Source: Macrostomum lignano (Eukaryota). From it: 64,000 nt of DNA. This document shows, one piece after another, positions 1 through 64,000 of the stretch. The stretch lies in contig NIVC01003503.1 of NCBI GenBank assembly GCA_002269645.1, positions 1 through 64,000 on the forward strand, in the 5' to 3' direction. A program made the translations under genes and the position numbers. Each line of letters begins with the position of its first letter. The stretch's first letter is position 1. The notes below the pieces were generated by a model that saw only the letters and a list, made by a program, of their open reading frames with translations, searched no databases and was not told where the DNA came from.

Positions 1-955
1 CTGAAGGCCGTCTTCTGCTTGTCTTCCGGCTTCATCGGAATTTGGAAGTAGCCGCCGTTCAGGTCGATCACGAGAAAATCTCGTTGCCAGACAACTTGTC
101 CTTGACGAAGTCCATCTGCGGAATGCCCTGCGCTGACCGCACCGTCTTCTGTTCAGCTCGCGGTAATCGATCGTCAACCGCAGGTCACCGTTCTTCTTCG
201 CACGTACACTGGGGTCGCCACGTACGGGCTGTCCGACTCCTCGATGACGTCATTGTCCAGCAGCTCCTGAATCAGCTTCCTCACCTCGGGCTCCAGTGCA
301 CCGGCAGCTTCCTCGCGCGGATCCGCACCGGGACATCGTCAGTCAGCGGGATGCTGTGCTCGTGTCGATCCGTCAGCCCTGGCCGCCTGGTGAAAATGTC
401 GCTGAACTCGCGCACAAAGCTCGGATGTCGAGTCCTCCGCGACTGGCAGGTCGATCTTGGTGAAATCCGGCACAGCTTCTCTTCAATGTCCTCGAGCTGA
501 CTGTCAGCATCGAGATGACTCACGCCGTTGATCACACAAGAGTCCTTTGATGGGGTCTCTGCTGCACTGTCGCTGAAGTCCAGGCACATGTTGCAGGCCT
601 TGATGAAGTCCAGCCCGATGATGACGGCAGCAACCAGACCTTCAGACACGTAAAACGGGTGCCGCCGCTCGATGCCGCCGAGCGACACGCCAGGCTGGCC
701 ACCTGCCGCACCGGCACCCTGCTGGTTGACTGCCCGCAGCTCCAGGTGCACGCTCTCCAGCTGAGCTGGCCGCATGCTCTGCAGGAACCGCTTGTCCACG
801 ATTGACACCTGGCTGCCTGAGTCGATAAGCGCCGTGACGTCCCGCGCCTCCGATCCTGCACTGCAGCTTGGATGTTGACGGGTTCGGCCTGATGACGACA
901 GCTGCTGCGCTGCTGCTGGCTGCACCGCTCCCCTCTGCGCCCAGGAACAACCCAC
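1..955 (-). pseudogene. Ty3/Gypsy pol fragment: aspartic protease plus start of reverse transcriptase, frameshifted, runs off the window edge
   Basis: ORF 281..955 has the retropepsin motif ALIDSGSQVSIV. Manual translation of 1-300 (-) gives EVRKLIQELLDNDVIEESDSPY...KNGDLRLTIDYRELN...IDLNGGYFQIPMKPEDKQKTAF, a typical Gypsy RT N-terminus, with small indels. Confidence 0.92.
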
Positions 956-959
956 TCAC

Positions 960-1757
960 GCTGGGGCCGCGCTCAGAACTGGCCAGGGGCGCGGCTCTGC
1001 CCCGGCCTGTGCCGTTCCCGGCGGATGATTGCAGTTCCTGGCGATGTGGCCGCGGCGGTGGCAGTTCCAGCAGGTCACCTCGCGCTGTCTCCTCGCACTG
1101 CGAATCGCGCAGGAGTCCGAAACCTTTGAGCCAGCTTTGCCGCCAGGTCTTGGACCGTCGCCTGCAGCGAGCTGACCGCAGCCCTCAGTTCTGCCGTCTC
1201 CGCGCTGCCTGCAGCTCCGGCTGCCGCTGCAAGAGGCTGCTTGAATCCGTCCGTGGTGGCAGAAGGCAGCTCCAGTAGCAGTTGTGCCCGTGCGAGAGCG
1301 TCACTCACGGTCTTGGCTGACGCGTCCGCTCTGATCTGCTTGCTGATGTCCATCGCAGTCCGCGAATAAACTGGTGAGTCAGCATGGTGGCCGTTGCGCC
1401 TGCCTCGCTAATGCCAGCGTCCTTTAGCAGCTGCTTCACGTGATAGAGAAAGAGCCGAGACAGCCCGGCAGCAGCTTCCGGCTCTCGAATGCATCCAGCG
1501 CTGAGAATTGCTGGCTGTCCGGGTGAAATGCCTGGCTCAGAGCTTTGGTCACTTTGCTGTAGTCGCTCTTGCTATTCTCGTCGAGCTCAAGAAAAACAGC
1601 CAGAGCCTCACCATCCAAAAACGTTGGCAGGTGCAAATGCTTGTCATTTACCCACTTGTTGGCTGCCGCGCACAGCTCAAACCGCTGGAGCCACTCCTTA
1701 AAGTTGCCTGAGTTGCCTGAGCCCTAGGAATCGCACGGTGACTGCCCCCTCTGCCAT
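960..1757 (-). pseudogene. Ty3/Gypsy gag, frameshifted
   Basis: ATG at 1757 just after the PBS. GSGNFKEWLQRFELCAAANKWVNDKHLHLPTFLDGEALAVFLEL is a typical Gypsy Gag N-terminus. Pieces correspond to ORFs 1436..1636 and 1075..1353. Confidence 0.8.
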
Positions 1758-1763
1758 AGTACA

Positions 1764-1774
1764 CTCTGCTACCA
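1764..1774 (-). promoter_or_regulatory. Primer-binding site TGGTAGCAGAG (complementary to the animal initiator tRNA-Met 3' end)
   Basis: + strand ctctgctacca at 1764-1774, 2 nt from the LTR end. It matches 11 nt of the tRNA-iMet 3' end (...CUCUGCUACCA). Confidence 0.8.
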
Positions 1775-1776
1775 CT

Positions 1777-2356
1777 TGTAACACGCGGTATTTGGCAGCA
1801 CCAAAAACACGAAGGCCCCGTGAGGCGTGATCGCTTTATTTATGCAAGTTGAAGTTAAGCCTGCGATGTACATAGAGAGCGAACGTACATTAAATCAATA
1901 CGATGATTCAGATAATTATTTGTCACGATTGCTAACAGTTCAGACTGCCTCTAAGGCAAGGAATAAAATATTACACATATAGCTAAGTACGTATAGCTAC
2001 TAGTAGTAGCTATAGCTCTTTATACAGTGTACATTCAAAAAGCAACTGACTTGAATAGAAATACTAGAGGCCCTTATAATTACAGTAAAACCCATGTATC
2101 TGGTGCGACAAAAACAACAAAAGCAGAATATACAGCTTACAGTACGCTTTCAGCTGGGTCTTTTTGGAAAGCAGCACATTTACATGTACAGTACGATGCG
2201 TTTAGTAGTAGGCGTGCGACTGTAGGCCAGTACGATCGCCTAGCCTACCGAAGGAGGACCACGCCGCCCACAGAATTCCTTTCAACATCTCGACTGGACT
2301 GAAAGGTTCTGCTTCCTACATGAGAGAGTTCGTTCGCCTTTCTGTATACCCTTACA
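1777..2356 (-). mobile_element. 5' LTR (~580 bp) of the Gypsy element
   Basis: Bounded by tgtaa (1777) and ttaca (2352-2356), i.e. TG...CA with short inverted termini. Adjacent to the PBS. Carries aataaa on the - strand (tttatt at ~1834). Confidence 0.75.
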
Positions 2357-2710
2357 AATTAATACAATTACATGTACCATGCACACTACTGATTTTCCAA
2401 CTGATTTAGCTTCCACCCTTTTTTATTTACACATGATCCCATGTATGATCTGTTGATGACGATAAAATCCCTGAGCTAAGCCGGGTTGCTTGGCAGTCGC
2501 ATATCTGTCACAATGAGTATTTCAGTTTGCCACGGAGACTGCAGAAGGTGCAGCACAAGGAGTGCATGTTTTCAAATATCGTGAGGATGGCGTAAGGCTA
2601 TAGGTTTACGTCATTTGCATGCGGATCGTCATCGCGAGACGCAAGATAGATAATTGATCGTAGGCCGTCTCACAAAAAATACACTTTTTGCGTTCTATTT
2701 TCGATAAAAC

Positions 2711-2995
2711 TGCATTCAATTTCGGCAAACTGGCATCAGCTATATGGCCGCACATCCAAACTGCATTGGAATTCGACAAACCGAGAACCAATTTCGGCAA
2801 ACTGCATCCAATTTCGGCAACTCGAGTTTCTATTTAGACAAACTGATATTCAACTTCGGCAAACTGCATTCAATTTCGGCATCGTATATTCAATTTCGGC
2901 AGCGCCTCGTGACACAGACTGTCTATGTAAATAGGTACGCATCTATACCCAAAACTGATTTTCAATTTCGGCAAACTGCACTCAATTTCGACAGC
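2711..2995 (+). repeat. Cluster of ~8 dispersed CAATTTCGGCA(AACTGCA) motifs
   Basis: Exact motif at 2717, 2789, 2809, 2871, 2891 and 2963; variants at 2851 and 2983. Confidence 0.75.
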
Positions 2996-3275
2996 GCTAA
3001 TCTAAAAGGGAATAAAGAAAGAAAAGAGGACTTAGGACTTAGAGTCTGCACTGCATTTGGAGTACAGTTACGGTGTAATTGAATGCGGATCACTTGTGCA
3101 CGAAGACTATGTGCATCCTGTGCAATTGTTTCTGGCTATGCGCTTTGTTCCTTCGCGCGCCATGTTTGCTGATGAGTGCACAGGTTTTTGCGTGTTACAG
3201 CAGCTTACACCTATATGGAGCCGCGAAACCTGAACGATAACTCGTCATACCAGAAACCTAGTAAAATTTAGTATG

Positions 3276-3309
3276 CAGGGACTACTCAAACATGTTTGAG
3301 TAGTCCCTG
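3276..3309. repeat. Perfect 34-bp palindrome with no spacer
   Basis: cagggactactcaaaca followed directly by tgtttgagtagtccctg. Confidence 0.95.
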
Positions 3310-3439
3310 GTAGTATGTTAGAAGGCTCAAAAGACGAAATCCTCTATCCTATGAACCACAAAAGTGCATATGCTAGTTTATATAAAGTTTTCTCAACTGA
3401 CTCAATCTCACGATCTCAATAATTTTTTACATTCTTTTA

Positions 3440-5408
3440 TGCCATAGTCCCGACGGCTTGGTCCGAAATCGGGCCATAGACAAATTAGACAAATTTTCTT
3501 AGTCTAACTTTCACACCGTAGACGTCGGGAGCTGTTAAAGTCAAATGCATTCCATAGAGTTCTAGCATAGAGTTTCCAAGATCCATTCAAACTAATCGTT
3601 TATCAACAAAACCGGAGTCAGCTGATTCGTCTAGCTATTACTCAACTGCTGACGAGGCCGTTGATGAGTTTGAAGATGAGGTAGAGAACCCAGGAGTCGA
3701 ACACGTTGGTGAGTGGCAGTGGCACATGGTTCAAGCTGACACTGATAATCGACCATCAGCCTTGCCTGAATTCCTCGGTACCCCCGGTGCACGACCTGAT
3801 TGGCATTCTCCACATGCTGCGGATGGAAACGAAGAAGCTTTCCTGAAGCTATTTCTGACGGATCAACTGTTTGAAGATATTAGCTGATGGACCAATGCAA
3901 AAGCTTGGAAGATCTTTCAGGAGGCAGAGACTCAGGATGCTGTACCGAAGCTGGTGTTAAACTGGCGTGATTGCTCGACTAATGAAGCTCGAAAAGTTGG
4001 TGGGCATTGTGCTGCTCATGGGAGTCGACAAGAAGCCAGAAATAGCCAGCTACTGGTCAACCGATCTGATCTTTCACTGCCCGTTTCTTTCCAAGCCTTT
4101 CTCTCTATCAAGAGACCGATTTAAGCAGCTCCTGTCGTGTCTCCGTTTCTACGACTGCTCCGAGGCTTTAGGTGCTGGTCCATTGGCAAAGGTGAAGCCC
4201 TTTCTCGATCGTGTGAGGCACCTCTGCAGCAATAACTACATGCCCGACAGCGACTTTCAATTGTTGAGACGCTGGTGCTTTACAAAGGGAGAGTTGCTTT
4301 CAAGCAATATATCCCGTCGAAGCGAAGCAAGTATGGCATAGAGCTGTACTGCCTCTGCGAGACTGAGAGTTCATATTTATGGAACTTCGTCATACACACG
4401 TCTCCTGAGGTTAATCAACAGTTTGGTGAAGGACTCGGATGTCAAGGCTTGAGTATGAGCGAGAGAGTTGTGGCAGAGCTGTGCCGCGGTCTCCTCCATC
4501 TCGGACATCATGTGTTCACTGATAGTTGGTTTACATCACGCCGGCTGGCCGATTGGTTGCTGCAACACGATACGCTGCTGCCGGACGGTGCGGAAGGATC
4601 GCGGCATTCCGCTGATTTGCAGGCTGTCAACATCCACCCAACTTCATCTGCATTCGCACGTTCAGGTGACCTCTTAGCGTGTAAATTTGTCGACAGGAAG
4701 CAAAGCGGCACCAAGACTCTGTACTCGCTGGACACGGTGGGCAAGAAAGAATGCATTCAGGTTCAACGCAACCGTCGCGGTGGTGCAATCGAATTTTTGT
4801 TGGTGTTAATGTTCGTTATTTAACTGAATTGTTATGCGTTGCAATATTCGTTATGATTTTTTTCGGCTCTATTGCAGTCTCGTGCAAGTGCATGCACAGT
4901 TTTGAGTCTCCTATTCAGGCACAATCCCTTTACTGGCCGTTCCCTTTCATCGTCTACCCACATGTACCTAACCACCTACTCCTACTACCTACTCATTGTA
5001 CCATCCTGCTTACTCGTATCTGACACATGCTCCAGTGTTTGCATCTTTTCCTACTTGGAAATTGTCCCTTATAAGTCATGTAATTAGACTATTCCGGCTT
5101 CATTGGGAACAAGCTTACTTCCTACAAGCAATTTTTACAGTTTTGTTGAAAACTTCCTCAGTATAAAACGAATTATTAAAACTACAGGTATGACATATGA
5201 CGTATGACATCTAAGCTAAAAATTCTCATTTTTGCGTCATCTACTATTTGCAACATTCTTAGACACTGACCCGAAATCGGCCATTCCGTCGGGAACGGGT
5301 GTGCTGAGATGATGATTGATTTGCCATAGACTTTTACAAACGCACAGCCGTTCGCTTCGGTGCTGGTGGGATGACCCGAAATCGGGCCATCCGCCCGCTC
5401 ATGGTTAA
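3440..5408 (+). mobile_element. Decayed piggyBac DNA transposon
   Basis: Transposase remnants (next feature). The right end reads ...gggccatccgcccgctcatgg|TTAA (5405-5408). The ccgaaatcgg(g)ccat motif recurs at ~3463, ~5271 and ~5376. A clean left TIR was not found. Confidence 0.8.
3700..4823 (+). pseudogene. piggyBac transposase (DDE_Tnp_1_7-like), with frameshifts and stops
   Basis: FLKLFLTDQLFEDIS*WTN; LMGVDKKPEIASYWS; SRDRFKQLLSCLRF; KVKPFLD; YKGRVAFKQYIPSKRSKYGIELYCLCE; HHVFTDSWFTS. Confidence 0.9.
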
Positions 5409-5718
5409 ATAACTATACTAAACAAATTTGTTAAAAAAGTTAATCGACTGCGGCTTTTTGATTCATCTCTAATTTGAACAGTTTACAGTGTTGCTCGTTG
5501 CTAATCGCGATTAAAAGTGAACGGTGAACATACTTTTCTGACAACAAGAATTTCTAATCACGAAAACGAAGAAAAAAGGAATATAATATGTACGGTTATT
5601 GTATTAATAAATATTTCGTAATAATTGGTAAGTTCGCAATTATTAGTAGTTATATCGCGACCAAAGTACGCCTGAGGCAATACTTAAGGGACAAAAAAGA
5701 ACAAAGAAACTTCATGGA

Positions 5719-7459
5719 CTAATATTTGCTTATCGTTAAATAGGCAAACAAGACTATTATAATAACAGCATCATTCAACGTCAGATACACGTACTTCTTC
5801 AGGGAGCTGCTTTTCTGAGCCTTGAATATCTTTGCGTTGTCCTTGCGATCACCCAACTGCTGAGCGCTCGATACTTTGGTCTTCTTCCTGCCAAAGGAGG
5901 CGATGTCGAAGATGAGCTCGAACAGCTCGCACAGGGTGAGCAGAGACATTCCCAGGTAGATGCCCATGATGCCGCCGACGTCCGAGATGAAGTCTGCAAA
6001 CCGTAGTCGATCGAGAAGTTCATCCGATCGCACAGAACTCGATGCGGCTTGAAGTGCACTTTGAGCATGTTGCTGCGGATGTATGAGGACACGATCGACT
6101 CGTTTCCGTTCACGACGAGGTCGAGAGCCGGAACACTCAGATTCTTAGACTTGGCCCTCATCCAAACAGGTTCGATGGAGCTGCTGACGAACGGCATCAT
6201 TGAGCTCTGAGTGGGCCAGTCGGAACTGGAGATGGTCGCGCTGTACTGCAGTGTGCTGCAAAGTCGCTTAGCTTTACATGCTTCTTTCGATATTCCGTCG
6301 AACTGAGTGGTGAGAGGTTCCAGAGATGGGTCGCTAAAAAATACCAAGAAGTTTGGATCACCTGTAAGGTTAAGTGCGAACTTCTTTCCACGCAGAGGCC
6401 ACGGAAGAGGACCGGCATCGCTTGACAGATTGACGAGCTGCTGCATCTGTCGGTGGAACTCGTAGTAGAAGCAGTACGAGTAGCTGTACGAGTGCTTGTA
6501 TGGAGTCTCGTCGTACGGGTTCACGAACTGAACGTCGGCGGGTCGCTCAGACAGTCGAACTGACCAGCCTTGTACACCTGCTGCGTCATGTCGATCTCGA
6601 CGGTGTGGGACTTTCCGGGTCCAAGCGAGAACGAGCTCACGAAATCGGACGGATACTCACCTGGAGGCGTGAGGAACACTTTCACACCTGCTTGTCTGTC
6701 GGGTCCGTTGTAGTCGGCGACATCGAGCGACCAGTCGGACACAGGAATGAGAGTTCGTCCTGCGTACACCATCTTGCGGATCGAGTGTCCGCTCGATGCG
6801 AGTCCTTGGAACGCCGAGTCCGTAACCAGGGTGACCACAATGCCGGATGATGAGCCGGTCTGTTCAATCTGTTGTTGCCACGTGCTGTTCAGAGTCCACT
6901 TGAGACAGCGCAAGTACATCGGATGGTAGAAGGTCTGCGCTTCGATGGGCGCATACTGGGCCATTCCAAATAGCTTAAACTTGAAGTCACTCGTGATGAT
7001 GCTCTGTTCGTTTCGGTGAGCCAGAGCATCAATCAACAGCTGATATGATATTGACTGAGGATAAGCACGGGATAGCCTCATTTCTTGGGGTGTAGTTTCT
7101 GTTAATCCGTTTATTTGCAATCCCCGCCGTAGGACGGTTTGAGAGCTATTGAGCTGATCGTTGATTGCAGCAGCCGATGCCTCATCAATAGTAGCAGAGT
7201 AGCTGCCAGAGATCGGGTTCTCGAAACAGGCGTACACATCCGGGAACTGGAAGTTGAGACTGTTTCCATCAAGCGAGCTGGTGACCTGCCGAGACTGCAG
7301 CTTGACAACGAATTGGTAGAATCCGTAAAAGAAGAGTCCCGACATCAGCAGCATCAGGATGAGCCAGAAAGCTCGCACAACCAACGGTTTGCTGCTCACT
7401 ACTCTGGGCAGTCCGTGCGCTGAGGTGGAAGACATGGCTTCCTTGATCGGCTGCAGCAT
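5719..7459 (-). pseudogene. DEG/ENaC channel subunit, copy 1 (two single-base frameshifts, at ~6535 and ~5995)
   Basis: ORFs 6521..7459, 5799..6524 and 5719..6033 tile one subunit: HG motif (STSAHGLPRV), TM1, FPDVYAC, TM2 DFISDVGGIMGIYLGMSLLT. Each break is the loss of one C from a CC relative to the intact copies. Confidence 0.9.
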
Positions 7460-8263
7460 AAATGTTTCTGGTTGCAGTTTCTGGGTTCCAGATTTAGTCT
7501 CGCATTTACTGCTCGTAGAGAAGTTTTAGGTCGACAAACTTATCAGCATGTATTTATACAACGATACTGTACTGCATTTCTAGATAGCAAGTCTGAGTGG
7601 CGATTCCCATTATTACGAGCGAAGATTTCTGAATCGCTTCTAGACTTGCTTTTCCACAATGGACTGTCAAGGGCTGCTTTATGTATTGGCCAGGTCTGGA
7701 TGCGTTTTCATTTTGTTAATTGATTAATTATATGTGGTCCCCTTCGTTTCGAGTATCTATGCCATTGTTAGCAGCTTGATTGTGCCCAGTCCGAAAGCAG
7801 TAGACTGCTTGAGTGGTTATAGGTACTTTGGATATTTTTGGCACAAAATACCACCCTAGTCCATTTCCGATGCCCTACAAATATAGTACTTTTACACTGG
7901 ATTGCTGTCCACTGAAATAAACTCAGCACAACATGTATTGTGCTTCAGACCCACTTTATATAATTAGTATTTGTGACCGCTCCGCCAACCGTCAATTATC
8001 AAATAAAGAGAGCAAAAATTATTCCAGAGAGACATATATGGTATTTCTACACAAACAATATATATTCTTGTATATATATGGAAGGCTAAGACTAATCTTA
8101 TCTCGTACTTGTCTACCAATAGAGAACAATTGTCAGATGCAGGTAGCCACTAAAATAATAATTGGCTGTCAACGCTAAACATTCGCACTCACATGTACGT
8201 GAACAGTAAAATTTACTCAAGAGTCAAAGCTTATTGCAGCAATGGATACGTTGCTGCTGATGT

Positions 8264-9928
8264 TTAATTATTCGGAAGATCTCTTGACGATTGATGATTA
8301 GTCAATGCTGGCACACCAATCTTGTTTGTTACTCCACTTGTGTTCGAAGGTCTCCATTTTTTTAAGCTGACTGAGACGATGTCGAAGATAAGCTCGAACA
8401 GCTCGCACAGGGTGAGCAGAGACATTCCCAGGGTAGATGCCCATGATGCCGCCGACGAGTCCGAGATGAAGTCCTGCAAACCGTAGTCGATCGAGAAGTT
8501 CATGCGATCGCACAGAACTCGATGCGGCTTGAAGTGCACTTTGAGCATGTTGCTGCGGATGTATGATGACACGATCGACTCGTTTCCGTTCACGACGAGG
8601 TCGAGAGCCGGAACACTCAGATTCTTAGAGTTGGCCCTCATCCAAACAGGTTCGATGGAGCTGCTGACGAACGGCATCATTGAGCTCTGAGTGGGCCAGT
8701 CGAACTGGAGATGGTCGCGCTGTACTGCAGTGTGCTGCAAGGCTTCTTGGTTTTACATTTAGCGTTTGTTACTTTAGCAAACTGCTCCATGTTATAATTT
8801 GCTTTGTAAAATATCAAAAAGTTTGGCTCGTCAGTAAAATTCGTGACGAACTTTTTTCCACGCAGCGGCCACGGAAGTGGTCCGACAGCGTTTGACAGAT
8901 TGACGAGCTGCTGCATCTGTCGGTGGAACTCGTAGTAGAAGCAGTACGAGTAGCTGTACGAGTGCTTGTACGGAGTCTCGTCGTACGGGTTCACGAACTG
9001 AACATCAGGCGGGTCGCTCAGACAGTCGAACTGACCAGCCTTGTACACCTGCTGCGTCATGTCGATCTCGACGGTGTGGGACTTTCCGGGTCCCAGCGAG
9101 AACGAGCTCACGAAGTCGGACGGATACTCACCTGGAGGCGTGAGGAACACTTTCACACCTGCCTGTCTGTCGGGTCCGTTGTAGTCGGCGACATTGAGCG
9201 ACCAGTCGGACACAGGAATGGGAGTTCGTCTTGCGTACACCATCTTGCGGATCGAGTGTCCGCTCGATGCGAGTCCTTGGAACGCCGAGTCCGTAACTAG
9301 GGTGACCACAATGCCGGATGATGAGCCGGTCTGTACGATCCTTTGTTGCCACGTGCTGTTCAGAGTCCACTTGAGACAGCGCAAGTACATCGGTGGTAGA
9401 AGGTCTGCGCTTCAGCGTCCTCGAAGTCAAGCATTCCGTAGTTGCTATTGAACTTTATGTCGCTTGAAATGACTGCCTGTTCGTGTCGGTGGGCCAGCGC
9501 GTCGATTAAAAGTTTGTAAGATATCGACTGTGGAAAGACACTTGTAAAGTATTTTTAAAATGTTTTGTTTCTCTGTCCAATTTTTTTAACTCGCGCGTTA
9601 GGGCAAAGTCGAAGCTGTTGAGCTGATGATTGATTGCAGCAGCCGATGCCTCATCCACAGTCGCAGAGTAGCTGCCAGAGATCGGGTTCTCGAAACAGGC
9701 GTACACATCCGGGAACTGGAAGTTGAGGCCATTTCCTTCAAGCGTGCTCGTTACCTGCCGAGACTGCAGCTTGACAGCGAATTGGTAGAATCCGTAAAGG
9801 AAGAGGCTCGACATCAGCAGCATCAGGGTGAGCCAGAAAGCTCGCACAGCCAGAGGTTTGCTGCTGACAATTCTCGAGAACCCATGGGCCGAAGTTGAGG
9901 CCATGGCCATCTTCAACTGTTGTTTCAT
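8264..9928 (-). pseudogene. DEG/ENaC subunit, copy 2 (divergent variable blocks, several indels)
   Basis: ORFs 9506..9991, 8677..9390 and 8264..8740. Same motifs as copy 1. Indels at ~9420, ~9390, ~8700, ~8458 and ~8432. Confidence 0.88.
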
Positions 9929-12699
9929 TTTGATTTGAGAATAACTCGTACAGTTTTTTTGCAATATGAGCTTGAGTTCCTTTCGGTTCATTTGTCGCTT
10001 TTAAATCGTCTCGCAACAGTATAGTGGGTGGTGTGCTGTTTGACGAACTAATGGCGTTTTGTTTGGCTATTTTTTGAGTGGGAAGTACACTGCTATCGCT
10101 TAAATAGTGCAACTGATCTATAAAGCGCTGGAAAAGACTTCTGAAATTGTATCTTGGGAAAATACGAGAATTATTTAAAATGACTATGGGGCTTTGGCTA
10201 TGGAAAAATTTAAAGGTAAGAATTAATCATTACAGCACATCAGTGACAGTGTTAAAGCTTTTATCAAGTTTCAGCTGCACGCTGATATGTCAATATTTGG
10301 TGAGCTTTTCGATTTAACGTATTATTGCTTTTCCGTTTGCTTGGCCAGCCGCTCTTAGCAAACTGTAGCTAATTGCTGCTGCCAAAAGTGACTTGTTATT
10401 TGAGTGTAAATTCCTGCATTGCTATCTATTAAAAGCTTCCCTCCATCGGACGCAACCAGCAACCAGGTAAAAAGCTTTTTATTTGACAGGCAGCACACAG
10501 CTTAAGCTGATGGAAAATTATTAGATTGGGGGAAACTGAGGGATGAGACAAGACGGGAGAGGGAAGATAAAAGAGGAGAGGAGATTAGAGAAAAAGAGCA
10601 CGCTTTTTCTATTGTAAAAGCAAACTCAACAACGGAATTAATAATCTTTGCGCACTCGTGTCTAGATCGTTGCTGCACTCAAAAGCCGTGCACCATGTCT
10701 CCACTGGTGAACGCCCGAAATGTTTGTATAGTCTAAAGCAGACAGTTTGAAGAGTTAGCAGTCACACCAAACGTGTGACTGTCAACAATTATGAATGAAA
10801 TTGATCTTGAAATAGATGGGCGCTTCGAAGTTTTGGCGGGGCGCTAAAAATCAATGACTATACTCACCGACTCTATAGGACCGCCGAAACTAAATAGCCA
10901 GAAGTAATAAAATACGACTTGTAAACTCACTACGGTCAACTTTACTAAACAATCGAAGATTTGTGCCTGGTTTTGTTTGGGCCACAAACGATTGCGTCGA
11001 CGGAAATTGTGAACTAAGTAAATTTTTGCGCGCCTTTCAGGCATCGAAACAGGAATACAACAGATTGCTTATCTGCGAATAGTCTATGGTCAAGCCGCCC
11101 TCCATCTTTGGATATTCCCAACGGTTATATTTGGATATACCCATTTGCAGATGAGCAATCTGTGTATTCCTGTATCAATGCGTTTGCAATGATATTTTTT
11201 ATTCGATACAACAAAGCTGAATAAACAGATTACGAAAACGGTAACACAGCCTGCAGCACAGCAGTATCCATTGCGGATACGTCAGCCGAAGAAATATCTT
11301 TAGACGTTACACTCACATCGGCCGAATTGCATGGTTTGTTCCGCATGGGATCCTCGGGGTAAGCCTCTTCTTCGCTTGGCAGTGGTGGCAGAGCATCATC
11401 GTTACCGCATTCAATGAATCGGATGAACTCCATCAACTCTTAGTCATCCGCCTCGTCACGTCCACCCATACTCAAGTCGCTGAGAAAGTTGACCTCATTT
11501 CCATTCAAGCCGTCAATGCTTTCAATCGGCAAATTCGACCAATTTATCATTCGTATGAGTGGCATGAATAGAGGTTAGGGCAAACAGGAGAAACAGGAAC
11601 ATGTATCCTCTGCTGCAGAGTTCCAGCTTATAAGACCACAACTTCATTTAACATGTTTCGTCTATGGTAATTTCAGACTGTTCCGCTTAACTTTTCGTTC
11701 CAGACGTTTATTCTATGGCCATCATTTGGCTTGCACCAAGTGGAAAATGCCTATGACACAAATCCCTAGAATCGCTTAGTGAACAATTCCCGTCTGGGAA
11801 GTTGTGTCCTAGCCGTTTTGAATTGGTTTTTTGGACGAAAATAGACACAATTCCACTATCGAGAGGTCACGCTTCACACACAACTGCCATAGCGTCGAGG
11901 CCGGTAGGTCTCCTCCTTGTCCTCGTGTTTTCTATGTAAGAAAGGTCAAATATAGCGTATAATCTTTGCCTGGTTCTGGCCATAGACATTGTGCAGCATT
12001 TGCAACAATTTGGCTTTATTGGTGTACCCCTAAAAACCCCATTCAAAATGATAGTCGTACAATGATCTACGAGTTTTTGCAATCAAAAAACTACTCAAGT
12101 ATCTGCGGTATCTACCGAGTTTAAAAAATATCGAAGTTAAATTCAATCGTGGTGTTGCTTCCTTTTACAGTAAATAATAGGAAACCCATTTCGGCCACAA
12201 TAGCATTATTTGCCGGAATTGTTAAATGTAGATTGTGTTGTGTTTTTAGTTATAGTGAAGTTCACGTAGACTCTCAGGTCTCGCTTAATATGTTTATACT
12301 CATGCGCGTTGACAACAGTGTTACGCAGTCAAACGAACGATACTCATAATTGAACGCACGATGCATATAAGGTAATTGAACAGCCATGTATACATTCTAG
12401 CCCCAAAGTTAGTCAGTTAGTTAAAACACTTGGACCCGATATGGACAGTTACTACAGATTGTGTATATGGTTGCTAGCCGGCTGGGATCCTTTTGCAGCA
12501 ACCGCATATGTCATGGTCATAAAATATAAAGGGAACCATAACAATCTACGAGATGCCCTTTTCCAGAAGTTATAGCAATACTAAGGTTCAGCCGCTACAC
12601 TGATTGCTGCAGGAAAAAGGGAAAATACGAGTACATGCTGACATTGCTCATAATATACGAACGTACACACACCTTTCTCAAACAGATGTCATAGCTGCT

Positions 12700-12835
12700 C
12701 GAAAGCCTGCGGTCCTCCTCTTCCATGGCTTGTCCTTCTTTAGCAGTTTGATGAGGGGCTCCGCAAGCCTGGAGAGGCTGGGAATGAAGTTGCCAATGTA
12801 CTTCACGAAACGAGCCACTTCCTTGGCTTCAGTAT
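12700..12835 (-). mobile_element. Short Gypsy pol fragment (RT-RNase H connection)
   Basis: Translates as EAKEVARFVKYIGNFIPSLSRLAEPLIKLLKKDKPW. Confidence 0.7.
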
Positions 12836-13205
12836 TTTTGAATTGGTCAACATATTATTCTTCAATTTCAAAAAATCATCAAAAATTCCAAGAAAGATCT
12901 ACCTGAAGGCAGCCATCAAAACAAAAATTTATCACGATAAAAATATTAGCAACAACAACAAAAACAAAATGCGCACGCCGTTATTGGGCCGCACTTCTAA
13001 AACAGTCAGGTCCCCCAGTCAGAGTCAGAATAGGGGCTCTCGCATCCCTCAGAAGCAGCTCGGAGTAGGTGATGAGGTCAATCGCTCATCTTTCAGAAGT
13101 CAATGGGATCAAATTCTTGCACGCTTAATCCAACAAATAAAACGCGTTTATTTACTACTGTTGTAGGATATTTCAACGCCATGTCAGATTAAAAAAATCT
13201 TTAAT

Positions 13206-14925
13206 TCAAGGCTCGCTTGAGATGCTGCTGATGCTGAGGCTCTTTGTAGACTGTTTTGGCGGCGGCGCGTGACTCTTTTTTCTGACTCCCAACTGCTGGA
13301 TTGAAGAAGCTGCCGGCTTGGAGCTTGACGCTCTTGCTTTCTTCCTGCCAAAGGAGGCGATGTCGAAGATAAGCTCAAACAGCTCGCACAGGGTGAGCAG
13401 AGACATTCCCAGGTAGATGCCCATGATGCCGCCGACGTCCGAGATGAAGTCCTGCAAACCGTAGTCGATCGAGAAGTTCATCCGATCGCACAGAACTCGA
13501 TGCGGCTTGAAGTGTACTTTGAGCATGTTGCTGCGGATGTATGAGGACACGATCGACTCGTTTCCGTTCACGACGAGGTCGAGAGCCGGAACACTCAGAT
13601 TCTTAGACTTGGCCTTCATCCAAACAGGCTTGATGGAGCTGCTGACGAACGGCATCATTGAGCTCTGAGTGGGCCAGTCGGAACTGGAGATGGTCGCGCT
13701 GTACTGCAGTGTGCTGCAAAGTCGTTTAGCTTTACATGTCTCTTTCGATTTTACGTCGATCTGACTGGTGAGAGGTTCCAGAGATGGGTCGCTAAAAAAT
13801 ACCAAGAAGTTTGGATCACCTGTAAGGTTAAGTGCGAACTTCTTTCCACGCAGAGGCCACGGAAGAGGACCGGCATCGCTTGACAGATTGACGAGCTGCT
13901 GCATCTGTCGGTGGAACTCGTAGTAGAAGCAGTACGAGTAGCTGTACGAGTGCTTGTATGGAGTCTCGTCATACGGGTTCACGAACTGAACGTCCGGCGG
14001 GTCGCTCAGACAGTCGAACTGACCAGCCTTGTACACCTGCTGCGTCATGTGGCATGTGACCACGTCAGGTGTGGGACTTTCCGGGTCCCAGCGAGAAAGA
14101 GCTCACGAAATCGGACGGATACTCACCTGAAGGCGTGAGGAACACTTTCACACCTGCCTGTCTGTCGGGTCCGTTGTAGTCGGCGACATTGAGCGACCAG
14201 TCGGACACAGGAATGGGAGTTCGTCTTGCGTACACCATCTTTTGGATCGAGTGTCCGCTTGATGCGAGTCCTTGGAACGACGAGTCCGTAACCAGGGTGA
14301 CCACAATACCGGATGATGAGCCGGTCTGTACGATCTTTTGTTGCCACGTGCTGTTCAGAGTCCACCTGAGACAGCGCAAGTACATCGGATGGTAGAAGGT
14401 CTGCGCTTTGATGGACACATATTCGGCCATTCCGTAACCTGTTTTAAACTTGAAGTCACTCGTGATGATGCTCTGTTCGTTTCGGTGAGCCAGAGCATCA
14501 ATCAACAGCTGATATGATATTGACTGAGGATAGGAACGTGAGAGCGTCATCTCTTGGGGTGTAGCGTCCATTGATCCGTTTCTTTGAAGTTTTCGCCGTA
14601 GGAGTGTTTGAGAGCCAATGAGCTGAGCGTTGATTGCAGCAGCCGATGCCTCATCAATAGTAGCAGAGTAGCTGCCAGAGATCGGGTTCTCGAAACAGGC
14701 GTACACATCCGGGAACTGGAAGTTGAGACTGTTTCCATCAAGCGAGCTGGTGACCTGCCGAGACTGCAGCTTGACAACGAATTGGTAGAATCCGTAAAAG
14801 AAGAGTCCCGACATCAGCAGCATCAGGATGAGCCAGAAAGCTCGCACAATCAGCGGTTTGCTGCTCACTACTCTGGGTAGTCCGTGTACTGATGTTGAAG
14901 CCATGGCTTTCTTGACTTGCTGCAT
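13206..14925 (-). pseudogene. DEG/ENaC subunit, copy 3 (one disrupted patch at ~14050-14070)
   Basis: ORFs 14065..14925 and 13206..14063 abut. Sequence gtggcatgtgaccacgtcag replaces gtcgatctcgac of the intact copies. Confidence 0.9.
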
Positions 14926-15763
14926 GCTTGATTTTTCTCGGTTTTAATTTTTTGAATGCGAAGCTTCCTCTCTGACCGGGATGACTTGCTATTTTTGTGA
15001 TGCTTTTTTAACCATTTGGCGATCGCCTCCGTTCTTCGCCCCCCGGCGGACGGCTCATTGTGCATTGTCTGATCGCATATCTATGTAAAGTACATTGCTC
15101 AATGCTCAATATCGGCACCGAACAAATCTTCTAAATAAATATTATGGCTCCGCCCATGTGGAGGCTTTGAGCTTTTTCTACATTTTTTAACTTTCTTTTT
15201 TCGTCGGAGTCCGCCATTCATTTTCGCCACTGCTGTACCACTCACATGAAAATCAATTCTATTGAACTTGAAAGTGACTGGTCATACGCAGACAAGTCTG
15301 CTGAAGTTAAAATATGGGTTGCATTGTAACACTGCAACTATTTACTCAGCTAGACGTTGCTCACAAAAAATACGAACGTATTGTACAGCACCTTTTACAA
15401 ACAGATGCCATTGAAACAGACTTAGTAAAAGGCTTTTTGGTATAGAGAAAGTGCATTTTGCTGGTTGAAGCCACATAAACGCATTGGAAGCAGGGCAAAC
15501 GATAGAACCTTAAATCAATACTCTTTTGGAACAAATGGTTTCAAAAAGATCCCACTGAATTATGGATATGCTATGAAAATTTGCTGTGCTACTGCAAACG
15601 CACTGTGTAAAATTAAAATCAACTATTTATCAGAGAGCGAGAGTTGTGTCCATCAACTTGGGAAGAGAGCCAAAGCGATTTTGGGAGTGTTTGTACAGCT
15701 TAGAGATCGCGATTTATGAGTAGCAGCCAAAATTAAATCTTAGCAAAGTTTTGAAACACTGCA

Positions 15764-16080
15764 TTATAAGTGCAGCACACTAGAGCTCTGAAGAAGAATG
15801 CAGCAAGTACTGGATGCCACAGCATCTTCCGAAACAGACCGACTGTCACGGGTTGGAAGCAAGACGCTGTACGAGCGTATATGCGATTGGAAACAGGTGG
15901 TGGAAACAGGTTGAACTTCCAGTTTTCCTGTAAGCTTTTTGTTATGAGAACCCGATCTCTGGTAGCTACTCTGCGACTGTGGATGAGGCATCAGCCGCTG
16001 CAATCAATGCTCAGCTCAGTGGCTCGCAAGTTGTAATGAGGCGAGGGCTTTCAATGCTTGGGTACGTCAGTGTTACGTTT
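15764..16080 (+). pseudogene. Inverted, degenerate 5' fragment of an ENaC copy (copy-6 type)
   Basis: The + strand reads ...LNFQF...ENPISGSYSATVDEASAAAINAQLSGSQVVMRRGLSMLGYV, matching copy 6 (AQLNDSQVVMRRELSMLGYV) in the opposite orientation to the array. Confidence 0.85.
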
Positions 16081-16789
16081 TCTACTTCAACAATTATTAC
16101 ATCCTCAAGGCTATCATCGGACATAAAAGTATAAGTCGAAGAAGCTTTGTTTAGAGTACCGCGATTCACGGCTTATATTTGCCTCTAACGAGCTCACACA
16201 GATGATTGTTCTTTGCGGTACTGTAGTATTCGGCTCTTAAGGTAATAAAAGGTCCTACCCTAGACAATAGACATGCAGAGAGAACTAAAGTCCGTTTAGT
16301 TTTTTGTCTATACACAACATTCCCCTTTGTCAATATTTTTTCTCCGGATCTGCATGCTTTAACTATACTGTAGGCGATCCGATTTTCTCAGCTTGCTTCG
16401 ATCGCTCAGTATCCTTGTGCCCACGCCTTTTGCTCTAGGGTCAGCGTCATCCTGGTCTGTGTCCGCTGCCTGAGATTCTCCTCGGCTTGGGACGTCTTAG
16501 ACCCGCTGAGTTGATTCACTCTCTCGCCGCTCTTTCTCGGTAGTAGTTTGGTCGCTCTGAACTCTCCTAGGATCCTCCAGAATAGTTCAGAGAGTAGTTC
16601 AAATGATAGATGACGAGCCTGGACACAACGGTTTGTTGTGTCCAGGTAATTCTGCTCTGACGATTTGGTCGACGTGTCGCTTCCAGGCTTGTCCGTTGAC
16701 CAACAGTGCGGACGATCACCTTGGCAGAAATCCACCTATTCTCTCGCTCCCTTCTGAAGTCCAACGTCAGAACTGAGTCTCCTTGGATG

Positions 16790-16925
16790 CAACCGACGCA
16801 GAGTTGAACAATAAAGATTGGAGTCAGGTGAATGAAGAGCTGTCTTTTCATGAGCTGTAGCTCGCATACAAGCTAGACCCGCTTGCTCCCTCGAGCTAAG
16901 ACTTAAATTGGCGCAGTACTGCGCT
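16790..16925 (+). mobile_element. Possible LTR 3' end with PBS-like TGGCGCAG
   Basis: aataaa at ~16811, then ...gacttaaat-tggcgcagt at ~16908. No 5' LTR boundary or internal ORF was resolved. Confidence 0.3.
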
Positions 16926-18433
16926 TTGCAATGTGCTTTTCTGTTCTGATCTCTGTTTACGTTTTTATATTTTTCACTGCATTTGTTTTGTATTTTCTTG
17001 TTATTTTTCTATTATATATTCAGCAGTTAAGAACGTGTATCTTTTTTTCAACAGCTTACCAGCATCAAAATTTATCAGCACAAAACTTCTTAGTCTGTAG
17101 AATTTTCTTTAATTGATTATTGAATAAGAGCAAGGCGGTGGTTCATTCAGTTATTTATCAACGGTACTTAGATCAAAGAGAAAACAAGGGGAGAGTGAGT
17201 GATTTGTTTCACTGCCGCCGCCGTGTATTTATAGCTTTGTTATTGTCTTCCGGAAATTTCTAGAAAGATTTAGCTAATTTTAAAAAAGCGAAATAACCCT
17301 TTAATTATATACATTACGTAAATATAATTAGAACATTAATACTTAAGTGATAATTAATTATTTACTATTTATATGCGTATGTTATAAATTAGCTGCTAAC
17401 TCAAAGAAGTTTCTGGAAATAGTTTTTGACTTTTAGAAATCTGAAGAAATTTCGGGAAAGTCATTAAAGTACGCTACAAGTCTATTTTTTGTCCTGAGAA
17501 AGGGCACATAAACTGCATGTGCCGCTGTCCAATATTGGATAATCTACTGCGATGCATTAGGCTGTAGTATTGAAGTATTGAATTTACATTTAGCAAAACG
17601 TCATGACGTCATTCGTGATCTACATGTACAAATCGCACACAGTGAATCAAATCACGGAGTACATTTGCTCATCATGTAAAGTAAATTAAACGAGAAAGTA
17701 AATTCACTTAGGCAAAGTAAATTAACCTGCTGAACGCATGGTGCCGGCTAGGCAAATTACCTTTCAGCAGTAAATTTGCTCCCAGGAAGATTTTGCGGGA
17801 GAATAATTTGCCGAAATTTACTTCACCAGCGCAGCAGCGGCGTCAGTTAATTTACGTTAATAAACGTTAATCGCGTGACGAAATTTATTATTGTTTGAAA
17901 GTTAATTAACCATTAAGCTACATGTATTAGTTATAACCCTCAATATTAACCCTCGTTTTAAAGGGGCAATAAAATTTTGTGCTGAGAAAATAAAGACTTC
18001 CTGTCTACGTAGTGTATTTTTCGGCGAAAATTGGCCTTCAAAACTTTTTCCGTGAAACGTGATCCTCGCTTCCTGCATATACGCTGCTTGTCCTAGTCTA
18101 AGCAAGGCTTAACCTGTTCGGTTTAGAGCTAAATAAAAAATTCAAGTTCGAATTTCTGAAAAGGCATTATGAATGACGAGCATTTCTAACCAGGACAAAG
18201 AGGAAAAGAGAACAGATTATCATGTGCAGCTATTTTAATGTTAATAGAAGTTTGTCATTAACCCTTATTTTGTATCGCCTCAAAAGAACCGGCAAAGCTA
18301 TACTCGTACTCCAGGAAAGAAGAGAACTAAATAATTGACTAATATTTGCATATTGCTTGAGATCTGCATAACAGTACATGTACTATTACAATAATAGCTT
18401 CCTTCAACAGCAGATACTTCCTCACGGAGGATG

Positions 18434-20086
18434 CTATTCTGTGCACTGATTATCGCTACTTTGTTCTTGCAGATCACCTAGCTGCTGAGCGCTCGATACT
18501 TTGGTCTTTTTCCTGCCAAAGGAGGCGATGTCGAAGATGAGTTCGAACAGCACGCACAGGGTGAGCAGAGACATTCCCAGGTAGATGCCCATGATGCCGC
18601 CGACGTCCGAGATGAAGTCCTGCAAACCGTAGTCAATGGAGAAGTTCATCCGATCGCACAGAACTCGATGCGGCTTGAAGTGCACTTTGAGCATGTTGCT
18701 GCGGATGTATGAGGACACGATCGACTCGTTTCCGTTCACGACGAGGTCGAGAGCCGGAACACTCAGATTCTTAGACTTGGCCCTCATCCAAACAGGTTGG
18801 ATTGAGCTGCTGACGAACGGCATCATTGAGCTCTGAGTGGGCCAGTCGGAACTGGAGATGGTCGCGCTATACTGCAGTGTGCTGCAAAGTCGTTTAGCTT
18901 TACATGCCTTTTTCGATTTTACGTCGATCTGACTGATGAGAGGTTCCAGAGATGGGTCGCTAAAAAATACCAAGAAGTTTGGATCACCTGTAAGGTTGAG
19001 TGCGAACTTCTTTCCACGCAGAGGCCACGGAAGAGGACCGGCATCGCTTGACAGATTGACGAGCTGCTGCATCTGTCGGTGGAACTCGTAGTAGAAGCAG
19101 TACGAGTAGCTGTACGAGTGCTTGTATGGAGTCTCGTCGTACGGGTTCACGAACTGAACGTCCGGCGGGTCGCTCAGACAGTCGAACTGACCAGCCTTGT
19201 ACACCTGCTGCGTCATGTCGATCTCGACGGTGTGGGACTTTCCGGGTCCAAGCGAGAACGAGCTCACGAAGTCGGATGGATACTCACCTGGAGGCGTGAG
19301 GAACACTTTCACACCTGCCTGTCTGTCGGGTCCGTTGTAGTCGGCGACATTGAGCGACCAGTTGGACACAGGAATGGGAGTTCGTCTTGCGTACACCATC
19401 TTGCGGATCGAGTGTCCGCTCGATGCGAGTCCTTGAAACGACGAGTCCGTAACCAGGGTGACCACAATGCCGGATGATGAGCCGGTCTGTTCAATCTGTT
19501 GTTGCCACGTGCTGTTCAGAGTCCACTTGAGACAGCGCAAGTACATCGGATGGTAGAAGGTCTGCGCTTTGATGGACACATATTCGGCCATTCCGTAACC
19601 TGTTTTAAACTTGAAGTCACTCGTGATGATGCTCTGTTCGTTTCGGTGAGCCAGAGCATCAATCAACAGCTGATATGATATTGACTGAGGATAGGAACGT
19701 GAGAGCGTCATCTCTTGGGGTGTAGCGTCCATTGATCCGTTTCTTTGAAGTTTTCGCCGTAGGAGTGTTTGAGAGCCAATGAGCTGAGCGTTGATTGCAG
19801 CAGCCGATGCCTCATCAATAGTAGCAGAGTAGCTGCCAGAGATCGGGTTCTCGAAACAGGTGTACACATCCGGGAACTGGAAGTTGAGGCTGTTTCCATC
19901 AAGCGAGCTGGTGACCTGCCGAGACTGCAGCTTGACAACGAATTGGTAGAATCCGTAAAAGAAGAGTCCCGACATCAGCAGCATCAGGATGAGCCAGAAA
20001 GCTCGCACAATCAGCGGTTTGCTGCTCACTACTCTGGGTAGTCCGTGCACTGATGTTGAAGCCATGGCTTTCTTGACTTGCTGCAT
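18434..20086 (-). CDS. DEG/ENaC channel subunit, copy 4 (intact, 550 aa, single exon)
   Basis: Uninterrupted ORF with the N-terminal HG motif, two TM helices, FPDVYTC and the TM2 GMS (GxS) filter. Confidence 0.95.
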   Translation of the reverse strand: MQQVKKAMASTSVHGLPRVVSSKPLIVRAFWLILMLLMSGLFFYGFYQFVVKLQSRQVTSSLDGNSLNFQFPDVYTCFENPISGSYSATIDEASAAAINAQLIGSQTLLRRKLQRNGSMDATPQEMTLSRSYPQSISYQLLIDALAHRNEQSIITSDFKFKTGYGMAEYVSIKAQTFYHPMYLRCLKWTLNSTWQQQIEQTGSSSGIVVTLVTDSSFQGLASSGHSIRKMVYARRTPIPVSNWSLNVADYNGPDRQAGVKVFLTPPGEYPSDFVSSFSLGPGKSHTVEIDMTQQVYKAGQFDCLSDPPDVQFVNPYDETPYKHSYSYSYCFYYEFHRQMQQLVNLSSDAGPLPWPLRGKKFALNLTGDPNFLVFFSDPSLEPLISQIDVKSKKACKAKRLCSTLQYSATISSSDWPTQSSMMPFVSSSIQPVWMRAKSKNLSVPALDLVVNGNESIVSSYIRSNMLKVHFKPHRVLCDRMNFSIDYGLQDFISDVGGIMGIYLGMSLLTLCVLFELIFDIASFGRKKTKVSSAQQLGDLQEQSSDNQCTE

Positions 20087-20349
20087 GCTTGGTTTTTCTC
20101 GGTTTTAATTTTTTGAATGCGAAGCTTCCTCTCTGACCGGGATGACTTGCTATTTTTGCGATGCTTTTTTAAGTAGTTGGCAATCGCCTCCGTTCTCCGC
20201 CCCCGGCGTACGGCTCAGTGTACATTGTCTGATCGCATTTTTATGTAATGTACATTGCTCAATGCTCAATATCGGCACCGAACAAATCTAGAACTTTCTA
20301 GAACCCCTAGAACTTTCTGGAACATTCTAGAAGCTTACTATGTGGGTAT

Positions 20350-21400
20350 ATTTTGAGGGTGGGTGCGTGCGATCTTGAGAGACTACTTTTCATGATTGTT
20401 GCTATCGAAGACAGATCAACTACATGGATCTCTCTCGACCCTATATTTGTGGCCTGTTACTCTACGACTTCAAATTTGACACCAAAGCAGCCGAATAGAG
20501 CCGCTGCATTAACAGTGCATTTGGTGCTGCTACTGTGTCTGAATGCACTGCGCAAGATTGGTTTGCTCGGTTTCGCCAGGGAGATTTCAGCCTCGAAGAT
20601 TATTTGCCCCGGTCAGGGCGTCCTTCTGAGGTGGATGATGACCATCTACCTGTGCGCACTCATTGAGGCTGACTCCCAAAAAACCACGCGTGGGTTGGCG
20701 CAAGTCCTTGGGGTAGACCATCAAACGATCACCACTCACACTTGCATCAACTGGGCAAGGTGTACGAGGGAGGGGTGTCCCAAAAGTCGGTGCAATTTAT
20801 TCACTACAGCCTTTTCTGACTGATCAGAAATATTTAGTTTGTAGCAGTTGAAAAGAGAATTATCTGCCCGTTAAAATGACTTTCTATTTATTTCTCTATC
20901 TGCTGGCATTCTTGAGATATGAGCACTTTTCTGCCCCACCGCCTGCGCTACTTCTACAAATTGCCATTGACCAAAGCATTGTACCTGACGCATGAAAAAA
21001 CGAAACATCCAACGAATCAGCAAAACATCCGCAACATGAAAGCTGAGGAAAGACCAGTCAAAAGTGAGTCATCAATATTTTCCTGAGGCTTCTCCACATA
21101 GTTTACCACTGCGTTGCACACATTCTGCCATCCGCTGTATATGTCGTCAATATTCCCCCAACTGGCGCCCAGCGACTACCATCTGCTCTTGGCTTTGATG
21201 AACGCCTTGACGAGTAAAACGCCTTTTGCTGATGAAAAAGCGCTGGATAACCGGCTCAACGACTTTTTTGCCTCGAAACCTGAGAAATTCTACACTGATG
21301 GCACTACGTCTCTGCCTGAAAAAATGGCAGAAGGTGCTTGTTTCGGATGACAATTACTTTGTTTCTTAAGGTCCTTCTATATTTTAAAAAAACTCCGTTT
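20350..21400 (+). mobile_element. Decayed mariner (Mos1-like) with its central part missing or replaced
   Basis: N-part ALIEADSQKTTRGLAQVLGVDHQTI; C-part PQLAPSDYHLLLALMNALTSKTPF...FFASKPEKFYTDG. At ~20762 a tacgagg...ggtgtcccaaaagt segment matches the TIR start of the mariner at 52320. Confidence 0.75.
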
Positions 21401-22184
21401 GGAAGAAGGTTCTAGAAACCGCGAGAACATTCTTGAAAACCGAATAGAACAATAGTGCATTGCAGATCAGGTAGCTTTAGACAGAAATTTTGGAGTTCAG
21501 CTATATCAATTATGAACAAGCGGAGTCTTTTAGCAGTCTTGTAAATCAAAGCCGGCAAATTTGAAGTCAAGGCACAAAGCAAGTTAAAAGTAGATAGAAC
21601 ACTTTACCCGGTTTTTCTTCAGGACAGCCGTGGGTTCTCTTGACGCCATGTCGCTTGTCTCAATTCATCAGTGGACAAGGCCGCAGTCTCTCCTTCTACT
21701 CTTACGTCGTAGTTGATCATGCACGGCTCAGTGAAAGTTTAAACGGTTGAAAGGGCCTGTCAAATTAAGCTCATAGAGTGGAGTCCAAGTAACCTTCCGG
21801 TATGTACACGAATGATACTTCATGCTGCTTGCAGTGACACCAGGAAGCTGGATTTGGCAAAAAAATTTACAAAAATTGGACCTGGAATTGGACAGAACAA
21901 GCAAAGGGACAATTTAGAACTATTATGTAAGCTTCAGCTCGCAAGGTGGAGTCCCTAATTATTCCCTTGATTGTTCTCTCCTATCCCACGTCCAATTTTT
22001 GCTGATTTTATCACAAGGCGTAATAAGCTTCCATTCATGCGTACGACAATCAACCACTCCTCGGATTATTCCATCATGGCACGCAGGCTTCTGATGCTTG
22101 AACTCATTCTCCTGGCTGACCTCAGCTGCTGACTGTTTGAGGTCGCAGGTTAAGGCCTTGCTGTAACTATACTAGGCTACATCA

Positions 22185-22262
22185 AAAATGAGCTAGAACA
22201 GCTCGCACAGGGTTAGATGAGATTTCCATGATGCCGCCGACGTCCGAGATGAATTCCTGCAC
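22185..22262 (-). pseudogene. Short degenerate ENaC TM2 fragment
   Basis: gatgccgccgacgtccgagatgaa and acagctcgcacaggg match the TM2 coding sequence of the array copies. Confidence 0.75.
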
Positions 22263-22779
22263 CAAAGCTAGTTCACACATCCATTGCAGTAGGCCCAGAC
22301 GACACAATAGGGTGTACCATGCTGTCACCTATCATTGGACAATAGTTATACATGTACGATTATGTATGCTTTAATTAGTATTTCCGAGTAATCCAAGTAT
22401 AGTATTAATCAAAATTGTAGAACTTTATGAAAAAAAATATCTGGATATTTGCAACATTTGTCTCTTCAACCTCTGTGCTCTTCAAGCACAAGCAAATTCG
22501 AGATAACTTCAAAGAAGTTAACTACAGCAGTAAATATTACGTACTGTTAACTTTTTTGATCTAGAGTAATTGCCATTCAAGAATTGACCATGCAGGTAGA
22601 CTACTCTCATTAAGTTCTGCCTGATCAAGTAGCCTCAAATGATATGGTCACTCGAACGTAAATCAACGGGATTACGCGCACGCAAGGTCCATTAAATACG
22701 AGCTAAGACGCGTGAAGTTGTTAACCTGTCGTTTGATATTTCAACGCTTAGCCAGAATCTCAACAGGAAAATGAACAAT

Positions 22780-24492
22780 TCAAGGCACGCTTGAGATGCT
22801 GCTGATGCTGAGGCTCTTAGTAGACTCTTTCGGCGGCAAGTGACTCTCTTCGCTGACTTTGAACTGCTGGATTGTAGAAACAGATGCCTGCTTGGAGCTT
22901 GACGCTCTTGCTTTCTTCCTGCCAAATAAGGCGATGTCGAAGATGAGCTCGAACAGCTCGCACAGGGTGAGCAGAGACATTCCCAGGTAGATGCCCATGA
23001 TGCCGCCGACGTCCGAGATGAAGTCCTGCAAACCGTAGTCCATCGAGAAGTTCATCCGATCGCACAGAACTCGATGCGGCTTGAAGTGCACTTTGAGCAT
23101 GTTGCTGCGGATGTATGAGGACACGATCGACTCGTTTCCGTTCACGACGAGGTCGAGAGCCGGAACACTCAGATTCTTAGACTTGGCCCTCATCCAAACA
23201 GGTTCGATGGAGCTGCTGACGAACGGCATCATTGAGCTCTGAGTGGGCCAGTCGGAACTGGAGATGGTCGCGCTGTACTGCAGTGTGCTGCAAAGTCGTT
23301 TAGCTTTACATGTCTCTTTCGATTTTACGTCGATCTGACTGGTGAGAGGTTCCAGAGATGGGTCGCTAAAAAATACCAAGAAGTTTGGATCACCTGTAAG
23401 GTTAAGTGCGAACTTCTTTCCACGCAGAGGCCACGGAAGAGGACCGGCATCGCTTGACAGATTGACGAGCTGCTGCATCTGTCGGTGGAACTCGTAGTAG
23501 AAGCAGTACGAGTAGCTGTACGAGTGCTTGTATGGAGTCTCGTCGTACGGGTTCACGAACTGAACGTCCGGCGGGTCGCTCAGACAGTCGAACTGACCAG
23601 CCTTGTACACCTGCTGCGTCATGTCGATCTCGACGGTGTGGGACTTTCCGGGTCCAAGCGAGAACGAGCTCACGAAGTCGGATGGATACTCACCTGGAGG
23701 CGTGAGGAACACTTTCACACCTGCTTGTCTGTCGGGTCCGTTGTAGTCGGCGACATTGAGCGACCAGTCGGACACAGGAATGGGAGTTCGTCTTGCGTAC
23801 ACCATCTTTTGGATCGAGTGTCCGCTCGATGCGAGTCCTTGAAACGACGAGTCCGTAACCAAGGTGACCACAATGCCGGATGATGAGCCGGTCTGTACGA
23901 TCTTTTGTTGCCACGTGCTGTACAGAGTCCACTTGAGACAGCGCAAGTACATCGGATGGTAGAAGGTCTGCGCTTTGATGGACACATATTCGGCCATTCC
24001 GTAACCTGTTTTAAACTTGAAGTCACTCGTGATGATGCTCTGTTCGTTTCGGTGAGCAAGCGCATCAATCAACAGCTGATATGATATTGACTGAGGATAG
24101 GCACGGGATAGTCTCATTTCTTGGGGTGTAGTTTCTGTTAATCCGTTTATTTGCAATCCCCGCCGTAGGACAGTCTGAGAGCTATTGAGCTGATCGTTGA
24201 TTGCAGCAGCCGATGCCTCATCAATAGTAGCAGAGTAGCTGCCAGAGATCGGGTTCTCGAAACAGGTGTACACATCCGGGAACTGGAAGTTGAGACTGTT
24301 TCCATCGACTGAGCTGGTGACCTGCCGAGACTGCAGCTTGACAACGAATCGGTAGAAACCATAGAAGAAAAGCCCCGACATCAGCAGCATCATTGTAAAC
24401 CAGAAAGCTCGCACAACCAGTGGTTTGCTGCTCACTACTCTGGGCAGTCCGTGCACTGATGTTGAAGCCATGGCTTCCTTAAATTGCTGCAT
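22780..24492 (-). CDS. DEG/ENaC channel subunit, copy 5 (intact, 570 aa, single exon)
   Basis: Uninterrupted ORF with all DEG/ENaC hallmark motifs. Confidence 0.95.
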   Translation of the reverse strand: MQQFKEAMASTSVHGLPRVVSSKPLVVRAFWFTMMLLMSGLFFYGFYRFVVKLQSRQVTSSVDGNSLNFQFPDVYTCFENPISGSYSATIDEASAAAINDQLNSSQTVLRRGLQINGLTETTPQEMRLSRAYPQSISYQLLIDALAHRNEQSIITSDFKFKTGYGMAEYVSIKAQTFYHPMYLRCLKWTLYSTWQQKIVQTGSSSGIVVTLVTDSSFQGLASSGHSIQKMVYARRTPIPVSDWSLNVADYNGPDRQAGVKVFLTPPGEYPSDFVSSFSLGPGKSHTVEIDMTQQVYKAGQFDCLSDPPDVQFVNPYDETPYKHSYSYSYCFYYEFHRQMQQLVNLSSDAGPLPWPLRGKKFALNLTGDPNFLVFFSDPSLEPLTSQIDVKSKETCKAKRLCSTLQYSATISSSDWPTQSSMMPFVSSSIEPVWMRAKSKNLSVPALDLVVNGNESIVSSYIRSNMLKVHFKPHRVLCDRMNFSMDYGLQDFISDVGGIMGIYLGMSLLTLCELFELIFDIALFGRKKARASSSKQASVSTIQQFKVSEESHLPPKESTKSLSISSISSVP

Positions 24493-25073
24493 GCTTGTTT
24501 CTTCGTGGTTTTAATTGTTTGATGCGAAGCATTCTCTCTTCCCGGGAATTACTGCTATTTATGAACCGTTTTTACTCTGAGTCTTCTGTTCCTTTTTTGC
24601 CACTCCTCCTCCACTCACATGAAAATCAATACTTCCTGGAATTTGAGTTTCGCTTCAGCAAGTACTTCAATTTCTGCAGCTGTGGGAAAGCTCAGTATTC
24701 TGAATTAATTAAGCATCGCAGTACGAGAAATTTCACTAATATTATCAGGCTTATGGATCTGCCAACTCTAGCATATTATAGCGAGTCTCGGCTGTTAGGA
24801 CGTAGGCAATCAGCCGTGTGCTTGCATTCGTGCGCATAAAGATTTGCAACGGTAATCTATAATATAGCAGTTGCAGAGAATTCTGCAAACCCTACAGCTG
24901 AGGGATGTTAGTTTTGGTTTATGTTTCTTTAGTGAGGCAATACTCTTGTAAAAATATTAGATGTGTGCTAGCTTTCGTCAAGACTGCTTTCCCAATAGTC
25001 TTGAGTAAATAACGAAGACCATATTGAATTAACTATCCACCTGCAGCGCTGGCGGGTATGACGAGGCAGTCAT

Positions 25074-25322
25074 TAAGGTGTCGTCTCTATTGCCACCTAG
25101 TCACTGGAGCCAAGATGAAGTTCTGATTCTGGCTCAGATGTTAGCGCTGCATGAGTACAGACACAGACGGCCTTTGAATCATTGAGCATCCGCTGTGTGG
25201 CTTGAGAAATCACCTGTGTGTTAAATCAAATCCGTTACTTTTCGATGGACGCGTTGCTTCATGAATGGACAGCCACGAGGACTCATTGACTGCTGCGAGC
25301 ATGTCACCAACGCGACACCTTA
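25074..25322. mobile_element. Possible ~250-bp MITE
   Basis: 10-bp inverted termini taaggtgtcg (25074) and cgacacctta (25313-25322), each ending in TA. Confidence 0.35.
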
Positions 25323-26416
25323 TAACATTCGTCTAAGTGACCTGGTGCATCCTGCAACGGCATCTGCGCTTGACGGTACAGATTGAGCGTTCTGCAAGCT
25401 GGCTCGACAGGGACGCCACCGCATGCATGCGCTCTGCGTTTTACCGGCTTCCTGCTAATGTGCCCTGGCGCTGTGACGCTGTTTCTTTATCCCCAGCGTA
25501 CTGCCGGCTGCGTCTGTTTTTTAACTGAAACTGCTGTTTAGAGGCTTCTTGCCTTAATCTACCATGGATACATGTAAGGATGTCCGTGTCTACTAATAAA
25601 ACATGCGTAACCTCTTGTACTGAGAGTTGATTCTCTTGTACTTCGTACATAGATACTAATAATATGATGTAACCACGCTCTGGTCGTGAGATCGTGAGGG
25701 AACTTTTTTGAAGCATGCCCGGTCTCTGTGCACCTACTGGGCAGAGCTGTCGAGACTGGGCCGGGTCCCTGACCAGGCTGACTGACTCCCGCTCTGCTAC
25801 GCCCCTGCTGTCTCTGTTCCGTCTCTCACTCAGCCACACTTGCCTTTCCGGAGCCCTACGTGCCCCTCGCCCGCCTCCCCTCTTCTCATGCGCCCCTCCC
25901 TTTTCTCATGTACTTCTCATGTTTTTCTCACATTTTCTCCTCCTGTTTCAGCATGTTTTTCTTGCGCTGTCCCCTTCTCATCCCGTGCTTACTTACAGTA
26001 TTGCTTGTGCTCAACGTCGCCCCATTCCCTTTTAGAATCCCAAACGGTGACGCAAGGCTTCTGACCCCTCCTTAGCCCCGATGACTCAGCACCCCTCTTG
26101 CGCAACCTTTTCTCATGCTATTGTTCTCTTCTCAAGATTTCTCATGCGATACCCACCCCACCTCCGCTTCTATTGTTCTCGTTTTTGATTCTTTTGTTCT
26201 CGTTTTCGTACTCAATTAGCACTTTTTCTCCAATGTTTACTTTTCTATTGTTCTCAGTTCTTCCCAATTATCCCCGATTTCCATTTCCTTTTTTCAGCCT
26301 GAGTCCCATTGTTCTCAATGTTTGCTTGCGCAACAATTCTTCGACCCCCCACTGTGCTCATTATCCCCCACCCTGCTCATTATCATGTTGCTATGCCTTT
26401 CTCATGCTTCTCATCA

Positions 26417-26507
26417 TGACTCATTCTGACGTCATTTTCCCGGCAGCCAATCAGAGAGAGGGAGTCATGGAAACGACCTTGGAGCGGCGGCCGTGAGGAC
26501 TATTTAA
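26417..26507 (+). promoter_or_regulatory. Compact Pol II promoter: AP-1, CRE, CCAAT and TATA-like motifs
   Basis: TGACTCA 26417-26423, TGACGTCA 26427-26434, CCAAT 26447-26451, TATTTAA 26501-26507. Downstream are a donor-like ccg|gtaagt at 26797 and AATAAA at 27764. Confidence 0.5.
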
Positions 26508-27987
26508 GGAAGTGATTCTCGGCGTGAGAATCCTCAGAAGGCTTTACCCATTTTTCTCGTCTCCGAAGTGGTCCTTCTTTGGACTTGCTGTCAGACATTG
26601 ATCTGACCCTCACCATTCGTCTATAGGACGAACCTCTGCCGGCCCGCGGTCTGACATCGCCCAGCATCCTCAGCACCGCCTGAGCTACATCAGCGCCTCG
26701 TCGCTTCGGCGCATCGCCGCTTCGCTACCTGCCTATCCGCAGCCTACAGCCGCCCTCGGTCACTCCTTTGCTCTCTTTCTCTCTGTGCAGCCGCCGGTAA
26801 GTTCCTATTACTAATTTGTGCTCTAATTGCCTTTGCTTATCCGGGGTTTGCTTCTTTGCCATTGCTTGATTAGAGAGCTGAGCCAATTGTGATACCGTAT
26901 TATTTGCTGTATTTATTCAATATAGTGAAGCCGCCCAATTGCCTGTGTATTTCGCCTGCGGGCCTTATTATTAACCATTACTAAACCCATCATTTTTCAC
27001 ATCATTTCATTCAAGGCTTGCTAGCCTTACTCCTTGGGTGGAAAAGCATAGGGAAGTTTTGGTAAGCTAATGGCCTCTCCCCGTGCAAAGCGCGCCTGTG
27101 TGTTCGTGCCGCGGGTCCGTGTGTGCGTGCAGTAGAGGGAAGTACGAAGTAGTGGGTCATGGCACAGAATGGCAGCAGGAAGGTTGCAACACCCTGCTTA
27201 CGTGTCCCTTTGCCCTGAGCAATCTAAACTATAGCTAGCACATGTTCAACTCATACTACTCTTAGTAATCGTAGCCGCAAGTCCACCTCAATCACAGCTA
27301 CAAAAGACCTCCTGCTGAGAAATCCTCCAGAGTGATCCCAGAGTTCCTAATTGAGCCCAAAGCAGAGTCTGAAAAGTCGGCTGCATGCGTCCCTCCTGTT
27401 AGCCTAAATCCCCTGGTAACCAATCCAGGCGGGGCTCTAGCCTCGAAAGGTCTGGTCAAGATCCAGGTGCGCCAGGTCATATAGAGTGGTGGCAGCCACT
27501 CGGTCATACCATGGCCGAGTGACCAATTTACGCACCCTGGCTACAGGCGGAGTCCATGTGGGTCCTTGGCCCTCTGGTCACGAAAGCGCTACCAAAGCTA
27601 TCAATCATGTGGGCGGGACAGTCTGGTGCTGGAGGTCCGTCAGGCCATTGCCAGGTCATCGGCAGCCTACGGTCATAGCCCCCCTATGGTCAGTTGCTCT
27701 CCTCCCCGCTGAGCAGACGGTCATAAAGGGCGGTTACATGATGGTTCAAACAACATTGTTGTGAATAAAAACATTGAGAAATTCGAAAAAACGGTACGCA
27801 AAGACAGCCATCAAAACGAAAAGTTTATTACAGAAATAAATATTAAGTCCTGTTAACTTTTTTATCTTGCTTACGTGGCATTCGAGAAATGACCATATAG
27901 CTATTCTACTAGAAAACACGTTAGTTTGTTAAGCTGTCGTTGGATATTTCAACGCTTAGCCAGAATCTCAACAGGAAAATGAACAAT

Positions 27988-29706
27988 TCAAGGCACGCTT
28001 GAGATGCTGCTGATGCTGAGGCTCTTAGTAGACTCTTTCGGCGGCAAGTGACTCTCTTCGCTGACTTTGAACTGCTGGATTGTAGAAACAGATGCCTGCT
28101 TGGAGCTTGATGCTCTTGCTTTCTTCCTGCCAAATAAGGCGATGTCGAAGATGAGCTCAAACAGCTCGCACAGGGTGAGCAGAGACATTCCCAGGTAGAT
28201 GCCCATGATGCCGCCGACGTCCGAGATGAAGTCCTGCAAACCGTAGTCGATCGAGAAGTTCATGCGATCGCACAGAACTCGATGCGGCTTGAAGTGTACT
28301 TTGAGCATGTTGCTGCGGATGTATGATGACACGATCGACTCGTTTCCGTTCACGACGAGGTCGAGAGCCGGAACACTCAGATTCTTAGAGTTGGCCCTCA
28401 TCCAAACAGGCTTGATGGAGCTGCTGACGAACGGCATCATTGAGCTCTGAGTGGGCCAGTCGGAACTGGAGATGGTCGCGCTGTACTGCAGAGTGGTGCA
28501 AGGTCGCTTAGCTTTGCACACAGCCTTTGTATTCTGGTCGATTTTTCCACTTTTGATTTGAAGCGATGGATCACGAAAGTAGATAAAGAAGTTTGGGTCA
28601 TCAGTAAGATTCATTACAAACTTCTTCCCACGAAGAGGCCAAGGAAGCGGTCCAATTATACCTGACATGTTGACGAGTTCTTGGTTCTGTCGGTGGAACT
28701 CGTAGTAGAAGCAGTACGAGTAACTGTACGAGTGCCGGTATGGAGTCTCGTCGTACGGGTTCACGAACTGAACGTCCGGCGGGTCGCTCAGACAGTCGAA
28801 CTGACCAGCCTTGTACACCTGCTGCGTCATGTCGATCTCGACGGTGTGGAATTTTCCGGGTCCCAGCGAGAACGAGCTCACGAAATCGGACGGATACTCA
28901 CCTGGAGGCGTGAGGAACACTTTCACACCTGCTTGTCTGTCGGGTCCGTTGTAGTCGGCGACATTGAGCGACCAGTCGGACACAGGAATGGGAGTTCGTC
29001 TTGCGTACACCATCTTTTGGATCGAGTGTCCGCTCGATGCGAGTCCTTGGAACGCCGAGTCCGTAACCAGGGTGACCACAATGCCGGATGATGAGCCGGT
29101 CTGTACGATCTTTTGTTGCCACGTGCTGTTCAGAGTCCACTTGAGACAGCGCAAGTACATCGGATGGTAGAAGATCTGCGCTTCGAGGGGCGCATATTCG
29201 GGCATTCCGTAGTCGGTGTTATAAGCGACATCGCTTGTGATGATATTCTGTTCGTTTCGGTGAGCCAGAGCGTCTATCAAGATTCTATAAGATATAGACT
29301 GAGGATGGGCAAGCGAGAACAACATCTCTGCTCCCATAAATGCGTTGCCGACGTACCCAAGCATTGAAAGCTCTCGTCTCATTACAACTTGCGAATCATT
29401 GAGCTGAGCATTGATTGCAGCAGCCGATGCCTCATCCACAGTCGCAGAGTAGCTTCCGGAGATCGGGTTCTCGTAGCAAGCGTACACATCCGGGAACTGG
29501 AAGTTGAGGCTGTTTCCATCGACCGAGCTGGTCACCTGACGAGTCTGCAGCTTGACAACGAAGTCGTAGAATCCTTTGAAGAATAGACCCGTCATTAGCA
29601 GCAGCACAGAGAGCCAAGCCAGTCGCACAGTGAGTGGTTTGCCACTTACAATCCTTGGCAGTCCGTGCGCTGTTGTGGACGTCATAGCATCAACGATTTG
29701 AAGCAT
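27988..29706 (-). CDS. DEG/ENaC channel subunit, copy 6 (intact, 572 aa, most divergent N-terminus)
   Basis: Uninterrupted ORF: STTAHGLPRIV, TM1, FPDVYACYEN, TM2 DVGGIMGIYLGMS. Confidence 0.95.
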   Translation of the reverse strand: MLQIVDAMTSTTAHGLPRIVSGKPLTVRLAWLSVLLLMTGLFFKGFYDFVVKLQTRQVTSSVDGNSLNFQFPDVYACYENPISGSYSATVDEASAAAINAQLNDSQVVMRRELSMLGYVGNAFMGAEMLFSLAHPQSISYRILIDALAHRNEQNIITSDVAYNTDYGMPEYAPLEAQIFYHPMYLRCLKWTLNSTWQQKIVQTGSSSGIVVTLVTDSAFQGLASSGHSIQKMVYARRTPIPVSDWSLNVADYNGPDRQAGVKVFLTPPGEYPSDFVSSFSLGPGKFHTVEIDMTQQVYKAGQFDCLSDPPDVQFVNPYDETPYRHSYSYSYCFYYEFHRQNQELVNMSGIIGPLPWPLRGKKFVMNLTDDPNFFIYFRDPSLQIKSGKIDQNTKAVCKAKRPCTTLQYSATISSSDWPTQSSMMPFVSSSIKPVWMRANSKNLSVPALDLVVNGNESIVSSYIRSNMLKVHFKPHRVLCDRMNFSIDYGLQDFISDVGGIMGIYLGMSLLTLCELFELIFDIALFGRKKARASSSKQASVSTIQQFKVSEESHLPPKESTKSLSISSISSVP

Positions 29707-30510
29707 TTTTAGACTGACTCACTAAGTGGTTAAGTTACTACTGTCAAAATTTTAAGAAGTGTGTTTCTTCGGTAAATACTTCTCCGTTGTGTCTTTCTAT
29801 TTACGTCCAATAAACACTAAAATTGTTAGCAAGGGCTGTCAGCCTGGTGCTGGACAACAGCTTTTCTGGAAAATTGCCTTAAATTTTCTGCCCTGCTGCC
29901 TAGTCCGTTGCTAGGTTTCTGCCCTGTACGCTGCTCAAATTCAGATGAGTTTCTTTAAAAGCTGCAAGCCTCCGTCAGTCTCAGTCAATTGATTCGTCGC
30001 TAAATTTCGTACTTTGCTGCGGCAGTTCAGACCCTGCTGTAGTCTTGAGTAGAATTCTCTCCTTCCAGCTCTCCTTCATACTGGGCAAAATGGCCTTGGA
30101 CCTGTTTGCGACAGGCATCAATTATGCAAAGAATTAATTTGTGGGGCTTATGGCTTGGTTTTCTCTCCCAACACGGCTTTGTTGCAAGCGTCCTTCTTCT
30201 AACGCCTGAGTTGGTGACTCAGAGAGTGGCACTTTAAATGCGAATTAATTATAGTTTCCTAGACGACGCAATTGTTTACTTTTTATTCTCTTTGCCTTGA
30301 GGTGAGCCCACGAAGTCCAATTTAGGAGACTGACTGCCTGTGGGAAATTTTGGATTGCTAGGAGTATGAAGAATGGGAATACCAGAGGCATTTTTAACAT
30401 GTTAATAAATTTTATCTTTGTTTTTTTGCTGTGAATCATATTGCTTGGTTATATAAGTTGCAAAACAATATTTTATTTTGCATGTATAAATCTTTCTTTC
30501 TGTATTTATT

Positions 30511-30582
30511 CAGTGAGTCAAGAATCGAACCTTCGACGTTTTAAGTCTTCTTGACTCTGACGCTCTGACCACTGGGCTACAA
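30511..30582 (-). mobile_element. tRNA-derived SINE head or tRNA pseudogene
   Basis: The - strand reads tagcccagtggtcagagcg (A box) ... ggttcgattc (B box). No convincing cloverleaf or acceptor stem. Confidence 0.55.
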
Positions 30583-31065
30583 CTGAGGATCAGAGAGTGT
30601 AAGTATTAAGTTTATGCTGGTATTTAAATGATTTTGAACTTTTAGATTGATTCCAGCTGGCATCTGATTTTAAATTTGGCATTCCGAGTCTGGACCAGGA
30701 TGCTAAAGGCATTGCGATTCCCAGCAAAAAACCCAGCTTTGCTCAGTCAGGCGCTCATGGATATTAGCCAAGTGTGCCTGTACACTCGACCTTCTGCTGA
30801 CAGCGAAAGAATCCACGTTCTGTTTAATCCTACTACGTGACGTGAGAAACAAACCCGGCGAAGATTTTCTTTAATCCGCACCGGGTGCTCTGCAATGATG
30901 ACGTTGTCTATCTGGCTCCTAGCGCAGTATACTCGTAGACTGTTGTGTTCATGAGCTGATAAATTGCATTATTTATTACACAACACAGATAAGAAAGTAA
31001 TTTTATCCCCTGCACTCATTCCAGATCACCAACTCCACACTGCAACATCCAGACAGTCCACTAAT

Positions 31066-31445
31066 ACTCCCCACACTCTAACATCACCAACACCCATACA
31101 GCCCTGTAAGTCTCCCCACACTCCAACATCACCAACACCCATACAGCCCTGTAAGTCTCCCCACACTCCAACATCACCAACACCCATACAGCCCTGTAAG
31201 TCTCCCCACACTCCAACATCACCAACACCCATACAGCCCTGTAAGTCTCCCCACACTCCAACATCACCAACACCCATACAGCCCTGTAAGTCTCCCCACA
31301 CTCCAACATCACCAACACCCATACAGCCCTGTAAGTCTCCCCACACTCCAACATCACCAACACCCATACAGCCCTGTAAGTCTCCCCACACTCCAACATC
31401 ACCAACACCCATACAGCCCTGTAAATCTCCCCACACTAACATCAA
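31066..31445. repeat. 45-bp minisatellite, ~8 units
   Basis: Unit tctccccacactccaacatcaccaacacccatacagccctgtaag, near-perfect copies. Confidence 0.97.
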
Positions 31446-31933
31446 CAGGATCCATACAGTCCACTAATATTCCCCACACTCCAACAAAAGCATGTTTTTC
31501 TATCTGGCTTCTAATCTAAAAGCAAGAATGCAGATTGTAAAAAATAATTTTACGAGAACTGCATGCAGCTGAATGCAAAGCTGAAGAAATTGCCGAGAGA
31601 AAAAGCAGGCAAACGGAGAAGCAGGAGCAGAAAAGCCACAAGCTACCCATTGTGCCACTGAGCAAACTTCAGCCCTGTTTATATTTGCTGCCTGCTAACA
31701 AAGGGAGATTGGCCGAGTGTGTATAACCCGTGTGCTCAGCCAGCCAGGAGTACTGCAGAACTGAACTAGTGCAGCCGAAACGAAAGACACTCGCGCGATG
31801 AAAAATTATTCTATATAACTGTGCAAATGCTCAAAAGTGAAAGCTCTAATCTGAATTTAATTGCTGCTGTTTCTGAGATAACTGCTAGCACCGATCTTTG
31901 CAATAAGTTTCTACAGTGCCATCAGTTATAGAA

Positions 31934-34900
31934 ATGGTGTTCATCACTGTCAAACACGGAGGTAAGAACCTGATCTATGGATATGTAGCGTAAGATTTAC
32001 AAAAAAAATTAAATGGCTTAATAGCTTCTGGAACTTCTTGGGGAGATTTGGTGAACCTGGTGCATGTACGCACCTGCGCTTGACAACATCAGTCGCAGGT
32101 GAAAGTGGTATGTCCATCAGCTATCTGACACAAAAAACATTGTTTAGTTACACGTAGTTCAATAAATGCTCTATTAAAACTGCAGCTAACGTGGAGACCC
32201 TGTTCAACCAGGACTGCAAGTGCGCAGCACTGCTACGGGCAATTCGTGACAAGTGCTGCAATTTTGGCTCAAGTGGTGAGCATTTTGAAAAAGACAATTT
32301 ACTTTATTGTATACGGGAAGACAAACCCGTTTCTATAGTAAAAATATCTTTTTGTGTGTAAAACTTAGGTAGCTTAATGGTTGGTTTTGTCACACAATGG
32401 TTGGTTTTGTCACACAATGGTTGATTTTGTTATAACAATGGTTGGTTTTGTCACACAATGATTGATTTTGTCACACAATGGTTGATTTTGTCACACAATG
32501 GTTGATTTTGTTACAAAATGGTTTATTGCACCGCTCAATGGTTGATTTTGTCACACAATGGTTGATTTTGTCACACAATGGTTGATTTTGTCACACAATG
32601 ATTGATTTTGTCACACAATGGTTGATTTTGTCATACAATGGTTGATTTTGTCACACAATGATTGATTTTGTCACACAATGGTTGATTTTGTCACACAATG
32701 GTTGATTTTGTTACAAAATGGTTTATTGCACCGCTCAATGGTTGATTTTGTCACATAGTGGTTGGTTTTGTCACACAATGGTTGATTTTGTCACACAATG
32801 GTTGATTTTGTTACAAAATGGTTTATTGCACCGCTCAATGGTTGATTTTGTCACACAATGGTTGATTTTGTTACAAAATGGTTTATTGCACCGCTCAATG
32901 GTTGATTTTGTCATACAATGGTTGATTTTGTCACACAATGGTTGATTTTGTCACACAATGATTGATTTTGTCACATAGTGGTTGGTTTTGTCACACAGTG
33001 GTTGATTTTATCACACAATGGTTGATTTTGTCACACAATGGTTGGTTTTGTCACACAATGGTTGCTTTTGTCACACAGTGCGGTAATTTTGTTCCTTTAT
33101 GGTTGCTTTCGTCACAAAATGATTGATTTCATCAACCATTGGTTCACATAGGAGCATAGCAGCTGGGCACGACCTAATACACATAGACTATTACTGTCAA
33201 TCTTTTTTACAGAAATAATAGATTTGTCCGACAAAGACGGAAACGTGAAGGATCTGAGAAAATATCCCAACATGACCGCAAAGGAGGTACTGGCTGACAG
33301 AGAGGACTGCGTCCTGATCAGAGTTGGAGGTAATCTTGCCTATGTTTTGAAGTCTTCAAAGTCAGGTTAAGTACTATATAACTATGGGAATTTGTACTTT
33401 TGGGGAGCTTTAAGGGACACATGGGTCAGTTCTAAGGGACACTGAGGTCAGGAGTTCCAGGGGACACTGAGGTCGGGAGTTCCAGGGGACACTGAGGTCG
33501 GGAGTTCCAGGGGACACTGAGGTCAGGAGTTCCAGGGGACACTGAGGTCAGGAGTTCCAGGGGACACTGAGGTCAGGAGTTCCAGGGGACACTGAGGTCA
33601 GGAGTTCCAGGGGACACTGAGGTCAGGAGTTCCAGGGGACACTGAGGTCAGGAGTTCCAGGGGACACTGAGGTCAGGAGTTCCAGGGGACACAGACTTTC
33701 AGCGCAATGTGTTTAGCAAAGACAAGGCCTCTTAGCGCTTCTAATATTCAACAAAGTATGCTTATAGTAAAGCTTTGGCTTTCAATTTGCAGAGAACAAT
33801 AAAGGAAGACTGGTTTACACTCCGTTACTAGACAATGAGGAGATTGTCACGAAAGCTTATCTGGGTAAGACGTTATATTTGTAAAAAAATAATTATGTAT
33901 CAGCTTACAAGTTGCTGCATCTCTCAGGGGCGTCGCCACCGAGGGGGGGGGACATGTTCCCCCGGTAAAAGTTATGGGAGTACATGTCAATATTTTGCCC
34001 GCCAACACCCCACCTTTGTTGACATATTATGGATATCAATACTTTCGCTTTAGGGCAACGAAGCATAGCGCTTGCGACGCTAAAATGAGTGTCTCCGGCG
34101 CTAAAATGAGTGCCTGTGGCGCTAAAATGAGTGCCTCCGGCGCTAAAATGAGTGCCTGTGGCGCTAAAATGAGTGCCTCCGGCGCTAAAATGAGTGCCTG
34201 CGGTGCTAAAATGAGTTCCTGTAGCGCTAAAATGAGTGCCTGCGGTGCTAAAATGAGTGCCTGTCGCGCTAAAATGAGTGCCTGCGGTGCTAAAATGAGT
34301 TCCTGTAGCGCTAAAATGAGTGCCTGCGGTGCTAAAATGAGTGCCTGTCGCGCTAAAATGAGTGCGTCGCGCTAAAATGAGTGCGTCGCGCTAAAATGAG
34401 TGCCTGTGGGGCTAAAATGAGTGCCTGCGGTACTAAAATGAGTGCCTGCGGTGCTAAAATGAGTGCCTGCGGTGCTAAAATGAGTGCCTCCGGCGCTAAA
34501 ATGAGTGCCTCCGGTGCTAAAATGAGTGCCTGTGGCGCTAAAATGAGTGCTTGTGGCGCTAAAATGAGTGCCTCCGGCGCTAAAATGAGTGCCTCCGGCG
34601 CTAAAATGAGTGCCTCCGGCGCTAAAATGAGTGCCTGCGACGCTAAATATGAGTGCCTCCGAAAATGCTTTTTTCGGAATGGAATTCGTCTAAAAATTGG
34701 AAAAGCAAGCAGTGTCAATATGTTTAAGGGTCAACTATGGTTACATTAAATTTGCAGCATTGTTTTCACGATATTTGAGCTAATCTTCACATAGACTACT
34801 GCCAAGTTTTTTAGCGTTTAAATGAATCCAGTCCATAGATTTTATATTCCCTATTGCGGCAATAGGGAAATAGCGATCACAGATAATGTGTAGACGCTAT

Positions 34901-35519
34901 TTTTTGAGAATTTTATAGAACACGTACTTCTCATGAATCGAATAAAAAGCCACTTCATCAAATTAAGAATAAATTCATGCACTGAAGAGACTACTGACGA
35001 AATTGAGTTAAGTAGTATAATTTTTCGCGCTGTTGAGTGACGCAACTTTTTTTACATTATAGCATGGTCACAAATGGTAGAGTGGCCCATCTTGTGTATA
35101 TACGTTCTTTGGTTTAAACACGCTTTTAGCGTTACCACAAATATGCTCAAATTTCATTAGTCTCAAGCTCATTTCTTAGAAAAGCGAGTATTCACTATTC
35201 AGCGTCCTTAATTTCTACTTCAGGTGTTCATGGTATCGTATAACAAAGCAAATATTTGATTTAAACTTACAAAATGACTATAAAATTCCTCGTACTTTTA
35301 TTAGAGAAACTAGCCAAAGGATCGAAGCGAGACTCAAGCAAGCAGAAGTCAACTGCAGGAAGAGGGTTGAACAGTGGCGGCGGTAGCGGTGGCGGAGGTG
35401 CCGGGAGCACCGCTGGTGGTGGATCCTCAAGCACCGCAGGGGGCTCTTCGGTTTCGGGTGGCAAGAAGTTGACTGGCACCTCGCAGCAGTCGCATCACTC
35501 TGCTACAAAACGTCGATGA
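31934..35519 (+). CDS. Five-exon CXorf65/C22orf15-family protein (173 aa)
   Basis: Exons 31934-31961, 32186-32275, 33213-33329, 33793-33864 and 35305-35519, all GT-AG and all phase 1. They splice to MVFITVKHG-ANVETLFNQDCKCAALLRAIRDKCCNFGSS-EIIDLSDKDGNVKDLRKYPNMTAKEVLADREDCVLIRVG-ENNKGRLVYTPLLDNEEIVTKAYL-EKLAKGSKR...(Gly/Ser-rich)...KRR*. This resembles CXorf65/C22orf15 (MFI..KHG, IDL..+.G, Y..LL). Confidence 0.85.
32376..33135. repeat. 20-bp minisatellite (~37 units) with variant units, in intron 2
   Basis: Main unit atggttgattttgtcacaca. The variant pair atggttgattttgttacaaa + atggtttattgcaccgctca recurs four times. Confidence 0.95.
33436..33692. repeat. 25-bp minisatellite (~10 units), in intron 3
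   Basis: Unit gggacactgaggtc(a/g)ggagttccag. Confidence 0.97.
34079..34660. repeat. 21-bp minisatellite (~27 units), in intron 4
   Basis: Unit gctaaaatgagtgcct(c/g)cgg(c/t), with two 19-bp units near 34360-34390. Preceded by a MITE-like end caggggcgtcgccacc at 33925. Confidence 0.95.
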
Positions 35520-36555
35520 CTTTAATAATTATGAGCTCTTTTTTATATGCACCAAACACTTGTCATATGTTAACAACATTGAGAATGTTTTTTTTAGATA
35601 GAGCTAGCATGCGTACATCAGAAACCAAAATCTCCCATGAAGTGGCGGAAGAAAGATTAATTAAATTGTTCGAAAAGTATATCAGTCGATCCCCTGCGGT
35701 ACTACGAGTCGTCTTTGTAGTTACTATAAAGCAGTGGTACATCTTACTGCAGCTTATAAAGAGTAAAACTTGAACATGATGGGCGTTGTGACTATTTTCG
35801 AAAAAACGATTTTGGACATCAGAGGAAATGAAAATTGACTATTCAAGGACTGCTGCAGTTTCTATATAATTTAAAATTCCGATTAAACGTCACAAATATG
35901 ACATGTTCATGTACACTGAAACCTCAACGCTGCAGGGACAGATCCTCGATCGCTATAGTCTCCCGAGCATTCCGGCATCACCCAACACCCAATTAATAAG
36001 GAGATCTAGCACTTGTGGGCAGATGCATCCATATGTTTCGCTTTTTCGCGGGGACAGGGGATTTGGTCGAAATTAATTATATACAATGTATGGTAAAATT
36101 ACAAAATATGAATTTTTATGCTGTGGCATGCAGCTCAATAGAAATGATAAAATTTGCTTTTTCACCATTATAAAGAACAATTTCAATAATTTTTAATTGG
36201 GGCTATATTGTACGATTTGCAGTCAGAAAAGAGCTACATGTACGATGTACAACATATATCGGGATGCCACAGGGCTCACACCTGCCATATTGCCGCATGC
36301 TCTTTGCAGCATTGGTTGAAATGTAGCAGGTGCGAATCCAGAAAATTATACTCTTATATTTCTCAGTCCTGGCGTTCCCGGGATCAGAGGGTCACAGCTT
36401 TATATTTTCCCTGCCCTGAGGCAACTTTCCCTCGCTATGAAGCGGTTCTTCTGCCCTGAGGCGAATTCACTATTTTCTAACGTTTTCCTGCCCTAGGCAA
36501 TTTCTCGCTTTTAGCGGATCTTAATACTACTGCCGATTTGGGGCTTCCACTCTAA

Positions 36556-36815
36556 GGGCCTTTTCATATTGCTTGCTCTGGTTCCAGAACCAGAACCAAT
36601 TTGTGAAGTATAACTTTTTGTCTCCATAACTAGAGGGAGATACGTGCTATAAAGTTTTTATTATTGAATGACAATCGCCAAGAAGAAAGTGAAAAATTGT
36701 GCTAAGTTAGGTTGTTAAGGCAGTCAAATATTAACAGAGTTTAATAGTTATACTGCTGTTTTTCTTGGAATTCCGAACCGATTCTGGTTCTGGAATTGGT
36801 AATATGAAAAGGCCC
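36556..36815. mobile_element. PIF/Harbinger-type MITE (260 bp)
   Basis: Perfect 15-bp TIR gggccttttcatatt / aatatgaaaaggccc, flanked on both sides by TAA. Confidence 0.85.
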
Positions 36816-38733
36816 TAAGAAATGAATAAGTCAATTTCTTAAGCGATTAAGGTTTAGTAAGAGCTTATTAAAGTTTGCTCAGAGTTACTCGACGAGTCGA
36901 AGACGGTTGCTCTCTTGGCCTGCTCGGAGCTTCTATTTATATTGGCCATCAGGCTCGTTTAAAACAAAAGGTTAATATTCTTACAATTAACAACATTGAA
37001 ACAAAAAAATACTAGTAATTTCTTTTTGTGTGAATTTGAATGTGCGTTTTTCTAAGAATGAAACATTCGTGCATAAAAATAGAGTAATTTTCAGCACAAA
37101 AATGGAACTATGTATTATTTCTAGGCACTATATATCAATTCTATTATTCTGTTCTAATGACCCGCTTGTTCTGTGGATCATCTTTCATAATTGCAATGTC
37201 AGCCAATGAGAAAACAGTAATAAGGAAAATCACAGTGGTGATAATAAAAAATGCAAATAGCTCAAGTGTGCAAAAATGATTTCTATTAGCTTTAGGGCTA
37301 CTGTATTAAAAGCTATAACTATTAGAAAGATGTCTATAATAAAAATAGATCAATTGCACAAACTTTTAGGATGCTCCTTTGTATATGCAATCATGCAGAA
37401 CAAACAAACCCAGATAACAAATAAACATCCCAGAGTCCAGAGATGTTCATATTTTGGTCCCCTGAACGTCCAAGTTCAACGTCTTAGGACGTTCTTATCA
37501 AAGGTAATTTTTAACATTCTTATCCGACGTCATAGGGACATTGAAACCCAAAGTTTCTAAGCGACATTAGGAAGACTTAGAAATCATTTGTACAGTATTT
37601 CTTTGTATACATGCCTTGCTTCTATATACATTATATTGATCATCACAAGTAGAATAGCAGCATTTCAGCCAGTATAGTACGACCCAGTACGACTTCAAAT
37701 CCACAGCCCCTTGTGAAGAAAAAAAGCTTTTGCAAACAACAGTATACAAATTTTAATCCAATCATCATTTATCAGTTATTAGACTAGTTTTATTTATAGC
37801 AACACAAATGATAGGGGGACTGAGAGGGTAGTGCCTGAGTAAGATGAGAGGCAGTGACTGAGTGAAAGTGATAGCGAGCAGTGACCGAATTCATATGCAT
37901 ATTCACTTGCTAGTAAAGCTAAAAGTAATATATCATTAAATTATGCTTTTTTTCAATTAAACATGAATATTTTAGCAATACTATATATAATTTGCCTATT
38001 AAAATATTTTAATATTGTTTTTAATAAATCTAACAAGTAATACCTAGGAAAATGAGGTTTTTGAGGAAAATGAGCAACCTTAAATTCTAAGACTCAATTC
38101 ATATGAATGTTAAAATAATGTTAAAAAGAAATTATATAATTCTTTTATTTATAAAAATATTGTCTAGCCAAAAGTTTTTGTTGAATTGTCTTACATTGCA
38201 ACATATCACACTTTTTTGTTTCACACTATACTATGCCAGATTTTACCCTTTTTGCCTATTGTTGCACCAGAATATGGTAGCCTAGCTTATATCCAATCCA
38301 TTTTGAGCTGGAATTTTCCATGAAAAAAGCCATCTTCCTGACTTTGAATTATAAAAAAATATATAACATTTAATAGATTTTAAACAACAACAATATTAAA
38401 AAAGAATGAATAAAAAATATAGTTGAAATATTTTAGGCCTACACTAAAAATTTTAACTCTAGTTCTATCAAATCAAAACTATATTAGAAATCAATAATTA
38501 ATATAACTTAAACCGCAAAATTCATAATATTGACAACTAGTTGGATTTAAATTTAGACTATATTGTCTTATAAAATTTCTATAATTATTCCAGGATTTAT
38601 CAGATAATTTTTTTAGCATTTTATGACTTTTACTTTTCACAAGTTGAGTCTTATGGGCATAAATCTATATCTTTATAGTTCTAATAAAAATGTTTTAAAC
38701 AAAGATTGCATTGCAGTTAGCTTAAAAGGTCTA

Positions 38734-40120
38734 GGGCCATTCCATATAATTATGGTTGTAACATGACAGACTATTTTTACTTATAAAATGAAATCTAATA
38801 ATAGAATATACTAAACCAATATTTTGAATGAAATATTATTTTGTCAAAAATATGTTTATAAAGTTTCATATAGATATCATCATTAGTATAGATGCTATTA
38901 AACCTTGAATGGCACTTATGGTCGTAACAACAAGGCTCATTCCATATAAGATGGACATTTTTGGAAAATAGAAAAAAGTCAATATTTTTGCTTGCCATTG
39001 CCTTATCAGCCAATTTTTTTACCAAATGTTTTTTATGTGTAATATCTACAATCTAAGAATAAATGAATGATAAAATGTTAGATTAGTATGCTATCAAGTG
39101 GCAAAAAGTCATTTTTGTAAAAATTTAGACATTTTTCTAAGCAAAAGACATCATTAAGTTTGTGTACCTTTTAAAAACAAATAGAAAGCTTTGGAAGGTT
39201 GAAACAAACTATAGATAAAAGTATAGTACTTGCATCATCAGATAAAAGTATTGGTGACCAAATAATCTATTATATTTTTAATATATTGGTACCTTAAAGT
39301 TACTGAATTGACAGAAAAAAATATGTTACGACCATAATGTTATGACCATTAGGCTGCCTTTTCTTTTGTATCTTTGTTGCCTTTTTGAGTTCATATATTC
39401 TACAAAAAGAGTATGATTACTGAAGATGTTCTTAGTCAAATTTTAAAAAATGTATTGCAAAATATCAAAAATAAAAATGTTATAAGACTTTTACCTTTTA
39501 GTTTCTATATGTCAAAAATCCTGTTGTTACGACCATAAGTGCCATTCAAGGTTTAATAACATCTATACTAATGATGATATCTACATGAAACTCTATAAAA
39601 ATATTTTTGACAAAATTATCTTTCATTTAAAATATTGGTTTAGTATATTCTATTATTATATTTCATTTTATAAGTAAAAATAGCCTGTCATGTTACGACC
39701 ATGCTTATATGGAATGAGCCACAAGATTTTTGACATAGAAACAAAAGGTAAAAGTCTTATAACAATTTTCATTTTTGATATTTTGCAATAATTTTTAAAA
39801 TTTGACTATGAATATCTTTAGAAGTCATACTCTTTTATTAGAATATATAAACTCAAAAAGGCAACAAAGATACAAAAGAAAAGGTAGCCTTATGGTCATA
39901 ACATTATAGTTGTAACATATTTTTTTCTGTCAATTCAGTAACTTTGAGATACTAATATATTAAAAATATAATAGATTATATGGTTGCTAATGTTTTTATC
40001 TGATGATGAAAGTACTATAGTTTTGTATATAGTTTGTTTTAACCTTCTAAAGCTTTTTATTTTTTTAAAAGGTACATAAACTTAATGATGTCTTTTGATT
40101 AGAAAATGTCCAATTTTTTT
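38734..40120 (+). mobile_element. Outer copy of a ~790-bp AT-rich MITE, interrupted by an inverted copy of itself and truncated on the right
   Basis: Starts gggccattccatataa. 38734-38933 plus 39721-~40120 reconstruct the first ~600 bp of the intact copy at 40742-41529. Confidence 0.8.
38934..39720 (-). mobile_element. Full inverted copy of the same MITE (787 bp), with 4-bp TSD ACAA
   Basis: TIR ggctcattccatataa ... ttatatggaatgagcc; acaa at 38930-38933 and 39721-39724. Confidence 0.85.
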
Positions 40121-40150
40121 AATAGGGGTTATTGCTCTCACTGAAATTTT

Positions 40151-40667
40151 CTCACCGTTTTGCCACCAAGCTGTAACAGGGGTTTTCCTATGTCTCTGTA
40201 AACTGATCCTGACACCAAACCGTTCTATAAAGCTCTAATTCCTTTACCTAGTCCTTATGCTGTCACCAAAGTTGTACTAAGGCTAACTTCCTACACTTAT
40301 CTTTAAGTTCTTTTGTTAAGTTGGTAGCTGCTACTAGGATTATCCTATTAATAAATTATGAGTTTATCAATCTTAGAATAATCCGAGAAATGTTTCTTAG
40401 AATTGCTCTGAGTATATAGTCTGAGTATTTAGTCTGAGTATTATTCTTAGAAAACTGTTAGCCCTTATAAGATTTTACTCCTACGTTATTCTGGTAGCGT
40501 TCTGTTATTCTGGTATCGTTCTATTATTCCGCTAGCATTCTATTTAATAATTTGGCCTGAGCGCCTTGAGCGGTATATTGGCTTATTGGTATATGTATTT
40601 CAATGTACTTTGCAAGTCCTTGGGCGTCACCAAGATCAGAGGGTCACAGCCTCCGGTTATTCTTACA
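40151..40667 (-). mobile_element. LTR (40172-40667) with adjacent PBS TGGTGGCA; internal region deleted
   Basis: tgtaacagg...ttcttaca termini, tgccacca at 40161-40168, and LTR-like composition. Confidence 0.65.
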
Positions 40668-40741
40668 TGTATCACTTCAGATCTACTTTGTATTCTCTTA
40701 CTACTCAATACTGTTGCTTCTCAGTAGTATATACTGTATAT

Positions 40742-41529
40742 GGGCAATTCCATATAATTATGGTCGTAACATGACAGGCTATTTTTACTTATAAAATAAA
40801 ATCTAATAATAGAATACACTAAACCAATATTTTAAATGAAAGATTTTTTTGTCAAGAATATTTTTATAGAGTTTCATGTAGATATCATCATTAATATAGA
40901 TGCTATTAAACCTTGAATGGCACTTCTGGTCGTAACGACAGGATTTTTGACAGATAGAAACTAAAAGGTAAAAGTCTTATAACATTTTTCATTTTTGATA
41001 TTTTGCAATAAATTTTTTAAAATTCGACTAAGAACATCTTCAGAAATCATACTCTTTTTGTAGAATATATAAACTCAAAAAGGCAACAAAGATACAAAAG
41101 AAAAGGCAGCCTTATGGTCGTAACATTCTGGTCGTAACATATTTTGTTCTGTCAATTCAGTAACTTAGAGGTACCAATATATTAAAAATATAATTGATTA
41201 TTTGTTCATCAATACTTTTATCTGATGATGCAAGTACTATACTTTTATCTATAGTTTGTTTCAACCTTCCAAAGCTTTCTATTTGTTTTTAAAAGGTTCA
41301 CAAACTAAATGATGTCTTTTGCTTAAAAAACTGTCCAAATTTTTACAAAAATTACTTTTTGCCACTTGATAACATACTAATCTAACATTTTATCATTCAT
41401 TTATTCTTAGATTGTAGATGTTACACATAAAAAACATTTGGTAAAAAAATTGGCTAATCAGGCAGTGGCAAGCAAAAATATTGACTTTTTTCTATTTTCC
41501 AAATATGTCCATCTTATATGGAATGAGCC
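40742..41529 (+). mobile_element. Third copy of the MITE (788 bp), with 4-bp TSD ATAT
   Basis: gggcaattccatataa ... ttatatggaatgagcc; atat at 40738-40741 and 41530-41533. Confidence 0.85.
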
Positions 41530-42620
41530 ATATGCTTCGGTCTACTTCACTCTTGTATCTGCAAATAATTAACTTGGAAAACAACTTCACTCTTATTTAA
41601 TCCGAACTCTTACTAACTGCTTATTATTCGCTTACTATCAAATCGTGGTGCTCGAGGTAGAAGGTTAGTTCTTCTCTCGCCAAAATTGCTTCTATTTATA
41701 CCATTTTTCATTACAATTTTAAACAAAAAATAATTATACAAAATATTATTGGAAAAGCGTACGTTATAACAAAACATGTTTCTTAGTTTTTCGCATAAAT
41801 TTAAATGCTATAGATTCAATGAAATAAAAACGGAAAAAAATGAATAATTGCCTGTCTCAACCTCTCCTGCCTTAAAAGAAATTTTTAAACGAAATACACT
41901 TCTTACAGTAGATTGAGTGCAAAAATTTCTAACAAAGATGTGAAAAACGAAGTGCAAAAATGAAAAAGTGCAAAAGAAAATACAACAGGATAGGTGCTTT
42001 AGTAGTGCAATAAGTTTCTAAAAAGGCAGCTAAATTGAAGTATACCACTAGTAATAAATGATGTAAAACAAGCAATAGACAAAATAAAGTTGATATGTAG
42101 CAGGCAATATATATAAAAAAATTGATATGTACTAAGCATAATAGTAAACAATAGAGGAAACACAAAGGAAACACACTATTATTCACTAGAAAACATTATT
42201 AGGCACTAATTTAGTCAATAAAGTACAACACTTAATGAACTTTGGAGTAATAACTAATAAGAGTAGGCTTTTAAGCAAAATGTCACTTAAAAATAACTGT
42301 CAGAGTTTAGAAATTACATGGGTCCGGCAGGTTGCAGAAGTATGGCCAGCCGACCAAGCCGAAAATCCACCGTATCTCGATTGCCAGCAGTCGACTCTGG
42401 ACTGCCTGCGAATCGGCCCGGAAGACGCGTTGAAGCTCTTCGGCTATGTGGCACAGTAGGGCCACGCTCTCGGCTTGGCTGCACATCTCCCGGAGGGCGC
42501 GGACAGCAGGCCAGACCTGCGCACGCTGTGGCAGGGCCTGGTCTAGGCGGAGATGGCCGATTCTTTGTAGTTACTGCAGGATGCCGTGTCGGATTCGTTC
42601 AATGTGCTCGCTGGCTTCGA

Positions 42621-43370
42621 TTAACCGTTGGGCAGTCTCTGAAACATTTCAACATGCACCGGCCGCTGTGGTCGAGGTGCGGCGGCGACGGCTGGACGAG
42701 GCTGAGGCGCAGCAGCGGCGTCGGCGGCTGGACGGGGCTGAGGCGCAGCAGCGGCGTCGGCGGCTGGACGATACTGAGCAGCAGCGGAGTTCTCGGCAGC
42801 ACGCGGAGGCCCGGCTCGACGTCGTGGTGGCGGCGCTTCGGCCGGCAGTCGAAGTTGATCTGGTGCTGCGGCACTGGCGCCTGTCGGCCTTCGGTTCTCC
42901 GGAGCGACGTAGTCCTGAACCGGAGCTGCAGCGGCGGCTTGCAGCAAAGCCGACCGTTTCGGCGGTGTTGGGCCTTCGACCTGGAGACGTTGACTGCTTG
43001 AAGGCGACAGTGGCCTTGGTCGCTTGTTAGTCTCGCCTAGGGATCGAGGTCGTGTCGGACAGCGCATCGGAGCCTCGGCTGCTGCGGCGGCCGATGTCGA
43101 CGCTCGCGATGACGATGGTCTGGCCGTCTCTGAAGTCGGGTGAGCTGGCGGCTGCGCTGGCGACTGAGCTGGCGGCTGCGCTGGCGACTGAGCTGGCGGC
43201 TGCGCTGGCGACTGAGCTGGCGGCTGCGCTGGCGACTGAGCTGGCGGCTGCGCTGGCGACTGAGCTGGCGGCTGCGCTGGCTGAGCTGGCTCTGCCTCTT
43301 GCGATAATTCGCTATCAGACAGGGGTCCGCCTAATAATTCTGCTAAGATGTCGTCCACGTGATTGCTCAT
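42621..43370 (-). CDS. Pro/Ala-rich accessory ORF downstream of the Gypsy integrase; function unknown, probably continues to ~42297 after a frameshift
   Basis: 249-aa ORF. An alternative frame continues QRLIEASEHIERIRHGILQ*LQRIGHLRLDQALPQRAQVWPAVRALREMC...FCNLPDPCNF*. Confidence 0.5.
   Translation of the reverse strand: MSNHVDDILAELLGGPLSDSELSQEAEPAQPAQPPAQSPAQPPAQSPAQPPAQSPAQPPAQSPAQPPAQSPAQPPAHPTSETARPSSSRASTSAAAAAEAPMRCPTRPRSLGETNKRPRPLSPSSSQRLQVEGPTPPKRSALLQAAAAAPVQDYVAPENRRPTGASAAAPDQLRLPAEAPPPRRRAGPPRAAENSAAAQYRPAADAAAAPQPRPAADAAAAPQPRPAVAAAPRPQRPVHVEMFQRLPNG
43140..43290. repeat. 24-bp coding tandem repeat (~6 units; AQPPAQSP)
   Basis: Unit ctgagctggcggctgcgctggcga. Confidence 0.95.
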
Positions 43371-43827
43371 GGCTTATAATAAAGATCCTTACGCTATGCT
43401 AATAATGAGCTAATTGCTTGTGAAATATGATGCTCTGGGAGCTCTATGGGGATTCGTATTTATATCCGGCCAGCCGAAAAACTGGACCGCATCGTTGTGT
43501 TCGCGCTTTCACTTTCGAAGGGTTTAGTGGGGTCACGTGTTCGTCAACCATAGTGGTTCTCTAGCGTTCGCTTCGCGGGCTCTCATTGGTTCAGAGCGGC
43601 GCACCGTTGCTAAGCGTTGCTAGGATTTTTACTGGCTTCGGATTTCTTCACACAATTCTCTCACGTCTACTACTAGTAATGCGCAATGTTTTTGTGTTTT
43701 TAAAATTTTTAAAATTTTTATATTTTTTTCAATTTTATTATTCAGAGCAGATTTGTATATACAGAGCATTTTTTGATTTTAAGCAAATTCTATTTACAAT
43801 TTAATACTTAGCATGATGCAAATTGGA

Positions 43828-44835
43828 TTATTTCAGATAATGGGTGTATCGCCTGCGGGGGGCGAATCCTGAGGTGACAACTCTCTCACTTCTTGGTCTC
43901 AGATTATAATGCGGCCTATGCTCAATCCTTTCGTCTTCATTTCTTTCTCTCCTATCTAATTCTAATGCGTCATCTGTTTCGGCTGGCTCAGTTCTTTCAC
44001 TATCTATTGACTCATCTCCCTGCTCAAATTCTTCTTCGTTTGGTTCTATCTCATTCTGCTCAATCTCATCTTCATTCGGATCGATTGCTCTGGTTCTCCA
44101 CTGGATTCTTTTGTCTTCGGAACTTTCGCTTAATACTATGGCTGGCTCCATCTGTTTTCCTGTCCGTTTTGGCTGTCGCTGTTGCTGTGGCCTTTTCAGT
44201 TCTTTCTTTTTCTGCTTGTTAGTCGGCTTTTCTTTCGGTTCTGCTTCTTTGTTCTGTTCATCCGGCAGGTCTATTTCTGAGTTAGGCACTGGGGTGAGGT
44301 TGTTCCGATGCACGAGCATCTTCTCGCCACTTCTCACTCCGTCTATCTCTCTTTGCACTCGGAAGACTGTTTCAGAAATTTGCGCCAGTACTCTGAATGC
44401 TGCTCTTTTCTTGCGATGGAACTTGTGACTTTCTTCGCTATGTAGCTGCGAATTATTGTTCAATGCGAGGCATCCAACCGGCACATGCTTCGGTGGTTTA
44501 TTCTCAGCATTGTCACCTTCTCGTCGGTCTCTCACTTTTTCCAACTTTTTCTGCACGATTTTCTGCGCTTCTTCAAGTCTTTCGGCATGACTCAGCACGT
44601 AGCTTGGATAGTCATAGTATAGCCTAGGCTTCCGAATAATGCTGTCAATTCTGAGGTTTGCTTCTCTGCCGAATAGCAGGTAGTGCGGGGTAAACCCGGT
44701 AGTCTGGTTCACACTGGTGCGCACAGCTACCAGAGCTGCGGGAATTAGCAGATCCCAGTCGGAATGGTCTTTCTCTACTAGGCACGATATTATCGACTTT
44801 ATCTGCTTATTGAACTGTTTTGGAAAAAAGTACAA
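43828..44835 (-). pseudogene. Gypsy integrase C-terminal half, 5'-truncated
   Basis: DWDLLIPAALVAVRTSVNQTTGFTPHYLLFGRE, followed by a GPF/Y-position segment (AAFRVLAQISETVFRV) and an acidic tail. Confidence 0.88.
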
Positions 44836-45473
44836 AATTCCAGTATTTACATGTTAATATTAATGGATTAATGCTCATTACCAATAATTAGTTAACTTTT
44901 AGTCAACTTAACAATGTTAAAACTTAATAAGATTTTCATTAATATACTAGTGCCAACATTGGTCATTACTTTGGATGCAGGTTCTTCTGCAATTAAATTT
45001 GTATTACCATATTTAAGGTTATTTGTATGTGAGAAATTTCCAGTATACCAATTGATAGTTGAGCCATTTCTGTATACTACTTTGGCATACCATTTAAGTT
45101 TGAGATGATTTTTTGGCTTTTAATTGCTGAAAATTCTAATGGTGCAATAATATTATATGCTTTTTTGTTAAAACAGAATAATTTATTATATGTTTAAAGT
45201 AATTTGAAGTAAGGCAGTTAAACAGAAGAAAAAAATTGTTTGGAACTTTGGCAGGTTCAATATTTTGAATTGCCACTTGCATGTGCATTTGCAAAATTAA
45301 AGCTGGAAATTTCGTACAAAAGAATTTGTTGATTCTGTTGGGTTTTTCTATCTGCCAGGTAGTTCATATAATAGTCAAGCTGTTGTAAGTTAAAAGAGCA
45401 GTGTATCGTTTGTATACCTATAAAGTTTATAAATAATAAGTCCTATTTGTTATTACTGCATTCTGCATTTCAG

Positions 45474-46526
45474 ATGCCTCTTGAATGCTCTGGATCACTT
45501 TGTTGGAATTCAACTTTGACGTCTAATGAAGACTACATCTACATCGGTGGTCTTTATCTATCTGTTGCTGAATCAGCCGATGGTGATTCTCCTGTCATTT
45601 ATTTAGTGTGCAGTTCTGGTTTATTTACCATGGCGATTAAAAAAGTGGATGGTGAAATATTACCATTAAGGAAAGCTGACGGTTTTGCTGTTACTGACCA
45701 AGTCTTGCTTGCTATCTTGTCGGGCGTCATCTATTCCAAAACAATGCACGATATTGTCAAAGCAATTAAAAACAAATTGAAAACTATTGTGCTACATCCA
45801 ATACAGTTCAACCTCAATAATGATGCGAGATCAATTAGCTTCAAGTCCATTCACACAACATCGAATGAAGTGTTTTCAATTACAAGTGATGAAGCTCTTT
45901 GCAAATTATGCAATGTTGTCAGCTGCAGTGCCATTTCAACTGTAGAGCCAGCCTGCCCATTTCGTGTCCGCCAAATTGCGTGTGGAAATGACCACTGTGT
46001 TGTATTAGCGAACAATGGCTTAGTGTTATCCATGGGAGTTGGCTCCCACGGTCAACTTGGACATGGCGATTTAGCTGATTTGACTGTTCCTAAGCAAGTG
46101 GATTCGCTGAGTATACTCTCAATTGTTTCTGTATCAGCTGGTGGTTGGCATAGTGCATTTCTTTCTAGCACTGGAGATCTATACATGTGTGGTTGGAACG
46201 AGTCAATGCAGCTAGGCATCAAAAATACTTCTCTATGCTCAGAACCGGAGCCACTTGACTTGCCACCTGAACTCTCTGATGGAAGTATGATTGATGAAGT
46301 TGTATCTGGTGTCTCCTGTGGCCACAGACATACAGTTCTGTGGACCGAAAGAAATACAATATTCTGTCTTGGTGGGTCTACAAACTTATCGGATAAGCGA
46401 AAAGTACTACTTGGCGATAGCTTCAGAGTAGTTACCATTGGACATAAGTCAACTGTGTATCATGGTCAGAGCGCTATTGTATGCAAAAGTTTTGACTTTG
46501 GTTTTGCAGTTTACTGTCAATCTTAA
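45474..46526 (+). CDS. RCCD1: RCC1-repeat protein, RCCD1-like (~350 aa, single coding exon)
   Basis: RQIACGNDHCVVL...GSHGQLGHG...VSAGGWHSAFLSSTGDLYMCGWNESMQLG...VSCGHRHTV. The GGWHS...GDLY.WGWNESGQL pattern is characteristic of RCCD1. The first ATG (45474) directly follows ttctgcatttcag. Confidence 0.85.
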   Translation: MPLECSGSLCWNSTLTSNEDYIYIGGLYLSVAESADGDSPVIYLVCSSGLFTMAIKKVDGEILPLRKADGFAVTDQVLLAILSGVIYSKTMHDIVKAIKNKLKTIVLHPIQFNLNNDARSISFKSIHTTSNEVFSITSDEALCKLCNVVSCSAISTVEPACPFRVRQIACGNDHCVVLANNGLVLSMGVGSHGQLGHGDLADLTVPKQVDSLSILSIVSVSAGGWHSAFLSSTGDLYMCGWNESMQLGIKNTSLCSEPEPLDLPPELSDGSMIDEVVSGVSCGHRHTVLWTERNTIFCLGGSTNLSDKRKVLLGDSFRVVTIGHKSTVYHGQSAIVCKSFDFGFAVYCQS

Positions 46527-48864
46527 GTAGTTTTTTTAGTTTTTGACTGAATTATAACGCACTTCGGTTGTCTATTAAGTATAGTCCATAGTTATTGCAT
46601 TTAGGCACAAAAGTGGGAATCGTAAAATCTGACTTGCTTTTTGAACTTGTAACAGAAGTTAAATCACTCGTCTATTAATATTGTATGCTACACCCGTCTA
46701 TAAGTAATTCATTATTTAAAGACGGAATTTCATGGTATTTATATTTTCAGTCAACTTAAGCGTGAGAAAACCTGTATCAGTGTAAATTAGATAAGTAAAA
46801 AACATTTTTTTGTTAAGTAGCGCCTCATTTTTGTTTTATGTTAATCTTAATAGAGCGAAAAGTCGAAGCATATTTTGGTTTAATTGTACTTTAGTAAAAA
46901 TTGCTTCAAAACTTTGTCATCTATTTTCTTATGTATTGTAGCTTCATGATTTCCAGTTTCCAAGCTAATGTAAGTGCTTCAATGCTCGTAACCATGGACA
47001 ACCCAGTGGGCAGAGGTTAGAGAATTTATTTATTAGGACATTTTAGAGGCTAATTTGGCGCAAAAATATGTGGCAGACAAAAAAAGCGATAACTTTTTAT
47101 TGATAGTTATTGAAAACAGATAAAAAGCAATCGTTTAGTAAAACATGCCTTTATATTTTCTTCATTGATTTCTGTAATGTAGCGACTTACTTCATTTAAT
47201 TTTTCACCTGTCTCCCTCGCTCTTTTCTCGCTCATGTTTGTATCTCTCTTCATTCTGATTGGCTACCTTTGCGTCTTATCTTTATCCTGTCACTCTGCTT
47301 TCTGGTCGCTTATTCTATCCTTTCCCCATTGCGCACTGATTTGTTTTCGTCATTATTTTTTACCACCCCATGCTGTAACTATTTACCTCCGTCTCTTATC
47401 GTGCATGCAACCTCACCCCCTCTATGTCAAATGTCTTATAAATATGCGAATTTGGGCCTTGAGTTGTTTGTTTTTTCAACTTCTATAATTTAGTAACTAG
47501 TTTTATTGATATTATTTACATGTAAAGCTTTTTAAAAATCAAGGTGCGGTGAAGAGGAACCAAAACAGTATCAATGTTTTGGTTTCTAGAATTATTAGGT
47601 TTTTAGTGATCTTTTGATACGCTCAAATAGTGTGTAAATATAGTGAATGTGAGCTATGTTTAATTTTTTTGTGGTCCCAGATTGCCTCGAGCATCACAGT
47701 GCCATTGAGTGTAGCAGCAAAAAAAATTAAATCGAGAACTGACTAGCACAAGTCCGAGTGTGAAATATTGTATCATTTCTTTGTCTTTTGCGTCAAGTCT
47801 CGCTAGTTAATACTAAATTTACTTTTCAAGGCACAACTGTTGCCAGTGTAAAATCTCCAAAAGGTAAGAAATAGCTCCCAGAGTGCATTTAGGAATAAAA
47901 AGCGAATGTCTTCGTGCTTCGCTTTACTCATTTAGCCGCAATAATAGCAGCTACAGAAGTTTTGATTTATGGTTTTAGCTCATAATTGATAGTATAATAA
48001 TGATTTTTGAAATCTACCCCTTGCGCCATTTGGGTTGCAGAAATGTTGCGGGGACGTTGACAAACAAACATGAATTGTTTAGTGCTTCCGTTTGTCGTCT
48101 GCAGGAATAATGCAGGTTGGGGATGCAGACGCGCAACATTGATAGATCAACGTAAATCAACATTTATGCAGCTGTCAACGAAACGCAGTTTTGGTAGTTT
48201 TTTGTTTGACAATTTTTGTTGATTGCTACGTTTATCAATATTCAAATTTGTTTTCCCTCCGCTTTTGTTCCAGATCAGTGGTACAATATTCAGTTAGAAA
48301 TATTATCTGAAAAGCACGTACTTGCAATAATGATAGAAACTTTTAAAACATTGTAAACCCTTGCTTCGAGTGTGCATAGTAAACTGCTCGTACATTTTGC
48401 ATGTACGTGCATATACCATAAATTTGCAAATAACTGCCAGTTAATTTTTCGGTGAGAAGTATATGAAAGAAAATGACATCACTGAGAACATGCCATGTTA
48501 ATCATGGACCGAAAACAAAGTCAATCACAACCAAATGTGTTGAAGTTGCGGAACGATCGATAATGGAGGTTTAAAATGGTGCAGTTTCCTATTAGAGATG
48601 AGACATTTAAAAACTTTAGCAAATGATGAATGAACATTCCGATCAGTAACGATGTTAGCCTCTTTGGCATAATCATTTTAATCGGCAGTATCGTCGTAGC
48701 TCTTGTGCCGCTTGTTGGCATGCCACTTCTAACTTTCATTTCTCATTTCTTGATTAGAGTTGCTGGTTGTAAGACGAGTAACTACAGTGAGGTGCTAGGC
48801 AGACTAAGTTCCATTCTTTCGTCGCGACTGAGTTCCCGCGGGGATTACTATTTTTACGGGGCGA

Positions 48865-49440
48865 TTAAAAAGTCCTGCAAGTTACGTTATTAAAAAGTGC
48901 AGAGAAATCTGGAGCATGCATTCAGTATTGCATTTCCTCGAAGTATTTCTCCTTCACTTCGATGTACCGTGTCATTCGCATTCGCCAAGCCTGAAAGCAG
49001 TTGAGGTACTCTGATGTGGGCTGTCTCTACAGTTCTGATTTGACTGCTCGTGTCAGATCCTAAATCCGAGAAAATAGCCTTCCAGAAATGGCAGTCCTAG
49101 ACTTAGTGAACAACCAGAAGTCGCTGGGTTCAAGGTATTGTGAGTAGGTTGGGTGAAGCAGCAGCTGAACTCCTGTCTGTTCCAAGAAGGCTCGAGTTTC
49201 AGTGCGGGGGGCCGCATTGTCGTGGTATAGCAGCAATCTGGCACTTCTCCGTTCTGGCACGCTGTCGCCTCTCCTAAAGCAAAACAGTCAGCAGTTTCCG
49301 TGTATACTTGGCAGTCACCGTGCTACGCTCAGGAAGAATTTCGACTGCTAACACCCTATGAGAGTTAAAGAAAACGATAAGCCTTGTCTTGCGTGGGCCG
49401 GCCTGGGTTTATCTTCGGTTTACCAGACCATGTTAGACTC
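48865..49440 (-). mobile_element. Decayed mariner, 3' half with one TIR
   Basis: LYHDNAAP...HPTYSQYLEPSDFWLF...DLTRAVKSEL*...FQAWRMRMTRYIEVKEKYFE. TIR-like tacggggcgattaaaaagt at ~48866. Confidence 0.8.
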
Positions 49441-52319
49441 CTCTTTCATCTTAAAGAAGGAAATCTAGCATTTGTCTCCTGTGACGTCAAAACCTTTGTC
49501 CAATAGATCGTCAGATAGAAGTAGCGATTAAACTTTTTGTCTTTCCTTTCCTTCTTCCGTAGCTCTGCTAGAGCGTCGAATGACTTTGTCTCAAAATTTT
49601 CAGGTAGTTTTTTGTTAGCAAGTAGATCGTACATGTAGCAGTGTCGTGCAGTTGCAGTTAAACAGACTGAACAGCATTAACATCAATCAGTCCAGACAAA
49701 TGTCCATGCCGTTTATTAAGTTGGCTTCGCATCGGACTGCTTTCGATTCTGTGCAAAGCCAAATTTGCAAAGAACCTAACTCACTTATAGCTTTGCTCCA
49801 TTCTTGCCGATCGCAATGAAGATGCTTGCTGTTGCTTGCTTGTGCGAAGTATATTAAGTCAATCCGTTAATAGCGGAGGCAAGTGACTTTATTGAAAAGC
49901 AAACGAAGCTGCTGCTGATAGCTGCCTCTCCCTCTGGTGTTCCTTTAAGAGCGTTGTCTTCTCCTTTTAAAATGATTGCTGCCTAGCCGGGTTAGCTTAG
50001 CAATGCGGTTAATCGACATGGCAAGCGCCCGGCCATGGCGGACCACCCTTTCAATGTGGGAGTTCAAGGTCAGCCTGAAGTCCAGGTTCATACCTAGGAA
50101 CCGGACTTCTTCTTGGTATTCAAGGCTCGTGCCGCCCAGGTTAAATTTGGGGCGCAGATCAAGCCGCCGGGTTGGCTTATAGTTAAACGCAATCACCTGA
50201 CTCTTGCCGGCATTGATCTTGATCCCCTGCCCCCCACACCAGTTCCAAACTTGGTCAAGGTAGGGTTGCAGGAGCGACTTGAGGCCAGCAAAAGAGTCCG
50301 CCGAGGCCCAGATGGCCATGTCGTCGGCGAATTGGCTGCGCTTAAGATTTGGATGTTGCGGCCTAGGCATAGTGCTGATCAAGAGCAGGTAGAGGAAGGG
50401 GCTCAGAATGCCGCCTTGGGGGACGCCCGCCTGCAGCTCGTACGGCTGGCTGAGCGCCCCGTTGACCTTCACCTGCATTAGCCTGTCTGCTAGATAGTCA
50501 GAGCAGATCCTGACGAGGGCGTCCGGCGTGTCGACTTCATGCATCCTGAACCTTAGGAAGTCATACCACACCGAGTCAAACGCCGCTTGTACGTCAAGGA
50601 GAATGGCCAGCAATCTTTTGAGTTTGGCTTTTCCAACCTGGACGTCTTGGACGAGACGGACAAGGTTGTCGTAGGTCGAGTGTACCTTCCTGTATGCGCA
50701 CTGATCCTCACCGAGGATGCCTTGGCCCTCAAGATGCTTCATCAGTCTCCTCACCAAAAGCTTTTCGAACACCTTGCCGAGGCAGGAGGTTAGACTGATG
50801 GGCCGATAGGATCCCGTGGATTCAGGCGGTTTTTTCAGGTTTGGGAATCATAGTCACCACCGCCTTTTTCCACTGCGATGGGAAGATCCCCATACGATAG
50901 CAATCGTTGAACAGTTTGGTGATGCGAGTAACCGCTATAGGCTACAGGCCATACTTCAGGACGCAGTTGGGAACTTTGTCCAGGCCCGGAGCACTGTCTA
51001 CCTTGAGATGGTCCAGTTCCCAGAGGGTATCTGTAACAGAGATAGGGGCCTCCAGGGGGTGGCCCATGTACGGTTCTGCGCTCGGTGGGACAGGTCTGAA
51101 GAGTGGGAGCTTCATAGTCTGCTCAATTTTTTTCTTCAGTCCATCATCCGTAGATGGAATCGGGCGCATTTTGGCATCTAAGGCTCTCGCAAGCATGTCA
51201 GCCTTATCAGAGTCTGTGTGTGCGAGGGTGGCGCCATCATTCAGGGACGGAATAGTGGTGCCCTTTTTGCGCCCCATCAATTTTTTTTGTGTCTTGCCAA
51301 AAGTCCTTGACATTCCGACGCTGACTTTTTTCAACTATTTTCTCGCACAATTGGGTGAATTGGCCCTGCTCAAACGAATGAATGGCGCTTTTTATTTCCT
51401 TCGCCTTTCTATTCGCGAGGAGCCTGAAGTTGTCGTCCCTGGTGCTAAGGTACAGACGCCGGAGCTTTCTTCTCTCCTTGATCATAGCAATGATCCTCTG
51501 GGGGAGGGTTCTACGGCTATTTCTGACCGGGACGTTTTCCTCGATAGTCTTCTGGATCGCACCGGTGATGAAGTCGACCTCCGCATCAATTTGCTGCCTG
51601 GTTCTAAGGTCTGGAGGCCATGCATCAATCATCTTTTCCATAAGGATATTTTGGAACTCCTCCCAGTTGGCTTTAGCAAAATTTCGAGCCTTCTCTGGCC
51701 CTTGCCAGTCTGGGGAGTTACTTGCCAGGGTAAGAATAATTGAAAGGTGATCGCTATTCAGGTCGTCACCCACTTTTTAAGTCCTGGATGTAGGGGACGA
51801 GGTCGCTGGAGGCCAGACCTAGGTCCAGCACATTCCGGGAGACCGTTCCTTGTCGATGGGCTATTCTGGTGAACTGACCTGGTTGGTTTAGAACGGTGGG
51901 ACGGTTTGCAGGGTCGCCACAGAGCCAGTCATGAAGCTGTTGGCCAGCCCTGTTATTGCGACTCTCGCCTCCCAAGAAATTGTGCCTGGCGTTGAGGTCA
52001 CCCATAATAAGAGAGTATTTGGCCGAACACAGCCGAGTCAAAAGACCGACATTAAGGTTGTCCGGCGATGGAGACCGATAGATCAAGGCCAGTTTGAAAG
52101 CAGGGCAAGCGCCGTCAAGAGGGGTGACTGTGCAGGTAAGAACCTCATGGTTGATGTTGTCGTACGAGAGCTGGACATCAGCTACCTTAACCCGTGGGGT
52201 GTGTACGAGGAGGAGTCCGCGCTTCGTACTTGGAAGGTCAAACCGCACTGCAGCATAGCCCGGAAATGTGCATACTTGGGTATTTTTCAGGATGGTCTCA
52301 GAGAACAACGCTATATCTA

Positions 52320-54104
52320 CGAGGGGTGTCCCAAAAGTTCCCGGAATGTCTAACGTAGCTCTTCAACAGAGCCATGAAATTTCACGCCCATGGTGTCAAA
52401 TGAAAGGAAATTTTGTCACAAAGAATACAAAGTTAAAATCATGTTGATATCTTTTTTTATTCAAGAGCTACAGCAAGAAACTTGCGCAAAGGTCAGGGGT
52501 AGTGTTACACAACCTCAACAATCTATGACAATGATTTTAAACAATAAAACACAGAACAGTTCATACCGTTGATGAAATGGGTGCCGATGATGGGCATGAA
52601 CCAATTCAAAATTCAAAGCGAATCGTCAAGCTCAACCTGCGGCTTCTCCACGTAGTCCCCATTCAGCTGGACACACCTCTGCCACCTTGAAAGCATGCCG
52701 TCGATGGCCTGGGCAAAAACAGTTCGAGGCATTTCATGCAGGATGACGCGACGAGTGAAGTCTTCAAGTTCACTGCGGTTCTGGAACACCCGGCCACGAA
52801 GAAGTTTTTTAATTTGTGGAAAGATGGCAAAATCGGCAGGGGCCAAGTCTGGCGAGTAGGGCGGGTGAGGCACCAACTCAAAATTCAGCTGGTTGATCTG
52901 CGCCATCGTCTTTCTAGCGGTGTGTGGCCGAGCATTGTCATGGTGCAAAAAGCAGGGCTTCTCACCAGAATGACGCCGCTTGTTTCTCACATCATCCTTT
53001 AGTCTGGCCAGGCTAGCAACGTAGCGATCAGCATTGATGGTGGTCCCTTCCTCCAGAAAATCAATGGTCAGTGGACCACAGTGGTCAAAGAAGAGAGTCA
53101 GCATGACTTTTTTCGAATGCTGGTCTCGCCGAGCCTTCACAGGGGCAGGTGACCCTTTCTTTGTCCAAACCCGGCTTTCTTCTTTTGTCTCAGGATCAAA
53201 AAACGGAATCCAGGTCTCGTCACCAGAAATGATCAGCTTACCGAAGTCGCTCCAGCCACCTTGCCTCTGAATGAGCTCAATGTTGGACTTGGCGACGCTC
53301 AGTCGTTGTGCCCTGAGCTCCGGTGTGAGGAGACGGGGAACCCAGCGGGCTGAGATCTTTGAGAGAACCAGATCGTTGACGATTATTCGATGGACAGTCG
53401 ACTTGGCAATATCCAATTGATCAGAGATCTCTCGAATAGTCAAGCGGGCATCCGAGTCCAGCAGGGCCTCGATCCGTTGATGGGATGTCTCTCCACCCGA
53501 CGTGCAAGGACGGCCAGAGCGTGGCTGATCATTCACAGCAGACTGGCCATCTCTAAAGCGTTCGATCCATCCGTAAATTGCAGTTTTTTTCAGGCCGTTC
53601 TCACCGTGGATGGAGAATAAGTGGTCAGAAATCTTGGCTCCACTCCATCCTACTGACCAAAGGGCAAAAACTTGAATTCGCTGACTTTCAAGGCTCAGAA
53701 GAGAACTCATTTTCGCAAAAAAATTTCAAGTTGAAAGCAAGCGCTTGGTACGAATTATCTGCACTCGCGCAAAAGCTCAGATTAGCTTTATGAGCATTTC
53801 TGCTTTTTCCATAGACACTACCACGTCTTTCTAACACGTCAGTAGCACGAATTCAAAATGATAAAATTCCAAAAATGGAGATGAAAAAATTATTGCCATA
53901 GATTGTTGAGGTTGTGTAACACTACCCCTGACCTTTGCGCAAGTTTCTTGCTGTAGCTCTTGAATAAAAAAAGATATCAACATGATTTTAACTTTGTATT
54001 CTTTGTGACAAAGTTTCCTTTCATTTGACACCATGGGCGTGAAATTTCATGGCTCTGTTGAAGAGCTACGTTAGACATTCCGGGAACTTTTGGGACACCC
54101 CTCG
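52320..54104 (-). mobile_element. Complete mariner transposon with 213-bp TIRs and TA TSD
   Basis: TIRs at 52320-52532 and 53892-54104 differ at two positions. TA at 52318-19 and 54105-06. Removing the element rejoins the LINE endonuclease codons GAC CAG AAA CTA GAT ATA GCG. Confidence 0.97.
52613..53710 (-). CDS. Mariner DD34D transposase (intact, 365 aa)
   Basis: WVPRLL, GDETW, HHDNARPH, YSPDLAPAD; 34 residues between the second and third Asp. Confidence 0.97.
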   Translation of the reverse strand: MSSLLSLESQRIQVFALWSVGWSGAKISDHLFSIHGENGLKKTAIYGWIERFRDGQSAVNDQPRSGRPCTSGGETSHQRIEALLDSDARLTIREISDQLDIAKSTVHRIIVNDLVLSKISARWVPRLLTPELRAQRLSVAKSNIELIQRQGGWSDFGKLIISGDETWIPFFDPETKEESRVWTKKGSPAPVKARRDQHSKKVMLTLFFDHCGPLTIDFLEEGTTINADRYVASLARLKDDVRNKRRHSGEKPCFLHHDNARPHTARKTMAQINQLNFELVPHPPYSPDLAPADFAIFPQIKKLLRGRVFQNRSELEDFTRRVILHEMPRTVFAQAIDGMLSRWQRCVQLNGDYVEKPQVELDDSL

Positions 54105-54250
54105 TAGTTTCTGGTCTGAGACCCAGAGCCTGAGTTCTTTTAATTTCGGTATTATTCCCCTGCAATTCAGGTGGGCGATCTTGAGCCCTGAGGCAGTGGG
54201 GTTGGAGCTATCGTGCCCGTTATTACCGATCATTACTAATTTCATTCATT

Positions 54251-57196
54251 CTAGGTCTGGCCATCCACCTGTCGCCGGGGGGCGCCAAGCAGCTGACCAA
54301 GACCTTGGTGACCTTCCGACCCTCCTGCAAGGGCCCGGGCCAGAACCCTACCTACTACATCTTGCAGCGTTTGACCGGTGCCTTCAGTAGTATGCGGCCG
54401 TTCGGCCTGGCTCGGCAAGAGGACCGTAAGCACCTCTACGAGCGCTTGAACTAGCTTGGGAAAGAGCCCACTCACCATAGCTTCCATGGCGGCGAGCATG
54501 TTAGGCAGCACGTCATTACTTGGCGGCGGATCACTTGGCAACTGCGTCTGGGTCACAGAGTCAACCGAGTCGCGCACAGGGCGCTTTCGACTAGGGAGGC
54601 CGGGGCCGGTTAGCCAGGACGAGTCGTCGTCGGTGCCCCCCGTAGCCGTTGTCGCCCGTGCAGCGGTCTCGATTGGTCTAGGCGCAGTCACCGGAGCTGA
54701 TCGCGGTGCGGGGGCGGGTGGCGCTGCTGCTGCTGCTGCCATCGCCTGCGCTTCTGTTGGTGCAGCTCGCTCAGTCGCTGCAGTTGCTAATACTGGTGGC
54801 GGAGCTGCTGCTTGCATTATTGCCGCGGCTTCCCTGGCGCCGGCTTGATAGGCTGCAGCGCGCCGGGCCGCCTGGCTGTGCTTTTCAGCAGCTACTGGGC
54901 AGTTCCTGTAGTTTGCTCAATGGGCCTCGCCACAATTTGCGCATTTGGCCACGTCCGGGTTCGGGCACTCTTTCCAGCGGTGCGCCGCCGCGCAGATGTT
55001 GCAGCGCGGAGCAGCACGACACCGATTCGCGCGGTGGCCGAACCGCTGGCACTTATGGCACTGGAGCGCCCTAGCCGGAGCAGCCGTCTTGCTTGGTTCG
55101 CAGGCATATCTCGTGAACTGCGTTATGATGCCTGTCGCCAGGCAAGCATCCGCAGTGGCTTTATTAGGTAAGAATAGGCGGACGAGGTGAGTCGGCTCAT
55201 TACGCGCTCGCGACGTGATGCGACTCGCAGAGATAACTTTCAAACCTACGTCCTCCCGCAGGTGCTGAATGAATGCCGGAATCTCAATCTCGACCGGCAC
55301 ACCCCCCGGACTACTACAGAGTGCACCGATCGGACTGGAGGTGGCCGGTGAGCGGGTCTGTTGTACATTGGTCTGGAATTGGGCAGTCTACGCTTGACTG
55401 GTACGCCGTTCATGTTTGGCTCCCTCAGCGGCCCTCGGAGAAAGATCTGATGGTCTCTGGGTGTCGCTGGGAAAACCAGGTAGCCGTTCTTAGAACTGAT
55501 TGGCCTGGTCAGCGTTGCTCGGGCGTTGCCCTGAAAGTTGGACGCCAGCCATTTAAGGAAGTTAATTTGGTCACATTTTGTGTCACCGTCGAAGTTGAAG
55601 ACGACTGGCACTACGTTCTGCAGGCCTGGTGCAGCATTATTACTATTGTTGTTCCTTGCTGATTATTAATATTACAATTTTGACCCGCAGCCGACGCATA
55701 TGAGCGCCCTTGGATGATAGGCCGTTGAGCTGCGCCACCGCGCCCCGCACCAACATTGCCGCTTTGGTCTTGTACTTGGTTGCGGGAACTGCCAAGCGCA
55801 GCAGGGCCGGGCGCGCCGGCCGCCCCACGTAGCAGGACCGGAGTCCGCCCCGCCTCTGCCAGGCCCATCCCCGACGGGTGCTGCTGCCGCTGTCGTGCCT
55901 CCGTGCCCCGGTGTGCCGACGCCAGGTGGATGAGTCACCCTAAAGTTGAGTGATATACGTACACCCTCCTGGACGCCGACTCCTGGGACACTGTGCTTGC
56001 ACTTTCTTTGACAGGCCCCTGACATAATAATTACAGAGCCTGGTTTGGTTTACAGAGCCTACCACACGTTGGGTGACATTCTCCTTCACCAAGAACTGAC
56101 GGACGGCGCCTAGGGAGACCGTAGCAATATAAGGGTCTCTATCGAGTTCCGGCTCGTTATCCGCATGGTAGGGTATATGGTCGTCTGCCGTTTCATAGAA
56201 GTTGATTAGGCAGCTATTAAACTTTGGTGCATTAATATTGGCATTGAATTCTAGATAGTCCCGCATGTCCTCCACCGCCGGATGCCATTTCAGATTGGCG
56301 CCGAGGGGGACACCGGAGTATGAGTAGTCCGGACCAAACCATACGACACGGCGTTGCTCGTGCGGCCTATGATGCACGGCGATTGGCAGGAGATCTTTAA
56401 TCAGCCTGTCGTAGATGTCCGATGCTACACTGCCTAGCAAGTTGGGATAGTACTCTAGGCGGACATCTTGGCTAAGCAGCTTGATTGTCGATCCAGATTT
56501 GTCCGCGCCTCTTAGAAAAGCAATTGGATTGACATATGGCATGTTGCTATTTTCCGCGTCCAGGTCAACATTGTCATCACGTGCCGAATCTGCCACAGAG
56601 GCAGAATCAGATTCGATAGCTGCTGCGGCTGCGCTGGGGTCTTTGGAGCCGGCTTGGCCAGCCCCTTCCAGCACAGGGACAGAGCCGCTATCTGACGTAT
56701 TCGATCTGGCACTGTCCGGTGACCCGTGCTGCTCTGCCGTGATGGCGAGGACCGGAGACTTTGGTATTGTGGACGCATTAATGCAGCTTGGTTGCTCTGC
56801 AGGTACTTCGGCTAGATTTGGCACTGAAGCCGGCGTTGCTACATCTGCCTTTTCCCTGGGAGATGGTGGCGTATCAGATGGCGGTGCTAGTGCGCAGTCC
56901 ATACCTGCCGGGCAGCTAAGGGCTGCTAGGCTGTACGGAGCATCCGGCGAGATGCTCTCGGCACTGCTTCTGGAGGCCCTGTTGCTGTTGGGCTCCTTAC
57001 TGACCACACCAGTATCACCAGAGGTAGTTGCGGCGCCAGAAGGACCGGCGGGCAGCCGTACTGGTTTTTTGCCTAGGCCTAGCAGATTTCGGCCAAAGGC
57101 CTCCATCTTGTCGACCGATGATCGATTGTCGACTCGCTTGGCCGCAGGAAGGCCGGAAGGTTTAGCAATTTTGGTAGGCGGGACCTGTTTGCTCAT
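54251..57196 (-). pseudogene. LINE ORF1 (~980 aa if repaired): low-complexity N-terminus, AlkB dioxygenase, linker, zinc-knuckle Gag-like region
   Basis: ORFs 55940..57196, 55672..56025, 55611..55868, 55246..55611, 54917..55300 and 54251..54817 tile the region. They can be joined by about four 1-2-nt indels plus one in-frame TGA at 54917. Knuckles: CHKCQRFGHRANRC, CNICAAAHRWKEC, CANCGEAH*ANYRNC. Confidence 0.75.
55939..56470 (-). other. AlkB-family 2OG-Fe(II) dioxygenase domain (ALKBH2/3-like)
   Basis: YSYSG...W; FNSCLINFY; HADNE (HxD); IATVSLGAVRQF; after one frameshift at ~56050, GSVIIMSGACQ..KHSVP (distal His) and RISLNFR (R-x5-R). Confidence 0.93.
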
Positions 57197-59675
57197 TTCT
57201 GCTAGTATAAATGCTGTCTATAAAATAAAACTAAAACTAGTAGCTCTTTACACAAAGATTAGAGCTAGGGGGAGCAGAATGGTAAGCAGTTAGAGTCGCA
57301 GACCTTTTCAATATTGGATATTCTTTGCCTTGTAGAGGAATTTTTTGCGCGCGCGCAGACGGTCTCCGGAGAAGAAGGAAAGGAAAAATACCTAATGCCT
57401 ATTAATGCAAGTTAATTAAAGAAAAAGGCAGGAAAGCTGCTCAGCAACTAATTGATGAATAATAAAATTGTGTTACAGTATTTTATAAGTAAATATAATG
57501 GTTACAGTATGCAGTAATGTATTGCAAAATTATAATTTATTTTTTTGGATTTTTGGCTTTTTTCTGTATTAATTTCGGTTATTTAGAGATTGAACTAGGA
57601 CCACTCAGCTACTTTAGAAGAGAGCTTTGGTGGCCTAGGGAAAGTTTATAAAGATTTGGAAAAATTTGAGCAGGGGTTTGCTGCAAATTTAAAATTTAAA
57701 TTTTAGCCTATTGAATTAATGTAAATTTTAAAATTTAATTAGCTCAGTTAATATTTAGAGTTTGGAGCTGAGTCTGGACTCAAAAGAGAGATCTAGCAGA
57801 GCTGCAGCTAATGAGAATTAAATTAGAATTTTAGAGTTGACTAGGAGCCTAAAAAAAATTTAAATTTTCCTATTTAATTAGTGCAAAAATAATTTTTTTT
57901 ATTTTAGAGAAAGTAAATCAAGCTCAGAGCTAAGTTATACCTCTAGAGAGAGATTATACCTAGCTCTAGGTGATACAAATATTGAATAATAATAATTAAG
58001 GACTAAGGGTCCAAAAATACAAAAATTAATTTACTATAGAACCTAATGGGTAAAAGGTTAAATACTCAGAAGAGATATTTAACCCAATAAATAATGAAAA
58101 TTATACACTTACAGAGTTGCAAGCAGCTGAGGGGAAGAAAAAATAGAGATTTGGACGCTTGATGAGGGAATAAACACTTCAAAAATTATATATCTAACTA
58201 TTGCCTATTTAACTAGTGTGAAAAATTAAAAGAAAAAAAAAGAAAGTGTGAAAAAAAGCATACGAAAAATTAAAGTGATGAAATGGAGCAGAAAAGCGAA
58301 GAAAGAAGCACAGAGCGATTAATAGAGGCAAGAAGAGAACAAAAGGCACAGAAAGAGTGAAGAAACAGTGGGAAAAGAGTGACTACAATAAATTTTAGCT
58401 AAATTGAAGATTTGCTACATGACTATACTATGCACAGAGTGCCTTAAAAATTTCGAAAATTACATTTTCTAAGTATAAATGTTCGAGGACAGGAGAAGAA
58501 GATACTTTCCCAAGAGCCCAACTGCTCTGTAGTTCTAGAGAAACCCCAAAACTAGCGATTTACCCCTGCCCTAATTATTTCCCCGGGTTGAAACTACTGA
58601 TAGTAGGCAAAAAGCATATTTGAACCCACAATAATTCCGTTCCTAAAATAATCCCCTACTACACTATATTGTATAGTCTATACACATCCATCTGCAGCTA
58701 GTTTTGAAAAGATTAGAAAATGCGCCAACTCATTTGCACGAAAATTGAAAATCAAACCGAATTATAACAAAAAAAGCAAAAAATAATTTCAACCTATCAG
58801 CTCCTATCCTTTCAACTTCACATTGGGGGGTCAAGGCGACAAGCCCCCTTGCGGGTTGTGCTGCCCCACATTTTATCAGGTAAATCAGTGACTTTGTTTT
58901 TATTTTACATTTTCAAATTCCTAATTTCTTCGCACCCTGAGTTTACTTTATAATTACGAGCTCGTATATGATTTCCTATCTTCTGCACGTCTAGCCAATA
59001 GACAATGTTTTTGCTATAAAAACCAAATGGACATTGTTATTAATCGTGTTCAAACACACTGCGAATTGGAGTGACGCAAAAGCTGTCTACCCCAAGTGAC
59101 GGAATCCGTACAGCAACGCAGGGACGCAGAATTTCAGAAATATTAACGGACTTAGTGCGGCACAGTCGTTAATGAAAGTCTGAAAAGTTTATGAGCACAA
59201 AGAGAAAGTGTTGTAGGGGATATTTCTGTCTGTTAAAATCCCACTGCTGTTACCAAATTGTTGTAGGGGTCTTTACTATTATTGTATTTTTATTCCACTA
59301 TGCCACCAAGTTGTACCAGGGGGTGTTTAATTATTTTAGATTATCCTACCAATGTCAGCAAGTTGTGGTAGATGTATTTACTTCCTAGTTTATAGTCACG
59401 CTGCTGAATCAAGTTGTTGTAATTTAGAATAGTTATTACTCCATAAAATTACTTAGTCAATTATTGTTTCTTAGAAAACATTAAGTCTAGAATTCTAATC
59501 TAAGGACTCCTTGAATCTATGCAAGTCGCCCTGGTAGCAGTGTCGAGCGGCAAACACTGGTCTACATGTAGTTATGAGTTTCACCACTATTATTATTACT
59601 ACTATTAATTCCCTATATTTAGTTGCGGGCTCCCTTGGAAGGAGTTGCCCGACTCGTCAACCGTCTATTTCTGGC

Positions 59676-59765
59676 TTCTTACAGCTTCTCTGGCCTCTTA
59701 CTGCTTTTCTTGCTTCTAACAGCTTTCTCTGGCCTCTTACTGCTTTCTTGCTTCTAACAGCTTGC
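59676..59765. repeat. ~38-bp direct repeat (2.3 units) inside an LTR-like segment
   Basis: cagctt(t)ctctggcctcttactgcttt(t)cttgcttctaa occurs twice; gtatttatagg at ~59866. Confidence 0.75.
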
Positions 59766-61559
59766 TCTCCTGTCTTGCTTTCCAGTGACTAAGACAACAC
59801 GTTTTGCCTTTCTTAACCGAATCAAGGAAACGGCGGGCGAAGTTTTAAAGCCCGAAAAACGCTTGTATTTATAGGTTTTTACTGGGGGGAGGACGGGTGC
59901 GCGGAACGTGTTTAAACAAAATATTACTTCATCAATTTAAACAAAATAATTTTTCTTCGCTATAACAAATGTTTCGTTTAAACAGAATAATTCGGTAACT
60001 ATGAAATTTAAGAATAATAAAGATGTGCATACTTGCAGCCAGTTCCAGAAGGCCTGTTGCTCGGGCCCTCTCATCTGCCATGAGGTTAGATTCTCTATCA
60101 AAGGCAGATACTACTTTGTTTAAAAGTATAAGTTTACAAAAACAGGAAGTTAATAAAATTATCAATAATATAATTAAAGATAATTCATCCAAATAGCTAT
60201 GTCACTCTGAACTAAATGCAACTTCCTACTTTACCCAAAGATGTCAATATATTAAATGGGATTTTAAACTACAATATATACTACAAATAATATATATTAC
60301 TTTTATCATATGATCATAAATATTACCCATGGCAATAGAAGATGCCCCTGTTATAGATGATGCAGCTACACTGCCTGAAGCAGCTATAGCAACTTCCGAT
60401 TGGCAATCAACATGTCCATACAGCTCATCAACGGAAACATTGCCCATGCAATTGGTAGTTAATGCACTTTCTCCATGATGGGACAACCGAGTCTGTTTGG
60501 CAGCTGAAGGCTCATTAGAAGCAGGAATAGGAAAGAGCTGCAAGGCCTTTTCCACCATATTATGTGTTTTCAGCCTCGCTAGCAAGTGTAGACAGTTGAT
60601 TCATACAGGAATTTATATAGCGCTCAGAGCCTTTGGCTACTTCAGAGTTTAAGGCAATGGCCTTTGACACGAGCGGCGGTAGTGTGGAATGAAATAGTTT
60701 ACCATACATGCGAAGGCAAACCTTAGATCCCTTAAAGAAAAAGATTAAAGAAAAAGATAAGGCAAAGGAAATCGTTTTATATGAAACTTTAGGTTTTTAA
60801 AATATTTAATATATTCTTTAAACTTACCACTTCCAAGGAGGCCTTCTCTTCCGGTGTAAAAGATGATGGCTAATATGGGCTTCCAAAATAAATACATACA
60901 TATTTCTCATCCCAGGACACTTTATGGATAATAAAACAAAACATTTTGATGAATTATTGGTTGTTGCACGATCAAGAGGTTTAATTTGTCGTTTGCTACG
61001 TGCAGATGCCATTGTAGAACTAAGCTATAATGAGAAATATACTATTGCTGTTTGCAATATATATATTCTCATATTTCTAGGCATAGCTTTGCTATATCAT
61101 ATAAATTAGATCTATATACAACTCCCTGTATGAAAAAGTTGTAAAATTGCGAATGGCATCCAGTGCACTATTGAAATTTTTCTAAAGCGCAGTACAAACA
61201 CAGGCGCGTAGCCCCTGCGCGCATGCACTGCCCTTCTTGCTAGTTGCTAACTATGTTTTCCTGAATTTTGATTTTGGAAAATTAAAATTTTAATTTTGAT
61301 TAATTGACAGTGATTGAATTTTGATTTTAATAGAAAAGCTCTTTTGGAAAATCTCTAATAATGCTAAAGTGCAGTAAAAAAAATCGACTCTATTCTAAAG
61401 CGCACATCTGCAGGTTTCAACCTTATACCAATAGGGATACAACTTAATGAATGCATTCTAGATTTTGTATATTAATCAAGTTTAATTAAATTAAAGATCA
61501 GTTGATCAAGCCTCGCTTAGATATATATATATATAAATTTTAGATTTTAAATCTAAAAT

Positions 61560-62310
61560 ATAGAAACTTTTAGACACGACAGCTGTGTCTCTAATAGTGA
61601 CTTGGTCTATACTTATAGACACAGCTGCTGTGTCTATAAGTTTCTGCATTATAGGCACAGCTGCCGTGTCTATAAGTATAGACTCAGTCACTATTAGAGA
61701 CATGGCTGCCATGTCAATGAAACTTGCACAGCAGCCGTGTCCTTAATATTGAATAGGTTCACACTTAAAGACACGGTGGGTAACCGTGCGTGTCTTTAAT
61801 ATTGGAGCTTATAGGCACGGCTGCCATCGCCATGCATAATCATTGATCGGATAAAAAGATCAATGAATTAAAAAACGGATTGAAAAATTAAATTTAATTT
61901 TTAAGAATAACACAAAATCATTTTAAAGTGCAGCCAAAATTATATGTAGCTTCTTAAATAGAAATATTTTTTTCAATACATATCAGCCGCACTTTAAGAT
62001 TTAGTGTTACTCTTATATTAAAAAATTAAATTAAATTTATTATTTCATTTAATTTAAAAAAAAACTTTAAAATTTCAAGACGGAAAAATTTCTGTTTGCT
62101 AAAAAAATTCAAATTAAAAAAACTGACCACTAGGGATTCGAACCAAGCTACACGTAATCACAAGGCAATCAACATATCCCCTAGGCCACTATTTGCTTGT
62201 AAGAGAGCCCTATAAAACACGCATTTTATATTGATGATTATAGCCGTGCCTATAAGCTCAAATATTATATTTATAGACGCGGCCACCATGCCTACAAGTA
62301 TTCCATTTAA
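61560..62310. mobile_element. Foldback-like element with modular hairpin repeats
   Basis: aatattggagcttataggcacggct (~61799) pairs with agccgtgcctataagctcaaatatt (~62242). Inner inverted segments are centred near 61955. Repeated GACAC(A/G)GCTGC(T/C)GTGTC motifs. Confidence 0.55.
62123..62190 (-). mobile_element. Degenerate tRNA-derived SINE head
   Basis: The - strand reads agtggcctagggg ... ggttcgaatccctagtggtcag (B box). Confidence 0.45.
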
Positions 62311-62383
62311 ATAATAGCCGGATAGGGTCTAGGCTAAACTCTCTAACAATAAAATATTTATAAAATAAATAATAACTTATAAT

Positions 62384-62565
62384 CAGTGGCATAGGGTAGC
62401 TAACGGGGCTAGGTCCCCCTGAAATTGACCTCTCCTTTAAAAATCTACAGAAAAAATTGCCTTTTTTCCAATAATTTTCTGGAGAAAAAACCCTTCCCTT
62501 GTATACCCCCTCCTTTGGGTGCTAAATGCCCCCCCCCCCTGAAAAAATTTCTGGCAGTGCCACTG
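62384..62565. mobile_element. hAT-type MITE (182 bp)
   Basis: cagtggca...tgccactg termini; exact 8-bp TSD cttataat at 62376-62383 and 62566-62573. Confidence 0.9.
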
Positions 62566-62641
62566 CTTATAATCTTAAACATATTCTAAATAATGAGTTC
62601 TTAAATTTAAAAAAAATTATTCTACTAATTTATACATAGAC

Positions 62642-63272
62642 TAGGGGGACACAAAATCCCTGATTCTGTCAATCCCGGGATCCCGGGATTGATATTTTTC
62701 CAGTACCATTGCGAATTACTTTTTTATCACGTGACTAACGTGAGAACATTTGCAAGTTGCAAGTAGAAATTAGCAAACACTATGCAAAGCAATATAAATT
62801 TATATACATGTATTACATACTATGTAGTAGCGCTAGCAGTATGCACATTGCAAAACAAATGCACATGACTCGTGGACGTGGTCGTGGAGTCGTTGGCCCG
62901 TGGCATGATGCACACTCACAAGGAGTCACAAGGACTCACAGTCACAACACAAGTCACAACCTACTACCGCCTGGGCATTCACGTTGTCACTTGTCAGTCT
63001 GGAGTCTGGACTCACGAATATGAGTTCAAACTTAAAAATCAAATCTCAACGTTAAATGATTTAAACAAGACTCAACTCAAACAACATTAAAGACCTTACA
63101 AAGTGGGCAACGGAGAATGGACATGTATGCATGTATGTTCCATATTTGAACTAACTGCCATTTTACGATAAAATACTTGCTATTATATCAGACATTATAA
63201 AAACATAGCCTTAACGTTCCGGGATTGAATCCCGACCCTGTGAATCCCGGGATCCCGGGATTGTGACCCCTA
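62642..63272. mobile_element. hAT-type MITE (631 bp)
   Basis: tagggg.acacaa..atccc / gggattgtgaccccta termini, subterminal aatcccgggatcccgggatt palindromes at both ends, and 8-bp TSD acatagac/atatagac (one mismatch). Confidence 0.85.
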
Positions 63273-64000
63273 ATATAGACCATCTTTATAGAAAATTATT
63301 GGCCTATTGCTAGCAGGTTGGACTAAGCAGAGCCTAATATAATATTGCAAAAATTAAGCCAAATGAAAAAACAAGCCAAGCCTAGGGCCTATAACTTATT
63401 TATAAGTAGGCCTAGTGGCAGCATTCATTACACAGTTAATAGGCTGATAGGGTTAAAAGAAGTTTAAAGACAGGTAGACCCTAATACTTAAGCAACATGA
63501 ATAGATAGCATATTACAAATTTAGTAGGACTATACTATATTGTAATTGTAGGATTTTAAAAAGTATGAATGAAAAGTGGATCTTATGAAAAGTTAGATTT
63601 CATACAGTGTAAGCCTATACAGTGCATTAAATTTATAAATATAAGTATTAGACACTCATTCTAGTATTAAGCGCTGCAGATAATTTTTTTCAAGTAAGCG
63701 TTTTTACAAGAAACTCATCTTGCTCGACAATGAGCGTATATAAGTATTAGTTATAAAGTTGTAGCCCTGGCTTTGACAACACACAAAACTGGACGAGGCA
63801 GTCCTTTGCAACATTAGTGCTGTGTTACAGAAAATCTTTTTTAGAGATTTAACTTTCAGACTTTCAGTCTTTCTCTCAAACTAACTTTTAGTAATTTATA
63901 GTCTTATTTCTGACATTTTAGATGCCAAACGCTTTTTAGTGGCCATACTATGTCGATTTGTTAAAAATAAAGAACGCAACAATTAATATGCATTTCTCAA

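What the first reader, a model, noticed from the sequence alone, without database searches (positions are those of the whole stretch)
5719..29706. Six-gene DEG/ENaC array built as a combinatorial mosaic of interchangeable blocks
Seen in sequence: after ASAAAIN, the finger-region block is type A (DQLNSSQTVLRRGLQINGLTETT) in copies 1 and 5, type B (AQLIGSQTLLRRKLQRNGSMDAT) in copies 3 and 4, and unique in copies 2 and 6. Downstream markers assort independently: QQQIEQ, HSIRK and the KKTKVSSAQQLGD tail in copies 1 and 4; QQKIVQ, HSIQK and the KKARASSSK...SISSISS tail in copies 3, 5 and 6. All four combinations A-x, B-x, A-y and B-y occur. Copy 5 also switches from copy-1 type to copy-3/4 type inside the finger region (KTGYGMAEYVSIK). 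A second variable block lies in the thumb (e.g. SLEPLTSQIDVKSKETC, KANYNMEQFAKVTNAKC, SLQIKSGKIDQNTKAVC). Palm and TM2 blocks are almost identical in all six copies. Established: finger and thumb domains are the ligand and stimulus-sensing parts of DEG/ENaC trimers. Inference: a sensory receptor repertoire diversified by segmental gene conversion or unequal crossover, further multiplied by heterotrimer assembly.
Basis: partly seen in the sequence, partly recalled or inferred. Interest (0 to 1): 0.78.

Follow-up and report, generated by a model that had tools for sequence, protein, structure and literature searches.

The report
Mosaic flatworm DEG/ENaC channel gene cluster
A Macrostomum-type flatworm carries six tandem copies of a divergent sodium-channel (DEG/ENaC) gene, three intact and three broken, that have repeatedly copied pieces into one another; this is a clear but ordinary case of gene conversion in a gene cluster.

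Summary
Six intronless, same-strand DEG/ENaC (Pfam ASC) copies lie at 5719-29706, and every quoted marker and all four A/B x x/y combinations are present. Copies 1, 2 and 3 carry frameshifts or stops, and two further relic fragments exist.

The mosaic is statistically robust. The PHI permutation test gives p=0.0002. Shared-run tests reach p<=0.0012 for all pairs of the four close copies. At least 8 recombination events are needed, and segment trees conflict at 95-100% bootstrap.

Silent-site divergence shows that the main process is homogenisation. For copy 5 against copy 6, 4% of four-fold sites differ in the palm/TM2 core and 51% in the finger/thumb blocks (p=7e-11). Flanking DNA is unrelated, and the core is GC3-rich.

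The copies are therefore old paralogues. Non-allelic gene conversion keeps their conserved core alike, while old, divergent finger and thumb segments persist and are occasionally swapped.

dN/dS is below 1 in almost every comparison, so I found no sign of positive selection. Sensory function and heterotrimer combinatorics remain untested. An assembly artefact cannot be excluded without reads.

This is a new member of a known kind, of moderate interest.

The parts
5719..7459 (-). Copy 1. DEG/ENaC probable pseudogene: type A finger, unique beta3-beta4 block, QQQIEQ/HSIRK, KKTKV tail.
   Evidence: The reading frame is split over three frames. 1-bp deletions lie at about 6536 and about 5994. Both remove one G of a GG pair, so they need confirmation at read level.
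8264..9991 (-). Copy 2. DEG/ENaC pseudogene with a unique finger, thumb and tail.
   Evidence: 1-bp deletions at about 9589, 9393 and 8702; a +2 insertion at 8458-8459; a +1 insertion at 8433; a TAA at about 9557. The core blocks are still 93-100% identical to the other copies.
13206..14925 (-). Copy 3. DEG/ENaC pseudogene: type B finger, QQKIVQ/HSIQK, KKARASSSK tail.
   Evidence: A 7-bp insertion, TGACGTG, at 14061-14067 carries an in-frame TGA, followed by clustered substitutions. The ORF is split into 286 and 285 aa.
18434..20086 (-). Copy 4. Intact 550-aa DEG/ENaC gene: type B finger, QQQIEQ/HSIRK, KKTKV tail.
   Evidence: Open frame. Pfam ASC E=7.6e-43. Nearly identical to copy 3 (96.6% over the whole 1,791-bp match) from about 200 bp upstream of the ATG to alignment column 705, then copy-1-like. 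Carries Val at the nearly invariant TM2 Glu.
22780..24492 (-). Copy 5. Intact 570-aa DEG/ENaC gene: type A finger, copy-3/4-type beta3-beta4 block, copy-3-type thumb, copy-6-type tail and 3' flank.
   Evidence: Open frame. Pfam ASC E=1.2e-43. At least four switches of nearest relative along the gene.
27988..29706 (-). Copy 6. Intact 572-aa DEG/ENaC gene, the most divergent in the N-terminus, finger and thumb; the tail is 99-100% identical to copy 5 (1 synonymous difference).
   Evidence: Open frame. Pfam ASC E=1.1e-41. dS against the other copies is above 2 in the thumb and 0.05-0.14 in the core.
24096..24194 (-). Finger variable block 1, coordinates given for copy 5. Equivalents: 7060-7158, 9533-9627, 14529-14627, 19690-19788, 29304-29408.
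   Evidence: 46-77% identity between types and 97-100% within types. Maps to alpha1-loop-alpha2 of the AlphaFold model.
23971..24050 (-). Variable block 2, the beta3-beta4 hairpin, coordinates given for copy 5. Equivalents: 6938-7014, 9408-9487, 14404-14483, 19565-19644, 29179-29258.
   Evidence: Copies 3, 4 and 5 are identical; copies 1, 2 and 6 are each distinct.
23278..23477 (-). Thumb variable block, coordinates given for copy 5. Equivalents: 6246-6445, 8725-8915, 13704-13903, 18872-19071, 28486-28685.
   Evidence: Lies just upstream of the conserved C..C..Y..WP motif that aligns with FaNaC and ASIC. Corresponds to the loop plus helix 380-396 of the model.
22931..23970 (-). Homogenised core of copy 5: palm/beta-ball 23478-23970 and palm/knuckle/TM2 22931-23277, interrupted by the thumb block.
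   Evidence: 93-100% DNA identity in almost every window among all six copies. Four-fold sites differ at 4%, against 51% in the variable blocks. GC3 is 0.73-0.82.
15898..16068 (+). Inverted relic fragment of a copy-6-type beta2/finger segment, lying between copies 3 and 4.
   Evidence: blastn 85-91% to copy 6 on the opposite strand. Alignment. tblastn.
22097..22262 (-). Degenerate relic of a TM2 plus C-tail segment, the remnant of a seventh copy, downstream of copy 5.
   Evidence: blastn 73-75% to the TM2 region of every copy. tblastn to residues 488-545.

Best explanation
This is an old tandem cluster of a lineage-specific, intronless DEG/ENaC channel gene in a Macrostomum lignano-type flatworm genome. 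It evolves by birth-and-death together with non-allelic homologous recombination.

Mechanism proposed:
- Short-tract interlocus gene conversion, possibly with an occasional unequal crossover, starts in the stretches that purifying selection keeps similar: the palm, beta-ball, knuckle and TM2.
- That conversion keeps those stretches nearly identical in all copies, pseudogenes included.
- The less constrained finger (alpha1-alpha2), beta3-beta4 hairpin, thumb (loop plus alpha5), N-terminus and C-tail diverged far enough to escape routine conversion. They persist as old sequence types.
- When a conversion tract or crossover spans one of these blocks, the whole block moves to another copy. This produced the A/B x x/y combinations and the multi-switch structure of copy 5.

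Shown: the mosaic, its statistical significance, the heterogeneity of silent-site divergence, the unrelated flanks, the pseudogene status, and the domain positions.

Inferred: the order and direction of events, that divergence by itself blocks conversion, and any functional consequence.
For: Family and fold:
- Pfam ASC over its full length.
- A profile matches FaNaC, ASIC and ENaC structures over their full length, E=2.6e-111 to 1e-72.
- The AlphaFold model (pLDDT 80.5) matches FaNaC and ASIC with Foldseek probability 1.0.

Mosaic:
- The sliding identity table.
- 36% of informative site pairs are incompatible, and PHI p=0.0002 in three of four taxon sets (p=0.0064 in the fourth).
- Shared-run tests give p<=0.0012 for all six pairs of copies 1, 3, 4 and 5, and p=0.0002 for copies 5 and 6.
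- Rm >= 8.
- Conflicting clades have 95-100% bootstrap support in different segments.

Conversion, not selection alone:
- dS of copy 6 against the others is above 2 in the thumb and 1.25 to saturated in the finger, but 0.05-0.14 in the core.
- Four-fold sites between copies 5 and 6 differ at 5/126 in the core and 20/39 in the variable blocks, Fisher p=7e-11.
- Frameshifted copy 2 keeps the same near-identity in the core.
- Homology between copies stops within about 70-270 bp of the coding sequence, and the 0.8-3.5 kb spacers are unalignable.
- GC3 is 0.73-0.82 in the core against 0.42-0.53 in the variable blocks, as GC-biased conversion would give.

Independent hint of ongoing exchange: UniRef A0A1I8GD92 from M. 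lignano combines a copy-6 N-terminus and finger (1 difference in 270 aa), a copy-3-type thumb (0 differences) and the copy-5/6 tail (0 differences). That is a seventh combination.
Against: - No raw reads or second assembly of this locus could be examined, so chimaeric assembly or cross-polishing between paralogues is not excluded.
- High GC3 in the core could instead reflect codon usage.
- Extremely strong constraint on silent sites in the core cannot be formally excluded, but it would not explain the pseudogene or the flanks.
- The single outside protein (P0001) comes from an older assembly and could itself be chimaeric.
- Some mosaics, for example copy 4 as a copy-3 5' half joined to a copy-1-like 3' half, fit a single unequal crossover as well as they fit conversion.
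Confidence: 0.8

Rival explanations
1. Adaptive combinatorial repertoire. Selection favours and maintains different finger and thumb ligand-sensing modules. Gene conversion is the means by which new combinations arise. Pseudogenes serve as donors, and heterotrimer assembly multiplies the diversity.
For: - The variable blocks coincide with the finger and thumb of the model. From established knowledge of ASIC and FaNaC structures, these regions bind ligands and toxins.
- Pseudogene copy 1 shares its finger block with intact copy 5 and its tail with intact copy 4.
- All four block combinations occur.
- A further combination occurs in P0001.
Against: - dN/dS is 0.1-0.9 in the finger and thumb blocks, with saturated dS, so the blocks are old and not fast-evolving.
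- Three of the six copies are dead.
- There are no expression or ligand data.
- Three other M. lignano DEG/ENaCs near the FaNaC branch gave no currents with the peptides tested (PMC9234716).
- Persistence of divergent blocks is also expected neutrally, because conversion needs homology.
Confidence: 0.2
2. Assembly artefact. The mosaic copies are chimaeras made by collapsing haplotypes or homeologous copies of a partly polyploid genome, or by polishing with reads mapped to the wrong paralogue.
For: - The source appears to be M. lignano or a close relative. From my own knowledge, its genome is repeat-rich with hidden polyploidy.
- The frameshifts in copy 1 are single-base deletions in GG pairs, which could be sequencing errors.
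Against: - The longest exact identity between any two copies is 339 bp, much shorter than long reads. Each 1.7-kb gene is also bounded by unique spacers.
- The switched blocks are 25-50% divergent over 100-200 bp, so reads map to them unambiguously.
- Frameshifts are confined to copies 1-3: eight in 5.2 kb against none in 5.1 kb of copies 4-6. Random error would not give this.
- The heterogeneity of dS between copy 6 and the others does not depend on any chimaera.
Confidence: 0.07
3. No recombination. The genes are recent tandem duplicates, and the variable blocks simply evolved very fast, or convergently, under relaxed or positive selection, while the core is held by purifying selection.
For: The core is the part of the protein that is conserved across the whole family.
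Against: - Silent four-fold sites show the same contrast of more than ten-fold.
- The pseudogene copy keeps the conserved core.
- The flanks are unalignable although the core is 93-100% identical.
- Runs of adjacent sites support mutually incompatible groupings.
- dN/dS is below 1 in the variable blocks.
Confidence: 0.03

Closest known systems
Lineage-specific intronless ENaC clusters of the spider mite Tetranychus urticae (PMC5203786)
   Same: - Highly divergent DEG/ENaC genes, mostly intronless.
- Tandem clusters mixed with near-full-length pseudogenes and transposon insertions.
- Birth-and-death dynamics.
- In that paper, gene conversion is discussed as a possible source of diversity for clustered chemoreceptor genes in general (vertebrate olfactory receptors, C. 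elegans receptors and the mite's gustatory receptors).
   Different: - A different phylum and an unrelated clade.
- The exchange between copies is demonstrated here, segment by segment.
- The cluster here is small: six copies and two relics.
Concerted or mosaic evolution by interlocus gene conversion in tandem receptor and immune gene families, such as MHC, KIR, opsins and olfactory receptors (textbook knowledge)
   Same: - Conserved segments are homogenised and segment trees are incongruent.
- Silent-site divergence varies along the gene.
- Converted parts are GC-rich.
- Pseudogenes take part in the exchange.
- Divergent binding segments persist.
   Different: - I found no report of this for DEG/ENaC channels in the searched literature.
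- Unlike MHC, there is no evidence here of balancing or positive selection.
FMRFamide-gated sodium channels (FaNaC; PDB 7YVB, 8ON7)
   Same: - The best-scoring solved relatives by profile (E=2.6e-111) and by fold.
- The same topology, HG motif and G-x-S filter.
   Different: - Only about 16% identity.
- The extracellular domain is cysteine-poor: seven Cys, and no thumb disulfide ladder.
- M. lignano relatives tested by others did not respond to FMRFamide-type peptides.
- Peptide gating is untested for these genes.

Membership tests
DEG/ENaC (Pfam ASC, PF00858) channel subunit | Full-length match to the family profile above the curated cut-off | tested here: met
   144-150 bits against a cut-off of 23.6, covering profile positions 3-455 of 455, for copies 4-6.
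DEG/ENaC (Pfam ASC, PF00858) channel subunit | Two transmembrane helices flanking a large extracellular domain with the palm/finger/thumb/knuckle fold | tested here: met
   AlphaFold model, pLDDT 80.5, with helices 25-54 and 488-534. Foldseek probability 1.00 to FaNaC, ASIC and ENaC chains, TM-score 0.5-0.6.
DEG/ENaC (Pfam ASC, PF00858) channel subunit | N-terminal HG motif, post-TM1 FPxxxxC motif and G-x-S selectivity filter in TM2 | tested here: met
   Read directly from the translations: H14-G15, FQFPDVYTC, and G504-M505-S506 within GGIMGIYLGMS.
DEG/ENaC (Pfam ASC, PF00858) channel subunit | Conserved extracellular cysteine framework, including the thumb disulfides | tested here: not met
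   There are only seven extracellular Cys (77, 185, 303, 330, 395, 401, 477). The thumb region has no internal Cys pairs. This marks a divergent subfamily, not exclusion from the family.
DEG/ENaC (Pfam ASC, PF00858) channel subunit | Forms trimeric, amiloride-sensitive Na+-permeable channels | not testable with these tools
   Needs heterologous expression and electrophysiology.
FaNaC (peptide-gated) subfamily | Groups inside the FaNaC clade and is gated by FMRFamide-type peptides | not tested
   FaNaC is only the best solved relative. No phylogeny was run. Published M. lignano relatives gave no response.
Interlocus gene conversion / concerted evolution in a tandem array | Significant phylogenetic incongruence between adjacent segments | tested here: met
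   PHI p=0.0002. Shared runs p<=0.0012. Conflicting clades at 95-100% bootstrap. Rm >= 8.
Interlocus gene conversion / concerted evolution in a tandem array | Silent-site divergence much lower in the homogenised tracts than in the rest of the same genes and in the flanks | tested here: met
   Four-fold sites differ at 4% against 51%, p=7e-11. dS is 0.05-0.14 against more than 2. The flanks are unalignable.
Interlocus gene conversion / concerted evolution in a tandem array | Paralogues within a species are more alike in the converted tracts than orthologues between species | not testable with these tools
   No orthologous array from another species or strain could be retrieved.
Interlocus gene conversion / concerted evolution in a tandem array | The mosaic copies are real molecules and not an assembly artefact | not testable with these tools
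   No reads were available.

The most novel reading that the evidence does not exclude
The divergent finger and thumb segments are ligand-specificity modules kept distinct by selection. Pseudogenes and relic fragments act as a reservoir of donor modules. Conversion then continually produces new, individually variable channel subunits in Macrostomum: a germline 'cassette' system for an ion-channel receptor family. P0001 would be one segregating or homeologous product of it.
Probability: 0.15. Interest if true: 0.6.

Novelty: new member of a known kind. Interest (0 to 1): 0.35.

Why it matters
This is a clean, quantifiable example of mosaic concerted evolution in a channel family for which I found no such report.

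It warns that trees and dN/dS scans of expanded invertebrate DEG/ENaC families can be misleading unless recombination is handled. A core that looks recent can hide old paralogues.

If the intact copies are expressed and differ in ligand response, the natural block swaps (A/B finger, alternative thumbs) are ready-made chimaeras. They could be used to map which segment sets specificity.

Without functional data, it remains an ordinary case of gene-family dynamics.

Tried and rejected
- Exact-sequence look-ups of the three intact proteins and of P0001 in public assemblies found nothing. No second copy of the locus, no transcript contig and no genomic context for P0001 could be obtained.
- Two word-indexed homology searches returned only two Macrostomum proteins. 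The exhaustive HMMER scan was needed to reach 1045 distant relatives.
- AlphaFold with the five-sequence alignment failed (pLDDT 29). It worked only with the 34-sequence alignment.
- My first shared-run test on all six copies is inflated, because sites private to copies 2 and 6 cluster in the variable blocks. I repeated it on the four close copies and on copies 3, 5 and 6.
- Rm = 38 for all six copies is inflated by multiple hits in saturated blocks. Only the value for the four close copies (8) is used.
- Positive selection was looked for with Nei-Gojobori dN/dS per segment and not found. The test is crude, and dS is saturated in the variable blocks.
- Retroposition as the origin of the intronless copies was considered. 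It is not favoured, given the same-strand tandem order and the short shared 5' and 3' flanks.
- Literature searches for gene conversion in ENaC or pickpocket families found nothing specific.


Full report
**What is there**

Between 5719 and 29706 the minus strand carries six copies of an intronless gene of about 1.7 kb, all in the same orientation. They are separated by spacers of 0.8-3.5 kb.

The three copies with open frames are copy 4 (18434-20086, 550 aa), copy 5 (22780-24492, 570 aa) and copy 6 (27988-29706, 572 aa). Each matches the Pfam ASC (DEG/ENaC) model end to end, with E about 1e-42.

A profile built with distant relatives matches solved FaNaC, ASIC and ENaC chains over their full length. 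FaNaC 7YVB is best at E=2.6e-111. An AlphaFold model of copy 5 has pLDDT 80.5 and pTM 0.75. Foldseek matches it to FaNaC and ASIC structures with probability 1.00.

The HG motif, the post-TM1 FPxxxxC motif and the G-M-S filter in TM2 are all present.

The closest database protein is UniRef A0A1I8GD92 of Macrostomum lignano, 95% identical to copy 6. The next is a 38%-identical M. lignano paralogue. The window therefore comes from this flatworm or a very close relative. Outside Macrostomum the nearest relatives score only about 1e-58, so the clade is divergent and lineage-restricted.

**Three of the six copies are disabled**

- Copy 1 has two 1-bp deletions, at about 6536 and about 5994.
- Copy 2 has three 1-bp deletions, a 2-bp and a 1-bp insertion, and a TAA codon.
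- Copy 3 has a 7-bp insertion carrying a TGA at 14061-14067, followed by clustered substitutions.

All eight frameshifting lesions lie in copies 1-3. None lies in the 5.1 kb of copies 4-6, which argues against random sequencing error. The two GG-to-G deletions of copy 1 still need confirmation from reads.

Two relic fragments also exist. One is an inverted copy-6-type beta2/finger piece at 15898-16068. The other is a degenerate TM2/C-tail piece at 22097-22262. tblastn finds no other family fragments elsewhere in the window.

**The observation**

A 75-bp sliding comparison shows how sharp the mosaic is:

| Pair | Segment | DNA identity |
|---|---|---|
| Copies 5 and 6 | Finger | 46-75% |
| Copies 5 and 6 | Thumb | 52-72% |
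| Copies 5 and 6 | Core | 96-100% (87% in one window) |
| Copies 5 and 6 | C-tail and 3' flank | 96-100% |
| Copies 1 and 5 | First finger block | 97% |
| Copies 3 and 4 | 5' flank to column 705 | about 100% |

After column 705, copy 4 follows copy 1.

On the model, the first variable block (residues about 100-135) covers the C-terminal half of alpha1, the loop and alpha2 of the finger. The second block (about 153-175, KTGYGMAEYVSIK) is the beta3-beta4 hairpin beside the finger, not the finger helices. The thumb block (about 344-396) is the loop plus helix alpha5, just before the conserved C..C..Y..WP motif that aligns with FaNaC and ASIC.

Among the six copies, TM2, the palm strands and the knuckle vary at 3-9% of positions. 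Alpha2 and alpha5 vary at 71-82%.

**Is it more than chance?**

- Of 117 informative sites, 36% of pairs are incompatible. Incompatibility is strongly clustered by distance. PHI gives z=-5.1 for all six copies and z=-8.7 for copies 1, 3, 4 and 5, with permutation p=0.0002.
- A GENECONV-style longest-shared-run test restricted to the four close copies is significant for all six pairs (p<=0.0012). It is also significant for copies 5 and 6 (p=0.0002).
- The four-gamete test needs at least 8 exchanges among the four close copies.
- Neighbour-joining trees per segment give mutually exclusive clades with high bootstrap support:

| Segment | Clade | Bootstrap |
|---|---|---|
| Finger block 1 | c1+c5 | 100% |
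| Finger block 1 | c3+c4 | 100% |
| Block 2 | c3+c4+c5 | 99% |
| Columns 701-800 | c1+c4 | 96% |
| Thumb | c3+c5 | 95% |
| Tail | c5+c6 | 100% |
| Tail | c1+c4 | 100% |

**What process?**

The decisive evidence is at silent sites.

- Nei-Gojobori dS between copy 6 and the others is above 2 in the thumb block and 1.25 to saturated in finger block 1. It is about 0.6 in the N-terminus and only 0.05-0.14 in the two core blocks.
- At four-fold degenerate sites, copies 5 and 6 differ at 5 of 126 positions in the core and 20 of 39 in the variable blocks (Fisher p=7e-11). All pairs involving copy 2 or copy 6 behave the same way.
- Frameshifted copy 2 keeps the same near-identical core, so protein-level selection cannot be the cause.
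- Homology between copies ends within about 70-270 bp of the coding sequence. The spacers are unalignable, as expected if the duplications are old.
- GC3 is 0.73-0.82 in the core and 0.42-0.53 in the variable blocks. This is the pattern GC-biased conversion produces.

Together these results describe old paralogues whose conserved core is repeatedly homogenised by non-allelic gene conversion. Old, divergent segments survive, and the four closer copies have exchanged them several times.

Copy 5 changes its nearest relative at least four times along the gene, which calls for several short tracts and not one crossover. Copy 4 (the 5' half of copy 3 joined to a copy-1-like 3' half) could be the product of an unequal crossover.

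Recombination needs homology, so breakpoints can only fall in the conserved stretches. That alone makes the variable segments behave as 'interchangeable blocks'.

**What is not supported**

- dN/dS is below 1 in every finger, thumb and core comparison: 0.1-0.6 in the finger blocks and up to 0.9 on very few changes in the thumb. It exceeds 1 (1.24) in only one C-tail pair. The blocks are old, and they are not visibly under diversifying selection.
- No expression, ligand or assembly information could be obtained.
- The only functional data on M. lignano DEG/ENaCs that I found report no response of three related channels to FMRFamide-type and other peptides (PMC9234716).

'Sensory repertoire' and 'heterotrimer multiplication' therefore remain speculation.

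**Artefact?**

Reads were not available. Several points argue against chimaeric assembly:

- The longest exact identity between two copies is 339 bp.
- Each copy is bracketed by unique spacers.
- The exchanged blocks are 25-50% divergent.
- The contrast in dS does not depend on any junction.

An independently annotated M. lignano protein, A0A1I8GD92, shows yet another combination. It has the copy-6 N-terminus and finger (1 difference in 270 residues), a copy-3-type thumb (0 differences over residues 331-450) and the copy-5/6 tail (0 differences). It may be an allele, a homeologous copy or an older assembly's chimaera. If real, it shows that exchange of the thumb block is recent.

**Comparison and novelty**

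Intronless, clustered, highly divergent ENaC genes interspersed with near-full-length pseudogenes and transposons are known from the spider mite. In that paper, gene conversion was discussed as a possible source of diversity for clustered chemoreceptor genes in general (PMC5203786).

Mosaic concerted evolution is textbook for MHC, KIR, opsin and olfactory receptor clusters. I found no paper documenting it for DEG/ENaC genes.

This is a new, well-resolved member of a known kind of gene-family dynamics, not a new mechanism. Interest is moderate, at 0.35.

Noticed in passing
18434-20086 (copy 4), codon equivalent to Glu512 of copy 5, alignment column about 1723: Intact copy 4 has Val (GTG) where all other copies, and at least 90% of 34 distant family members, have a TM2 glutamate (LCELFEL becomes LCVLFEL). 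Its channel properties may be altered or impaired.
   Followed up: partly
Copies 4-6, extracellular domain (residues 55-487): There are only seven extracellular cysteines, and the thumb lacks the disulfide ladder typical of ASIC and ENaC. This is a cysteine-poor DEG/ENaC subfamily.
   Followed up: partly
6500-6850, 8923-9300, 19079-19477, 23485-23883, 28681-29091 (+ strand): Each copy carries an ORF of 116-136 aa antisense to the homogenised palm block. It is probably a by-product of GC3-rich codons.
   Followed up: no
3967-4823 (+): Two overlapping ORFs match the piggyBac-type transposase (PF13843) and are split by a frameshift. This is a decayed transposon just beside copy 1.
   Followed up: partly
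31067-31486, 32376-33129, 33428-33692, 34073-34658: Four minisatellites lie directly upstream of copy 6: 45 bp x 9.4, 20 bp x 37.6, 25 bp x 10.6 and 21 bp x 28.
   Followed up: no
281-955, 49945-52308, 52613-53710: Transposable-element ORFs: a retroviral-type aspartyl protease, a LINE endonuclease plus reverse transcriptase, and an apparently intact 365-aa mariner/Tc1-type transposase.
   Followed up: partly
45447-46526 (+) and 55940-57196 (-): Two apparently cellular ORFs: an RCC1-repeat protein, and a protein with a 2OG-Fe(II) oxygenase (AlkB-like) domain.
   Followed up: partly
38000-42000: A very AT-rich stretch (GC 0.24-0.30) in a window that is otherwise 0.34-0.59 GC.
   Followed up: no
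P0001 (UniRef A0A1I8GD92): The closest public protein is a DEG/ENaC channel, but its UniRef cluster is named 'Acid phosphatase'. This looks like a naming error. None of the window's own proteins is in the protein collections searched.
   Followed up: partly

What the first reader, a model, noticed from the sequence alone, without database searches (positions are those of the whole stretch)
54251..57196. LINE retrotransposon whose ORF1 carries its own AlkB nucleic-acid demethylase domain
Seen in sequence: an AlkB-type domain with every catalytic motif present (N-x-Y in INFY, HxD in HADNE, distal His in KHSVP, R-x5-R in RISLNFR). It lies on the same strand, with no introns or poly(A) signal, between a short 5' UTR and the SYASAA / VVRGVP / 3x zinc-knuckle region of a Jockey/I-like ORF1, followed by APE-RT ORF2. 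About four 1-2-nt indels and one stop separate the pieces from a single ~980-aa ORF1. Established: ALKBH2/3-type enzymes remove m1A and m3C, which block reverse transcriptases. AlkB domains are embedded in the replicases of several plant RNA virus families (Alpha-/Betaflexiviridae, Closteroviridae). LINE ORF1 proteins coat the element RNA and are known to pick up extra domains (PHD, esterase). Inference: the element may bring an RNA repair or demethylation enzyme into its own ribonucleoprotein, protecting the template from alkylation damage or countering a methylation-based host defence. I know of no characterised LINE-borne AlkB, but cannot exclude an existing Repbase or Dfam entry.
Basis: partly seen in the sequence, partly recalled or inferred. 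Interest (0 to 1): 0.92.

Follow-up and report, generated by a model that had tools for sequence, protein, structure and literature searches.

The report
LINE retrotransposon with built-in AlkB demethylase
A dead copy of a jumping gene (a LINE retrotransposon) whose RNA-coating protein carries its own ALKBH3-like nucleic-acid demethylase; intact relatives in the flatworm Macrostomum lignano and in other sequencing samples show that the fusion is real, conserved and apparently undescribed.

Summary
On the minus strand, 57196→54251 is a ~981-codon LINE ORF1 broken by at least four frameshifts and one stop. It reads: disordered N-terminus, AlkB domain with every catalytic motif, linker, two RRM-like domains, three CCHC knuckles and a helical tail. 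An APE-RT ORF2 follows. It is split by a mariner insertion with TA duplications and has lost its 3' end.

The AlkB domain is not a neighbouring host gene. Uninterrupted ORF1 proteins of 757-962 aa with the same domain order exist in Logan assemblies, with a collinear 861-aa gene model in Macrostomum lignano. APE-RT or APE follows ORF1 in three loci from different families. The domain is ALKBH3-like: phmmer 7e-19 for the window domain, and Foldseek TM 0.87-0.90 for an intact relative. Its non-synonymous divergence (dN 0.24-0.29) matches the RRM1 and knuckle domains and is far below the linker (~0.7).

AlkB domains also turned up in a restriction-like-endonuclease non-LTR polyprotein and next to a Penelope-like element.

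The likely function, which is inferred, is removal of RT-blocking m1A/m3C from the element's own RNA or cDNA within its RNP. The only published retrotransposon AlkB I found is in an orchid Gypsy LTR element. This is a new variant of a known kind. This copy is dead and the biochemistry is untested.

The parts
54251..57196 (-). Complete but disabled LINE ORF1 (~981 codons): N-terminal disordered region, AlkB domain, linker, RRM1, RRM2, three CCHC knuckles, helical tail. The stop codon (TAG) is at 54253-54251.
   Evidence: Three-frame translation and piece mapping. Collinear alignment with intact relatives. tblastn of M. lignano and Logan ORF1s against the window.
55924..56452 (-). AlkB (ALKBH3-like Fe(II)/2-oxoglutarate dioxygenase) domain, split by a frameshift near 56040. 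Motifs: N-x-Y 56218-56195, HxD 56167-56159, distal His in KHSVP 55998-55984, R-x5-R 55959-55939.
   Evidence: Pfam PF13532 at 1.1e-13. PDB phmmer: ALKBH3 6.7e-19, ALKBH2 6e-11. Motif coordinates. These residues are invariant across the family.
56545..57196 (-). N-terminal S/A/P-rich, probably disordered part of ORF1, starting at ATG 57196. One short motif (AFGRNLLGLG) looks by eye like the M. lignano family's AYGRQLLGLT, but BLAST found no significant match here.
   Evidence: sequences compared by eye; tblastn found no significant match in this part. Low identity elsewhere in this region.
55615..55923 (-). Low-complexity G/A/P-rich linker containing the RSYASAAG motif (55706-55683). It holds two of the frameshifts (~55848 and ~55614), or alternatively three in-frame stops.
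55300..55614 (-). RRM1-like domain (VVPVVFNFDG...FLKWLASNF...), followed by a short spacer up to HSVVVRGV. A frameshift lies at ~55298.
   Evidence: Alignment with relatives. The AlphaFold model of relative P0004 shows a beta-alpha-beta-beta-alpha-beta domain with pLDDT ~90-95 at the homologous position.
54920..55297 (-). RRM2-like domain plus three CCHC zinc knuckles (55060-55019, 55003-54965, 54943-54920), followed by an in-frame TGA at 54919-54917.
   Evidence: Pfam zf-CCHC is weak (0.008, below the cut-off). Motif positions. Alignment. Model.
54254..54916 (-). C-terminal A/P-rich tail of ORF1, ending in a conserved helical segment.
   Evidence: Alignment. C-terminal helices in the model of P0004.
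54107..54245 (-). Start of ORF2 (MKLVMIG...LKIAHLNCRG...WVSDQ), the N-terminus of the APE endonuclease, cut by the mariner insertion. The 54107 boundary is inferred from the TA duplication.
   Evidence: tblastn of M. lignano ORF2 residues 2-24. Coordinates.
52320..54104 (-). Secondary insertion, not part of the LINE: a 1,785-bp mariner-type DNA transposon. It has ~222-bp terminal inverted repeats (98.6% identical), TA target-site duplications at 52318-52319 and 54105-54106, and an uninterrupted 365-aa transposase ORF (53710→52613).
   Evidence: Self-blastn. Pfam Transposase_1 and DDE_3. Ends read directly.
49966..52319 (-). Remainder of ORF2: APE endonuclease and reverse transcriptase (FADD at 50331-50320), with three frameshifts. 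It is truncated after the position matching residue ~806 of the 926-aa M. lignano ORF2. The C-terminal ~120 codons and the 3' UTR are absent from the window.
   Evidence: Pfam Exo_endo_phos_2. tblastn at 49-61% identity to M. lignano ORF2. Failed search for the C-terminus and 3' UTR.

Best explanation
The window holds a decayed copy of an APE-type non-LTR retrotransposon (LINE). In this family the AlkB domain is an integral, vertically inherited part of ORF1p, the protein that coats the element's RNA.

The full ORF1p reads: disordered N-terminus, ALKBH3-like Fe(II)/2-oxoglutarate dioxygenase, flexible linker, two RRMs, three CCHC knuckles and a helical tail. That is a 'type I' (Jockey/I-like) ORF1 with an enzyme added at the N-terminus.

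Proposed mechanism (inferred):
- ORF1p binds the RNA that encoded it, so each ribonucleoprotein carries many tethered copies of an oxidative demethylase.
- That enzyme removes base methylations on the Watson-Crick face (m1A, m3C and possibly m1G), which stall reverse transcriptases or make them misincorporate.
- It would act on the template RNA and perhaps on single-stranded cDNA or target DNA.
- This would raise the yield of full-length, faithful insertions.

Shown here: the architecture, its conservation, the ALKBH3-like fold, retention of all catalytic residues, and purifying selection.

Inferred: catalytic activity, the substrate, and the benefit to retrotransposition.

The copy in the window itself is dead: it has frameshifts, a stop codon, a mariner insertion and a missing 3' end.
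For: Architecture in the window.

Same domain order in uninterrupted ORFs:
- 757-962 aa in four diverged Logan families (P0002, P0004, P0011, P0013).
- A collinear but gapped 861-aa M. lignano gene model, P0155.

RT machinery downstream of ORF1:
- L001: ORF1 of 843 aa, then a 948-aa ORF2 with APE and RVT_1 at 3e-39.
- L003: APE directly after ORF1.
- M. lignano L004: at least three head-to-tail copies with a 926-aa APE-RT ORF2. One copy reads in a single frame from mid-AlkB to the ORF1 stop.

Window and M. lignano elements are homologous throughout. The RT is 68% identical at nucleotide level and ORF2 is 49-61% identical at amino-acid level. Their AlkB domains pair in 199 of 200 NJ bootstraps.

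Subfamily:
- The window's frame-repaired domain, by phmmer: ALKBH3 7e-19 against ALKBH2 6e-11.
- The intact relative P0004, by AlphaFold model: AlkB domain at pLDDT >90, matching human ALKBH3 bound to ssDNA or 3mC at TM 0.87-0.90. ALKBH2 scores 0.77-0.85, E. coli AlkB ~0.62 and ALKBH5 0.60.

Constraint:
- HxD, distal His, R-x5-R and N-x-Y are invariant in all family members.
- AlkB is the best-conserved ORF1 region: mean identity 42%, against 35-41% for RRM and CCHC and ~20% for the linker and tail.
- Between intact families, dN in AlkB is 0.24 and 0.29. RRM1 and the knuckles give 0.22-0.28, RRM2 0.24-0.43, and the linker 0.69-0.72. Synonymous sites are saturated. Where dN/dS could be computed (one pair) it is about 0.08.

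Background (established knowledge, not tested here): ALKBH3 and AlkB demethylate m1A and m3C in ssDNA and RNA, and these lesions block reverse transcriptases. AlkB treatment is used in the laboratory for exactly this purpose in tRNA sequencing. AlkB domains in flexivirus replicases repair RNA.
Against: - No enzymatic or retrotransposition data exist for any member.
- The window copy is non-functional, so nothing here shows current activity in this genome.
- Copy number in the source genome is unknown. Only one copy lies in the window.
- The residue after HxD is Asn in the window (HADNE) rather than the Asp found in most members (HSDDE). In E. coli AlkB the equivalent Asp135 helps recognise the exocyclic amine of m1A and m3C, so specificity may differ. 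This Asn recurs in P0008 and P0076, so it is a natural variant and not decay.
- Clade support for a single origin of the LINE AlkBs is weak (75 of 200 NJ bootstraps).
- The organisms behind the Logan runs are unidentified.
Confidence: 0.62

Rival explanations
1. Epitranscriptomic counter-defence or regulation rather than damage repair. On this reading the ORF1p-borne AlkB erases marks that the host writes deliberately on the element's RNA (m6A, or enzymatically installed m1A or m3C), marks that would otherwise trigger decay, silencing or translational repression. This is the role proposed for the orchid Gypsy AlkB.
For: The orchid Ty3/Gypsy AlkB is an active m6A demethylase in vitro, and its authors propose it counters epitranscriptomic surveillance (PMC9289625). 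m6A affects L1 and ERV fate in mammals (papers listed). Strong constraint on the domain fits this reading as well as it fits repair.
Against: The domain is ALKBH3/ALKBH2-like, not ALKBH5- or FTO-like. Foldseek TM is 0.87-0.90 against 0.60 for ALKBH5, and no ALKBH5 or FTO chain passed E<0.01 by sequence. By established knowledge the ALKBH2/3 group is specialised for m1A and m3C rather than m6A.
Confidence: 0.2
2. DNA-directed role. The AlkB acts on single-stranded DNA at the integration site or on the nascent cDNA. Alternatively it repairs 3mC that DNA methyltransferases introduce as a by-product on heavily methylated transposon DNA.
For: The best structural matches are ALKBH3 complexes with ssDNA and 3mC. 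M. lignano is reported to retain DNMT1 and DNMT3 together with ALKB2, and DNMTs generate 3mC as an off-target product (PMC9246332).
Against: The domain is fused to the RNA-binding ORF1p and not to ORF2p, which is the protein that works at the DNA target. Methylation patterns in free-living flatworms are unknown.
Confidence: 0.12
3. These are domesticated host genes derived from a LINE ORF1 fused to AlkB, not components of mobile elements.
For: M. lignano gene models are annotated as ordinary proteins ('Fe2OG dioxygenase domain-containing protein').
Against: APE-RT or APE follows ORF1 on the same strand in all three loci that extend far enough, each from a different family. M. lignano has near-identical multi-copy arrays. 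Several diverged families coexist in the same samples. The window copy is decaying like a neutral TE insertion and has itself been hit by a mariner.
Confidence: 0.03
4. Chance juxtaposition: the AlkB segment is a host gene fragment or retrocopy that merely lies next to a 5'-truncated LINE in this window.
For: In the window alone the AlkB part and the RRM/CCHC part are in different frames.
Against: Uninterrupted fusion ORFs exist in four Logan families, with a collinear gapped gene model in M. lignano, and they share as little as 32-43% identity in the AlkB domain. The frameshift repair within AlkB is confirmed by the closest relative, P0008, which reads straight through (...TPGSVIVMAGACQRKCEHSVP...).
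Confidence: 0.01

Closest known systems
Type I ORF1 proteins of Jockey/I/CR1/L2-group LINEs (RRM(s) plus CCHC knuckles; subtype IB has 2 RRM and 3 CCHC, and subtype IC adds an N-terminal PHD finger)
   Same: It has two RRM-like domains followed by three CCHC knuckles, sits upstream of an APE-RT ORF2, and carries an extra domain at the N-terminal side, where the PHD finger sits in subtype IC (PMC4120745).
   Different: The extra domain is a ~190-aa enzyme (an AlkB dioxygenase). The accessory domains listed in the surveys I could read are PHD, esterase, coiled coil and transposase-22, with no AlkB among them. The exact RT clade of the element was not determined.
Human ALKBH3 (and ALKBH2), the m1A/m3C oxidative demethylases of ssDNA/RNA and dsDNA
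   Same: Same fold (TM 0.87-0.90 to ALKBH3 and 0.77-0.85 to ALKBH2 for the intact relative P0004, at ~30% identity) and the same HxD...H, R-x5-R and N-x-Y motifs.
   Different: It is embedded in a retrotransposon RNA-binding protein instead of being a free-standing host repair enzyme. The N-terminal part of the fold is shorter: Pfam matches start at profile position ~39-47 in most members. In the window subfamily Asp is replaced by Asn after the HxD. Activity is untested.
AlkB-type ORF of Phalaenopsis orchid Ty3/Gypsy (Tat/Ogre-like) LTR retrotransposons (PMC9289625)
   Same: A retrotransposon that encodes its own AlkB-family demethylase. It is the only published retrotransposon case I found.
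   Different: It is a plant LTR element, not an animal non-LTR element. The AlkB lies in a separate ORF2, not fused to the RNA-packaging protein. It is described as ALKBH5-like with m6A demethylase activity, whereas the domain here is ALKBH3-like.
AlkB domains inside the replicase polyproteins of plant RNA viruses (Alpha-/Betaflexiviridae, Closteroviridae) — from established knowledge, not tested here
   Same: A selfish RNA-templated replicator carries an AlkB domain that is thought to keep its own RNA free of m1A and m3C.
   Different: These are RNA viruses with an RNA-dependent RNA polymerase, and the domain sits within the replicase. No direct sequence comparison with viral AlkBs was made here.

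Membership tests
AlkB family, ALKBH2/3 subgroup of Fe(II)/2-oxoglutarate dioxygenases | Significant match to the AlkB-type 2OG-Fe(II) oxygenase profile | tested here: met
   PF13532 at 1.1e-13 for the window fragment, and 1e-28 to 1e-31 for intact relatives.
AlkB family, ALKBH2/3 subgroup of Fe(II)/2-oxoglutarate dioxygenases | Iron-binding triad HxD...H and 2OG-binding R-x5-R plus N-x-Y | tested here: met
   HAD 56167-56159, His in KHSVP 55998-55984, RISLNFR 55959-55939, NSCLINFY 56218-56195. All are invariant in the family alignment.
AlkB family, ALKBH2/3 subgroup of Fe(II)/2-oxoglutarate dioxygenases | Double-stranded beta-helix fold closest to ALKBH3/ALKBH2 rather than to ALKBH5, FTO, ALKBH1, ALKBH6 or ALKBH8 | tested here: met
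   Tested on the intact relative P0004, not on the broken window copy. Foldseek: ALKBH3 TM 0.87-0.90; ALKBH2 0.77-0.85; E. coli AlkB ~0.62; ALKBH6 0.63-0.67; ALKBH5 0.60. The window sequence by phmmer: ALKBH3 7e-19, ALKBH2 6e-11.
AlkB family, ALKBH2/3 subgroup of Fe(II)/2-oxoglutarate dioxygenases | Oxidative demethylation of m1A/m3C in nucleic acid | not testable with these tools
   Needs a biochemical assay on a protein from an intact copy.
APE-type non-LTR retrotransposon (LINE) | ORF2 with an N-terminal apurinic-like endonuclease followed by a reverse transcriptase with Y/FxDD | tested here: met
   Window: Exo_endo_phos_2 at 3.5e-7, RT homology, and FADD at 50331. Relatives: APE plus RVT_1 at 3e-39 and 2e-36.
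APE-type non-LTR retrotransposon (LINE) | ORF1 upstream on the same strand encoding a nucleic-acid-binding protein | tested here: met
   RRM-like domains and CCHC knuckles. The ORF1 stop is at 54251 and the ORF2 ATG at 54245.
APE-type non-LTR retrotransposon (LINE) | Multiple dispersed or arrayed copies in a genome | tested here: inconclusive
   Met for relatives: at least three copies in M. lignano L004 at 99.3-99.6% identity, and identical ORF1s in several Logan runs. Only one copy lies in this window, and the rest of the source genome was not available.
APE-type non-LTR retrotransposon (LINE) | Defined 3' end (poly(A) or short-repeat tail) and target-site duplication | tested here: not met
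   The 3' end of the window copy is missing, so no tail or TSD can be seen. M. lignano units end in ...TTTTAACAACAA and abut the next unit directly. This reflects decay of this copy, not evidence against the family.
Type I ORF1p (Khazina & Weichenrieder classification; Jockey/I-like) | At least one RRM plus C-terminal CCHC zinc knuckle(s) | tested here: met
   Two beta-alpha-beta-beta-alpha(-beta) domains at pLDDT 85-95 and three CX2CX4HX4C knuckles in the model and alignment. Pfam zf-CCHC: 3e-4 in P0011, and 0.008 (below the cut-off) in the window. No RRM profile hit was obtained, so the RRM assignment rests on predicted topology only.
Specific RT clade (Jockey vs I vs CR1 vs L2 etc.) | Placement in an RT phylogeny with reference elements | not tested
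   No Repbase or RTclass1 reference set was available. PDB hits (L1 ORF2p 7e-18, R2 2e-16) do not discriminate. No RNase H domain was detected by Pfam in ORF2 of the relatives.

The most novel reading that the evidence does not exclude
Base methylation of retroelement RNA or cDNA (m1A/m3C-type lesions or marks) is a general, previously unappreciated barrier to reverse transcription-based mobility in some animals. Retroelements have answered it repeatedly by capturing ALKBH3-like demethylases. My data show AlkB domains in three mechanistically different retroelement classes: (i) an APE-type LINE, fused to ORF1p (this family); (ii) an RLE-type non-LTR polyprotein (P0070); and (iii) an ORF placed immediately upstream of a Penelope-like RT-GIY-YIG gene (L005). 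If the enzyme is active and needed for transposition, this would be the first enzymatic 'template-repair or anti-modification' module described in LINE ORF1 proteins.
Probability: 0.4. Interest if true: 0.88.

Novelty: new variant of a known kind. Interest (0 to 1): 0.78.

Why it matters
LINE ORF1 proteins are regarded as RNA chaperones and packaging proteins. The only accessory enzymatic domain described for them so far is an esterase of unclear role.

An ORF1p with a conserved, constrained ALKBH3-like demethylase implies that chemical modification of the template matters enough for retrotransposition to maintain a repair or eraser enzyme inside the RNP. This parallels AlkB domains in plant RNA viruses and in one orchid LTR element.

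It gives a directly testable system. M. lignano is transgenesis-competent and carries near-identical copies, so one can ask whether m1A, m3C or other base methylation restricts reverse transcription in vivo.

There is also a practical warning. TE-borne AlkB copies are annotated as ordinary 'Fe2OG dioxygenase' proteins in M. lignano. They could confound presence/absence surveys of ALKB2/ALKBH3, such as those that correlate ALKB2 with DNMTs.

Tried and rejected
- Two word-indexed protein searches found nothing: the full repaired ORF1 and the repaired AlkB domain. Low-complexity words probably saturated the candidates in the first, and few candidates (169) shared words in the second. The exhaustive HMMER search then found the family.
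- A profile search with the trimmed family alignment recovered only one family member (P0030) plus ordinary ~200-aa AlkBs. It is therefore useless for a census.
- Exact-sequence look-ups of window ORFs all failed: the AlkB ORF, the mariner transposase, and the tandem 550-572-aa genes. The source organism remains unidentified. It is not demonstrably M. lignano, since the RT is only 68% identical at nucleotide level to the M. lignano family.
- No second copy or fragment of the element lies in the window.
- The search for the missing ORF2 C-terminus and 3' UTR elsewhere in the window failed.
- The search for 5' UTR similarity to define the 5' end failed.
- The NJ tree of 45 AlkB domains groups the LINE AlkBs together, with the Penelope-associated AlkB nearby. 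Bootstrap support is weak (75 and 39 of 200) and the donor lineage is unresolved. No support was found for a sister relation to the M. lignano host-type AlkB P0010 or to human ALKBH3. A first bootstrap attempt timed out.
- dN/dS proper is unreliable because synonymous sites are saturated (pS 0.6-0.8). I used relative dN between domains instead.
- PDB sequence hits of ORF2 do not resolve the LINE clade.


Full report
**1. What is in the window**

The feature lies on the minus strand. A three-frame translation of 57500→54100 and mapping of the pieces give one long coding region, 57196→54251 (981 codons). It is broken by frameshifts near 56040, 55848, 55614 and 55298, and by a TGA at 54919-54917. 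The two linker shifts could instead be read as one frame with three stops.

The first 418-aa ORF contains an AlkB-type domain (Pfam 2OG-FeII_Oxy_2, 1.1e-13). The frameshift at ~56040 cuts this domain. The next frame continues with ...PGSVIIMSGACQRKCKHSVP...RISLNFR. All catalytic motifs are present:
- N-x-Y at 56218-56195.
- HxD at 56167-56159.
- Distal His at 55998-55984.
- R-x5-R at 55959-55939.

The repaired 209-aa domain matches human ALKBH3 at 6.7e-19 and ALKBH2 at 6e-11.

Downstream come a G/A/P-rich linker with RSYASAAG, a VVPVVFNFDG...FLKWLASNF domain, the HSVVVRGVP... domain, three CCHC knuckles and an A/P-rich tail.

ORF2 starts at 54245, a few bases after the ORF1 stop. Its APE N-terminus is cut by a 1,785-bp mariner (52320-54104; ~222-bp inverted repeats, TA duplications, intact 365-aa transposase). 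It then resumes through APE and RT (FADD at 50331) to 49966, with three more frameshifts. The last ~120 codons of ORF2 and the 3' UTR are not in the window. The copy is dead.

**2. Is the AlkB part of the element?**

This was the decisive question. An exhaustive HMMER search of 1.84 billion representative proteins with the 418-aa ORF returned ordinary ~200-aa AlkBs. It also returned a set of much longer top hits.

Their sequences and a multiple alignment with the window's conceptual ORF1 show complete collinearity: AlkB, linker, P(V/I)(I/L)F(E/D)...F(E/Q)R(F/W)L..NFP domain, a second RRM-like domain, three CCHC knuckles and a conserved helical C-terminus. P0002 (962 aa), P0004 (757 aa), P0011 (892 aa) and P0013 (843 aa) carry this as uninterrupted proteins. 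The M. lignano gene model P0155 (861 aa) is collinear but lacks part of RRM2 and two knuckles.

The contigs that encode them show the rest of a LINE:
- L001 has ORF1 (843 aa), a 123-aa ORF, then a 948-aa ORF2 with APE and RVT_1 at 3e-39.
- L003 has APE directly after ORF1.

In M. lignano (NIVC01002892.1; L004) at least three head-to-tail units of 6,457 bp, 99.3-99.6% identical, each carry AlkB-ORF1 and a 926-aa APE-RT ORF2. One unit reads in a single frame from mid-AlkB through the RRMs and knuckles to the stop, and another reads from the ATG through the whole AlkB domain (P0001).

The window element is homologous to this M. lignano family throughout:
- RT: 68% nucleotide identity.
- ORF2: 49-61% amino-acid identity.
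- ORF1: 32-53% amino-acid identity.

The closest AlkB fragment, P0008 (67% identity over the matched stretch; a UniParc record whose accession lies in the same range as the M. lignano entries), reads straight through the position of the window's frameshift, which confirms the repair. The 'adjacent host gene or retrocopy' alternative is refuted.

**3. What kind of AlkB, and is it maintained?**

An AlphaFold model of the intact relative P0004, built on a 31-sequence alignment, gives the following:
- AlkB domain, residues 1-225, at pLDDT >90.
- Two beta-alpha-beta-beta-alpha(-beta) RRM-like domains (310-386 and 410-480) at pLDDT 85-95.
- Knuckles at moderate confidence.
- Two C-terminal helices, and disordered linkers.

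Foldseek against the PDB ranks the matches as follows:

| Structure | TM (target-normalised) |
|---|---|
| Human ALKBH3 bound to ssDNA or 3mC-ssDNA | 0.87-0.90 (rmsd ~2 Å, 31% identity) |
| ALKBH2 | 0.77-0.85 |
| ALKBH6 | 0.63-0.67 |
| E. coli AlkB | ~0.62 |
| ALKBH5 | 0.60 |

The HxD...H triad, R-x5-R and N-x-Y are invariant across the family.

AlkB is the most conserved part of ORF1:

| Region | Mean pairwise identity |
|---|---|
| AlkB | 42% |
| CCHC | 41% |
| RRM1 | 37% |
| RRM2 | 35% |
| Linker, tail, N-terminus | 18-22% |

Codon comparisons between intact families (P0004 with P0002, and P0013 with P0011) give the following:

| Region | dN |
|---|---|
| AlkB | 0.24 and 0.29 |
| RRM1 and knuckles | 0.22-0.28 |
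| RRM2 | 0.24 and 0.43 |
| Linker | 0.69-0.72 |

Synonymous sites are saturated. Where it could be computed (P0004/P0002), dN/dS in AlkB is about 0.08. The enzyme domain is therefore at least as constrained as the canonical RNA-binding modules.

The window subfamily has Asn instead of Asp after HxD (HADNE). The same variant occurs in P0008 and P0076, so it is not a decay lesion. By analogy with E. coli AlkB Asp135, it may modulate substrate choice (inference).

**4. How it most likely works**

ORF1 proteins of this type bind the RNA that encoded them and form the retrotransposition RNP (established knowledge). A flexible linker tethers the AlkB domain to the RRM and knuckle modules. Each RNP would thus carry many copies of an ALKBH3-like oxidative demethylase.

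ALKBH3-type enzymes remove m1A and m3C from single-stranded nucleic acids, and these modifications stall or derail reverse transcriptases (established knowledge). My best explanation is in-RNP removal of RT-blocking base methylation from the template RNA, and possibly from ssDNA intermediates. This would favour complete and accurate target-primed reverse transcription.

The architecture, fold, catalytic residues and selection are shown here. The activity, the substrate and the benefit are inferred.

The rivals are:
- Erasure of host-installed regulatory or defensive marks. This is less likely for m6A, given the ALKBH3-like rather than ALKBH5/FTO-like fold.
- A DNA-directed role, for example on DNMT-generated 3mC. 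M. lignano is reported to retain DNMT1/3 and ALKB2 (PMC9246332).

**5. Comparison with what is known**

Searches of open-access full text returned one retrotransposon case. These searches combined AlkB with non-LTR, ORF1, LINE or Penelope terms, 2OG-FeII with retrotransposon, Macrostomum with AlkB, and dioxygenase with ORF1.

The case is a Phalaenopsis Ty3/Gypsy LTR element with a separate ORF encoding an ALKBH5-like m6A demethylase (PMC9289625). A survey of ORF1 domains in the Jockey/CR1/L2 superfamily lists RRM, CCHC, PHD, esterase, coiled-coil and transposase-22 domains but no AlkB (PMC4120745).

Members of the present family sit in UniProt and GenBank as uncharacterised 'Fe2OG dioxygenase domain-containing protein' of M. 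lignano. Repbase and Dfam could not be queried.

I therefore rate it a new variant of a known kind: a type I LINE ORF1 with a new enzymatic accessory domain. It is functionally analogous to AlkB in plant RNA viruses and in the orchid Gypsy element. The exact RT clade is undetermined, and no RNase H domain was detected.

**6. Wider pattern seen in passing**

Among the same hit list:
- P0070 (1,843 aa, from a JGI metagenome) is a single polyprotein. It has an N-terminal AlkB, RVT_1 (2e-28), and a C-terminal CX2C...H...C motif followed by an RPD...D.K restriction-like endonuclease signature. That makes it an R2/NeSL-type non-LTR element.
- On contig L005, a 1,012-aa AlkB-containing ORF lies 384 bp upstream of a Penelope-like RT-GIY-YIG ORF.
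- P0076 joins an unidentified N-terminal domain to AlkB on short contigs.

All of these keep the catalytic motifs. The NJ tree groups the LINE AlkBs and places the Penelope-linked one nearby, but support is weak. AlkB capture by retroelements may therefore be recurrent, or may have spread between element classes.

**7. Verdict**

The function is plausible but untested, and this particular copy is a fossil. Interest is 0.78. The main caveats are:
- The source organism and the organisms behind the Logan runs are unidentified.
- No genome-wide census was possible.
- Repbase and Dfam were not checked.
- Deep phylogenetic resolution is weak.

Noticed in passing
window 52320-54104 (TA duplications at 52318-52319 and 54105-54106): An apparently intact mariner-type DNA transposon sits inside the LINE ORF2. 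It has ~222-bp terminal inverted repeats (98.6% identical), an uninterrupted 365-aa transposase with HTH and DDE domains, and a perfect TA target-site duplication. It looks young and possibly active.
   Followed up: partly
L005 (Logan SRR19430222 contig) 2120-5158 and 5542-7398: A 1,012-aa ORF with a central AlkB domain lies 384 bp upstream, on the same strand, of a Penelope-like element ORF. That ORF has RT motifs (RPIVS, DVSSLYT, GTAMG, YIDD) plus GIY-YIG. This puts an AlkB in a second retroelement class.
   Followed up: partly
P0070 (JGI/IMG metagenome protein, 1,843 aa; contig 6,466 bp): A single polyprotein with N-terminal AlkB (126-273), RVT_1 (1104-1353), and a C-terminal CCHC motif (1655) followed by an RPD...D.K restriction-like endonuclease signature. 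It is an R2/NeSL-type non-LTR element carrying AlkB.
   Followed up: partly
L004 (M. lignano NIVC01002892.1:86081-107289), units starting at 2531, 8988 and 15439: The AlkB-LINE forms a direct head-to-tail array of at least three 6,457-bp units, 99.3-99.6% identical. They are joined ...TTTTAACAACAA|AGATTTCCGTGG... with no poly(A) and no spacer. A satellite with a ~16-bp period lies just upstream (1093-1921). I did not resolve whether this reflects self-targeted insertion, unequal crossing-over or an assembly artefact.
   Followed up: partly
L001 4346-4717; L013 3269-3643; L014 3177-3551: A conserved 123-124-aa ORF with no Pfam match sits between ORF1 and ORF2 in the P0011 and P0013 families. 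It has no tblastn match in the window, and no comparable inter-ORF frame appears in the M. lignano ORF list.
   Followed up: no
P0076 (Logan ERR12380052 and ERR13065125; L006, L007): A 383-aa protein joins an unidentified ~220-aa N-terminal domain to an AlkB domain with the same HADNE variant as the window. The contigs are too short to show context.
   Followed up: partly
M. lignano proteins P0010/P0173 and P0038/P0170-P0172: M. lignano also has host-type AlkB genes: an ALKBH3-like protein and a C2H2-zinc-finger-AlkB fusion. Because TE-borne AlkBs are numerous and annotated as ordinary proteins, surveys that score ALKB2/ALKBH3 presence in flatworms could be confounded.
   Followed up: no
window 5799-29706, minus strand: A tandem array of intronless paralogous ORFs, some intact and some degraded. 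The intact ones are 550-572 aa (18434-20086, 22780-24492, 27988-29706). They have an N-terminal and a C-terminal hydrophobic segment and a large Cys-containing middle region, which resembles a DEG/ENaC-type channel layout. They were not searched, and exact-sequence look-ups found nothing.
   Followed up: no
window ~49150-49500, minus strand: A fragment of a second, unrelated mariner/Tc1-like transposase (…LYHDNAAPRT…HPTYSQYLEPSDFWLF…) lies immediately 3' of the point where the LINE ORF2 breaks off. It may be connected with the loss of the LINE 3' end.
   Followed up: no
window 30964-31467 and 33974-34375: Long coding-looking tandem repeats: a PTSPTPIQPCKSPHT unit and a GAKMSAC unit. These are probably minisatellites.
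   Followed up: no
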